NCBI GenBank assembly: GCA_040954595.2
Contig: CM082577.2
Coordinates: 13,647,903-13,711,902 of the forward strand
DNA: 64,000 nt
Reading direction: 5' to 3'
Source of the DNA: Balanoglossus misakiensis
Lineage: Eukaryota > Animalia > Hemichordata
Part shown: piece by piece, positions 1-64,000 of the stretch
Layout: every line of letters starts with the position of its first letter
How positions within the stretch are numbered: position 1 is the first letter of the stretch
Translations under genes and position numbers: made by a program
Notes under the pieces: generated by a model
Databases searched by the model: none
What the model was told of the DNA's origin: nothing
What the model saw: only the letters and a program-made list of their open reading frames with translations

Positions 1-524
1 AGAATTGGTAGTGCAGCAGTTCGTATCAAAACTAACAGAGATTGGTAGTACACTAATAAGGTATCTGACCTTAAAACTTCAGAAAACCCCCAAATCAGCT
101 ATTTAGGGTGAGTTACTTTTCTATTTGTGTTTGTGTGTCAATTGCAAACTCTTATTCTAATCATAAACGCTTGTAGGAACACACACAATCCAGCTTATAA
201 ATTCACTCCTTTAAAAGTGAATTGTAATATGGACTAAGGTTAAAATGTTGACCATAGATGCTATTAAAGTGACTAATCAGCCCGTTGTGGCTTGGTGTAC
301 TGCACTAGTCACTATAATAAATATTATCTATCTATCTACCAATATCATCTTATATCATGCCAAGAAGTGATGTTGAATTTTTTTAGTCATTGTGTGGCTG
401 AGCTACTTCAACTGTTACTTACAATTGTATCTGAATGCTGTTTCTATTTTATGGTTGTAACCATTGGATATTGCGAAAATGCATGTTACAGACAATTAGG
501 TTAAATTTGTTTGTCTACGTAACT

Positions 525-1170
525 TGTGATGAAGTTATGTTTGTTTTGTTTCATGGCCAGGTGCACCAATGTTGATTGCTTTATTTAACATATAAGCATG
601 ACCAGGTGTTAATTAGTTTTGCTCCTATAAAAGCCACCCAGTGCCACGTTGTCGTGTGGCTCATTTGATTCTGGTCTGGTAGCTGTGCCATCGCATTGTC
701 GTGGAGTTTGGGAGCCCACCTTATTGAGTTTGCCTGTCTACTGTGGTAGCTGAGGATTGTACACTGCCGAAGGGACTTGTGAAGTCGTGGTGGATGTTTT
801 CGAGGACGCCGCGTGGAATTTGGGAGCCGTCCTGAGGGAGCGCGTCTTCGTGTCACTGTGGAACTGCATTTGAGGTAATACGTGGCTGTCTTTAATTGTA
901 CACTGGCGTAAAAGGGACAGAAAGGCCAGGATTGTTGTGCGTCGAGTGACTGAACTGTTTGTTAGACTTTGAACTTGTTAGAAATTTTGTTATGGTCACC
1001 TGGTCACGCTCGAATTTACTTTGTAGGTTTGTGTAAATATTATTTAACCTATCGTGAATATTCCTCGTTTCTGCAATCAAACTAATACTGTAAATAGACT
1101 GGTATGTTGTACCTGTGCTGTCTTTGACCATTTCTTTTGTTGTGAAACAAGCCATCCGGTCAGGTAAATT
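525..1170 (-). repeat. Dispersed repeat, inverted copy of 40493-40606 + 41420-42048
   Basis: Reverse complement aligns by eye over ~650 bp with the 40.5-42.0 kb region (e.g. gacgcgctccctcaggacggctcccaaattccacgcggcgtcctcgaaaacatcc); the distal copy is split by an insertion. Confidence 0.85.
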
Positions 1171-1534
1171 GGCCTCTCTATTATCCGCATATTTTTGGCT
1201 CGGACGGCCTGCGTCGTAACAAACTTAATAGAAAACAACTTTGAGAACTGTTGTTTCACTTTAGATGCATCAATATAACTCGCCTAACTTCATTTAAAGG
1301 AAACAGTCAACACACTACCTTCTTCACATCACAGATGACATTATTAAACACGGGCCTGCCCAATTCAACAATACAGTGCAATCAAATTTAGGTGCATCAT
1401 GAGGTCTGGCCAAAAGGGAAAGTTACAGCCAATGTGGCCTTAAAATGACGCTTTTAAACTGGTTTTATCCAAATAAATTACTTTTTATGGGTAAGTGCTT
1501 AGATTTCAACTGATAATTTTGTTTCTCAATTTCA

Positions 1535-2182
1535 GAACATATTCTACTGGACAATCAGCCTCATCTGAGACTAAACTGCTTCCATTACACAAGTTCCGAG
1601 TGGCTTGGAATTGTTATGCCAGCTTTCTTGACATTAACTTCGATGATGCTTTCCAGTGTACATGGCGTGTGAGGGGACCAACCACCAGTCATTATATGTG
1701 ATGGAACAAGCCTTGGGATGAATAAACAGCTGCTAAAGCAGTTCACCATGGAAACTGACACAAGCAGGGAAGACTATCCAACCATGACTGGCAGTAAACA
1801 TGAAGATCATCTTTTTATAAAAAGTGCAAAAGGAAGAAAACTACTACTGCAGTACGCTGGTTCTTCAACACCACTCTCAACTGAAGACTGTGCATCATTA
1901 AAGAAGTGGTAGGATCTTTTATTTGTTTCTTGCTTGCATCACTTAGCCATCCCATGTATCATTACCATTTTTATTAAACTTTCTGGCCAATGCATAACAT
2001 GCGTTGAATTTTCTTTCTTTTTCATAGAATGTCCACGACAACTGCAGCATACTGTCAAGGTGTAGAATGGACCGAAATTACATTCCACGGCAGGTAGAAA
2101 CACCTAGCCCTATAGCTATAGGGCTACTTACCAAATTCATACGGGAGACAGCTATGTACAATAACCCAGAAGCCTATATTCG
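1535..2182 (+). pseudogene. Degenerate KDZ/CxC-type (Kyakuja-Dileera-Zisupton-like) transposase exons
   Basis: Translations FRVAWNCYASFLDINFDDAFQC and, after a frameshift, ICDGTSLG resemble the CxC/KDZ transposase motif (F.C..CG..P..iicDGtsLG); ttcag acceptor near 1535; frameshifted. Confidence 0.5.
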
Positions 2183-2189
2183 TGTAAGT

Positions 2190-2421
2190 CTTGCTTTCAT
2201 GTCACCATCGATAACAGTTAATGGTAAAGTTCTTGTTAATGCTCAGCCGCTGAGATGTTGCAACAATTCTTCAGCAAAAAAAATGACCTACGATTTGATG
2301 AACATTTTGTTTGATAAAGAGACCATGAGGAGCCACTCGTATAGTGGTTGAGTTTGCAATGCTGTGCCTGGAAGTGTGGCTAAGCCAGCGCTCAATGCTG
2401 CGAAGCCAAATGCCCTGAAAG
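2190..2421 (+). pseudogene. BEN-domain protein fragment (transposon accessory gene)
   Basis: KMTYDLMNILFDKETMRSHSYSG*VCNAVPGSVAKPALNAAKPNALK matches the BEN pattern L..LF..E.l..hS.sG.....Kp.Ld; in-frame stop; gtatgt donor at 2422. Confidence 0.6.
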
Positions 2422-2984
2422 GTATGTATCTGATGTGTTACTTTAATTTATCCAATGTGTTGCACCTTGAAAACTGTTAAGCTAAAATTTTCAGTTTTAG
2501 GAATTGTTCGGTGTTTATAAACATCTATGGAGTTGCTCATATAGGTGTTTCTGCAATCTTTGTAGTGTAAATTGGTAAATTCGAAACAGATTAAATTATG
2601 AAATATTTAAATTGAGATTGGGTGTGTGCAATATTTCAGTAAGGGAAAATGTTTCAGGTATTTATTTCTGGTTTTTCTCTCCACTGATTACATATGTGGC
2701 AAACTTGTCTGCAAGAAGAGAGCGGTGGAACAACACATCAAGATGAAGATGTACCCAGAATCAAAACCTAAGTAGCGAAGTTAGTTTAGTTAAAAAAGTG
2801 AGTTTTTTTAGTTTTAGTATTTAGTTTTCGATTTTTGCTTTGAAATTTGCTTTTTTACATGTTCTTTTTATTTTAATTTTATGTGTTCTTTCATTTTTTT
2901 AATGTTTCACTGCTTCATCCATTTGGCATGACAAGAACAGAAGTGCATTGGAATGACGGCTGATTTAAATATACATACATCAGA

Positions 2985-3461
2985 ATGCTATGAAATTCCC
3001 ATAGAAATTGTATAGAAAAAAAATTTCTATTCCTCTTCTATAGAAATTCCATAGAATGTTGACAGACACCTATCGCTCATCTGTAGAATTTCAATGGAGG
3101 CCTTTTTGAATATCTATAGAAATTTCTATTCCTCTTCTATAGAAATTCCATAGAATGTTGACAGACACCTATTGCTCATCTGTAGAATTTCAATGGAGGC
3201 CTTTTTGAATATCTATAGATCTCTATTGATATTCAATAGAAATCAGTGGCTCCTCGATTGAAATTCTATAGATTGCCCATTGAACTATGTCAATTTTCCA
3301 TTTAATTCTATTGTTTTTCAATTGAATTTTGATGGAAAAGGGGCCAAATGTTCATAGAAGTCAACAAAATTTCAATAGATTTTCTATCTAATATCTATTG
3401 ATTTTATGAAGAAATTTCAATTGAAAAGGGATGGAAAATCTATAGAACTTTTTCGTAAGGG
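2985..3461. mobile_element. Subterminal repeat array and probable right end (...cgtaaggg) of a CMC/EnSpm-like DNA transposon
   Basis: Many ctataga/caataga/tctattga palindromic motifs, a ~100-bp direct duplication (3021-3120 / 3121-3219), ending abruptly in tttttcgtaaggg at 3461; follows the BEN fragment. Confidence 0.45.
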
Positions 3462-6400
3462 TCGCAGAAGTCTGGATGAAGTATTTGGGTCATGTACGAT
3501 CTGTCACCATTATTACCCAAACAGTGCATACTCGTGTGCAGAGAGGAACATCATTGAAATGGTGATCGTATTATGGGAAAATCTTAGAGTCCTGCAGTTG
3601 CAATGTGTTTTACTTTTATTTTTAAACAGTGTCGGGACACCAACTATGTGGAAAGTTTTAACAACTGTACACTTCAATACCAAGACACAAGAGTTGTATT
3701 TGGAGAGAGTAAATACAAAATGACGAGAGATTTGACAGTCTAGACTGGGTAAGTACCAGTATTTCATTTTTTCTCTACCGCCACAATATCAATAGAAAAA
3801 ACTAAAGAAACATGTCACATCAATGGAATGATGTTACCACATGTGAATGAAAAGTACAAACCAAGTGAAGCATTGAAACTTTTGATGGTTTATACATGTA
3901 CAGGCAAATACAATCTACAGAATGAAAACATGGACCGACCATTCACGTCAGAAACGTTGGTGAGGACCAATAACAGCAGAAGAAGAGAGACAACAAGAAA
4001 AGTCTTAAAAAGAGAACATTAACGGGAACGACAAATGAACAAAATTGTTGATACGTGTAACAAACGGAAATGTAGATATAATATGTACCATACACAATTT
4101 TTAATGATGGAAATCAACCGAATTAAATTGTGTTAATTGCAAAAAGGGAGAAAGCTGGCGGACGATTGGTCAGTATGATCAAGCGAACGCCACTCTGCTC
4201 TATATAAAGCTTTCGCCATGCGAAAACAGACAGAAGTTCAACATCGACAATTATGGCTTTCATCACATGCAACACAAGGAAAATATGAGGAGCTTTTCAG
4301 AAGAATATGATTTGCTTTCAGCGATATAACACTTTTTCATCTCTTGTGGGCGAACACAACGTAGATGTGGTTTCTAGTATGATATAAGTATTATTTCCTG
4401 TCTTTCTTCGTTTGTCATTATTTTTAAAGTGTTTGTAATGATGCTAGCTATGGGTTGAGCTGGCGGAATGGCGTCCATGGGAGTTTATACAATGTCGTAC
4501 TTCAAAAGTGACCACATCCATTGCAGATATAGAGTAGTTTCAGTTTGGAGAACATGATACAGTGCGTTTGATCAATGAATAATTTTGCTGGCTTGGCAGA
4601 TTGCAGCTCTTTGACTATAAGTACATACAAACCGCTTAATTTTTGTTTTTGTTCATTGACATCATGACGAAGGTAGCTCCATGCACTGACACAAACCTTA
4701 ATTCAAAAACATATCACTTATCAAATTTTACTTTTATTCCAGATTAGATTTGGGCGCCTGGAGGACCAGTGTCCATCAGCGGCATTTGCTGTGTACATCT
4801 CTGCAAGATTAATACTGAAAAAGACAATGGAGCAGGACACAGAATTGGTGTTCACCACTATCAGAAAAATATGTGGCAGCGTTGACCTGTCAGTCAGCTT
4901 ACCTGGTATGTATGCCAACATGTCTTTTATCGCTTTTTACTGGTATTATAAGCAGATAGGTCATGGACTGGCAACAAGACCACATACTGCGTATTGTTTT
5001 CATCCACTTATATTCAGCCAGTAAAAACGATTCTCGGTGCATGTCCATACATACATTTAGTGTCCCCCCCATCACCAACAGACACTACTATAATACTAAA
5101 CTGCACACATCTGTTAAAATCTGGGGCTAGTTATTTAGGAATATTAACTACGTGAAGATCCACTCAATCTTGGAGTAGAAAATGTGACTTAAGGTCAACC
5201 ATGTAATTGAATTCCGCTTTGAATTCGAACTGAGCAAATAACAAGGGATTGTAAAAACACATTTCTTGTTATTGTCAATTTTATGATATAGAGGTATCAA
5301 TGGTGGTGTTCTCTCGATCCATTTTTATTTTGTATATATGACACAGCAACGTTAATAAACTTTTAATTCAATTCACACAGAATACGAGGAGGAGGGGGAT
5401 GAAGAATAGGAGGAAATATCAGTTAGAGAGGAGGTAAAATTTCCATAATTTATGAAAGGAAAATTACAATCAACAAATAAAAATGGTTAACATCCGTGGT
5501 AGACTTTTGTGTTAACTAAAGGGGAAATGAATTGAAATTATGCAATAAGTGAACACAGTACCAGACTGTATGTAATCTGATAATATAAATGGTATATTTT
5601 GGCAACAATCATTACATAGATATATATTTATGTGTCTTAAAGATCCTTAAGACCAAGAAGAGGTGGCGGCCACCGAGGAGTCAATTTTTATCTAAATTTT
5701 ATTTTGTTTTTCATTTTAAATATATTTTTGAATTTTTAAGTGTCTATTTTATTTTATATTTCGTTTTGTCATTTTAAACATATTTTTGATTTTGAATTTT
5801 TTATAATAAACTTATGTAGTTATAGAAGCGTAGTTTTACATCTCTATTTCTGACTTACTACGTGTGCAGTGCGTGCAATAATTTGTGACCATCTTTTGTT
5901 TCCTTTTTACTTAGAAACAGTAAGTAAACAAGTAATACATATTTTCAGCTTTTAAATTTAGTACCAATATCTAGGTGGTGATACAACTCTTCACAAAATG
6001 TTCAATTTGTGCTGTAATATTGGAAAAACATGAGAAATAAAAGAGAAATGTTACTGTGCATATAAAGGCCTTGGTGTATAGAACGTAAAATAAGTAAAAC
6101 ACGTAATTTCTATAAACGACTTTGTAAGTTAGTTTAAAGTTTTTATTCATTGGGAAATTTACAAGAATGTCCTCACATATGGGGTGCCGTTGGTTAAATT
6201 ATTATTTAGCTGTATTATTTGTTCAAAAGTCGTTATTTAACATACTTATGGGTATATAACTGTAGATTTGCAAACCATTTAAGTCCTGATAATTTAATTA
6301 TAAATAATATCAAGTCGACTCAATTATATTCATAACATGTATTTTATGCACTTTTATTTATATATAATAAACTATGTCAGTCTATTATATGCATATAATA

Positions 6401-6610
6401 AATAGTTTGCACAATTGTTTATATATAATAAATTACTTACAAATTATTTCAGTTCAAGACTTGTATATACATATCATGAATGATTTGCACAATTATTTAT
6501 ATATAATGAATTATTTACCATGAAAAAACACACTCGAGTTGTTTGTCAACTTAATATTTAGCAGCATTTCATTATTTATACCTGATCACACAACCCCTTG
6601 CATTCGGATC

Positions 6611-7767
6611 CAGGGCTCGAAATTAGCGGTAGTCCCGCGTCCACAGACTACCAACTTTTCCCTGGGGCTACCAAAATCTGCGTAATGGTAGCCCCCGCGG
6701 ACTACCAAAACTTTGCGTGTGCGATCGACGCGATGTTGATCGCTTTGACCTGATCAACGCTCACACGCGTACACGGCCCGATCAAACCAGCACTGTACAG
6801 CAAGACTGTGACATTGTTATGCAAATTAAAATCCACAGTGCGTGCAGGAGAATGTTTGATACAAACTTTCAATAAAAGTATCAATATCTGAACTGACGTA
6901 GGCATGGGAATTTATAGCCAATGAAAAGGCATTTTCATCAAAATTTGATTACAATGTATCAATCGAAAAAATTTAAATCGCGACCCTAGGCCCTACTAAA
7001 CGGACAAATTTACTCGACGGACTTATATCTCTAAATGTAAATATGAGTATCGTAAATTATTTCCGACGACAAGTGCCACGCGATGAACCATCATCATCTA
7101 GCGACAACCCCCCTGTCAACGAACCTGTCAACGAACCGACAAAGCCTGTTCGAGTCAGAAAATTTCAACGATCGTGGATGATCAGCAGGGAAGGTTGGTT
7201 AGAATACCGGGCTGAGAAAAATGCTATGTTCTGCAAGATATGTCGGACTGGTACGTCGGCGTTTTCTAGTGAAATGGGTTGCAGTAATCTGCGAATTGAG
7301 TCACTACGAAAACATGAAGCTAGTGCTCATCATCGAAGGGCTAATAACTGTAGTCTATTTTTAGTCTTGTTACATGTACTGGTATGTCTCCTCCCCTGCT
7401 GATCACTGTGGTCGTTGTCATGGCGAATGTAAAAATTTGCATATAACCTCTGCGTATTAATAGGTCATCAAACTTTTGGGTGTCGCCCTTGTCTGGACAT
7501 GTACATGCTATTCTTATACAGGGTATGATCTGCATGCAGCCAGCCAGGTACTAGAAAAAAAATTCATGAGCACAAGTCAATCATGAAAAAAAAAAATGTT
7601 TTATTTTTTTCTTATGAGATTGATGAAAAAAATATCCTTCACAGAAAAAAAATATCACTCTTCATTGAAAAGGTGTGCGGGCTACCAGACCCTGTCACGG
7701 GGCTACCAACTTCAGAAAATGGTAGCCCAAGTGGACTACCAGTGAAAAAAGTTAATTTCGAGCCCTG
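6611..7767 (+). mobile_element. Non-autonomous hAT element (hAT5-like) with 5-bp TSD
   Basis: TIR cagggctcgaaatta / taatttcgagccctg; TSD GGATC at 6606-6610 and 7768-7772; subterminal ctacca/ggtag repeats. Confidence 0.85.
7043..7402 (+). pseudogene. Truncated hAT transposase N-terminus with TTF-type zinc finger (ZNF862/C17orf113-like)
   Basis: RKFQRSW...WLEY...MFCKIC...GCSNLRIESLRKHEASAHH zinc-finger pattern; no DDE domain follows. Confidence 0.75.
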
Positions 7768-9009
7768 GGATCATTATGCATCACGTGAACAAGAAATGCA
7801 AATTACGTGCAGCCAGTTCATATTTTCTTATGCTCCTTTCACATGTTAGATGAAACACCGAAAAAGGTACAAACTAGTCAGTGGTTTTAGCCTGTGATTT
7901 CAATGTTTGATTGAAACGAAAAAAGCTGATCAAAAACCCCACATTGAGTCTTCTGAAGTCAAAGGTTGGTCAGTCATTGGAGTCATGCATCACAAAAGCA
8001 TTAACACCAAACTTTGTTTATTAATGTATGTTATGATTATAAAATATATAATGTTGACCTGTAACATTATGATCCTTAAATTAGATTAATATAATAAACA
8101 AAGTCCAGCAATCAATGTCATGCCAATCCCATCCCTAGCTGTGTCCATTGACTACTAAAACTGCCATGTCTAAAAATATAGTCCAGCAATGAACGCCATC
8201 CCAATCCCATCCCTACCTCTGTTTAATGACTGTTACTAAAATGTTAAATTCACTACTATTTCTGATAGATCAAAAGCGACATTAACACAAGAGGACATGT
8301 ACTGATCTGAGTGAACAGATCCCGTGAGGAGTACGGTGCCCAGAGTACAAGTGTCCTAAGAGAATGCCATAACTGTATAGTCAGTGCTCCTATGTGGTTA
8401 ATCTTCGACAGTATCAAAGTTGTTTATTGACTGCTAAAAAAGCCATCCTCCCAAACCAATCCCTAGCTGTGTTCATTGACTGCTAAAAATAAAATGACAT
8501 GTCTAAAATTATAGTCCAGCAATGAATGTCATCCCAGTCCCATCCCTAGCTCTGTTCAATGACTGCTATTGAAATGCCATGGCTATACAAATGAATACCC
8601 CTATATAGCTCAGCAAGGAATATTAATATGTCATGATCATCCCATCCCTGGCTCTGTTGAATGACTGTTAATAAAATGTCAAATTCACCGGTAGCTCTGA
8701 TAGACTAAATGTGACATTAACACAAGAGGACATGTACTGATCTGAGTGAACAGATCCCGTGAGGAGTACGGTGCCCAGAGTACAAGTGTCCTCAAGGAGA
8801 ATGTCACAACTTTATCATCGGTGCGCACATGCGGGTAATCTTTGACACAGTACCAAAGTTGAGTCTACTAAAACTTACTGCCATACCAAACATAATTAGA
8901 ATTCCCCTAGAAAACTGCAAAGTAAATTGAAAAGAATTCAGACAATCAGTTTCAGTTTTTCATGTGGAAAAAGACAACAATGCATACAAATATACAATTC
9001 ATAATTTTA

Positions 9010-9350
9010 GCTCAAAACATACACGACTGCATAAGGTTGACATAAGGTACATGCATACCAAATGTCAAATCAATCTGACCAGGGGTTGTTCATTTTCTGA
9101 GTTTTGACCAATTTTCACATTTCCCAAGCTGATTTGCATTCTCTTGGCAATGGCAACTTCATTTGAACAAAATCAAAGCTACAGCCTGGCCTGCATCTGT
9201 TCACCAAAGATAGAGGTGATACGCACATCAGTTTTCAAGTTTATGTTGTGGATGGACATACCTACTTACATACATCCATACAGAGCAACAACAAATCCCA
9301 TAAGGCCCATGGTATATAAATTTATATACTACCAAATGGGACCTAAAAAT
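9010..9350 (+). mobile_element. Helentron-associated (HINE/DINE-like) non-autonomous element fragment
   Basis: catgcataccaaat... body, (CATA)-type microsatellite, then 3' stem-loop cccatggtatataaatttatatactaccaaatggg. Confidence 0.4.
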
Positions 9351-9694
9351 AAAAAAAATCCAACCTAATCTTCCAGACACCCCCCCCCCTTTAATATCAT
9401 ATTAATATATGCCCAGCGCAGCACTGACTGCTAATGAAATATCATCCCAATCCCATCCCTTACTCTGTTCAATGACTTTTACAAATGTGAAATTCACCGG
9501 TAGCTCTGATAGACTAAACGTGACATTAACACTAGAGGACATGTACTGATCTGAGTGAACAGATCCCGTGAGGAGTACGGTGCCCAGAGTACAAGTGTCC
9601 TAAAGGAGAATGCCATAACTTCATTTTCTGTGCGGTCTGAAAGGAATTTTCGACACAATACCAAAATTGAGTCTACCAACACTGCTTGTGACTA

Positions 9695-10345
9695 ATAGAA
9701 TCTCACACTTCCAAGGACCTGGGATCGTATTTCTCACACGAGTTGGGGATTTTTTGTCCCACACGAGCCGCAGGCGAGTGTGGGACAAAATATTCCCGAC
9801 GAGTGTGAGAAATATGATCCCAGGTCCTTGGTGTGTGAGATTCTTTTTCTCACACGACCAGAAATTTGCGATATTAACGTTTATTTACAATAAAAGAACT
9901 AAATCTACAAAATACCAACTGATAACTGCATGACCAGTCATATATTGATCCGCCCCGCAAAACATAGTCCCCATTTCATCACGAGTTTACAGTACACGCA
10001 TGCTATAAAAATGTGCTCAACACATTAAAATATGGAGATTGTTTCCAATGGCATAAATTCGCGCGATATCTAGAAAATACAACCGTTTTTTTTTAGTCTG
10101 TCGCCAACCACGTACACCACTGTCGTCTGCACATGACCTGATCACATTGTAGTTCCGGTTTGTGTACAACACATCGCACAATTGGATAATATTTGCTCGT
10201 TCTGAGGGGTATGAATATCATTATCCAATCAGAGCTCGTGTCAGATAACACTTGTCTGTGTGCGCATTAACACAGAGTGTGGGATCAATTTGATCCCACA
10301 CTCTCTATCCCACACTCCCAGCGGCCAGGAGTGTGAGAAAAGCAT
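9695..10345 (+). mobile_element. Crypton-like non-autonomous element with terminal ~150-bp hairpin
   Basis: Imperfect palindrome 9697-9844 centred on cacacgagccgcaggcgagtgtg; subterminal gtgtggga/tcccacac repeats at the far end; interrupts the 8-11 kb repeat. Confidence 0.55.
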
Positions 10346-11689
10346 CATTACTGATGATTGTTTGGTGAATAAACCCTGCCCATTCCTAGCTCAACAAAAT
10401 AAATGTTTATAAAATGTTATACCACCCCTTAGCTCTTTTCTATTACATATGTTTCTATTGTTATTTTATATGTGGATATATAGTGAATGAACGTTTGGCT
10501 ACACAAAACTTCCCACCCGCTTGTAGAAAACAAGAGTGAAACTCGCCAAAATGATAATCGGTGTTTAGCATTTATTTGAGCGTGAGCTCATGTGTCCCCT
10601 AAACGTAAACGTGCTCGCCCAAACTCACTGCATCAGTTCAAAAACGTAAGCGGGGCTCGAGGCCAGAAAACTACAGGTCAGACAAAACATTTTCTCGGAA
10701 ATTCAACTTGGGTATCAAACGCTCATCTCCATTGAGTTCTATATTAATATTATGATTAATTGACCCGTGCTGTTGCTTCAAGTCGGACTTCATTCGGCGA
10801 TGATATTACACTGCTTGCCACTGAAACGGGTTCAAAATGGCGGTTGGTTACAATTTGTATTTGGTTTACGTTCAGAACACGGCCCCCCTCTATCGTATGT
10901 CCTAGCCTCTCCCATCGGCCATGTTTACTGCACTGTCACTACTGAGGCGATCCCCAAAATCGTGTATTTCAGGGGAATATTCTGTCAGTAGATAAATTAA
11001 CGACTTCTTAAGCTGTTTCGCAGAATATAACTACCCCGAATAAAATGTCATTCCCACTCCTATCTCAGTACAACGATATTATCATCTTCATTGATAAAAT
11101 GTCCTGCCAACGTCTCGCTCTGTTCAATGACTGCCATTGAAATGTCATGGCTATACAAATGAATACCGGGTCCCCTATACATATATGTAGCTCAGCAATG
11201 AAGAAGATTGATAAAATGTCATGATCACCCCATCCCTAGCTCTGTTGAATGACTGTTAGTAAAATGTCAAATTCACCGGTAGCTCTGATACACTAAATGT
11301 GACATTAACACAAGAGGACATGTACTGATCTGAGTGAACAGATCCCGTGAGGAGTACGGTGCCCAGAGTACAAGTGTCCTCAAGGAGAATGCCACAACTT
11401 TATCATCGGTGCTCGCATGCGGGTAATCTTTGATACAGTACCAAAGTTGAGTGTACCAAAACTGCCTATGACAATAACGGTCCTCCTACAGCGAGGTTTT
11501 TACAGATGAATGTCCGGGGGAAAAAAAAACTAAGGCCCGAAAGGCGTCCGACGTGTACACAAACTGAGCTCCCCGCTTGAAGTGAGCGCGAACGGCCACG
11601 TATATCTGAATTTGCATGCAACATGTGCAAAGAAGTCACGCCCACCGGCCTCGTTCGCGAACAACCCACAAAGTCTGGGGGCAAGAATT

Positions 11690-12380
11690 TTATAAGGAGG
11701 AGGTGATTTTTGTTTTATAAACCGATGGTCACAGTTTTTAGGGAGTTGGTGAGAGTTTCGTGCGAAAATAAAACGAAAGTCGCGTTGATGAATGTAAACA
11801 CGAGTACCCGGGATCGAGCATTGGGCCTAATTAAACATGAAAAGAATACAACTCCCACACATCACGCACATCGATTGCAAAACACGCATTGCATTGATTT
11901 CGTCGATTTTATTTTAATAACGTATCCGCATGCGGAAAGCCAACAAGATTTACAGGTCAAAATTTACTCAAATAAATCAACTAAAATAAAGTAACAATAT
12001 TTGAAATATTTACATAAGAACAATGAAAGTCGTGACGTTTCGGCCATGCTGGTACTTCAACTGGGGCCCCGGGGTTCACAGTCGAGCCTAGCTGGGCGCC
12101 AAAAATACATATACACCAACTATTTGTTACCACCGATAAATTTGGATATTTATCGGGCCAGGAAACGTGCAATTCTGAAACAACCCGGACGCAGCACTAT
12201 TGTCAGTAGAATTGTGATGGATCGTTGGAGTAGGAGTGTGTTGCACCGTGCTTGATTCAGCGGCGACAGTGATAGGTAATGACTGCTCTTCACTGGAGCC
12301 GAAGTTTACGTCTACTCTGTACGGGGAGTCATCCGATTTTTTATGTGTTGTATCCCAAACTTTTCGATAATACATCTGAG
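11690..12380 (-). mobile_element. 3' end of a Crypton-like (tyrosine recombinase) element
   Basis: ORF 12127-12375 ends NSAASGLFQNCTFPGPINIQIY, the F.NCTF tail typical of DUF3504/Crypton recombinases; ttttataa terminal motifs near 11690-11720. Confidence 0.4.
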
Positions 12381-12390
12381 ACCCCCCTTT

Positions 12391-13625
12391 AGGGAGCCGT
12401 CATTATTTATGGCCTGGGGGGGGGGGGTCGGAGGAATCAAGGGGGGGGGGGGTTCTCAAAAATTGGAAGGCTGTGGGGGGGGGTTCTCAAAAATTGTAGA
12501 TGAAGAGGGGGGGTCACTCATTTTTGGGAAATGTATCAAAGTTTTTCAACTGAAAGATTTAGTTGTGTGCTGTGCAAGTGCTGCAGCGCTCCGCGACCTC
12601 TGGTCGCGGAACACAAGTGTCCACACTGCACTATCAAAGTATTTTTCCCAAAATTTGCTGATAAAGGATTGGCATGCTTGCCTGATCATGCATAAAAAAC
12701 ATTACTCCTTATTATTTTTTAAGAAATAAATATTATTATTATTTATTAAAATACTGAAAAATGCATACTACATGTATATTCAAGCAAATGTAAGTTTTTG
12801 TTTTCTTTGTCTTTTTTTTTCTCTGACCTCTTTGTCACACGTTTGGTAATCTCATGAGTCTATGGATAAACACAATATTGCAGAAATAATGTTTTGATAA
12901 CATAAATAAAATAATAAATCTCAAAAAATGCATTCTAAGCACATAAATGATTCTTTGATATAGAATGTTTCATAAAGGTTAAATATAAAACATATAAATA
13001 ATTTAACAGAATAAACGTTAACTATAAAACATGAAAAAGTTTAAATATAAAACATATACATACTTTAACAGAATAAACGTTAACTATAAAACATGAAAAA
13101 GGTTAAATATAAAACATATAAATACTTTAACAGAATAAATGTTAACTAAACATGAAACAAGGTAAAAATAAATACATGTAAAGCCATTATGTATCTGAGT
13201 TTTTGCTGTCGATGAACTCAAAATGCCAACGCAGTGTGAACACTGGTGTGAATTTGGTGAACATCATTCCACACAGAAACTGAATGATAAGTTGTCATGT
13301 ATGATGACTTAGCTTTGTCCACACTTGAGTGGTTCAAATCTGGACCAAATATGTTTTATCTCAATTGTCACTAGACACTTCAGAGTCAGAGTGACTAAGA
13401 TTCTCCAAGAATGCACTAATTCTGCTCGCAGGATTTTCAGCAAAACAGTGATGCTTCACTAAGAATTCCAGTGGCTCGTGATTTATACAGATACATGTAT
13501 TGATATGTAGTTGTTCCGGTTTTAGGGGGGGGGGGCAGTCGAAATTTCTGTGTTGGAAGGGGGGGGGGGGTATCTCAAAATCTGCATGCTTGGCAGGGGG
13601 GGTTTCTCAAAATTTTGGTAATGAA
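12391..13625. mobile_element. Partial Harbinger-like MITE with G-run subterminal repeats
   Basis: tt|agggagccgtcattatttatggcctggggg terminus; repeated gggggggttctcaaaa units at 12440-12530 and 13523-13615; matching right TIR not found. Confidence 0.4.
12972..13170. repeat. ~62-bp AT-rich tandem repeat, about 3 copies
   Basis: aaaggttaaatataaaacatataaatactttaacagaataaacgttaactataaaacatg repeated. Confidence 0.85.
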
Positions 13626-15594
13626 TCCATGATATAGTTTGGTTTTGGCTCACAGTCTCTTGTATTGTGTGTGTTATTATGTCTGGATCTACACCAACAC
13701 TGGCACCATTTACTACATTGTGCATTGTTTCATTTCTTGGTATGGCAGGGCAACCTGGAATAGATATTAACATTGCAGCAAAGTGGGGAGCAGAAGATGT
13801 TTTCATGTCTGTAGGTCATTTGTGTAACTGTATGTGATGATAATCATCTATGCTAAGGGTGATCAACAGTTTCTCCTGTGAGGAAGACAAAAGATAAAAA
13901 TAAAGTATAATTATTAAGTAGATTTAGAACTTCCAGAAAATGTACATGCACACACGACACAAACATTATGTAATACTGATCACTGATTTATCCACTTTCA
14001 AGCAAAATACCCATTTAGATGATGGTTATGTAAATAAATCAATTTGTATAGCTAATGTGCTAGGAAAACAGATTTTGAATGAATTTCATCTATAATATTT
14101 TTATTTAACATAATTAACTTACATTGTATGCATCTAATACACGCCTATTTGTTGTTTCACAGTTTTGGGTGGCAAGATATTCCTCAAAGCGCTTTATTGT
14201 GTTTTGGCTAGTAGAATACCCCATCACACGGCCCAGTACCAAACCTTCCCAAGAGAGTCCATGTTGACGGAAAAAAACGCCACAGTCCTTTTCCAGTATG
14301 GAACACTTTTGAGGTCTGTCTCAAGATATTTTGCATGATTTGTTAATATGTACTCCCCACAGCAGTTTTATATAAAAAAACTGAAATAATAACTGAAAAG
14401 CTTTGGAAACATTTGTATTCTTTGTAAAATACATTTTTAATCTGTCTGAACATTTTTCTATGATTTTTTTTTGACAAATTTATTATATAAACTACCTGAA
14501 GTATGAAGTTATGTGAAGTAACGCAACAGTTCTTTTTCTCTGTAAATTTTATCGCTCTGTTGACAGCCTATTGTCTCTTCTACAGATTGAATTGAAGATG
14601 GCCTTATATAATCCAGGGCTGTGTTGGTTTCAAAACGTCTACATGGAGTCACTGCTGCACATTCTTTTGTCTGGATGTGTCTCGTAATATTTGAGGAGAG
14701 CTTGTTGGAACAACTGAACAGATTCCTCAAAGTTAAAACCTACGGTCCAAGTTTAAGTTTTCAAAATACCTAATATCCAGCTCTTGACATTATTATAATT
14801 ATTTCCCATGATTGATTCTTTGTATGGTTCTGGTTATAATCAGACAGTTCCACTCATACCCTTGTGTGGGGATAATGCAAAAATACTTTCATGGTTTTAT
14901 TCCTGATACTGACCAAAATTACAGGGAAAATTAATTGAGTGTCCGGTTTGGATTTCTGGGTTTGACAACTTTCTTTATCGCTGGCCAGTACAGAAGTCAA
15001 ACATTGTAGCAAGTTGAATTCCAAAGGGAGCGTACGCATATTGTCTCTGCAATGCATTGCTCCACTGCACAGTCACGTACACACAATCAGACTTCGCACG
15101 CAATTTGTTTTTAAACTTTCATGCTTTTTTTTTAAATAAACCTTCAAACGTTGAACAAGAAAATTCCAGTGGTAGTTTATGTTAAATAGTTAATTTGTGA
15201 CTGATAATAAACTGAGTATACAGACGCCATGGAAAGAAATGGAAGTTGAACTTCCACATTGTCCACCCGCATGACAAAGTATAGCTCTGCGTACAGGTCT
15301 GCGTGTTCCCGGCATTACACGGTGTAACGCCGGGAACACACAGACCTGTACGCAGGGTTAGACAACGCTGAACTCTCAAAACAATCAACATTACTGAACT
15401 TTAAATCGTATCATGACTGCCGATGTTTCAGATTATTCATCTACTATTATATAGCCAGTTTCCGTCAAATATTTTGCTGTACATGTATCTTGGGGCAAGT
15501 GATTTCCCTGACGGCATCATATACAGCGACAGACAGGTTGGCATGAAGGAGTCTTTCACTTTACTGACAGTGTTCGACGGGGTTCAGATAGAGA

Positions 15595-15783
15595 AAATAT
15601 GCCTCGGTCATCCAACTTGAACTTTTTGCTGACAGATGCTAAAGTACCCCTTGGAATATATCCTGTATTTCTGTCGGCTCCATTTTCTTCAAGTTCAGAC
15701 AAAAAAAGTGTTCGCAGATCTCGAACGTCCACGTTGAAATTGCCTACCTTTGATTCATGTATGAAACATTTTGGCGCTCTCAC
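15595..15783 (-). pseudogene. Transposase N-terminal paired-like HTH fragment
   Basis: DLRTLFLSELEENGADRNTGYIPRGTLASVSKKFKL resembles a paired/HTH N-terminus; fused by deletion to the DLNPVE C-terminus in the left arm. Confidence 0.55.
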
Positions 15784-16164
15784 TCATCAGAATTGTTGAC
15801 TGGACATGCTGCAATGGAAGAAACCAAACCAGCAGAGAGAGCCATACCCATCGTTTTTCTTTCATTGAAACGTTCAATATTACGCGAGTAATCATGGTGG
15901 CCTATTATTTGGTGAATTTTTTGGAAAATATTGACTAGTTCTCCAAATTTTGCAAACTCTTCCGACAAGATGAGTAAGAAATGCAAGTGTGAGAATGTAC
16001 GCTCGCGGCCCATACCCCTCATTAAAAATAGTCAATCTCTGGCGAAGAAAAGTCGATACTTTTATGCAAATATTGTGCCAAGAAGGCGGAAACTTGAAAG
16101 TTGGCCGCGACGTAAACAGTACCTGCAAGTTCCCGCAAAATGAACACACCCAGAGCATGTTCGG

Positions 16165-16422
16165 TTGATGTGGAAGACTTTCTTCGAAATATTGATCCAA
16201 TGCTTGAAAATTGAAAAATATGCCAGTGATTTTCGTCGGTTGGATTTTGTGAACACAACTCATATGAAATTTCTGAAACCAAGAGATCTGGAGAAGTTCA
16301 CGTGCAAAGTTAGTGATGTTCACCGGAGAATGTTGCTGAACGCCGTTGCAAAACTACAAACACCCAGTTCAAAACTGGGTTTGCGGGATGAAAAAAGCCC
16401 AAAGGCGCACGAAGAACTTTAA
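16165..16422 (+). pseudogene. SAM-domain-like accessory ORF inside the Tc1 element
   Basis: L..LKIEKYASDFRRLDFVNTTHMKFLKPRDL....VSDVHRRMLLNAV fits the SAM pattern (L..Y...F....i....L..l...DL......gHr..ll.av). Confidence 0.6.
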
Positions 16423-16424
16423 GA

Positions 16425-16576
16425 AACAAGGTGACATCGTGATTGCTGACAATGCTCCGATACATCACCACGAAGGCGAACTGATTCTCTCAAACTGGTT
16501 GGAAAATCTTGGAATGGAATACACTTTCACTCCGGCATATTCTTCCGATCTGAACCCTGTCGAACACTGTCAGTAA
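16425..16576 (+). pseudogene. Tc1-like DDE transposase C-terminal fragment (DD37E)
   Basis: GDIVIADNAPIHH...TPAYSSDLNPVE; 37 residues between the second D and the E. Confidence 0.85.
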
Positions 16577-19040
16577 AGTGAAAGACTCCTTCATGCCAAC
16601 CTGTCTGTCGCTGTATATGATGACGTCAGGGAAATCACTTGCCCCAAGATACAGCAAAATACTTTTGTATTTGACGAAAACACTGGCTATATGATAGTAG
16701 ATGAATAATCTGAAACATCGGCAGTCATGATACGATTTAAAGTTCAGTCATGTTGATTGTTTTAAGTTCAGCGTTGGGAAAGCGTTGTACTTTGTCATGC
16801 GGGTTGACAATGTGGAAGTTCAACTTCCATTTCTTTTCATGGCGTCTGTATACTCAGTTTATTATCGGTCACAACTCAACTGTTTAACATAAACTACCAC
16901 TGGAATTTTCTTGTTCAACGTTTGAAGGTTTATTAAAAAACGTTAAAGTTTAAAAACAAATTGCGTGCGAAGTCTGAGTGTGTGTACGTGTGCAGTGAAG
17001 CGATGGATTGGAGAGACAATATGCGTACGCTCCCTTTGGAATTCAACTTGCTACAATGTTTGACTTCTGTACTGGCCAGCGATAAAGAAATTTGTCAAAC
17101 CCAGAAATCAAAATTAATTTTCCCTGTATGTCTTCAAAGTATTTATGTTGACTTTACTAAAGATGATGATATTGGTCTAGTAACCAAAACATGTGTGTGG
17201 TTTACCTTGTTGAATAAAACTGCTATTTACTTGTTGACAAATTCTTGATGTCTGTCATTATTTTGTTCCATATGTTCCCCTTCACATGATAATGGCCACC
17301 AGAAAACTGGATTACTCCGTACAGTGTTTGCAGAAATGTATCATCTTCAGTAACGTACCGAAAAAATATTTAAACAATATTTAATAAAATATACTGAAAA
17401 AAACTGAACATGGACAAAACATGAATCATTTATTACTCTCTTGTGATGTAATATGGTTGGTTGCATTATTTTATCAATGGTCAAAGTATATTAACCATGT
17501 AGTACTTACGTTACAGTTGGTCTCATGCTCTTCACAGGTTGAGTCAGGCATAGAGAGCTGGAGCTGGAGCTCCTTCCTTTTTGAGCAAATGAAAATGAAA
17601 ATTTATTCTATTAAATCCATTCATTTGCCAGTTAAATTTTCATATTTTGAATAGATAAAATTAAAAATCATACTAACTTTGTGTTACCTGATTTAGATTC
17701 TAGAATATTCTAATCACATAATATATAATAGTGTTTCTTTCCACATTATGACATAAATTCCTGTCACACTGTCCCCTACATCAAACACTTTAGTTGTAAA
17801 TGATACGTCAAAAAACACTGAGTCAGCAGTTTTGCATCAAAGGAAAATATACAATTATCATTGTATCTAATTGTAATCTATTTTTCAATACAGCATTTTT
17901 CAATGTATCCTGTGTGACAGTTTCAGGAAATTGATATACTCAAATCAAACATGAGATTGTGATGATCACTTAAGTAGAATACCCATTTTAGATGATGGTT
18001 ATGTAAAGAAATCAATTTGTATAACTAATGTGCTAGGGAAATATATTTTATTTCATGTTTAAATGAATTTCATCTATAACATTTTTATTTAACAGAATTA
18101 GCTTACATTGTATACATCTAACACACGCCTATTTGTTGTTTCACAGTTTCGGGTGGCAAGATATTCCTCATAGTACTTTATCATGTTTTAGCTTATTGAG
18201 TATTCCATCACTTGGCCTAGTACCAAACCTTCCAAAGAGAGACCCTGTTGAAGTCCTTTTCCAGTATGGAACACTTTTGTGATCTTTCTTAAAATATTTT
18301 GCATGATTGGTTAATGTGTACTCCCCACAGCAGTTTTATATGAAACTGTAATAATAACTTAAAAGCTTCGGAAACATTTGTTTTCTTTGTAACATACATT
18401 TTTAATCTGTCTGAACATGACAAATGGACCATAGAAATTACCTGAAGTATGAGAGAATGTGTAGTAGCGCAACAGTTCTTTTTCTTTGCAGATGATATCT
18501 CTCTGTTGACAGCCTATTGTCTCTTCTACAGATTGAATTGAAGATGGCCTTATATAATCCAGGGCTGTGTTGGTTTCAAAACGTCTACATTGAGTCACTG
18601 CTGCACATTCTTTTGTCTGGATGGGTCTCGTAATATTTGAGGAGGGCTTGTTGAAACAACTGAACAGATTCCTCAAAGTTAAAACCTACGGTCCAAGTTT
18701 AAGTTTTCAAAATTCCTAATATCCAGCTCTTGACATTATTATAATTATTTCCTATGATTGACCCTTGTGTGGGGATAATGTAAAAGTACTTTTATGGTTT
18801 TATTTCTGGTACTGACCAACATTATGTCTTCAAAGTATTTATGTTGACTTTACTAAAGATGATGATATTGGTCTAGTAACCAAAACATGTGTGTGGTTTA
18901 CCTTGTTGAATAAAACTGCTATTTACTTGTTGACAAATTCTTGATGTCTGTCGTTATTTTGTTCCATATGTTCCCCTTCACATGATAATGGCCACCAGAA
19001 AACTGGATTACTCCGTACAACGTTTGCAGAAATGTATCAT

Positions 19041-20898
19041 TACGGAGTTCAGTGAAAATTTTTACTCCAAGATGGCTGTTTATTTACAGATAGAAATATT
19101 TATATATCTTAGTAGGTTACAATAAAAAAAAATTATCAAAATCGGTTCACTGGTTTTCAAGATACATGCATTTTAACAAGTCAAAATTTGCCTATTTTTG
19201 GTCAAAATGTCGTTTAAAATGTCGTAACAGCCAATTTTCTTAAGTTTTGCAGGATCAAAAACATCAAATAATAATTAAATTCACAAGTATCTTCAGCATT
19301 TTTCAAAGAACTTTACCCAATTCAATAAAAATGCAAGAATCATGGAAGATTACTTCTTTGAGTTTTACAGGAGATCATCTAAACTTGTAAAAAAAAAAAG
19401 TTCTGACTAGCCATGCTCGTAGTAATGAGTCTTTTGGAATAATATTTACTTTTTGCAAAATGAATTTACCATTAATTCTGTCTCTGTCCTGTCTTGCAGG
19501 CCATTGAAAAGTGTTATTATTTTTCCTTTGCAGGAAGGTCACATCTACAGTATTGGCCTCATTATCAATATCTACAATTTCACCCACAAACCACTGTTCC
19601 TCATAGGCAACAGCAACATGCATACCGCATCGCTTATCACACAGTCCAAATTTTATATTGTCATCTTTTCTAGCTCTTTTTCTTTGATTTGTTTTGACTT
19701 GCTGCTGATTACTAACTTGCCTTTTCTTTAGGTTTTCATTGATTTCCTTCACATAGTAAGGCATTTCTGTGTTATGTATATTAATGACTGATTTTAGATT
19801 TGCAGCTAACTGGTCAACAGAAAGTTTCACTTTGTTGTTTTGCTATTTTGTTAACTTTTTGTCGGATACATTTGATTGGAGCACATGGGTTCTGTATGTA
19901 ATTTGATCTTTAAGTGCATTAAATTGTTGGGCTTTTGTCAGATGCTGTAATTTAACATCAGCAACGTTTTCTGTTTACCACACACCCCACATAGTTTTGA
20001 TTCGATTTTCAAGTTGTTCTCTTCTTTTCAATTTTCTTTGTGATGTATCATGTTTTCTCATAATTCTCTCTCTCTGCAAATCGAGCCTTTTCTGTCGATG
20101 TTCTCGCAAGTGTGCATGCTCCTTTCGTTTTCTTTCAGGTGCTGTTTCTCTTGCTATGTTCATATACTTTCTCTTTAAATCATTCCTCGGTTTATTCAGG
20201 TATGATGAGGTTTTGTTACGACTATAGCATATGCAGCCTGCTTTTGATATTCGACTTTTTGAGGGGCGCCTTCTTTACTTGTCGATCCAAATCTGAAAAA
20301 TCTGTTTCTGACCTTACATTTGTTAAAGATGCACTGGCTACCTCTAGTTGTATCTCGTTTGTAAATATCAGCAAAAATGTGCTCAAAAACAAGTAAAAAT
20401 ACTGAGCTTACTGAAAACCTCAACCACGAATGCATACCTACGATATATCGCCTAATAAAACATTCCAGAAGACTTTGAGCTAAATTTTTTTACATGTCGG
20501 CTACGTCATACCCTACATTTCACATATCATATTACAGCTTATTTTATTGGCTTTCGTCTTAAGCTATTTTAAAAGCTCTACACCTATTGGATACCTCCTG
20601 GCTTTTCCGTTTTTTAAAAACACCCCTGCCGTTTCTTTTGTGCCATGTATTGGTGCCGTCACGCACAGACGGACTCTAGCCACTTTCCCAGTGGGAGGAA
20701 AAAGACTTAATGAACAACACCGTATAACAACACATATAACGTTTAGAAGCGGGGAGAAACAAAAGTTTACTCAATTTTTTGGCAATTTATTTTTATTTAC
20801 GAGATCGAGAAAGTAAAATACGACGAGTTTAAAAATCGATCAGATTACACAGTGTGCCCCGGTTCGTACGGCGGCCATATTGGATTCTGAACTCCCTA
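19041..20898 (-). mobile_element. Internally deleted DNA transposon with 7-bp TSD (hATw-like)
   Basis: TIR tacggagttcag / ctgaactcccta; TSD GTATCAT at 19034-19040 and 20899-20905; empty site at 17338-17344; degenerate transposase C-terminus (LTNVRSETDFSDLDRQVKKAP; VAVAYEEQWFVGEI...FQWP) on the minus strand. Confidence 0.75.
19375..20390 (-). pseudogene. Degenerate transposase C-terminal half
   Basis: Fragments 20196-20390, 19975-20163 and 19375-19830 with frameshifts and stops; hAT-dimerisation-like TN..sE..F..LD motif. Confidence 0.6.
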
Positions 20899-21754
20899 GT
20901 ATCATCTTCAGTAACCTGCTGAAAAATATATTAAACAACTGAAAAAAACTGAACATGGACATAATAACATGAATCATTTAATTACTCGCTTGTGATGTAA
21001 TGTGGATGGTTGCATTCTCTATCAATAATCAAAGTACATTAACTTTTAGCTTGGATGATTCCAGTCTTGCTTGTTTTCGTGTGCGGAGATGGTGTTTGTT
21101 TTCCTTTTTTTCTTCTCTCTTCCAGGCGAAGTTTTACATTGGCCACTCTTGATGTATTTTGTCTCAGCCTCTCTTCACATTCTTTCATCCTGTCAATGAT
21201 GCTATCCATTTCACCTCACTAGGTTTTTACATTCCTTCGTCGCGCATTCATTATAGGTGGACTGTTCTTTGTGTGCCTATCTCTTGACTACACCACTTTT
21301 ATCTAAAATGCTATCCCTTCGATCTGTATATAGCCTTTTTTCCTCTCTCAACATTTCAGTAAACGTGCCAATTTCGCTGCAAGAATGACTTCCGCATCAA
21401 ACCTAATCTTCTTATTAATTGATGTCAAACCATTCTAGTTCTACGTCCATGGTGTTTTAGAAACATTTTTTTTTTGTATTTTGCATAATTATGTGGTAGT
21501 GGTAATCTAATATTAATAGCATTATCTGCTAATTTCACGTTCTGGTGGTTTCATCATCGGGGACGATGACTTTGTGCAGTGTGCTGAATCTCGTCTGTCA
21601 TAAAAACACGGTTGTATCTAAACGGTTTGTGCGGTTATTAACATTTGCGAGATCAAAACACTTTAAATAAGTTGATTTCACTACGATGCAATCAATAACT
21701 CAATATTTTTGAAGGGTATTCCTGCTTGATAGACGTAATGATCATGCCAGTGGA

Positions 21755-22221
21755 ATGGAAGGGCGGTGTTTACTACTGCGAAGACTAGCTACCTTATGCA
21801 AACAAATTGGATTATTGTCCATTAGTACATTGAATGGCCCAGTTGAAGGTCGGCGTAATGATGCAGTCATGTTAGCTGAGAGTGGTCTGTTACCACAACT
21901 ACAACGTCTTAATACACAAACCGGGGAACCCTTTTGTGTGTATGGTGACTCTGCCTATGCAAGACTCTCCCCTCATGAACGCATGTTCAATAAAAAAATG
22001 AGTTCAGTGAGAGAGTGTGTTGAATGGGGATTTGGGAAAATCATTTGCTACTTTGCTTTCCTTAAATTCAAGAATAATCTTAAGTTTCTTCTACAGCCTG
22101 TTGCCAAATATTACTTTGTGGATGCATTGCTCACCAATTGTCATAACTGTTGTATGGAAATCAGATTGCTACATATTTTGATGTAGAACCTCCAACTCTT
22201 GAAGAGTATCTGAGTGGTTGA
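21755..22221 (+). pseudogene. PIF/Harbinger (HARBI1-like DDE_Tnp_4) transposase fragment
   Basis: GPVEGRRNDAVMLAESGLL...VYGDSAY...FNKKMSSVRECVEWGFGKI; N-terminus missing, internal deletion and frameshift. Confidence 0.85.
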
Positions 22222-22598
22222 TAGCACTGCTGTTGTTTGACAAATTTCAAATTGGCTTCTTAGAATAAAAATTTACTGTACAACTGTATTTCTTCGCACA
22301 CCATGAATTAAAATGTGAATTTGTACCACTGTAACAAAATATGTAAATAAACTATTTGTTCAAAAATAAAACACATATAAGTTTTAAATGCTGTGATTAA
22401 ATAACCACAGATGCACACATATACATTTATAACAATGAAATTTTAATTGTTTGAGCTGAATTGATTAAAAACAAGTGTCATAAAAGGGGCATCTCAACCT
22501 TGAATATAAATTTTTTTAAAAATATAAATACATGCAGAATTATTTTATTTTAAACAAACTGTCAATGAACACTGTGTAAACACAACAGAAAACACAAC

Positions 22599-22910
22599 CT
22601 AAAGTAATTTTTTCCTTAAAATATCTAGAATAGTGTTTCTCTCCTGGCTCTTTAGTTTGTACCTTTCTTCTCGCTCTTTCCTCTCCATTTCAAGTCTTTG
22701 CCTGTCCAACTCCAGACGTTGTTTCTCTAGAACCAACTCCTCTTTCTTGAGGGAAATTCCTTGTCTCCTCAACTCAGCATCACTTTCATGTTTCTCTTTC
22801 AAATATGAAAGGACATTTTGTGATGCTGCAGTTGAAGAGAGACGGGCATGCTTTGGTTTCTGAGGCGGCCTCTCATCATCATTACCACTGTTGTTATTTT
22901 CAGTTCCTGG
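22599..22910 (-). pseudogene. Harbinger accessory protein, last exon (coiled coil), convergent with the transposase
   Basis: LSYLKEKHESDAELRRQ..LKKEEL.LEKQRLELDRQRLE coiled coil; second copy at 30620-30920; a related upstream exon at ~31340-31505 (GEEYNEKEQLLQEINELE). Confidence 0.55.
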
Positions 22911-24392
22911 AATTTATCTGAATGATAGACAATGTTTCATGAAACTTTTCTACTCAGTTATAACCCATATATACAGGTATGAAATGACCACAGCAAATGA
23001 GCACTTCAAAACCTTCCTAATCCCATTGTTTCCTGGATAAGAACTGCCCTATATTTTTTCCACTAAGAAAACAAGGAAATCATGAGTGATTTATGATTTC
23101 ATGCACACTTTTTGAGTAAAACTATTTTTTACAAAAATGATGGGTAGAAGGTAGTCTACTGCATGCCAACTTTGAAGTCGATCTGACTTGTAGTTTCTGA
23201 GATCTGAGATTTGATTTTTTTCAGAAAATCCAATATGGCCGCCAGGTCACGTGACTAATTAAGTATTCACAAGTCACTGCACATCTACTCATAGACCTTG
23301 ACCACCGTTGGTCTTCTGGCGGCGACTTTAAATAGTACGTCCTCGTAGTCGATACCTCCTCCTCTATCACACCATTTTTAAAACGGCGGGTGGATAGGGT
23401 GTCGACCACCCGATCGACCCAGCCTAGGTCGATCGGGTCAGGGAGCGGCGGTGATGATGTGGGCCTGCAACGTCCGAGTCGAGGGTCTACCGCGCCTTTC
23501 GTAGAAAGGACCTTGGGCGGGCGCCAGCCGGCGCCGTCCCCACCCGACGGAGGCGACCCAGTCGGCGCTGCTGGCGCGACGGTGTTAGTTGACCCGTTAG
23601 CGGTACAGGTCGTGCTAGTGGCTGAGGCTCCCATCGTTGGGACAGTTGACGCGGTCGACATGACGCACGGGTGTTCATTAAATTGGTAAGTTCTGACGAA
23701 CGTCTGTTCGCATCTAGTGCAAACCCGTCAGCCGGCTTCATCACGGATGAAACGGTACATGTTGACTGTTGTAATCTTCGGTGAATGTGTTGTTGGATGA
23801 GGAGACGGGCGACAGCTCCAGCACATCGTCGCCCTTTTATACCGTCTGCACTGTAGCAAACCAAGCTTGGAAGATTGCCGTTGGTCGTCTAAGAAATCGT
23901 GACGTTCTAAGAAATCCACGCAAGTCGTGCACTGATTGGACGCTTTTCCACGGCCAGCGGAGTGCCGATGATCCTCAATCCAAAAAGAAAAAGAGAAGTT
24001 TTCGCCAATGGTAAATTCATGTAGAAAGAACTAAATTCGACGTGCTTACCTTCTGCACAGTCGAAATAATTCTGAAGACAACCTATCATCGCCGGTACAT
24101 ACGGCATATGATACTATCGGCCGGTTCCTATCTAAATTCTAATATATCATGTATATCGCCCGACAGCATCCTCGCTACATCGTGCCACTTCTCGCTTCAT
24201 CATATTCGTAGTCGTAAGATACATCATCATCTCTATCTATCTCAGCCTTCTGATTAATTAAATAATTCCTTTTCCCGCACTTCACTTCCGTCGTCCCTCC
24301 TCCCGCACCCTTGTTCCTGGCTACACTGGGCAGAGATGCCAAACTCTGGGGAGCGTGCGATTCTCCCGTGATAGCCGTCGTATCCTCTGTGG

Positions 24393-26300
24393 CTACACGC
24401 GGTCGTTACCGGGACAATATGACCAATCACCGTAGCGCTGGGGCGGTGTGCGTCGTCTCTGGGGATATAGCAGATGGCGGCTTATGTTCGAACGCCGGTA
24501 GACGCGTGAACGTTGCCGCGGTGGAGACGAGCGGTGAACACAGTCACCCGGTTCGCTTCTATCATTTTCACTGTTTTCGGTAGCCTTGATAATTCGCTGT
24601 TTGTCCCGCCAGTCGACGCCGTCGTTTCCCGTATAAGGTTTTAGGCGATCGTAGTGTATCACTCTTGGTCGGTAATTTCTACCACGTTGAATTCTGAATA
24701 GCACATCGGACAATTTATCAGTGATGAGGTAGGGGCCGTCCCACCGGCGGGCTGCTAACTTTCTCGAAGTCCCCTTTTTGAACGACTCGATGTGAAGCCA
24801 GACGAACTGGCCAACTTCAAGTGGAGTTCCTGATGCACGATTGTCGTACTCTCGCTTCTGTGTAACCGCACTCTTTTTCAGTGCAAGGCGGGTGCGCTCG
24901 TGCGCCAGCTGCATCCTCTTAGGGTGACGTTTTTATTTTCTATGTTTCTCATCTCCCGACCGACCGTAAATTTCAGCTCCGACATGAAAATAAAAAAAAC
25001 TGTTTTATTTGCGCCGACTCTGAGTCTGAGGCGATCATCCTAGCAACAGCGCCCCCAACGGCTAATTGTGAGATTTTGCAAATATGACGCCATATTCATC
25101 ATGGCGGTCGTGTCGGACCATGGCTGAAGCCATCGAGGCCGGAGGAAAGGGAAGAAATTGTAGAGAATGAAAGGACAGAGCATTAAAGTGAAAGACAAGA
25201 AATTATAGTGACTAAAAGGACAGAGAGCACAAGACACTGGACTGAAAGATAAGAAATTGCAATGACTGAACAGCCAGAACATTGAACAGAAACAAATAGG
25301 CCTACACATTTGTTTGTAATGGATAAAACATGGAACTGAAACAGGTTTTTTTTTGGTACACGTTTTTTTTTTATTTCGCCCGCCCGCTCTGCCTGACTAT
25401 TCCTCTGGAGATGAGAAACAAATAAAAAAAAAGCGTCACCCTTACGGAGTTGAAGTGCATAATCTGTATTCTCGTTCTGGTCGGGTTCGGGTGAGGGGCC
25501 GTGCAGTAAATCTATTGGTAGTGCGACTTGTCTACCGAGCATCAACATCGCCGGTGTTTCCGACGTACTTGCCTGGACGCTACTTCGGTACGCCATCATC
25601 GCGTACGGGACCACAAGAACCCAATCGGACTGGTCGGGATCGACCAAGATTGAGACTGACTGCGAAATCGTCTTCATGAACCGTTCGACGTATCCACCAT
25701 TCTTTGGGTTGTAGGGCGCTGTGCGGGTTTTCTTAATGCCTAGCAGCTGACATACTTCTGACATAACCCGTGACTCGAAGTTTGCACCTTGGTCGGAATG
25801 AAGTTGACGTGGTGTGCTGAAACGGGTTATAAACTCGCCGGCCAATTTCTCGGCGACCGTCGTAGCCTCTTGGTTAGGGATGGGGCTAGCCTCTACCCAC
25901 TTGGTGAAATAATCGCCGATGACCAAAATCCACCTGTTGTTGCGTTCAGTGATAGGAAAGGGGCCAATTATATCGAATGCCACTCGATCAAGAGGGGATC
26001 CGACAACGTACTGTGGAAGCCGTCCACGACGTTTTCGTCCATGGCTCTTTCTAGCAGCACATACGTCGCATCGTCTGATCATCGCCCTAATGTCGTTCGT
26101 CGCGCCATACCAATACTACCGTCGGAGAATGTTCCGTTTCGTCTTAAAAACACCAAAATGAGCTGCAGTTTTGGCCGAATGTAACTCGTCGAATATTTCA
26201 TCTTTGAGTGAGCACGGGGGAATCAGTAGTAATTGGTGGGTATCGTCTCGACTGGATATCCATCGCCGGTAAATTACGCCGTCGTGAATTTCCAGCAAAT
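24393..26300 (-). pseudogene. Gypsy integrase, split by a MITE
   Basis: H..H / C..C zinc motif, DIIGP, DYFTKW, SDQG, ERF, WDGPY; continuous QLRKRMQLAH once 24922-25441 and one TSD copy are removed. Confidence 0.9.
24922..25441. mobile_element. PIF/Harbinger-type MITE inserted in the Gypsy integrase
   Basis: TIR gggtgacgttttt / aaaaagcgtcaccc; TTA TSD at 24919-21 and 25442-44. Confidence 0.85.
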
Positions 26301-26753
26301 CCCACGAACCCCAATATGCCTTTACTGCCGAACTGGAAGGGGATACCGTTTGCCAGTCTGGGCGCGTATCGCCACCTTCCTTCAGTCGTAATATTGGGCC
26401 AACGTCGGGATCATCCAGTTGTAGTTTTCGCAGAGTTTCGTTGTCATAGCGTAGTTGTAGGCCAATGGCATTTGTCGTTTTCGCTTCCGGGTCGCTGTCG
26501 GCATCAGGACAGCTTGATTTACGACGCTCGGTTTCGGGTCCGGTTGACGTCGACGAGTTTGTGTTCGCTGGTTCAGTCTCGGTCTGTGTTGCTGTCGATT
26601 GGTAACCTGGCATCGTCACCTTTGCTAACGTTGGAGCGTTCTCTCGGTCGGCAGGCCTATCGCTGGGGTGGGCTCGGCACGGCCTCCTTGACAGGCCGCC
26701 TGCATTCTGATGTTTCTTTCCCGGTCGATGTACTATTTTAAAGTCGAATTCGC

Positions 26754-28740
26754 TTATAACTTCGAACCAACTTGTCCTTCAGGTTCTTTGAAGTTGACAA
26801 GCCATCGAAGGGAGGCGTGGCCTGTTCGAAGTGTGAAGGGCTGACAGTATAAATATGGGCGAAAGTGTTTCATGAAGTGGACAGCTGCGAGTAATTCTTT
26901 CCGCGTAACACAGTAGTTCCGCTCGGCTTTCGATAGACTCCGGCTGGCAAAGCTGATGTCTCGTTCAACGCCGTTTTCGATTTGTGAGAGGACGCCGCCT
27001 ATCCCAAACTTGCTGGCGTCGGTGTCGAGGATAAGGGGAGCACCGGGGATTGGGTAGGCTAACACGGGCGCACTTATGAGCTTTCCTTTGAGTGTTGAAG
27101 GCGCAGTGGCATTCGTTGTCCCAGAAGAAGGGTTGGTTTTTCTCGGTCAGCCTAGTAAGGGGTCTCGCGATGATCGAAAAGTTGGGGACGAAACGGCGAT
27201 AGTAAGACGCAAGGCCTAAAAACGCGCGAACTTCATGCACGTTTGTCGGTGTGGGCCAAAACTTGACGGCTTCGACCTTTTGGGCACTCGTTTCGATTCC
27301 GGCGGCGGAAACGCGATTGCCTAAATAGTCGACTTGTTTCTGAAACAATTTGCATTTACTGGGTTTCAACTTTAAGCCCGCTGTCTGCAAACGATGGAAT
27401 ACCATGTCCAGTCGTTCTAACATTTGGTCGAGGGAAGAGGCGAAAACGATTGTAACCCTGCCAGTGCGTACTCCATCAGACGTTGAAAAGTAGCCGGCGC
27501 GTTGCAAAGTCCGATCGGCATCACCTTCCACTGAAACAGGCCGTTCCAAGTTGTGAAGGCAGTCTTTTCTTTGGCATCGTCGTCGAGTGCCACCTGCCAA
27601 AAGCCACTGGTGAGGTCGAGCGTTGTGAACCAGCAAGCTCCGGCAAGTGCGTTAACACTGTCTTCGATTCGTGGTATAGCGTATGCGTCCTTTTTCGTGA
27701 TGTCGTTAAGACGGCGGTAGTCCACACAGAACCGAGAGCTACCGTACGATTTACGCACCAGAACGATCGGAGCAGCCCAGGGACTGTGAGATGGCTCAAT
27801 TACGTCACTTTGAAGCATCTCACTCACTAATTTGAAATATGATGTTTCGTTATTTTGCTCCGGCCGACATCGCTTTTATCTCTGGAGAAAATATTCTCCC
27901 ATTTGCAGAGAAAGTCGGCAATTTCCCCCGCATTCGATGTTCCCACTGTCTCGAGACTTTCTTTATATATATCTCCCAGATGCGTCGGTTTCGGTATAGG
28001 CGGGGCAGAGAATTCGTCCTTAGGGTTACCAATCGCTGGCTCCACAGGTTGGGGAAGAATTGTTGTATCGGTGCTGGTAGTTACGGCGACCACCGTACCG
28101 CGCCGAATGAAATGGTCTCTTTCGCTGACGTTCAATAATCGCAACGGCACGTTTCTATTGGCGGTACTGACTAAACTCCTTCCGACGACAACTCCGTGTT
28201 TCGCCGCCAGATTACCTCGTGTTGGCTCGACAACACCACAAATACTACATGTGATAGGACGGGATAAATGACCAGCGATCATGCGATGACCGGCAGGCAG
28301 ACGACGTCGTGTGTCACTGACACCCGGGCAGTCAGATTTCCTCCCCGCCTGTCCAACAAGGAGACGTCTCCATCGTGAAATCCCAACGTCAAAGAATGCG
28401 TACGAATTTCTGCCTGAGCCTGTAGTAAGTAGTCGCCCCCCAGAATTACATTTTCACTAATGTCGACAATGAATGCATGCATTTCTGTCGTATCATTACC
28501 CACCGAAATATTGAAATCGGCCTCCCCGTAAAGAAAAAGACGTGTAGACCCATCGGCCATGGACGGTTGAATAGTTGACGGGGCTAGCGGAGGGCGACGA
28601 GATTCCGGTACCCTATTATATACTTGCTTTGAAATTATTGTGATTTCCGACCCGCTATCAATGAAGGAACAAACGTGTAACACATTGATTCGAGTCATTA
28701 CGTAGAACGACGGTCGCAAATTCTGAATAAAACCATTGTC
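26754..28740 (-). pseudogene. Gypsy pol: protease, reverse transcriptase, RNase H (frameshifted; YLDD region deleted)
   Basis: DSGS protease motif; RT motifs in 27417-27827 and 26965-27440; RNase H 26754-27065 (DAS, YCVTRKELLA). Confidence 0.9.
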
Positions 28741-28793
28741 GTCATTCTGTCGTTTATTGGAACTGGGGGAAAAAGGGGGTCGATGGTGGGGTC

Positions 28794-29610
28794 TTACAAA
28801 TTTCGGGGGCGGGGCTGCATACCGTTGTCCGACCTCGCGTTGCCCCTGTCGTTTGGTCGGCTGTCGTTTGCCCCGTCCTGACGATGGGGGCAAGATCGGC
28901 GCAAATGTCCCCTTTCTCCGCAGAGAAAACATTCGCCCCGCTGATACCTTCTCTGTGTTTCATCGCTCCAAGAATCATGACGGTAAGGAGGTCGGTCCCA
29001 TGATGTCCGTTCGTTCCGGACACGCAGGACCGAGCCGTTGTAGGATGTACTTTCGTCGACGTTATGATCAGTTTGTTGAATGCGTCGAGACAAGGGGCGG
29101 CGGCGATTTGCTCTGTCGTCCTCAGCTAGGAAATAGGCCTCCAGGGAGATGGCCGTTCGGATCGCGTCGTTCATCGACTTCGGTTGGGAACGGTGCAGAT
29201 CCATGCGCAACATCGGGTCGGTAATGACTGTCTCGAAGTACTGCCTCGCCAATCTGTCTACAGCGGTAGAATCGAGCTCAGGATAGGTGCATTCTGTGAG
29301 CTCTAGGAATTGAGTTTCCGAATTCTGCGAGGGATTCGTCGCGACGGCGACGTCGACTTTGTAGTTGAAACAGAAATTTTTCAGCTTGGCCGACGGTGCT
29401 GTACTGGTTGTCCAATTGTTGAATTAGACGGGCATACGTTACCTTACCATTGTTCTCTAATCGCTTTAACACTTTCTGGGGAGGGCCATGCAGTAAGGCT
29501 GCTAGAAACTGACCTTTTTGTGCTTCATTCCAGCCATTAAGCAAAGAACAATATTGGAAATGGGATTTGTAATCTTCCCATGATATTATTCCGTCAAATC
29601 GGTCGGGCAT
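28794..29610 (-). pseudogene. Gypsy gag with CCHC zinc knuckle
   Basis: ORFs 29278-29610 and 28794-29252; CFLCGERGHLRRSC. Confidence 0.9.
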
Positions 29611-30619
29611 AACCAGTGGGCGGTGAGGGGGGGGGGGCGTATCCCATACGGTCCTTGAGGGTGAGGTGTGCCGTTCACATTCATTTTGTCGTCTAGGCGG
29701 TGATAAAATTTATCTAAAATTGCCTGGCTGCAAGCCAAGAAAATTAACTATATAAATAATTGGCAGCTGTCGCTCAAATTCGTGGTTGCTAACCAACCAA
29801 AGACAAACAGTGAGAACTGAACGTGCGTAGAAATTCGTGCGTAACAGGCTAATCGGTTTTGGCGCGTGTGCCGGCTGAGTAATTAGAGGAACCGCAAAGG
29901 CATTTTGAAACGTACGGGATAATAAAATGGGCCTCGTTAGATGACGAAATCTCTACAGAAGGGCATCGTTGGTTTCGCGGATTTCGATGTCGCTGGCCTT
30001 ATCCTCCGCTGGAAAACCGAGAAATTCTTCATCGTCGTCGTCGTCCAAAAGAAACCTCATAACTTCCGCATTAGCACGGCCGGGATCCATTGTTGTTTTC
30101 AATATATAGGTCGTGTTAAAAGGTTAAAGTGTACACGACGTCAATATTTGTACACTATACAGAGGTCAGCGGGTATGATAATTTTCCTTGACGCATAGGC
30201 GGCAAACAACTTCAAACAATTGTAATTCAAATTTATCCAATGGGAACATACATATTCATTGACGTCAAAGTAAGGTCCCGGATATTAACCACATTATCAT
30301 AATCAAAAGGCGGGTACTTTGCATGATATCCCGGATGGAATTTCCCAAAGCCGGAAGAAGGAAATCTCGGGCGGATATGGGCGCTCTGGACAGCAGCAGC
30401 AGCGCATGTCGGGCGTTTGGGGCGCTCTGGGCAGCAAATGGGGTAAATTAAAGGGAAGGGGTCGTCGCACCGCGAGGGTGTTCCCACTGCAGTCGCCACG
30501 ACCTACTAGGATCTTCAGTTGCTGCCATGCCCAGTCTACACTACAGTTGGCTGCTTCGTTCATTCTAAGAATGATCTAATTTGTTGTGGATAAATTGTAA
30601 TGTTTATAAACAAACCCCT

Positions 30620-31135
30620 TCACTTTAAAATATCAAGTATGGTATTTCTTTCCTGCCTCTCCAGTTTACATCTCTCTTTCTGGTCTCTCCGCTCCATTTC
30701 TAGTCGTTGCCTGTCCAACTCCAAGCGTTGCTTCTCAAGAATCAACTCCTCTTTCTTGAGTGAAATTTCTTGTCTCCTCAACTCAGCATCACTTTCATGT
30801 TTCTCTTTCAAATATGAAAGGACATTTTGTGATGCTGCAGTTGAAGAGAGACAGGCATGCTTTTTTTTCTGAGGCAGCCTCTCATCATCATTACCACTGT
30901 TGTTATTTTCAGTTCCTGGAATATTTTATCTGAATGATAGACAATGATTTTTGAAACTTTTCTACTCAGTTATAAATATATATACAAAAATTAAATGACC
31001 TCAACAAATGAGCACTTCAAAACCTTCTCAATCCCATTGTTTCCTGGATAAAAAAACTGCCCTATATTTTTTTCCACTAAGAAAACAAGGAAATCATGAG
31101 TGATTTATGATTTCATGCACACTATTTGAATAAAA
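30620..31135 (-). repeat. Second copy of the Harbinger accessory exon and intron (direct repeat of ~22613-23130)
   Basis: High identity by eye (tttctctttcaaatatgaaaggacattttgtgatgctgcagttgaagagag...). Confidence 0.85.
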
Positions 31136-32339
31136 TCAGTTTTTCATCATTTGCCAACTTACTTACTCTATATCTGTAAGGCATGTTATAGTAAACGTAC
31201 AATTATTCTTTTGTCTTTTGTTTTGTTTAACTGCAACCATTGTAAATCTATTGTTCTATAGTTGTGACTTTATAACTCAACTTATATCACATATATAATA
31301 AAATAAATTGACTCTTGCCCTCCCAAACAAAACTCACCACTTGCCTTCAATTTTTTCCATAGCTCTTTTTCTTATTTTTTCCCTTTTCTTTATCTTCTGT
31401 GTTTCTCGGTGTCTGAAATATATGATGGAAGACAGTTTTATCTTCTTCCAGTTCGTTTATTTCTTGCAACAGTTGTTCTTTTTCGTTGTATTCTTCCCCA
31501 AACCTGTCAAATGAACACCATATTTATTAAAAGAACGCACCCGCCAGACCAGTGGGTCCCCAGTGTTTGGAGGCACCTCAATGAATCAATGAGTCAGGAT
31601 GTTTTGTATGGGGTTGGCACCTGCCCTAGGAAATGAGGACGTTAACTAACAATTCTACAGGAAGAGGGTTGAGTTGCTATTTGAAAGTCTCTAAGACACA
31701 AGCTTTTAAACACAATTGAAGTGCATGAATTATGCCGGCGAGGGATTATAACCAATTAAAAATGACTTACCAAGTGAACGATGTGGACTTTCATTGTATA
31801 TTCTAGCATATATAGGCAGATTTGAACCCCATGTTCCACATTCAGCATGTAGAAGATCATACTGTATTCTGTCTTTGACAGTATGGTGTTATATTTCATC
31901 CTATAAAATAAAGGAAAAAAGTTAAAGTTTAAATCATCAAAACCAAAAGTATATTGTATTCTTTTAAAATACTGTTCCATCTTCAGCACATTTAATATTA
32001 TTGGTCAGAATCAACAGAGGAATACAAATTTTAATTCTAACTGCTATAATGTTCAATCAACAGCATACTAACTAACATTCACTTGCTCTCTTGCAACAAA
32101 AACAAAGTTAAGCGTCAAAAACCCAGTCCGAAAAACAAACAAATTTTTGAAATGCTAAACATCTATGTTTCAATTTTCTAGTTGTAACGATGTGTTAATG
32201 TTTAGTGTAGATGCTATGAATGTGACTTGGAGATTGAAAGGGGGTACGTTCTCATGTCCTTTCACTTTGGACACAACTGCACACATGATTCTAGCAAGGT
32301 CTGAGCTCACATATTAGCAATTATTATACACCTACTGCT

Positions 32340-32995
32340 GTAACCTATGGAGTTCCGTGATATAATAATTCGCGGTATCACCGTACAATAATTATTCAAA
32401 TGAGGACGCGGAGTCCCATAACCCACAGGGTTATTGGACGCATTGTGACTTTGACCTCACAGGACTGGTGATCAATGTAAACAATGATGATATTAACCCT
32501 ACTCTGACAAAAATGTATATAAAAAGTACGCAGCCGTTATTAAACAAAATTATTGGTGACCCAAGATGCGAAATAAGTCAAAATCCACGCTGAAATTTCA
32601 GTCGAAGGAATCTGTGAACGAACAGGCGAGCGCGTTCATTTCAAGTTCCAGAACGAGCTCAGCGCAAGCAGCGTAGAACGTCGCGCGCGAGACGTCGGCA
32701 GCTCGACACTAGCATCACCTGATGCGCGAGGTCAAGGCGCGTTCGATATGCAAATTACATCATGGCGGTGTCTGAAATCTAGAAAGTCCGATAGCGGCCT
32801 ATTTATTCTTTATCGTTCATCAAGGACGTCCGGAAAAGGTGTATAATAATAAGGTTATTCACAAAATACCGGGATTTATGTCCTCGTACATCGTACGCTT
32901 CGGTATTGTCCTCGACGCTGCGCGTCTCGGACAATACCTGCGCTGCACGATGTACTCGGACATAAATCCCGGTATTTTGTGAATAACCTTATAAT
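32340..32995 (-). mobile_element. Crypton-like non-autonomous element with terminal hairpin 32849-32992
   Basis: Palindrome ataaggttattcacaaaataccggg...cccggtattttgtgaataaccttat; CpG-rich body; same outer arm as 52581-52709. Left boundary approximate. Confidence 0.55.
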
Positions 32996-33034
32996 ACATA
33001 GTTGTTAACTCACATCCTCTGTAACACAACTAAG

Positions 33035-33955
33035 AAATTACCAAAGCCCATGCATACAAAGCATGACTACAAAGAAATGTAAACCTATAGTGTCAGCTAC
33101 TGGACTCCTTCTCTTTCTACCATCATGTTCAATTTAACTACATATATTGGGAAGCATATTGGCTTATACTAGCATGCATTATGTATCTAGTGTACTGCTT
33201 ATATCCATCTCATTTTCCTACCTTCCCTTGACTTTGTGGATGGTGTGCACGCCCATGAACTAGTCGTGTCCCTAAACTGGAACAAAGCAGTCTAACAACA
33301 CCTATTCAGACCCTTGGTACGACTGCAATATATTTCATGAATTTGTTTGGCAACAGTCAATGAAGATCTGTCAGGTACTACCCGAAGCCAGAGGAAGCCT
33401 GTAAAGACATCAATAATGCTTACTATATACACGTACTGAAACTCTTTGTTATCCATTTCACAGGGATTGTTGGAGAAATCAATGAGATCTATTTGGTGGT
33501 GTTACATGGGCCTATCGACTTTGACACTTATCGTGGGGGCTTTGTTCTCAAAGCTCGGTTTCAGTTGACAGGATTCGGAGTTTTGATTTAATATGCTCCG
33601 TATCATCCTGGTATCCACTCCCCTATGCCACTGTAGTGTTCATCCATTAATGATGATATCTTTCTGGAGCCTCCTCCTTTAGTGTCCTCACTGTACCTCA
33701 ATACATATTTGCCAATTTCTCCAGTATGGAGTAGAATTAGACAACCATGTACAATCCTTTTACATTCCTGTCCTAGGACTGGATCATACATTATCTGTAT
33801 TCCTACTTTGTACCTAGAAATTCTTTGGCAGGCCTGATGTTCCCTGCGGCGTCTCTGGCTGACAGGAATAAGTGAAGAACGCTTAAGCAGTTTAATTATC
33901 ATTGAGTAGAAAGCCTTTCCTATTTGTGGGGCTCTGTTACGAGTGTGAGTCTAGA
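33035..33955 (-). pseudogene. Degenerate copy of a Ginger/GIN-like DDE integrase
   Basis: Aligns with 35710-36665; stops and deletions. Confidence 0.75.
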
Positions 33956-35039
33956 ATTAAAATGAAAAATGATTGTCCATACCTCTGAGGCAAAGTGTGA
34001 GTCAAACACAAACTCCATAAGAATGTCATCCTCACAATGAATGTAGGGAATATTGCCTACTATGTCAGGAATGACAGCATCTGTCAACCCAGTCATTACT
34101 ATTGCTGAAATTAAACCCCCAGACAGTGAATCTCTATATGTTGTCAATTCTTGTTCGATGATCTGTTTTTGTTCTTCAGTAACACTATTAATTAGGCACT
34201 CCTGTTGTTCAGCATCCTAAGCAGATGCACACAGTTTGTTATTGGTAAGTCTCTCTGGGATCAAACCAGGACGTATAGGGTATTCTCCACAATCACATCC
34301 TCCATGCTGTCGACCCAGAGGAAAATAAGGTAACTCAATGTCTGTTGTTCAGCTGTAGTCTAGTTCAGCAGGGTGACCCATTTGACATATTGCCACAGTG
34401 AGGGAGGGTGGGAATATCACATTCTCAGGGAACAAAAATATTCCAGGCGGACATGGGTTAAAAAAATCGGCCACATATTGTCTGACTTAAACAATAGTAG
34501 GCCTTAGTCTCGGTTACCCAGACGCCTTTGCTTCTTCCGCTGCTCTCCAGGAAAAGGGTCTGGGGAAATACTATTCATCGGTTTGTAAAACAAAATGGCC
34601 GATGTCAGGATTTCGATCATCCTCTGATTGGTTGAGCTGTCAGTAAGACCCGGATCACTGCAACTCGACCAAAATGGCGACACACAGCAAAACTTTGACA
34701 CTGCAATTGAAGCGTCTTTGACCTTGTACGATATACGAAAGATCATACACGTTGAAGGTAGGAATTTCTCGATCTTTTAAGGTCCCTTTGCCAGATAATT
34801 TCATCCTATCGTCGCACTTGAACTCAGTTGCAAGGCAGAGAAAACAGTGTCAATCACGGTGTATCTGACACACTATGCACTACTGTTCAGATTTATTTAA
34901 AAATTCTTCAATGTGACCCTTTCAGCTATTTCATGAACATATTTTTTAGTGTTGATCGTTTGATGCTTAAACTTGAATGATTATTTTTCGTGAGTACACT
35001 GATGATTTTTTATTAATGTTGTTCTGTCATAACTAAGAT

Positions 35040-35440
35040 ACACGTAAGCCAGTGCTGAACGAAGAGAGGACTCATCTCTGAGGTACGGTACTGTATATCC
35101 GCTAGTTGGCATGGTTACTAGCGTTAATTATTTGTTTTGCAGAGAAGACTGCAATACAGTAAGAAGTCCCCACCCTCTTTCAGCTTGGGGTAGTGACTAA
35201 ACAGTGTCTCTTCCACGTGTTGATAGTCACCGTCGATGTTAAAACGTATTTTTTTCATTCCCAGTCTAGTAGACCGGAGTTCTTCCTTTTCCGTGACTGT
35301 GGGCACGTGTTCCCAGTCTGTGTCTGACAAGTAGCAGAATTTATGGGTCCATGTTGGCGTATGCCATGGCCGACTCAGGTGTTTGGTCTTCGTTCTTTTT
35401 TTGCATTGCTAAAAGACGGTCTGCTCTGTTCACGTCTTCT
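35040..35440 (-). pseudogene. G2E3-like (HECT-associated) N-terminal domain fragment, typical transposon cargo
   Basis: WTHKFCYLSDTDWEHVPTVTEKEEL...GMKKIRF...YPKLKEGGDFLL...GYTVPYLRDES pattern. Confidence 0.5.
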
Positions 35441-35874
35441 CGACCCGGAAATTGAAACAGGTTCGGTGTCGGCGGTGCAAGCGAAATTTGCCCGGCTATG
35501 ACTTTGACCTCCAGTCCCGGCGGATCCGCTGGCAGAACGTACACCAGACACAGGATCAGAATTTTGTTTGTGCGTGGAGTCCATGGAAAACTGCTTGCTC
35601 AGTTTGGCAGCTGAACTGGAGCCTGGAGCCCCCATGATGAACGTGTTTTGAAGCTGTATCCCACGTATCGCAGAAATTATCACTATCATCATTTATAATG
35701 AGACAGACATTACCGAAGCCCATGCATACAAAGCTCGACTACAAAGAAATGTAATCCTACTGTCTGCTACTGCGACTCCTTCTCTTTGTACCTTCATGTT
35801 CAATTTAACTATTGGGAAGAATATTGGCCTATACTAGCATGCATAATGTAACTAGTGTACTGCTTATATCCATC

Positions 35875-36516
35875 TCATTTTCCTACCTTCTCTTGACTTT
35901 GTGGATGGTGTGCACGCCCATGAACTAGTCGTGCCCCTAAACTGGAACAAAGAGGTCTAACAACACCGGTAAAGTCAGACCCTTGGTCCGACAGCAAAAT
36001 TGTTGGTGGCCCAAACTCTACATAAATGTCGTGAACTTGTTTGGCAACAGTCAATGAAGATCTGTCAGGTGCTGCCCGAAGCCAGAGGAAGCGTGTTAAG
36101 ACATCAATAATGCTTACTATATACTGAAACTCTTTGTTATCCATTTCACAGAGATTGATGGAGAAATCAATGAGGTCTGTTTGGTGGTGGTACATGGGCC
36201 TATCGGCTTTGACACTTATCGTGGGGGCTTTGTCCTCAAAGTTCGGTTTTAGTTGACAGGAGTTTTGATTTAATATGCTCCGTACCATCCTGGTATCCAC
36301 TCCCCTATGCCACTGTAGTGTTCACCCATTTAATGTTGATATTTTTCTTGAGCCTGCTCCCTTACTTTCCTCACTGTACCTCGATACATATTTGCCAAGT
36401 TCTTCAGTATGGAGTAGAATTAGGCCACAATGTACAATCCTTTCAGTTTCCTGTCCAAAGACTGGGTCATAAATTCTCTGTATTCCTAACTTGTACCTAG
36501 ATATTCTTTGGTACAC
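35875..36516 (-). pseudogene. Ginger2/GIN/KRBA2-like integrase core, frameshifted
   Basis: HHQTDLIDF, YIVSIIDVLTRFLWLR, FGPPTILLSDQGSDF, HGRAHHPQSQ.KV; gtagga donor near 35884. Confidence 0.8.
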
Positions 36517-36669
36517 CTGACGTGCACTGTAGTGAGGAACCTCAGGCCTGAGTTTCTGGGGGTTGATCCAAATATTTACGTATTTCTCTGGCTGACAGGT
36601 AGTTTTATTATAATTGTGTACATGTCTTTTCCTTTTTGTGGGGCTCTGTTACAAGTTTGAGTCTAGAGT

Positions 36670-37500
36670 GTGAGTCTTTCTGTCGATGAATGCGTTGATG
36701 TTTTTAAACGTGAACCTCGCGACAGAATCTCAGACATATGTTGTTGATCTTGTAGAGAGTTTACCGCGTAGTGGTTGACTCTTAGCACGTTCCGATGTCC
36801 TGAGACCTGCATGGGTTTTGTTGGTGGAATTCCGCTGTCATGCATGTAGGCGTCTAATCGTTGTTCGTCTGACGCTGTGGCTGCTTTTTTCTCTTCTATC
36901 CCATTTTTTTGCACATGGTGATCATAATCGAATCTAATTTCGGTTGACGCTTGAACCAGGTAGCAGTTTCCGGACAGGTTTGCTGTTTATTGCCAGATAG
37001 AAATCCGCGTCGTTACTTCGATGATGGAGAGCCTATTGTTTGTACGCGTACCCAGGACATCGAGATGGGTCGCCCGGAATAGCGGAAGCCTTCGTTGGAT
37101 ACGCTCTCGGTTGTTCGCTCACTTTCCCTGATGATCTTGTTTTGTTGTCTCTCTCGTTGAACTCGAGGTATTCAACGTTATCGGCCGTGCGTTTCAAGGC
37201 GATACCCCCCCCCCCCACAACAACTGTCTACCCTCCATGACACCCCCTAAAACCGAAGTGCTTTTGGTTGTTAAGCCACACAGGAAATAACAGCGCTTCA
37301 GGAGTGTCTGTGCCGATGACACCTTTCTCGTAAAGGAGCTCTTCCTCCCGCTCGGTTAGCTCCTCGGCCGCGTTTGGTTTGTTGCCTTTACCTTGGCTTT
37401 TTAACTGGCCACGTTTCGCTTTCATTGTGGCCTGCCACGTAGTAAACTCTTTGTCGCGGCTGATGGAAATTTGTATCCGTGTTCACTGAGATATATCCCT
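36670..37500 (-). pseudogene. CryptonA-type tyrosine recombinase (DUF3504; ZMYM/QRICH1-related) remnant
   Basis: LKSQGKGNKPNAAEELT..EEELLYEKG..G..TPEALL..VW...HFGFRG, EYLEFNER..KTR, RCP, MQVSGHRN...NHY catalytic-end motif; frameshifted. Confidence 0.8.
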
Positions 37501-37789
37501 ATCTATGTTACGCTGGTATTTTGTCAGCGAGTCTGGTTCGTATTCCCAGCCGTCCTCCTGCCTCCCATGGTGCGCATCCGCTTATAGTTAGCTGGTTTAC
37601 AGCACAATTTGTGGACTGCACGGTAAATTTACACAATTTTGAGATTTCAATGATTAGATTATTGAAAACAGATGTACCTAATATTAGACAGAATCACTAG
37701 CCTAAGGTGACCAGGCGTATGCAGAAATGTTATTGTAGTCAATATATTTCTTCCAGATGCATGATATGTTGGCTCACAACAGATTAACA

Positions 37790-38700
37790 CTTTGATGCGC
37801 AACACACAATAAATTATCTGAACAAAAAAATGTTGTCTGCCAAGTAAAGATGACATGGTGTTTATCTAAATAAAACAACAATATTGTTAGGGGGAGAGGG
37901 TTTCCATAACTGACTGAAGCCCCCGCCTTGCCTGGGGCTTTACATGTGGCTCTTGACTATGAAACACATACACTGCTACATTGTTAAAATTCAGACTGAT
38001 TATAAAAACTACATGACCGGTTGCAATTAAAAGTATCTCATTGCTAAGGTACACCATATACACCAAATGAAACTCTTGGCTACAAGTAAAGATGATAGAC
38101 TTTGGTTTAAATCATCAAACATCAATATTGTGTAGGGGTAGAGGGTTTCCGATAACTGACTGAAACTAGACAAAAATCTTTTAAATAGAAAAGATGAGAA
38201 TAAAGGACGGATATTAATAATGTAAAATACTTAAGATCCACTTTCAAAATCAGACATCCCAGTGTGGATGCAATTTATGTACCAAAATAAACTTTCTCTG
38301 AAGTTGAAACTGTAACACGTTAATTGCCTCCAAAGACTTACCTGGGACTATACATGTTGCTATTGACTATGAAACCTTTAAAATAATATAGACTGATTAG
38401 AAAAAGAAAAAAAGACTGACTGCAATGTAAATGAATATAATTACATTAATCATTTTAAAATTATTTCCGTTTGGCCTCAAAAATCAGACATCCCAGTGTG
38501 GATGCATCAGTATCAAAACAAACTTTCCCTGAAGTTGAGACCCCCAGACTTGCCCGGGGATTTACATGTGGCTCTTGACAATGAAACACATACACTGCTA
38601 CATTTTTAGGTACAGACTGAGTAGAAAAAATACATGACTGGTTGCAATTATATTTCCTTTGTCGAAGCAACATATACTCCATGTCAAAATTCACAGCATT
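37790..38700. repeat. Degenerate ~240-bp tandem repeat
   Basis: Recurring gagggtttcc.ataactgactgaa, aaaatcagacatcccagtgtggatgca and tacatgtggctcttgac.atgaaacaca motifs. Confidence 0.6.
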
Positions 38701-40609
38701 TGACGCCTTTGACTGATATGATAAGATTTGATGTCATCTCATCTTATCCGAATGTGTACAATGTGTTCAATTATCATTCCAGGGGATTCTCTTGTATGAT
38801 GATGTAGCTCTCCTGTACGTAAGGCATCATATGACCACCACCTGTTGTAAAAATGAATTACAGCAGTGAAGTAGAACCTCTAACTAGGAAATTAATGCAC
38901 GCATCCATGATAAGACTTCAACACTTTCTTTTGCTGCGTTGCCCTGGTTATGACAACATTGCTCTGGACACACTGGACCAACTCTAGAATACGCGCTACA
39001 TCCATTACAACAGCATATTGCGCCTCGGCATGATTGTGTACTACTAAAATGTCATCATCGTGTACTAAACAGCTAATACATGTAATATTAAATGTCAATG
39101 AATGAGACGATTTGGTGCAAACATGGAACCTACAGAAAAAGTTTGTAATCTTCTATATTGTTTTATAAGGGATTTGACATACCTTACTACTAGTGATATC
39201 AATATTTGTAGAGGTATCTACAGAATCGAAGAACAATGGCAAACTTACCTTGCATCGTCTCTACTCCAACACTTAAGAGGTGATGACGTCAAAGAACGTT
39301 GTAATGTTACTGGCTTCTATATCAGCATTTAAAAAAATCATCTCTTTTTCGGGCAGCGACAAATGAAAATAGACTAAGAAGTAAACAGAAACTGCAGTGA
39401 AATTGGGTTGAAAATATGTAAAACGGTTTAAAAGGATTATTGTGAATCGGGAACTGAATTAGAAACTAAAAAATAAATCAGGAACTGCGGTGAAATTGGT
39501 TGAAACACATTAACAATTGGTGAACCTGTTTGATGAAATCAGTGTGTACAACAGAAAAAACACAACAGGAAAAAACACACGCGAGGATAACCGTTAAAAC
39601 GATCATTCACGATATGCGGAAGTGTGTTCTCTGTCAACAGGTCGAATTTAACTGGCGTACGTGGCCTGTGAAAAAAGCCTTAGAGATTTTTGTTTACGAT
39701 ACAAAATCCAGTGCACGAAATCAGTGGATTTTTAGTTACTGTGGTTACAGTATCGCTGACCGCTGCTTTGCCGTACAAGCGTAGCGGCCTGCCGGGCTGT
39801 AGCTGCCGTATCCATACTCGGACAGGGGGTGTGCACACAATCGTGCGTATTTTAACTGGCAGTGCCTTGTCGGACGTTCATAATGGTTTCGTTCAAAACT
39901 GTGTTTCTGTCCTATAAAGGCCCATAGCAACGGGTAACATGATAAGGGTGCCCCATCTTTAACGACCTGCATATACATGACTTAGTGTATATGAGGTCAC
40001 CAATGATTACCGCGCTCGATTAGACATTGCACATAAGAGATAAACACTAGAATAATAAATTACACAGTATGCTAGTTGCGGGGACACTCCCACCTCTACG
40101 AGAGACGCCATTTTCTTTTCAACAAGTTACACGTACCATTTCGACACTGCCATTTCTGTGGGCCATTCACCTGATGTGGTGTAACCAGGACAGATACACG
40201 TTTTGAAAAGGTAGGAATACCATTCATGTGAGATTATGGTGCCCATTTTAAAGTATCAAAGGCTTCAGTTTACATTGAACGCGGCAGACGTTTTGATAAT
40301 GTTGAAATGTCGCACCCGTGCAGCGTTTGAAGGTCAGGGAACCCCGGTTTGGCATTAACGATCATTAATATACGGTGTCATAGTTTGTGAATCTAATTTA
40401 AGAATTACATATACCATCTTGAACCGCATTTTTTTAAATGCAGATTTTACTAAAAATGAGGAACTCGGCGTAAAGTGGGGGTGACTTATTTATTTACCTG
40501 ACCGGGTGGCTTGTTTTACACCCGAACCGGCCAACAGGCCGCAACAAAAGAAATGGTCAAAGACAGCACACGTACAACATACCATTACCAGTCTATTTAC
40601 AGTGTTAAT

Positions 40610-41419
40610 TTTAATATATAATTCCCCCGTATTTCGAACGAGTGTGCCTGCGTCGCGGACGAGTGATTCCCCGTATAGCGGCCGTATCCCTCCGAACCGC
40701 AGGCGAGGAGGGATACAGCTATACGGGGAATCACGAGTTCGCGACGCAGGTACTCGAGTGAGGAATACGGGGGAATTATATGTTTATCACATACATAGAT
40801 CCGCTAATTTTTATTTTCAAATAAATCTCTTTGTGGTTGCGATAAAATTTGGAACTATTTTGTGCAAAATTGAAGATCGATGTTATGCGGTCTATCTGTC
40901 AGGTGACTCAGGTCACGACCTGGACGATTCTGGTTTTGGCGAGGACCCGTCTATCGCGCATCAGCTGGATTTCATCGTCCGTCACGGTTTCACTGGAGCA
41001 GGAAACCTTTCTTATGCCTTTTGCTTTATGACTAGACCGTTTTGCTCTAATCGTCGCATCAAAATTTTTGCGAATACTCAGTTTTGTACCTGTCGCTCGT
41101 TCGACAGCGCGACGACATTGGCTCAGCACTGACGACCTCGCGACAGTTTTGGTGCGATAAAAATGTACACAGGTAAAACTAATCGTCGATCGTCCATATT
41201 TACACATACGAAACATTTTATTTATCTTTGCTTATTTTTAATATCGAAATAAAACGAACAATTGAACTAAATTTTGTCGCCCTAAGAGGACTTTGTTTAC
41301 AAGTTTAAAATAGTTCCGTTTGGTGACGTCAGAGGGATGAGTATTACAATAATGCTTGGTGCAAATGTACCTACGTCTGACGTCATACTATGGTATATGC
41401 GGAGCTATGTATGTGATAA
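40610..41419 (+). mobile_element. Crypton-like non-autonomous insertion with terminal hairpin 40616-40781
   Basis: Absent from the paralogous copy near 1075-1085; begins with a long imperfect palindrome centred on ccctccgaaccgcaggcgaggaggg. Confidence 0.65.
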
Positions 41420-43238
41420 AATTGCAGATACGAGTAATATGCACAACATGTTAACTAATATTTACAATAAACTACAAACTAAACTCGAGCGTGACCAGGT
41501 GACCAAACAAAATTCCTAACATGTTCAAAGTCTCATAAACAGGTCGGTGACTCGGCGCACGACGATACTGGCCTTTCACTCGACGCACAACAATTCTGGC
41601 CTTTCTGTCCGTTTTACGCCATTGTACAATTAGAGACAGCCACGTAGTACCTCAAATGCAGTTCCGCCGTGTAGTCCACAGACAGCCACGTATTACCTCA
41701 AATGCAGTTCCACAGTGACACGGAGACGCGCTCCCTCAGGACGGCTCCCAAATTCCACGCGGCGTCCTCGAAAACATCCACCACGGCATCACCAAGTCCC
41801 TTCGGCAGTGTCAATCTTCAGCTACCACAGTAGACAGACAAACTCCGTAAGGTGGGTCTCCCAAACTCCGTGACAATGCGACGACACAGCTACCAGACCA
41901 GAATCAAAATGAGCCACACGACAACATGGCACTGGGTGGCTTTCATACGATCAAAAACTAACACCTGGTCACGCTAATATGTTAAATAAAGAAATCAACA
42001 TAGGTCCACCTGGCCACGAAACAAAACAAATAATAAACTTCATCACAGTAAGCAACTCTACTAAGTCTAAAATAGCCCCATGCAGAGACGTGATATGTCA
42101 CACTGCTTACACCTCACAAAGTCCAGGCATGATAGGGAAGTAAATAGACAAAAACTGGAAAATGAGTTGAACTAACAGAAAACAACAAGAATCGCGCCTA
42201 TAGAGACCTCTGGCATCGCAGGTTACTCAAATGGACAAGATCATAACCTGCATTTGACAGGACTTACGAAATAACTAACGATTTTTGTGCTAATTGTTAA
42301 CAAAAGCGGTTGTGCCGTTTTGGTCAAACTCGACATTAATTTCCTCAATCGTTTTCCACAAACATCAACAGGCAGACACAGTGTTCACTTAGACATCACG
42401 TCATCAAAGCCTGCCCACATCAAGGTTGTATATTTCAAGTTGATTATTAACACTTTATATAGAGCCCGTTAATAGTTTACCAAAGTGTCCCGGCGTGGTC
42501 ATCTTTATGGTGATCTATAAATGTGGCATTCTGACCTGGTGACCCTGCCCTGGATTAAAGAACGCAAATACAAATCAGTCACGACTCACAGAATTGTTTT
42601 GACAGCAACGGAATCTAGCCCTGGTCCTGACCACTACATACAGGTCTAGATAGTTCCGTTCGCGCGGATTATTTTCTACCACTACAATCTACCATATTCT
42701 TCTTGCAGTTCTGTGACCATACAAATTCTATAAAGTAACACTTACACACGGTTCGATCAGATGTTTTACTCAACTTCCGAATGGTTGGCTTTTCGAATAG
42801 AGACGAATTTTGACTGTACAATTGTACATTTGTCCGATGCTTAGCGTTTGTTGAATGCATATATTTTAAATTGTCTTCCAATATGAATATTTGTGGTTAC
42901 ATAGAAAAGTAAGACCCCGGCCATGTCAGGAAAGGCGGCACAGTATCGATATGTATTCATTGCCTAGAGGACAGTATAGTTAGGTTGGTCACAGTATTAT
43001 TGGAGTGAATTTGAGACAGTCTGTCCTAGTACCTGTATGTAAAAGTCTGCAGTCCTGGAAAAAAAATCAAGGACAAGTGACAGGGCCGGAGCTGATTAGT
43101 TTTACTGCAAACTGAAATATTGCTTCTCACACTTCTGTAATCACAGTTGGCGCATATAAAATTAATTAATATATAACCGTGTTAATATATTTCAGGATTT
43201 GTTTGCACATCCCGAGGATTCCTGTTAAGAAGATCATC

Positions 43239-43371
43239 ATGTTATCTCTAGCCCGACTTATATTAACTACTTATATTCTTACCTGCCTCGTTTTGTGTCG
43301 CAAAGTATCTCCATTAATGCAAGCGAAGCATCACACCACTAATGACCAAATGGATGCCTTAACGAGCAAAG
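43239..43371 (+). CDS. Exon 1 of GT4/TRADD-N/ZU5 gene: signal-peptide-like N-terminus
   Basis: ATG in atcatcATG; MLSLARLILTTYILTCLVLCRKVSP hydrophobic leader; AAG|gtaagt donor, phase 1, in frame with exon 50320. Confidence 0.6.
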
Positions 43372-43577
43372 GTAAGTACTGCAGCTTAATTCTTTGAATA
43401 ATTAAAGTAACCGCTGGAGTTTTGTGATAGGGTCGTATGTATGTAAAGTAGTACCAATCAACGCGTTCGCATGCATAACACTGCAGTGTGTTATTGTTTG
43501 ATTGATAATAGACTCAGGATTAGTCGCGTGATAGCGACCGGGGGGACAAGTAAATGCACACGGATGAGCGTGTGCAT

Positions 43578-43579
43578 GC

Positions 43580-43610
<31 letters not shown>

Positions 43611-43696
43611 TGTATGTATGTATGTATGTATGTATGTATGTATGTATGTATGTATGTATGTATGTATGTATGTATGTATGTATGTATGTATGTATG

Positions 43697-43735
<39 letters not shown>

Positions 43736-43769
43736 ATGTATGTATGTATGTATGTATGTATGTGCATGC

Positions 43770-43800
<31 letters not shown>

Positions 43801-43840
43801 TGTATGTATGTATGTATGTATGTATGTATGTATATATGTG

Positions 43841-43872
<32 letters not shown>

Positions 43873-43903
43873 TGTATGTATGTATGTATGTATGTATGTA
43901 TGT
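43578..43903. repeat. (TATG)n/(TG)n microsatellite, left flank of the Penelope element
   Basis: Seen directly. Confidence 0.98.
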
Positions 43904-43941
43904 ATAAAGAAGGGTAGTAGGAGAAACGGGAGGCGGTAAAA

Positions 43942-43988
43942 TCTCTACAACGCTGTTTCGTGAGTCACTAGACTCACTCATCAGGAGA
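43942..43988 (-). ncRNA. Minimal type I hammerhead ribozyme in the 3' pLTR
   Basis: Minus strand reads UCUC-CUGAUGA-GUGAGUC-UAGU-GACUCAC-GAAA-CAGCGUUG-UA/GAGA: full catalytic core, stems I-III, GUA cleavage triplet. Confidence 0.88.
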
Positions 43989-44127
43989 CTAATCTGGCGA
44001 AAATGCAAGGGGAAGGCGCGTTTTTATGCAGGTACACAGGTGGTGGAATGTAGGTTGGGGTGGGCCGTTTTGCATAACAATGTGTATGGCTGGTGATATG
44101 CATGTGTTGTGTGGGGAGTTTCTAGAT

Positions 44128-44601
44128 TTAGTTGTTGCGTAACAATGCTTTGTGTCTGTGTCGACAAGAGGACACAAGTTCGTTTCTTTTATTAAGTGTG
44201 GAAATTTCTGGGTTGCGAATGATAATAAATTTCTCTGTTAAGCAGAGGTTGCACCGTTTGGTTGCGCTGTTGTATAGCTTGGCTTTGGCTAGAATTTTCC
44301 ATGAAATAGTGTGGGCGATGTTGTTGTCCTTCAGAGTCCAAATATGTTTGCTGAGTTCGGTGGAGTTCCTGGAGCGTGCGAGTCGGAAAGATGAAGTGTG
44401 GTTTCTGTATCTTGTTTTGAAGTCGTTCTCGGTTAGTCCGACGTATGTATCAGAGGTGTTGTTGTCTGTGCGCGTAACTGTGGCCTGGTAGATGACGGAG
44501 TTTTGGAGGCAGTTACCGTCGAGCGGGCATTTGTCCTTTTGTCGGCAGTTGCAAGTCTTGGTGTTGTCGCTCTCGTCTGTGTTGTTGTCGTGCGATTTCA
44601 A
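44128..44601 (-). pseudogene. Penelope/Naiad GIY-YIG endonuclease domain
   Basis: TCNCRQKDKCPLDGNCLQNSVIYQATV...YVGLTENDFKTRYRNH...CNLCLTEK...LNKRNEL...CRH. Confidence 0.92.
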
Positions 44602-45685
44602 GATGCGTTTGTTGTGGTTGTCGATGATCTGCGCTTCGTGTTGTTCATACAGCTGTAGCTAATTTTCAGCGTGTTCCTGTTGAATATTTTCCTGAGTTTG
44701 TTGTCTTGCGGGAAGCATTTGTCTATGAGAAGGAGGAATTTCTGTCCGATGTTGGTGCTGACGTTTTTGCTGAATGGGGGGTTGTACCAGATGATGTTGT
44801 TTCTTTGTATGTCTCTTCTTTTATTCGTGGTGGTTGTTGGTTCGTAGCGTAAAGTGTATTGGTATCCGCTGGCGTCGAGTGCTTTTTGGTATGGCGGGGC
44901 GGCTTGGTCGGATGATAGCTGGGAGAGTCGCTTGTTGATTCCGGCTGGTATGTTCTTGGTGATGCTGGTGGGGTGGTTGCTTTCGCCGTGGACATATTGG
45001 AGTGTTGTGTTGGGCTTTGTGTAGGGTTGGTATGTGTTTCTGGCCAGGTTGAATGTGACGTCGAGGAAGTTGATGACTTGTTTGTTAGCTTCGATGGTGA
45101 TTTTGAGACCGTTGATTTTGAATATTCGGCAGATTTCTTTCTTTATGTTTTCTGTGGATCTCGGGGTGGCGTCTGTGATGGCTAGTCCGTCGTGTCTGTA
45201 TAGTCCGATGTTGTTGCCGAATTTATTCTGTAGCTGGGAGAGGAGGAAGCTGCCTACCAGTTCGCATGTTTCCGCACCGTCAAAACTGCCCATGGTGACA
45301 TCGAATGGCTTGGTGCTTTTCGTCTGCCATGATTGTTGTTTTTGTGTTAGAAGGGCGTTTTTTACGTGGATGACGATGTTGCGTTCATCGGTAGTTATGT
45401 TGTCGTAGGCGGAGGCGAAGTCAAGTGCTTTGTTGAGGTTTTCGCTGATGGAGGGGTAGAATCCTCGATGTCGAAGCAGATAAAGTTGCATTTTTCCTTG
45501 TTTTTGATGAGTTTGAACTATTAGACTACAGCTGATGTGTTTTTCCATTGGTTGACCTCGGTGGATGCTGTGATTTTCTTATTTATACGGTCGAGGATTT
45601 CTTTGCTGATTTTGCCTATTTCTGATTTGGTCGGGTTGATCAATCTGCAGGTGGGTTTGTTGGCAAAATTCGGTTTGTGGTCTTT
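44598..45685 (-). pseudogene. Penelope/Naiad reverse transcriptase (frameshifted, YRDD mutated to YRHD)
   Basis: [51 protein letters not shown]. Confidence 0.9.
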
Positions 45686-48600
45686 TGTATCACCCCAATA
45701 TGTAATAATTAACCCAATATGTAATACTAACCCAATATGTAATAACGCCTTAACCCAATATGTAATACTAACCCAATATGTAATAACACTTAACCCAATA
45801 TGTAATACTAACCCAATATGTAATAACACTTAACCCAATATGTAATAAACTTTAATTCTACATGTAATAAACGTTATCAGCTAGCTGCATATGTAATAAG
45901 CGTTAACCCTATATGTTATAAACTTGAATTTTACATATAATAAACGTTTTCAGTTAACCCTATATGTAATAAACGCTAACCCTATATGTAATAAACTTTA
46001 GTTCTACATGAAATAACGTTAATTCTACATGAAAAAGTACGTTATACGCTAACCCTATATGTAATAAACTTTAGTTCTACCATAGACCCTAGAGAAAGAA
46101 GGACGCGCAACTGCGGCAAAGATCAAAGGGTTTCTTTTGCATATAATTAACACCTAGGACTGTGGCATGTGTGAATCTCCACTTTGGCATGCGTCGATGT
46201 CATTAGCATATCATTAACATATCACCAAAAAATAAACGCAACTCTGTGATGCGCGACAGTAACCAAAACTGGCACTCCTATTTCAGCAGCCACTGCGTTT
46301 TTTTTCTAAAATTCAAAAAGTATTACGTTGTCTGTGCTATTTATTATGGTTTGGTGTTCGTCTGTCGGTTGAACGGTCATTTCTAGTGCCACAAGCTTCA
46401 TTTAAAAATTGTAAACAAATCATCCATGTTTTTTGCATGTCCGACTGGGCACTCATACTTCTTGGTAATGCTGACACTTTTCGTAATAATTTTATGTTTG
46501 CGTGAAGCATTGAAACAAAAATTGTGGTTTAGGGGCATTTTATTTCGCAGTGAGTGAACAATAAACAGATTTCACGAAAACAATTTGTAAACAAACTGGG
46601 TGGATTTTCACGTGTGCGCTATGGCCGCCATCTTGGTTTTTCATGGTTGACGACAGCAGGCAACCCTCGGTACGGTTAGCTCACAGCCTTGTCAAATACC
46701 GACTCTGTTAGACAAAAGATGCTTGATTTGGACGCTGTAAGACTCAGAAGTGCCAAATTCGTGTTTAACTTGTCCAGATGTGTTCCATAAATGATCGCTG
46801 CAGTTCAACCGCGTTGCAGTTTTCTCATCTCCTGCGAGATGTTTGTGATAACTTCACGCAAAACGCGAGACTTTGCGTTAGTTTATACATAGTTTATTTG
46901 CAAATTGGATTATTGGGGATTATCCGGAAATAATGTATGCAAAAGAACATCGTTTCAAGATAAACCTGGAGTTGCGCGTCCTTCTTTCTCTACGGTCTAT
47001 GGTTCTACATGAAATAACGTTAATTCTACATGAAAAAAACGTTATTAGTTAACCCTATATGTAATAAACGGTAACCCTGTATGTAATAAACTTTAACCCA
47101 ATATGTAACACTAACCCAATATGTAATAACACTTAACCCAATATGTAACACTAACCCAATATGTAATAACACCTTAACCCAATATGTAACACTAACCCAA
47201 TGTGTAATAACACTTTAACCCAATATGTAATACTAACCGAATATGTCATAACACCTTAACCCAATATGTAATACTAACCCAATATGCAATAACACTTAAC
47301 CCAATATGTAATAAACTTTAATTCTACATGTAATAAACGTTATCAGCTAGCTGCATATGTAATAAGCGTTAACCCTATATGTTATAAATAACAATCTGTG
47401 ATATCACAGATTGGGTTTGTAAATGTATGAGGCGTTCCCCTTCTGGCTCCCCTGCCTTCCCCATCTCTTCTTCCTTTGTCTTTCCTTCCCCCCTCTTTTG
47501 CACTCGTCACCTGGCGTCCCCCCTCTACTCATTTGCATATCCTTTGTCTTATCCTCTAATTGCTCTCTCAATCTCCTCAGTTAGCGTCTTTGCCCTGGCT
47601 TCCATTGGAGTTCCAACTGTGAGCCACAACTCACAGCTCATTGTGCCTTCCACCTGGGCCGACTCTACACCGTCCGTCCCCCAGGACCCCCACCATTGGA
47701 CAGCACTACTTCCGGTGCCTCCGATGGATTCCCCCGGGATAAATGTGGGGAATTAGCCCGGTTGTTGCAGTCCCCGGGTGGGTGGATCCATATACTAACA
47801 GCCGATAGTAATAGTTTTGCGAAATATAGCATAAAGGTAGAGGTTCAAACAACAAAAATATACCTTGATTTCATGTGGATGTAAAGGTTAGGTAAATCTA
47901 TCACTATGTTAACTTTACCAGGACTATCAAATGTTACTGGAACTTGCAAGTAATTCCTTGAAGTATGTTAAACAATAGGGTTTCCCCCTCTATCACCACC
48001 TCTATTGAAAATAGATGAAATAATATTATGGTCTTTTCTCGTAAAAAAAATACAAGCGACCGTTATTACATATTAGGTTAATGAAAAACATTGAGTTTAG
48101 TTTTAAAACATGTTTAGTAAGGATTCTAATTCATATTCAGATATAATTTCATATTGATTTGGTGTATTTCATTTAGCTTAGCATTAAAATACATTAGGGC
48201 AGTGTTATTACATATTGGGTTAAGGTGTTATTACATATTGGGTTAGTAATACATATTGGGTTAAGGTGTTATTACATATTGGGTTAAGTGTTATTACATA
48301 TTGGGTTAGTGTTACATATTGGGTTAACGTTTATTACATATAGGGTTAACGTTTATTACATATAGGCTTAACTAATAACGTATTTTTTCATGTAGAATTA
48401 ACATTATTTCATGTAGAACTTAAGTTTATTACATATAGGGTTAACGTTTATTACATATAGGGTTAACTAATAACGTTTTTTCATGTAGAATATGACAGAA
48501 CTTCATGACCTCTGCGCGCGATCTGTGCGGTATGGATATTATTTTCATGAGTGAGAAGGTGTATTCTTCCGAGTATTTTTACGAGCGACAGCGATAATCG

Positions 48601-49188
48601 CATCGGCAATATTTGAGAAACTGGCGATAGCGAGGGATATTCCGAGGTTCCCAAACATACTGCCAATTAATGTTTTGTTATTCTGACAAAATTTGGGAAG
48701 GATAAGACAATGGCGTCTCCGAATGTTGAAAATTCCCCACGTTTCGGCGATCATACTCCAGCTCTGCCGACGGCGTTCAATGTTTACAAACAAAACGTAG
48801 TCCGGCTTGTTTTTACTCATTTGCATATGGGTTGTGAAAAATACCACTTTGTCACGCGCACAACTAAAACAACAATCGGCTTTTTTGTGACTGAAATAAA
48901 ACTTTTGTTATATCCTCCGGAGGTTTATATGAACTCCAAGTGATTGTGTAACAGAACGAGGGTTAAACTTTGAAAGATACGATCGATTGAAGGGGAAATA
49001 GGGGATCTTATTCTTCTGGATGCTCATTTGCATATGAGCTCGCAAAAATACCAGAATTATTTTTGCACGGCCCGCTTGGAATACTGTAGTACATATGCAA
49101 TAATTAACGTTATTTCATGTAGAATTAAAGTTTATTACATATAGGGTTAACGTTTATTACATATAGGGTTAACTGAAAGCGTTTATAT
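45686..49188. mobile_element. Foldback-like insertion with inverted TAACCCAATATGTAATA minisatellite arms
   Basis: Arrays read TAACCC(A/T)ATATGTAAT on + at 45690-46080 and 47010-47390, and the complement at 48200-48490 and 49100-49188; GTCTTT duplicated at 45680-85 and 49189-94; removal restores Penelope ITLKDHKPNF. Confidence 0.8.
46081..47001. mobile_element. P-superfamily-like non-autonomous element nested in the minisatellite
   Basis: ~32-bp TIR catagaccctagagaaagaaggacgcgcaact / agttgcgcgtccttctttctctacggtctatg; 7-bp TSD GTTCTAC at 46074-80 and 47002-08; CATAG termini. Confidence 0.8.
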
Positions 49189-49711
49189 GTCTTTCAGGGT
49201 TATGAATGTGTCTTTGTTGGCCGTGATGTCTATTCTGTCATCGATGTCAAGTTTCATTGCGATGTGTTTGTTATCGTTGTGGACTGCTTGGGTAGTAGCG
49301 GGGTTGGCTTTTTTGTATGATTTGGTGATATTGCGTTCTAACAGGTCGTTGTAAGTCGGGGGTCTAGCTTGTAGAAGTTTGTGGTTTTGTCTGCAGCGAT
49401 AAGTAGTTTGGTTTCTTTCTTGATACATTGGGCGTCATCTTTTAGCTTGTTAAGGAATGGGTTGCTTACTTGTTTGAATTTTGTAGACTGTATTATGTTG
49501 AGCATGCCGTCTTCGAATTCTTTCAGTTCGTCGATTGGGGGTGGGTTCTTTGTGGACTTGAAGCCGTACGTCTGTTTGCAGGATGAGGCGGGGTTCGGGT
49601 GAAGGAAGAAGTGGGCTTTCCATCGTGCTCTGCGTAGAAACTGCTCTGTCTTCTCGATAAGGCGGTGCAGGTATTCTTTTCTAGATGGTAGCCGGTGTTG
49701 AATTTCTCCAT
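49189..49711 (-). pseudogene. Penelope/Naiad ORF N-terminus
   Basis: MEKFN.. then PSRKEYLHRLIEKTEQFLRRARWKAHFF, YGFKS, ADKTTNFY, FITLKD; frameshifts. Confidence 0.88.
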
Positions 49712-49848
49712 GTCGGGTAATCGTAGAGTGCTCGACAAGTGCTAGACTGGAGCGAAATATACGAAGTATGCGGTTCGACTGGTCCGATTCCACCACCTGT
49801 GTACCTGCATAAAAACGCGCCTTCCCCCTTGCATTTTCGCCAGTTTAG

Positions 49849-49895
49849 TCTCCTGATGAGTGAGTCTAGTGACTCACGAAACAGCGTTGTAGAGA
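49849..49895 (+). ncRNA. Minimal type I hammerhead ribozyme in the inverted 5' pLTR
   Basis: tctc CTGATGA gtgagtc tagt gactcac GAAA cagcgttg TA gaga; predicted cleavage after 49891. Confidence 0.88.
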
Positions 49896-49990
49896 TTTTA
49901 CCGCCTCCCGTTTCTCCTACTACCCTCTTTATACTCCGCTCTACTCTTGTATTTAGCACTTTGTATCGGACCAGTCGAACCGCATACCTT

Positions 49991-50097
49991 GTATGTATGT
50001 ATGTGTATGTATGTATGTATGTATGTATGTATGTATGTATGTATGTATGTATGTATGTATGTATGTATGTATGTATGTATGTATGTATGTATGTATG
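49991..50097. repeat. (TATG)n microsatellite, right flank of the Penelope element
   Basis: Seen directly. Confidence 0.98.
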
Positions 50098-50319
50098 CAA
50101 GCATGCGTGCGTGTCTTCGTGCGTGCGTGCAATTATGTATGGACGTATGTATGGTACATTGGGCAGAAAAATACAAAAATTGAATGGGAACGTAGAACAA
50201 AATCACTAAACAAATTGAATATCCTCCTGATCCCCTGGAAGTAATGTCGGGACATTTCCTTACGTCAGGAAAATATACATTCACTGAAATATGTTTTCTC
50301 CAATTTCTATAATTATTAG

Positions 50320-51597
50320 GGACTGGCGTCCTGATAACTGGTACTGAGTGGTGGTCACGATCGGGAGACTTTTTCTGGAACATCGTTCAAAAAGATTTGG
50401 TCACACAGCTGACAAACAGCGGGTATGATGTTTATATCACTGTGTTTGAACCTTCTGAAGATGAAATCGCGGATGCTAAAAATAATAAAGTTAACTTAAT
50501 CATCGGCAATGCAAACACACCCGGGACAATAACACTTTCGCATCAAGAACGTCTTATGCTCCACAAACACTTCTTTCCGGATCTTGACAAATTGAACAAC
50601 ATCTCAGTAGTTATCGGGTGTGCAAACAACGAAAGACTTGCCATGGCCGCTCGCAGTATACATGAGACGATATTTACGAAAACCAGTTTAATACTAGTTA
50701 TCAACTACATACCCGAGGACGCTGACTTGAATCCCGATTGCGTTGAAGAACGTGAAGAAGAGATTCTAGAATATGCTGAAAAGGCACGGTTCATCATCTC
50801 AATAGGTCCAAGAATATATAAGCATTTCAAAAATAAATTTCGCGCAGGCATACAAACAGAACATATCCAAATCATCCCACAGGTCGACAATATGTTGTTA
50901 GACATGAATATTCGTTCGGCGTCATTAGAGGACACCATTGAGATTTTAACATTCGATTTTTCATCAAAGAACACCGAAGAATGTACTAAAAACTTGGGGA
51001 TTTCTGCTCTGACAATTGGTAAAATTGCAAATGATTTTGAAAATTCAAAATATATCAAGTGGAAAATTCGAGGACTCCATCCACCAATCTCAACCGATTG
51101 CAAGAAAAGTCTACAGAACATTTCTAATTCTCGATTCTTATCCATTCATCCGTACAACTTAGAAGGAAGCATCATGCCAAAGGCTGTAAGAGATTTTCAA
51201 CAATGTCATTTGCATTTATTTGCCCCTAAAAACGACCCATTTGGTATACTCAGTTTTATGTCGAGCGCTGCTGGTGTACCTACATTAAGTACTGTGCATT
51301 CAGGATTTTCTGAATTTGTTCAAAAGAACATGACACATCATTTTAAAACTGTTGTTGTCGATAAGCTTGGAATTAATGATGACGAGAAACAAGCGGCAGA
51401 GATCTGGTGGAGTAGGCTGGAAGGAATACTAAGTCACGAATCCCAGTATACAGCATTTTGTGAGAATGCGAAGAAACTTCAGGAGGACTTGAAACGGTGC
51501 ATACGAAATGGAATAATCGCCATGTACTGGGAAACGTTTTTGGACATGGTGAAATGTGAAGTTCATGGGAAGTTGTATCAAAAAGGTAATATCGAAG
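50320..51597 (+). CDS. Exon 2: GT-B fold family-4 (conflict-type) glycosyltransferase-like domain
   Basis: Acceptor ttattag|, open 1278 nt, phase 1-1, donor GAAG|gtaaga; GVLITGTEWWSRSG..., ILEYAEKARFIISIGPRIYKHF, KAVRDFQQCHLHLFAPKNDPFGI...AAGVPTLSTVHSGFSEF match GT4-conflict motifs. Confidence 0.85.
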
Positions 51598-51797
51598 GTA
51601 AGAAACGGTCATTTCATACTGACAGACAGACAGACAAGACAAGACAAGCAGACTGACAGACGTCTTACATAGGTAGACAGACAGATAAAAAGAGTGTTAA
51701 GAGAGAAAGGTCCACACTAAAAATGAGGAAAAAAATCTTATTTTTAGAAAATGTTTACAGTTTAATGATTTATTGCACTTTTCCTTTGATTTATAAG

Positions 51798-51887
51798 ATT
51801 TCAGATATGGCAGATATCAAAATCATAATGGTCGCAATAAATCACCCCGGTCGACGACATCTAACAATGTTTACTTCACTACAAATG
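51798..51887 (+). CDS. Candidate exon 3: low-complexity linker
   Basis: ttttcctttgatttataag| acceptor, 90 nt open in phase 1 (DFRYGRYQNHNGRNKSPRSTTSNNVYFTTN), AATG|gtaagg donor. Confidence 0.5.
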
Positions 51888-52234
51888 GTAAGGTATATCT
51901 AACTAGTTATAGTAAAACGCTCCCTGTTGCGCTAATTGTTATTTTTCAGCAAGGCATGTGAAATACAAAAGCAGGAAAACTTCTGCTCGTCGTTAGATAG
52001 GCATAATTATAAAATGATTGAAATAACTTCGCCGCTTTCCATTTATTTATTCTCCTGGTACACATAAACCTTCCTCTTTTCGTTGCTAAAACAGTGCCGT
52101 TATTTTGTCAATTTTACCATAAACTTGACCTCCACCTGGTCCAATACTTCATTCGATTCATCTCTTTACGATGGTCCCTTAAAGCTCAATGAGCTGCAAC
52201 TTTAAGGATAATTACCATACCTTTTTTCAAACTG

Positions 52235-52712
52235 TATGCACTGAAGTATAAGTACTATTATTATACATCCAGTGCCGAGAACAATAGATTTTGGCGTGCA
52301 ATAAAAAGCCGTACGGAACGGTACGTACGGAACGCGCGTTAAATAAGTCTTTAGTTTCAAGGCGCCCCAACTCACCGTGTACAGGTATGCGTTGTTATGC
52401 GGACGGTTTCAAGACACCCCCACTCCAACGCACGTGCGCACACGTAAACAAAAAAGAAAGATGGCTGCTCACTGAGTCAACTGAGCGGTTTTCGATCGAT
52501 TGTATCGGCATTTTGGGCGTTTTGAAAGCCAAGTAACATGCAAAACAAGAACTAACGGAGATGTAAGATGTATAATAATAAGGTTATTACGAAAATACCG
52601 CAATGTATGCACTCGGACATTAGCGCAGCGCATCGCCCTCCGCTACGCGTCGGGCGATACTCAGCGCTAATGTCCTCGTGCATACTTTGCGGTATTTTCG
52701 TAATAACCTCAT
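52235..52712 (-). mobile_element. Crypton-like non-autonomous element with terminal hairpin 52581-52709
   Basis: aggttattacgaaaataccgca...tgcggtattttcgtaataacct palindrome, related to 32849-32992. Left boundary approximate. Confidence 0.55.
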
Positions 52713-53180
52713 ATCATCCCTAATGCAAGTTTTATCCACACAAAGAATAAAGTGGGGCCGCAAAGGAATATGGCCGCCATCGTGTGGAAAGGCAAAATAC
52801 AGTGGAAACGTTGCATTCCCCACTTTGAAACGTCATCAACAAAGCATGATCCATTGAGACATTTTTATTTTGTCATTGCAATATTTCGTAGTTTTTAAAA
52901 TTGCTCGAAATTTCAACTGTACTGATATTTTTTTTTTCAATTTTGTAGAACATTTTGTCAAAAATAAGGTCTATCTTGATATAGTATTGGGCAATATCAT
53001 TTAATTCTTAGAATTAAAAGCCTTTGCAAGATTATCGGAGATATTTAAAGCTTGACACATGTTATTGAGTTGAAGCTCATGGGGCTTTAACAAAGACATG
53101 TATGTGTTCTAAACTAGTCAATAAAATAAGGGAATATTGTTTAGATAACCCTTAATTGCTGTTATTTATTCCATTTCCAG

Positions 53181-53531
53181 GTAGTCTTCAAATTGGTGTT
53201 GAGGGAGTGAAGGAATCAGTGGACAAAATACTCCGACAAATAAAATCATGTAAAGACATACCATGGCTTGAAAAATTTCTACATAATCTAGGAATCGAGT
53301 GTCTCAACATCGGACATAATAGTTTGTCGATAATTGTCCTGTGTCCAAACATCACATCACTGGAATCATTATGGACTTCCTACAAAAATGGTTCTCTTCA
53401 CCAAACTATTCAAATGAATTTGAACGCCATGACGGACCTTAAGATACCGGGCAAAACTATAAGGTTTACAACAGTAATAGAAACTTGGCGATATTTCAGA
53501 TGCAAAGTGGAGTTAACTGTTCTTGGAAAAG
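53181..53531 (+). CDS. Exon 4: TRADD-N-like domain
   Basis: ccatttccag| acceptor, 351 nt, phase 1-1; LGIECLNIGHNSLSIIVLCPNITSLESLWTSYKNGSLHQTI fits the TRADD-N-like signature (..gSl.i.v.C....L..LW..Y..G.L). Confidence 0.78.
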
Positions 53532-53993
53532 GTAAAATACACTTGACATGGATAATCTACCCAGCTACATAAACAATTACAGAAAACATGCTCTTAAGTT
53601 GGTTAACATAAGAAGTATGACATAATTAGTACTGCCTTTTATCTGACAGGTCGGAGGAAGAGTGTGTTTTTCACAACACATGATCAATTCCTCGTTATCG
53701 ACAATTTAGGAAACACAATTCATTTAGTTATCAGTGACTCTGATAAGATCTAACTCCTTTCAAATTATATCTACCATAACTAATAAATTAAGTGATCAAC
53801 ACTTTTATCCATGCACTTTATTAAAACTAAAAGTGCAATGTTGCAACGTAGCCGCATAAATCATCCTGTTAGCACAAAAGTCACATGACCAACATCAAAG
53901 TCTGTCATTTTGGGGTTTCTTGTGTTGCCCATGGGTTCTTTCTGTGTAGTGAAGAGTTCACTTATAATAGTTAATTTTTACCTTGTTCCGCAG

Positions 53994-54160
53994 AGTCAAC
54001 ACTTGCTAACGCCAATGTTGAAATGGCACCAGAATCGTCCCTTTCATTCATCGAAAACATGGTTAAATTGACTGGTTTGGTCTTCGGCGGCTTAATTGCA
54101 GTTACTGTAATGATGTCACTTGTAGTGACAGCGATGATGGTACATGAACTCTTTCAGCTG
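53994..54160 (+). CDS. Candidate exon 5: hydrophobic, transmembrane-like segment
   Basis: ttgttccgcag| acceptor in phase 1; only open frame gives LTGLVFGGLIAVTVMMSLVVTAMMV; CTG|gtaagc donor (phase 0, which does not match the next candidate exon). Confidence 0.5.
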
Positions 54161-54377
54161 GTAAGCTTTATGTCACAGTGGAAGAAATGGTTTTCTAACT
54201 GTTGCTCATATTTGAAACAGTTGTCATTCTTCCACCCTTGACAGAATATCTAAGGCTAATGATGATTTATTGTAAGCCAAACATTAACGGATCTCTTTTC
54301 CGAGTGACAAAGTCACAGTTAGGACTTTCACAATCATTGCATTAGATTTGAACATTTAATGTGAAGGAGTGCACTGG

Positions 54378-54782
54378 TAGTGGGGCAGTTAACCAAAAAA
54401 TCGTGCACTTTGGGTTAAAAGCATGAAACTTGGTACACTTATGCATTGACCCATGACGGCCATTTTCTGATATGGATCCAACATGACAGCGCCCTCTAGT
54501 TGCGAGAAACAGACATTCATACTTTAAAATCGTGCACTTCGGGTTAAAAGCATGAAATTTGGTACAATTATTCATTGACCCATGGCGGACATTTTCCAAT
54601 ATGGATCCCAAAATACGATTTTAAAGTATGAATGTCAGTTTCTGGCCACTAGATGGCACTGTCTTTTGGGATCCATATTGGAAAATGTCCGCCATGAGTC
54701 AATGCTTAACTGTACCAAGTTTCATGCTTTTAACCCAAAGTGCACAATTAAGCCAAAATTTGGGATTTAGCTCCTGAACTAT
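54378..54782. mobile_element. Palindromic MITE-like repeat
   Basis: gtgcactttgggttaaaagcatgaaacttggtaca (54403-54437, again ~54531) is inverted relative to tgtaccaagtttcatgcttttaacccaaagtgcac (54711-54745). Confidence 0.7.
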
Positions 54783-55500
54783 AGTGGGTATACTTGAATA
54801 TTTAATAATGTACTTAGTCTGGAGAGACTTGTTTATTTGGGTCAATATGTCAGTCTGCGTGTAGTTCGAACTAATTGTATTAAAACTTAGTAGAAGTTAA
54901 TGTATCCTTCTGCTCAGGCGCCACTTTAAGGTAACTTTTGTTCTTTCGGAATCGAACTTTCGACTGGTGTTCGCCAACATTTTAAATGTTGGCGCAATTT
55001 ACGCATGTTCCAACTGTAGTCTGTCATATTATATTGTGACTCAGACAAGCATCATCAAATATTATTATGGATTTAAAAATATTCCCTGCTTATATCTGTA
55101 CCTTATTCCGTCCAGAAGAGCAAATTATAAGAACCATTTTCTTTTGACCTCGATTCTCTTGAATTTACCCAAAGGCATACCACATCAACCTACGAGAGAC
55201 GTTAAGCACAAAAGACTCTCAGAAGTCAGACCAAATGGGTGAGTAAAATGCAGTTTTGGATAACAACGTAGGTATGTTCATATTGACGAGAAAAAGAATT
55301 AGTGTGAATACCATTAGTGATATACACCTTTGAGAAAAATATGGGATGTTATCAGACAGACATAAAACTAAATGCTCATGCACCTTTGCAGACGCAACAT
55401 GCCAAGTTTTTATCCATCAAAGAGTTTTAATGGCACATACCGTATAATGTTCCACCTAATCCCAAATTCTCTAAAACTATTTTTTATTTTTATTTTGAAG

Positions 55501-55755
55501 ATACAAAGCTACTGCTGTTCAAAGCTAACCGTGCACCAAGAGGCCTGTCATCAGCAGAAACATACTTGCAACAGATTTGTCATACGGAGAAGTGTACAGT
55601 ACAGGAAGGGCAACACTGTGACATCATACAGTTAGTGGTGCAGTGGACAGGGAAGATTCAGACCATCCTATCATCCAGACCGGAAGTTCTGTCATTACTT
55701 GGAATAACAGAATTCCTTATTATTAAACCAGGCTTTGGAAAAGTGACTAATCGAG
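55501..55755 (+). CDS. Candidate exon 6: unknown globular segment
   Basis: tttattttgaag| acceptor, 255 nt open in phase 1-1 (DTKLLLFKANRAPRGLSSAETYLQQIC...KVTNR), GAG|gtaatt donor. Confidence 0.55.
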
Positions 55756-56242
55756 GTAATTGTGATGGTATTCAATAGCACAACACATTTCAAAGTCCCG
55801 GAACATTCAGGGATGCTTGCAAGCGAGACCTCTTTGCCCATGCATTCATTTAGGTTGAGTTATGATATGGCACATCACTTTTGCTAGTGCAGTGAAGCGG
55901 CTGTTATCAGTTAAAGAATACATGTATGTACTATCATGAGTACTCGCCTATACCAGGAGAATTCAGAACTGTGCCTACGGGATGACCAGTACAATAGTGC
56001 ATTATCTGTTATCTTGAGTAAATTTCCCAGAAAATTCAGAACTGGGAGTTGGTTGAAGGACAAAAAGCTTACTAATTTTTGTTTCAAATCTCTAGGCTGA
56101 ACTGCTAATGATCCCATGACTTTACGAGTTATATTCAGGTTTATTTTGTAACATATCCAAACGTCCCAACATGATGGCATGTTCTTCAAAAGCTTCACAA
56201 TGACAAAGTGAAATATATATGACAAACCATCTTTGTTTACAG

Positions 56243-56794
56243 GCCTGGCAGAACAATTGCACAGCCATGGGTGTAAACTACGTCCCGTGTCATCAAAAAA
56301 GGAGACACTCAGTTTACTAGCTCAAAGCTTGATTCGCTGTGAATTAGGTTGTTCAAAGCGGTAAAGGTACCACACTCAGTATCTGCTAGATCTGCATGTA
56401 GCGAAGACAGTTCGGTGCGAGGTGTTGATCCTTGAGTTAAAACAAAAACAAGGCCTCGTAAACCAGCTTCAGGAAAAACTCTCGGAAGCGGAAATTACAA
56501 TCGGTGAATTGGAACATAAAACACATGCACAGTCTGTGGCAAACAAACAACTAGAAGAGAAGCTAAGTGACGCTGTGCTTGAAAAGAGCAATCTAGAGAG
56601 ACAGCTCACTGATGCTAAACAGGAAGTAGCCACAGTAAAGGATCTGTACAAAGCAAAACAAAAAGAACTTGACAAAGCAGATTCACTATTAACAGGTCAG
56701 CTTGTTCTGCTAAGTGAAGTGTCAAGAAACGTTAAGGCCACACTCTTAGAAGACACTTTTGGTGAACAAGAAGAGGAAATTGTCAAAAAGACAG
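56243..56794 (+). CDS. Exon 7: coiled-coil region, contains an in-frame TAA at 56362-56364
   Basis: tttgtttacag| acceptor, 552 nt, phase 1-1, ACAG|gtaagg donor; heptad-rich LVNQLQEKLSEAEITIGELE...; one premature stop. Confidence 0.65.
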
Positions 56795-58466
56795 GTAAGG
56801 GACAACAGAGAAACCTATATTGGGAATTCTATTGATTCCATTCAGTAAAGCCCGCGATGACAAATGATGCCAGGGGCAAACCTGAATTGCATGGATGTTA
56901 TAATAAGTGAAAAATCTCCAGCAATACTTTCTTTGGCATTTCCAAGCGCCATCTCTCTACTCCAAACAGATGCTTTATTAATGACCTGGTAGGAGGAAAG
57001 ATTGACATTCTGGGGTAAAATGTCAGTGCACAAAACATCTTGGGGTGAGCACCAAATATGGCCGGTAATCTGATATCATATTTCCCAGAGAATAACACTG
57101 GTGTACAACAGAAATATGACACCAGCCATCCAGAATATAATACTACTGTAAAATTGTTGTTTAAAGCACTGACTTGAAATATTATTAAACATCCTATGAA
57201 CAACAAGTATACAAAGCATTGTTCTTTAGGCATTGTGGCGTTTGCTGCATTTTAATTTTACTGCTAGGTGAACATGACACGTTCCCATGAGACTCGATGG
57301 GAAAAAGCGCCCTCACATCCGTGCAGGTTTTTTTTATTTTGCTACCGGGCAGGTGACCATATTTGGAAGACGCGTTCAATATCAGGATCTTCTTCTGTTT
57401 TTATTTCGCGAGATTCAAAAGTTGTCATTGCTACGTTCTGAATTCCATTTGTCTGGTGTCAGTGACTATTATAACACACCATGCAGCGAACCCTTGATCG
57501 TGATTTGTCAATACGCCGTCATGTGACCTTATTCATTTCGAACTGTTCCTTAGGGCATCAGTTCGATCGGTTTCTGCCCGGTACTGTTGCCTGGATGTGG
57601 TGTGTGTCGTGTTTGGTGTGTTATAAAACACATGATAACTGACATATTCGGGCAACAGTGTATTTTGATGACCGGGGGCGCTGCTAGTCACAACTAAAAC
57701 AGTCTTGTTTTCCCGAGGGCACACACTATTTTGGTGTGACTGGCAGTCCCGAGGTGTATAGTGTTGCACTTGCAGTGTGTGATGTCCATGCCCGGCGTCC
57801 ATGGTGTATGCCGCTAATACCGAATCATCCTCTCCCCTTATCACTGCATGTTGTAGAGCTTTATTTGGAAATATGATCATCTTAGTAATATGGATGATTT
57901 GATCAGATTAATGTGTGACTGTCAGCGTCGGTCGTTGCGAGGAGAAAATAATATCTCGTTCGCGCTCGGCTGTGTGAGTTTGAGCGCGTCTATATCTCAG
58001 GTGCAATAGAATGTAAACAAATGACATCATGCGTATCATTCCGCAAGAGTTCGACGAATACGGCTCTATGCTACGTGATTGATCATTTCAAAACGATAGA
58101 TGAATACATAATATTTACATTAAAAAATATTACAGAATGTGTTTTTTATTAATTTCTTGTATAATATCATTCAATAATGCATACCATAAAACCTTTACGG
58201 CCCAGATGCGGTCAGTCGCTTCCGCCGTACCACCGAGGTGCTGCGAAACCCGTATCAGGGCCGTAAAAATTGTTAAGAAGGTGTAATTTGGAGACAGCGA
58301 GCGATTCAAACTTGAATATCTTGTGATAGAGAATAACATGAAAAGACCACTATTTGGGCTTGAAATGTTTCAGGCAAATGGTCTCTTATTTCAAGTGAAT
58401 GTCCATATGGGGAGCCTGTTCTCAGCTGTATTTAAAAAAAATACGTCTTACAGAAAAGTATATAAA

Positions 58467-58811
58467 GGGACAAAGTCTCTCTCTCGCAGGCCTTTTCCCA
58501 TTAATTATGTTTGATACAAGACACTGTTCATGTCATTCAACATGTGGATATATAGTGAATCAACATTCAACAACACACAACGTCCATCCCGTTTATAGGA
58601 TATGAGAGTAAAAATCCCGCCAAAATGAATAAATGGTAAACACCGAGTATTCATTTTGATGAGTTTTTCACTCTCGTGTCTACAAGTTGCATGGAAGTTG
58701 TGTGTGGTTGAACGTTGATTCACTATATATCCACATCCAGAATAATATAAACAGTGTCTTGTATTGAATATAATTAATGGAAAAGGGGCAGTGAGAGAGA
58801 GACTTTGTCCC
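58467..58811. mobile_element. Foldback MITE
   Basis: gggacaaagtctctctctc...tgtggatatatagtgaatcaac is inverted relative to gttgattcactatatatccaca...gagagagagactttgtccc. Confidence 0.75.
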
Positions 58812-59027
58812 TTGATATTAATTATATTTCTTTTCTAGTCAATTTTTTTTACATTTTGACAGTTTGTTTCTGAAGACTTTCAGCCTGACCTATGCGTGGC
58901 CTATGACATATGTCAGGGTGTTTTTTCATAGCCAATTCTAAATCATACTGGAGCACTGTAACTGATTTAACTGACTTCCAAAATAACTAATAACACAGCT
59001 ACTTTCTGAATACTTCTTTTTCTCCAG

Positions 59028-59177
59028 ATCAACAACATAAAGATCAGCGATCCCAGTCAAAGGAAAAAGGCAGTGGTGCTGAGTCGGATCAAAAAGTATC
59101 AGCTGATGAAGAACCACAACCTATTGGCTGTACAGAGCACATTACTGAGAGGCAACGACTCGGGGGTGAAATGGAAG
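59028..59177 (+). CDS. Exon 8: acidic/polar linker
   Basis: ttcttttttctccag| acceptor, 150 nt open, phase 1-1, GAAG|gtgaga donor. Confidence 0.7.
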
Positions 59178-62100
59178 GTGAGAGTTGTATGGAAATCAAC
59201 ACTTTTCACGAGAGGTTCGATATGAGTGACTTTTACACCTGTCATCAGACTAAATTGTGGAATATACTGCAATATTGAATGCTAAACTGATGTAGCTTGC
59301 TTGAAACCCTGGTTAAGGAGACTCCATACATTCCAAGAATATCACATATAAATAAATCAATACAATATTTTCAGCATTTAATTTAAGACTCAAAGGAAAG
59401 TAAACTTTTTCCACATTACATATAAAGACAAGTCTGACTAAACCTGTTTTGTGCTTTTTAGTTGACAACTCATTTACAACGATAGGGACACTGAACGTCT
59501 TTTCCGTATATTTAAAAAGTGTGAATGGCAACTTTGTTCTGTTTTTGATTTACAATTAGATCATGACCTATTTCTGTTAGCAAGAATAGTAGCATTGGGG
59601 TAAATTTCCCGTGAAAATTACAATAACATCAAATTGTATCGCTTCCTATATCTCTTACAGAGACCGATTCATATTGAAAAAATGCGTAACATTAACATGG
59701 CGAGTTTTTAAAAGAGCAAACAATTAGACAATAAGTTTGTCGCATACTCAATAGCCTGGACACTTATTTCATGCAGTCTGATACAAACTGTGTTCCTAGG
59801 TCACTCAGGATTTCTTCGGGGACTCCCGTACGACTAAACATGTCAACCAAAGCCTCAGCTACCGTTTGGGTGTCGATGTTCTTTAAAGGCACGGCATCCG
59901 CATATCTCCTAGCATGGTCTATACTGGTGACCCTTCTCTGATGGAGGCGATATCTTCGCCATGATATCTACAGACACTCTTTTAAAAGGGATGTCATTCA
60001 GTGGAGCTTTCTCCAGGGGAACTTTAGTTACCTTTCCCTTACTGATGGTTCTTTGACAGACATCACAGGATCTGCAAAATCACGACACTTCTCCATCAAT
60101 CGCTGGCCAATAAAAACTGCTGAGAATCTTGTCAGTGGTTTTCTTAATCCCCATATGCCCTCCGGTTATCCAATCGTGCGCCAACTCCATCACTTGGTGT
60201 CGTAAAGAAGTAGGAAGCACAACTTGGAACATTGGGTTTCCATTGTTTACTTTCTAATGTTGATATACTCGATACAGGATGTTGTCTCGGACGTCAAAAT
60301 ACACCGACCTCGACCCTCGAGACTATGGCTCAGTTTGTCCCCGTATTTTGTTCAATGATTCGTCCGCTTTTTGCAGCTTGATCAATTCATCCTGAGACAC
60401 CTCTTTGTGGCCTTCTGTCCCAAAGGATTAGTCTTATTTGGTTTCTTTGCCTGTGCTCTAGTCGTTACAGCACAGCTTTCTTGCCATAATGGATATGGAT
60501 AATTTGGATGGCGTGCGCCATCAATATTACCAATCAGAAGGTCGTATGCTGCATCAGGTAAGCAAGTGGCCTCCACCTCTCCTTTGTAGTAAGGGGTATC
60601 CACTTTGACCTTAGCCGTTGGTGCTTTTCGGAAGGTGTTATCAGCGAGTCTCATAACTACCATATTTCCTGTATACTGATCTCTCCTCACGAACCGATCT
60701 TTGAAAATCACAACATTGCAACCAGTGTCTCGTAAAGTGTCATCTGCGAACTCACTTACTCGAACACTTTTCGAACACTTTTCATTACAACAGAGGCCCT
60801 CAAACACGGTACCGCTGACCCATTAGCCAGTTGGAGTTGACCATCGGATATACACTCTTCCACTTTACTGGTAGGACAAGAGATCTTACAATAGGAAGAC
60901 ACTTGTTGCTCCACGTCTCTGGAAGTTGTCTCTGGAAGGAAAATATAATGCCTCAGCGGTGTACATTTACTTCCATGAGCTCATGTGGATGAGATCATGT
61001 TTTGTTTATGAAGTTTCATAACCGGAAATGCAAAATTTTCATTGTTTCTTGCATTTTCCCACGGTGGCGACTATATTCGCTTGCGGCAAAGGTTTATTAT
61101 TTATCTGGTTAAAACTTGCATATGCACTCATATTTAGAGTTTATAATGCTTGTGTATAGTTCACTGCCTTCATCCACATGGACTAATGGTAGTACCGTTT
61201 GAAACAAAAATTATGATAATTATCCCAAAAGTTGCAGCTTATGTGCCTTTAATGGCTTTCAGTTTCCTACAGTCTCTTGTTTCGTGAGAGGTACGATCAC
61301 AAATTGCACATCGCATGGAGTTGCTTGACGCTGACTTTCTTGCGGGACAGGATGCATACAAATGTCCTACCTGGTCACAATTATAGCAATGAGATTTTTG
61401 CGATGTTTTTCCTTGTCCGTCTTTAATTTCCCTCTGGACTCTATGCTGAGGTGAAAATCGTTGCCTTCTGACAGGTGGTTTGTCTTTAGAGGGACAGTTC
61501 ACCTCCAAGTGTAGCTTGGTATTATGTGCAGCAATATAGTGGTATGCATATTTGGCCAAGTCTTCCAAATTTTGTGGACCCTTTTCTTTCAAATGGGTTT
61601 CAAGGGCTGGTGACACAGAATTCAGAAACTGTTCTTTATGAACAACTCTCGAAGACCTTCAAACGTTTCTGGGGTGCTGGATTGATCCATCCATTTCTTC
61701 AGAACATTACGCAGCGTAAATAAATACTGCTCTAAATTCTCCCCTTCTTGTAGGGTCTCCCTGAATCTGCGCTGAAAACCCTCTTCTGACATTAAGTCAT
61801 ACCTTTTATACAAGGCTCTTTTGAGACAGTAATGCCGCTGTGTCCGACAAACCACTGTATACTCTCAGTGCGTTACCCGTCAGTAGAGTGCTGAGGTAAG
61901 ATGCCCATTTCTCTCTTGCCCAGCGGTTGTCTTCAGCAAATCTTTCAAAACTTCTTAGATATGCATCTATTTCGTCCTTCCCACCTAGAAATCGCGGCAA
62001 ACTAGGAGCTTTTCCCTTTACTCTGCCAGTGATGACAGGTTCAGTGATGACAGTACCAGTTTTCCACTTGACTGCTGTACACAAATTTCATCCGTATATA

Positions 62101-62210
62101 AACGGGCTTCTGCTGCTGACAATTCACTGTGTCATAGCACTGCGAATGTTCGTTATCTGGTGAAACAGCACCAATCTGGTGATATTCTTCCTCCAGTAAA
62201 ACCGTACCAA

Positions 62211-62227
62211 TCCTGGCAGGCTCGCCA
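62211..62227 (-). other. Primer-binding site complementary to tRNA-Arg(ACG) 3' end
   Basis: TGGCGAGCCTGCCAGGA, 2 nt inside the LTR end. Confidence 0.8.
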
Positions 62228-62229
62228 AT

Positions 62230-62736
62230 TGTCACAATACAAGCGTTGCGCTGTCGTCAGGAGTAGATTCGCAGACCGCCACAACGTAGTGACCTCCAGG
62301 TTCTTTTATATTGGTTGGTGTAACACTGAAGGAGACACACAGGATATCGCAATAGCAAGTCTTCACCATGAAAACACCAGTGAACTTTATTCACTCTGCT
62401 GATACAATCGCTCAACGCGACTCCAGAACAAATCCAGAACTGCGCACCGAACTCAAACTTCGCTCTAAATTTATAGTCAACTCGTTACTAAAAATAAGTA
62501 TGACATCATATCTAAAAATAAAAATATGATGTAACTTTCTAAAATTAACCACTCTAGAAACTTCATGAATGTTCTAACAGGGTCTAATCAATTCCAACTT
62601 GACATTCAAATGACCTTCTAGAATATTCCTAAAATTTCTAATACATTCCAATGTACAACATGTAAACTACATCACAAGTTACTACAAACTGTAAATAGAA
62701 ATATATATAATAATGAAATAACAATGTCTTGTGACA
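62230..62736 (-). repeat. 5' LTR (507 bp)
   Basis: TGTCACAA...TTGTGACA inverted termini; TATAAA on the minus strand near 62468-62474. Confidence 0.88.
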
Positions 62737-62906
62737 CAGTGCATATCAAATGAAAAACAGACTTGGAAGGCTCATATTGTAGTTGAAACCTAAGAAATGT
62801 ACAGTTTCAAGCTTGACTTATAATTGTTACACTATATACTGGTGCATTCATTTATTGTCAACATCACTCTCAGAAAAATAACTCCCCTAAAATATCTGCA
62901 TTTCAG

Positions 62907-62953
62907 AGGATATCAACGACCAACGATTCCTTCTGTTCATTGCTGCTAATGAG
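62907..62953 (+). CDS. Exon 9: short exon preceding ZU5
   Basis: ctgcatttcag| acceptor; 47 nt converts phase 1 to 0, as exon 63148 requires; GAG|gtaggc donor. Confidence 0.6.
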
Positions 62954-63147
62954 GTAGGCATGACGATTGAAGTAAAATCATTTTATTTGAAATTACATAC
63001 AATAGCCCTAGTCTATGGAACTTTGCTTTTGCTTGCAAATGCTTTTTAGGTTTATGACAGAATTTAGTTTACACTTTAACCTTCAAAAGTGAAGATTTCC
63101 AGACCTGTTTCTGATTTATAATGATTGCTTTTTTCCCCTTTATAAAG

Positions 63148-63438
63148 GAAAAATGTTCCTACAAATTACCATGTGGATTTTCACTCGAGGTCCCACCAGA
63201 ATGTGTGGAAGAAGACACAGCATTGTTGGTCACATGTAACAAGAACGTCACCAAGGTCCCTCTTGCAGACTTTGAATGGTACGAGTCAGATGTCCTTGAT
63301 TTTGCGGCAGATCACATTAAACTGAAGAAACCCGTCTACCTGGTGAGGAAATGTCTAAATGTTCAGCCCTTTGAGAGAGAACAGATCATCCTGACAAGCA
63401 AAAATGGTAAAACATGGGAAGAGTTAAACACTGTTGAA
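63148..63438 (+). CDS. Exon 10: ZU5 domain
   Basis: CGFSLEVPPECV...VPLADFEWYESDVLDF...KLKKPVYL...REQIILTSKNGKTWEEL fits ZU5; ttttcccctttataaag| acceptor and GAA|gtaagt donor, phase 0; next acceptor ttcag| at 63984 continues past the window. Confidence 0.8.
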
Positions 63439-64000
63439 GTAAGTACATCTGCACAGTGAAATTTTACTACACTTAGAAATGCCATTCTTTAAGTGATATT
63501 ATTTCAGTACACACATATGTATGGGTATTTATACGTCTCCATGTTTTATCAAGAAAAAGTGGTGAAAACTGGAATCTACCACACATTCTCCCATCCAAGA
63601 TTGTAAACAGGTGAGATTTGCACGATGTTGGTCGGCCACCGTACATACCCTCCAGCACAATATAACAACCAAACAAGTATAAGTGTACTTCTTGCAGTTG
63701 TACATAAAAGTCCTTGCTAAAATTCATGAAAACTTTTTTTGTGAACATTGTATACAATTGTTGAACATACAAGCATACACATGAAGACATGACATTCTGT
63801 TTTCTATCCATTTCCACAAAGCATTTACATGAATATGTAATTACATTATCAGTTATTGCAGCCACTTCCCATTTGGCAAAATAAAATGCAGTTTCTCAAT
63901 AGACCAGTATGTTTCACTAGATTCTGACCATACACTAAGAAAAGTAAAAATGATATTAATTGTTAAATGTTCATTCATATTCAGGAAAACAATCATATCA

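What the first reader, a model, noticed from the sequence alone, without database searches (positions are those of the whole stretch)
43239..64000. Modular immune-like gene: signal peptide - GT4-conflict - TRADD-N - TM-like - coiled coil - ZU5
Seen: phase-compatible exons with canonical splice sites (43239-43371, 50320-51597, 51798-51887, 53181-53531, 53994-54160, then 55501-55755, 56243-56794, 59028-59177, 62907-62953, 63148-63438, 63985->). Established: GT4-conflict and TRADD-N domains are components of bacterial ternary conflict systems and occur in invertebrate NLR/Death-domain proteins; ZU5 occurs in PIDD/UNC5/ankyrin-type Death-domain signalling proteins and can autoproteolyse. Inference: this combination with a secretory leader and a possible membrane span could be a lineage-specific receptor linking glycan or nucleotide-sugar sensing to TRAF/Death-domain signalling. 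I know of no characterised protein with this architecture.
Basis: partly seen in the sequence, partly recalled or inferred. Interest (0 to 1): 0.85.

Follow-up and report, generated by a model that had tools for sequence, protein, structure and literature searches.

The report
Surface pseudo-glycosyltransferase receptor with broken tail
This is a spliced animal gene, closest to acorn-worm proteins, that puts a likely inactive sugar-transferase domain and a TRADD-N domain in front of a predicted membrane span; it likely derives from an immune receptor, but as assembled its coiled-coil and ZU5 tail is cut off by a frame break and a stop codon, and most of the domain layout is already listed in a 2021 survey.

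Summary
The exons and domains are real: GT4-conflict 108.5 bits; TRADD-N by homology to catalogued DEDD2-clade proteins; ZU5. Exon 53994-54160 exits in phase 0 while 55501-55755 needs phase 1, and exon 56243-56794 holds an in-frame TAA (56362-56364). No good bridging exon exists. As assembled, the product would stop 44 residues after the membrane exon, so coiled coil and ZU5 are disconnected. The closest relative, Ptychodera flava XP_070551336.1, is colinear from leader to coiled coil. Saccoglossus SIG+GT4+TRADD-N+TM proteins are tabulated in Kaur et al. 2021. An unnamed domain follows the membrane span. No relative links this layout to ZU5, and expression is untested. Verdict: new variant of a known family, probably a damaged or short-tailed copy.

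The parts
42883..42908 (+). Possible upstream exon end with in-frame ATG (would add 23 residues before the hydrophobic leader); unverified
   Evidence: Donor GTAAGA at 42909 and acceptor at 43196 give an open frame into exon 1; no transcript
43239..43371 (+). Leader exon: predicted signal peptide or signal anchor, phase 1 out (acceptor at 43196)
   Evidence: Hydropathy peak 1.99 over residues 2-20; hydrophobic N-termini in 5 of 6 paralogues checked; no SignalP available
50320..51597 (+). GT4-conflict domain, GT-B fold, degenerate donor-binding motifs; phase 1-1
   Evidence: Pfam PF20706 108.5 bits; model pLDDT 81.6; Foldseek GT-B hits E 3e-12; motif alignment
51798..51887 (+). Linker exon, phase 1-1
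   Evidence: Open in phase, canonical sites; colinear with the P0011 linker
53181..53531 (+). TRADD-N domain, DEDD2 clade, Ser kept at the beta2-beta3 turn (N-S instead of G-S); phase 1-1
   Evidence: phmmer hits to XP_006820812 and XP_006811676 clusters, listed as TRADDN-DEDD2 in PMC8195603; Pfam 18.3 bits, below cut-off
53994..54160 (+). Exon with predicted transmembrane helix (54077-54133); exits in phase 0, out of step with the next exon
   Evidence: Hydropathy 2.32; phases; same position as the TM of P0011, P0012 and P0007/8/9/13
55501..55755 (+). Unnamed ~85-residue alpha/beta domain ('X'), shared with hemichordate relatives; phase 1-1
   Evidence: Score 106 vs P0011, 0 of 500 shuffles; HMM of five relatives without the window row finds it at E 2.5e-8; low-confidence ferredoxin-like model, pLDDT 56.8
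56243..56794 (+). Spacer plus coiled coil, with in-frame TAA at 56362-56364; phase 1-1
   Evidence: Translation; coiled-coil Pfam hits below cut-off; heptad bias
59028..59177 (+). Charged linker exon, homologous to the post-TM tail of Ptychodera paralogues; phase 1-1
   Evidence: Score 62 vs P0009 (0 of 500 shuffles), 45 vs P0013 (2 of 500)
62907..62953 (+). Short exon, likely first strand of ZU5; phase 1-0
   Evidence: Open, canonical sites; strand assignment is inference
63148..63438 (+). ZU5 domain, main exon; phase 0-0
   Evidence: ESM Atlas 0.96, 189 shared features, PF00791 79%; only PDB hits are ankyrin ZU5 regions, E 0.27-0.7; Pfam 14.7 bits
63985..64000 (+). Start of next exon, runs off the window
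   Evidence: AG acceptor, open in phase 0

Best explanation
This is a member of the hemichordate GT4 + TRADD-N family with a predicted type I membrane topology, whose likely inactive GT4 domain likely acts as an outward-facing binding module, and whose cytosolic half is disconnected in this copy by a phase break and an in-frame stop. Shown: domains, exon phases, both lesions, colinearity with Ptychodera XP_070551336.1 and degenerate motifs. Inferred for the intact ancestor: a cytosolic GT4-TRADD-N-X-coiled coil protein gained a leader exon and a TM exon between TRADD-N and X. This moved GT4 and TRADD-N to the lumen or cell surface. The GT-B cleft binds a glycan or other foreign ligand without transferring sugar, receptors cluster through the coiled coil, and a ZU5 module (probably followed by UPA and Death, outside the window) relays the signal as in UNC5 or PIDD. 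Inferred for this copy: splicing 54160 to 55501 gives a 717-residue protein with a short tail, a decoy-like form or a decay-prone transcript. It is a recently damaged paralogue or null allele for signalling.
For: Colinear global alignment with P0011 from leader to coiled coil; GT4 49% and TRADD-N 44% identical. The order GT4-TRADD-N-X without any TM between TRADD-N and X occurs in Glandiceps P0026 and P0033 and Ptychodera P0035. The seven leader-clade GT4s form one branch, 96/96 support, apart from four forms without a leader. Against a bacterial GT4-conflict (L001, 378 bits) that keeps HGG, R..K and EGFGLTGLE, 0 of 11 hemichordate rows keep GG, 0 of 11 keep the Arg (Asp in 7 of 7 leader-clade rows) and 0 of 11 keep the second Glu (same register against glycogen synthase and WaaG). 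PMC8760489 passages assign these residues to donor binding. Lesions. None of 46 open phase 0-to-1 candidates in the intron has strong sites or resembles the P0011 linker, and no good internal site bypasses the TAA. Short tails (9-98 residues) occur in 5 of 6 TM-bearing Ptychodera proteins.
Against: No transcript or read evidence; both lesions could be assembly errors or one allele. Homology across the TAA is weak (11 of 500 shuffles reach the score; the part before the stop alone 188 of 500). The first acidic residue (Asp), the Lys (5 of 7 leader-clade rows) and the whole fold are kept, and PMC8760489 notes that one Glu is expendable in some GT4 enzymes. Only one bacterial comparator was aligned and its branch is long. 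No ligand is known. 0 of 22 TRADD-N hits carry ZU5, so the ZU5 step has no homologue behind it. P0011 is a database prediction, and four of the six TM-bearing proteins come from one contig.
Confidence: 0.55

Rival explanations
1. The gene is intact in the animal: the two lesions are consensus errors or a rare allele, or a weak exon bridges the phase, and a full receptor leader-GT4-TRADD-N-TM-X-coiled coil-ZU5 is made.
For: Only two lesions; all splice sites canonical; exons 6, 8, 9, 10 fully open. Every other exon from 2 to 8 is phase 1-1, so a single-base discrepancy near the TM exon's end would account for the phase break. A 64-base candidate exon (55175-55238) has about the length of the P0011 linker.
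Against: Two independent errors within 2.2 kb are needed. The 64-base candidate has poor sites (acceptor -4.3, donor 2.7) and no similarity to the P0011 linker. It would not remove the TAA.
Confidence: 0.22
2. Two transcription units: the membrane GT4 gene ends soon after the TM exon, and the ZU5 exons (with or without X and coiled coil) belong to a separate downstream gene.
For: Read-through of the TM exon gives a short basic tail. Paralogues P0009 and P0013 end within about 11 residues of the exon-8-like segment. A retroelement-like insert lies between exon 8 and the ZU5 exons. 0 of 22 relatives have ZU5, and no Saccoglossus row of PMC8195603 that I saw has it.
Against: X and the coiled coil follow the TM in P0011, and exon 8 matches post-TM tails of paralogues, so exons 6-8 belong to this family by descent. 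Exon 9 begins at an acceptor whose phase matches exon 8.
Confidence: 0.15
3. The GT4 domain is an active lumenal or surface glycosyltransferase with an altered donor, which tags pathogen or self glycans. (Independent of whether the tail is intact.)
For: Complete, confident GT-B model; first acidic residue and Lys kept; many invariant positions; PMC8195603 proposes GT4 as an effector that modifies invader molecules.
Against: GG loop replaced by GD, Arg by Asp, His at the end of strand 4 by Asn, second Glu by Met. Two acidic residues now sit where pyrophosphate would bind. The relatives without a leader are equally degenerate.
Confidence: 0.13

Closest known systems
Ptychodera flava XP_070551336.1 (P0011; uncharacterised, 896 aa)
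   Same: Leader, GT4-conflict, TRADD-N, TM, domain X and coiled coil in the same order; GT4 49% and TRADD-N 44% identical; same degenerate motifs
   Different: Open frame through X and the coiled coil; ends there with no ZU5 on record
Saccoglossus XP_006823290.1 and XP_006819467.1 in Kaur et al. 2021 (PMC8195603 source data)
   Same: Listed as SIG+GT4+TM / GT4+TRADDN-DEDD2+TM+LRRs and as GT4+TM+TM+Snf7 / TRADDN-DEDD2+TM+Coiled-coil
   Different: LRRs or coiled coil as tail, no ZU5; sequences not fetched here; the parts of the paper I read treat GT4 as an enzymatic effector and do not discuss this topology or motif loss
GT4 + TRADD-N (DEDD2 clade) expansions of cnidarians, cephalochordates and hemichordates (PMC8195603)
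   Same: GT4 directly before TRADD-N, variable tail, retroelements nearby
   Different: Typical members lack leader and TM; where I saw ZU5 with GT4 (Acropora, Branchiostoma) it precedes GT4
UNC5 receptors and PIDD (ZU5-UPA-Death; recalled)
   Same: ZU5 in a predicted cytosolic tail; for UNC5, type I topology
   Different: Different ectodomain; UPA, Death and the cleavage motif lie beyond the window and are untested; the tail is disconnected here
Bacterial GT4-conflict effectors (e.g. L001, Rhizobium plasmid WP_257623507.1)
   Same: Same Pfam family and alignable over the domain
   Different: Keep HGG, R..K and EX7E; no TRADD-N, TM or ZU5 seen in that comparison

Membership tests
GT4-conflict (PF20706) | Profile score above curated cut-off over the whole domain | tested here: met
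   108.5 bits vs 26, profile positions 2-374 of 385
GT4-conflict (PF20706) | GT-B fold of two Rossmann domains | tested here: met
   AF2 pLDDT 81.6, pTM 0.79; Foldseek top hits GlgM, glycogen synthase, MshA, BshA, E 3e-12 to 1e-11
Catalytically active GT4 | EX7E motif | tested here: not met
   D-X7-M at 51234-51260; second Glu absent in 11 of 11 hemichordate rows
Catalytically active GT4 | Arg and Lys that hold the donor pyrophosphate | tested here: not met
   Arg column is Asp, Lys kept; role from PMC8760489 passages; one bacterial comparator only
Catalytically active GT4 | N-terminal Gly-rich loop | tested here: not met
   R-S-G-D against bacterial L-H-G-G (also WP_055624376.1 in the paper's alignment)
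Catalytically active GT4 | Sugar transfer in vitro | not testable with these tools
   Needs an assay
TRADD-N, DEDD2 clade | Homology to catalogued members | tested here: met
   phmmer E 3.6e-8 and 8.9e-7 to clusters of XP_006820812 and XP_006811676, both TRADDN-DEDD2 in PMC8195603; 7 of 22 hits pass Pfam's cut-off
TRADD-N, DEDD2 clade | Pfam PF20694 above cut-off | tested here: not met
   18.3 vs 23.7 bits; the catalogued Saccoglossus members also fall short
TRADD-N, DEDD2 clade | uS motif at the beta2-beta3 turn | tested here: inconclusive
   Ser kept, preceded by Asn rather than a tiny residue
TRADD-type adaptor (TRAF recruitment) | TRADD-N in the cytosol | tested here: not met
   Lies between predicted leader and TM; topology is predicted from hydropathy, not measured
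ZU5 | Sequence similarity to ZU5 | tested here: met
   Atlas 0.96 with 189 features, though recognition 2248 is just under the 2300 guide; three of three PDB hits are ankyrin ZU5, E 0.27-0.7; Pfam 14.7 vs 21
ZU5-UPA-Death receptor (UNC5/PIDD type) | UPA, Death domain and autoproteolysis motif after ZU5 | not testable with these tools
   Beyond base 64000; no genome held
ZU5-UPA-Death receptor (UNC5/PIDD type) | ZU5 in one open frame with the TM | tested here: not met
   Phase break and TAA in the assembly
Second TRADD-N in exon 55501-55755 | Profile similarity to TRADD-N | tested here: inconclusive
   hhalign probability under 1% on shallow alignments; ferredoxin-like but low-confidence model with generic hits, best Z 7.7

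The most novel reading that the evidence does not exclude
Hemichordates have a clade of cell-surface pattern receptors built by flipping a bacterial-type conflict module out of the cytosol: a dead GT4 serves as a lectin-like sensor with an acidic pocket, TRADD-N is reused as a SEA-like juxtamembrane module, and swappable tails (LRR, coiled coil, X-coiled coil-ZU5, or none as decoys) supply the output. This locus would be the ZU5-signalling version, intact in other alleles.
Probability: 0.25. Interest if true: 0.78.

Novelty: new variant of a known kind. Interest (0 to 1): 0.45.

Why it matters
If the family works as inferred, it is a receptor class whose sensor is a dead GT-B enzyme, in a deuterostome group close to the chordate stem, and it shows how symmetric exons can turn an intracellular defence module into a surface receptor. 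The motif loss across 11 of 11 hemichordate sequences also challenges the published idea that these animal GT4 domains act as enzymes, and that is directly testable. For that work an intact paralogue such as XP_070551336.1 is a better subject than this copy.

Tried and rejected
No genome held for the window, so no 3' extension or paralogue count. Sequencing-run search: no RNA holder listed; this says nothing about expression, and no reads could be laid. Homologue search among longer proteins found none although P0011 lies in that range, so that search is insensitive. Profile search with A2 added only P0035. A genome scan with alignment A1 could not be run; tblastn of the window's GT4 against plasmids found no match; P0021 found one Rhizobium protein in 5 records. 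I first took 55175-55238 as the missing exon and dropped it after scoring its sites. A 13-base exon ending at the intron's best donor (54930) carries an in-frame stop. Domain X: no Pfam or NCBIfam hit, no usable Atlas hit, no TRADD-N among the top 50 VIA rows; none of this shows novelty. Earlier findings: nothing by sequence or words. Literature searches gave no paper on this locus or on membrane-bound inactive GT4 receptors in the listings; most subscription papers are not covered. No complex prediction was run. The TRADD-N exon was not folded.
Full report
Observation. The GT4 exon is open for 425 codons, about 5e-13 by chance, and matches GT4-conflict at 108.5 bits. TRADD-like_N (18.3 bits) and ZU5 (14.7 bits) are below Pfam's cut-offs and needed other support. 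The TRADD-N exon found 22 proteins among 1.84 billion representatives; 7 of the 22 pass Pfam's TRADD-like_N cut-off, and two belong to clusters that PMC8195603 lists as TRADDN-DEDD2. The ZU5 exon's best Atlas cluster is ZU5 at 0.96, and its three PDB hits are all ankyrin ZU5 regions, at weak E-values.

Exon 53994-54160 exits in phase 0, but 55501-55755 is open only when entered in phase 1. Exon 56243-56794 has TAA at 56362-56364 in the coding frame. I listed 46 open AG..GT candidates that would bridge the phase. The best combined site score is 6.9 (a 10-base exon), below the sum of the weakest real donor and acceptor in leave-one-out tests (6.6 + 2.8), and none resembles the linker of the closest relative. 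No good internal site bypasses the TAA. The direct join ends at TAG 55633-55635, 44 residues after the TM exon. That stop lies 120 bases before the next junction, so the transcript may be a decay target (inference). I could not check reads or transcripts.

Relatives. All GT4 hits are Ptychodera flava proteins at 42-44% identity, so the window is likely from an enteropneust hemichordate (inference). P0011 (XP_070551336.1) aligns colinearly from leader to coiled coil. Exon 55501-55755 matches P0011 (score 106, 0 of 500 shuffles), and a profile of five relatives built without the window row finds it at E 2.5e-8. It is an unnamed domain, here X. Exon 59028-59177 matches the post-TM tail of P0009 (0 of 500) and P0013 (2 of 500). 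So exons 6-8 belong to this family by descent. Similarity across the TAA is weak (11 of 500 shuffles; the part before the stop alone 188 of 500). No relative supports the link to ZU5: 0 of 22.

Topology. Hydropathy gives two segments in the model, residues 2-20 and 646-664. Five of six leader-clade paralogues checked have hydrophobic N-termini (best 11-residue mean 1.85-2.99; P0005 does not). The four forms without a leader score 0.75-1.25, though an older, longer model of one (P0034) scores 1.92. Six Ptychodera proteins have a TM after TRADD-N, four of them from one contig; tails are 9, 23, 44, 50, 98 and 227 residues. P0026, P0033 and P0035 have GT4-TRADD-N-X with no TM between. In a 12-row tree the seven leader-clade GT4s form one branch (96/96); the root rests on one long bacterial branch. 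The simplest reading is one gain of a leader and a TM. TRADD-N is then outside the cytosol and could not recruit TRAF the way vertebrate TRADD does. An upstream in-frame ATG at 42883 could turn the leader into a signal anchor; the ectodomain would face the same side.

Active site. The GT4 model is confident (pLDDT 81.6) and matches GT-B enzymes. A bacterial family member (L001, 378 bits) keeps HGG, His, Arg..Lys and EX7E. The window has G-D, Asn, Asp..Lys and D-X7-M. Across 11 hemichordate rows: GG 0 of 11, Arg 0 of 11 (Asp in 7 of 7 leader-clade rows), second Glu 0 of 11; first position Asp 8, Glu 2, Ala 1; Lys kept in 5 of 11. HMMER alignments to glycogen synthase and WaaG give the same EX7E register. 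PMC8760489 assigns the two Glu to donor sugar and ribose and Arg/Lys to pyrophosphate, and notes that one Glu is expendable in some enzymes. bioRxiv 10.1101/2025.10.15.682550 shows the Gly loop is needed in ALG2. Loss of several features together, with acids placed in the phosphate pocket, makes a pseudo-enzyme likely and nucleotide-sugar sensing unlikely. This is inference from one aligned bacterial comparator.

Mechanism. For the intact ancestor I infer a type I receptor: the GT-B cleft binds a foreign glycan or other ligand, the coiled coil clusters the tails, and ZU5 (likely with UPA and Death beyond the window) signals as in UNC5 or PIDD (recalled). The outside TRADD-N may act as a stalk. 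Its Ser at the beta2-beta3 turn sits where SEA domains self-cleave (recalled), and PMC8195603 reports weak TRADD-N similarity to DAG1, but the window has N-S, not G-S, so this is only a lead. For this copy the tail is cut off, leaving a decoy-like short form or a dying paralogue (0.55). Rivals: intact gene with assembly errors (0.22), separate ZU5 gene (0.15), active enzyme (0.13, independent of the others).

What is known. PMC8195603 describes GT4 before TRADD-N in cnidarians, cephalochordates and hemichordates, TRADD-N fused to ZU5/FIIND, and a link to retrotransposons. Its source data list Saccoglossus XP_006823290.1 as SIG+GT4+TM and GT4+TRADDN-DEDD2+TM+LRRs, and XP_006819467.1 as GT4+TM+TM+Snf7 and TRADDN-DEDD2+TM+Coiled-coil. 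None of the 11 Saccoglossus GT4 rows has ZU5. Of 66 ZU5 mentions in the GT4 table I saw the first 30 and those in part 18; ZU5 precedes a GT4 in each. What I saw: for PMC8195603, passages, sections 8 and 11 whole, searches of supplements 2, 4 (cut when stored) and 6, and parts 99 and 174 of file 2 and part 18 of file 6. For PMC8760489 and the ALG2 preprint, passages only. For all other papers, search listings only. Unread parts of those supplements could hold a GT4-TM-ZU5 row.

Verdict. A real gene and a new variant of a known, uncharacterised family. The lasting leads are the surface topology and the family-wide motif loss. Interest 0.45.

Noticed in passing
window 43581-50097 (intron 1): About 6.5 kb insert between two TATG microsatellites, with 102-base inverted repeats (43911-44012 and 49825-49926, 99%), AT-rich tandem arrays, and minus-strand ORFs (44128-45578, 49338-49844) that look Penelope-like from recall; no Pfam or NCBIfam hit supports the name.
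   Followed up: partly
window about 59700-62450 (intron 8): Minus-strand retroelement-like remains with a zinc knuckle (E 0.0027) and weak SCAN similarity, lying between exon 8 and the ZU5 exons; fits the published link of this family to retrotransposons.
   Followed up: partly
window 24393-29709: Fragmented LTR-retrotransposon-like element on the minus strand with integrase, reverse transcriptase and zinc-knuckle hits.
   Followed up: partly
window 21713-22186, 6977-7402, 35875-36321: DDE_Tnp_4 nuclease fragment, zf-C17orf113 fragment and a second integrase fragment.
   Followed up: no
window 22599-22913 and 30620-30925: Two near-identical minus-strand ORFs for a short charged helical peptide; likely two copies of one transposon.
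   Followed up: no
window 55501-55755: By eye, domain X resembles the C-terminal pattern of 'domain 1' from oyster TRADD-N proteins in the PMC8195603 alignments; not computed. P0026 carries two copies of X.
   Followed up: partly
P0002, P0014, and XP_006824651.1: Other hemichordate GT4-TRADD-N proteins carry FN3, or EGF plus C-type lectin, before GT4, which fits an extracellular location.
   Followed up: no
P0019: Saccoglossus GT4-TRADD-N-Bcl-2 fusion without a leader, with the same degenerate GT4 motifs.
   Followed up: partly
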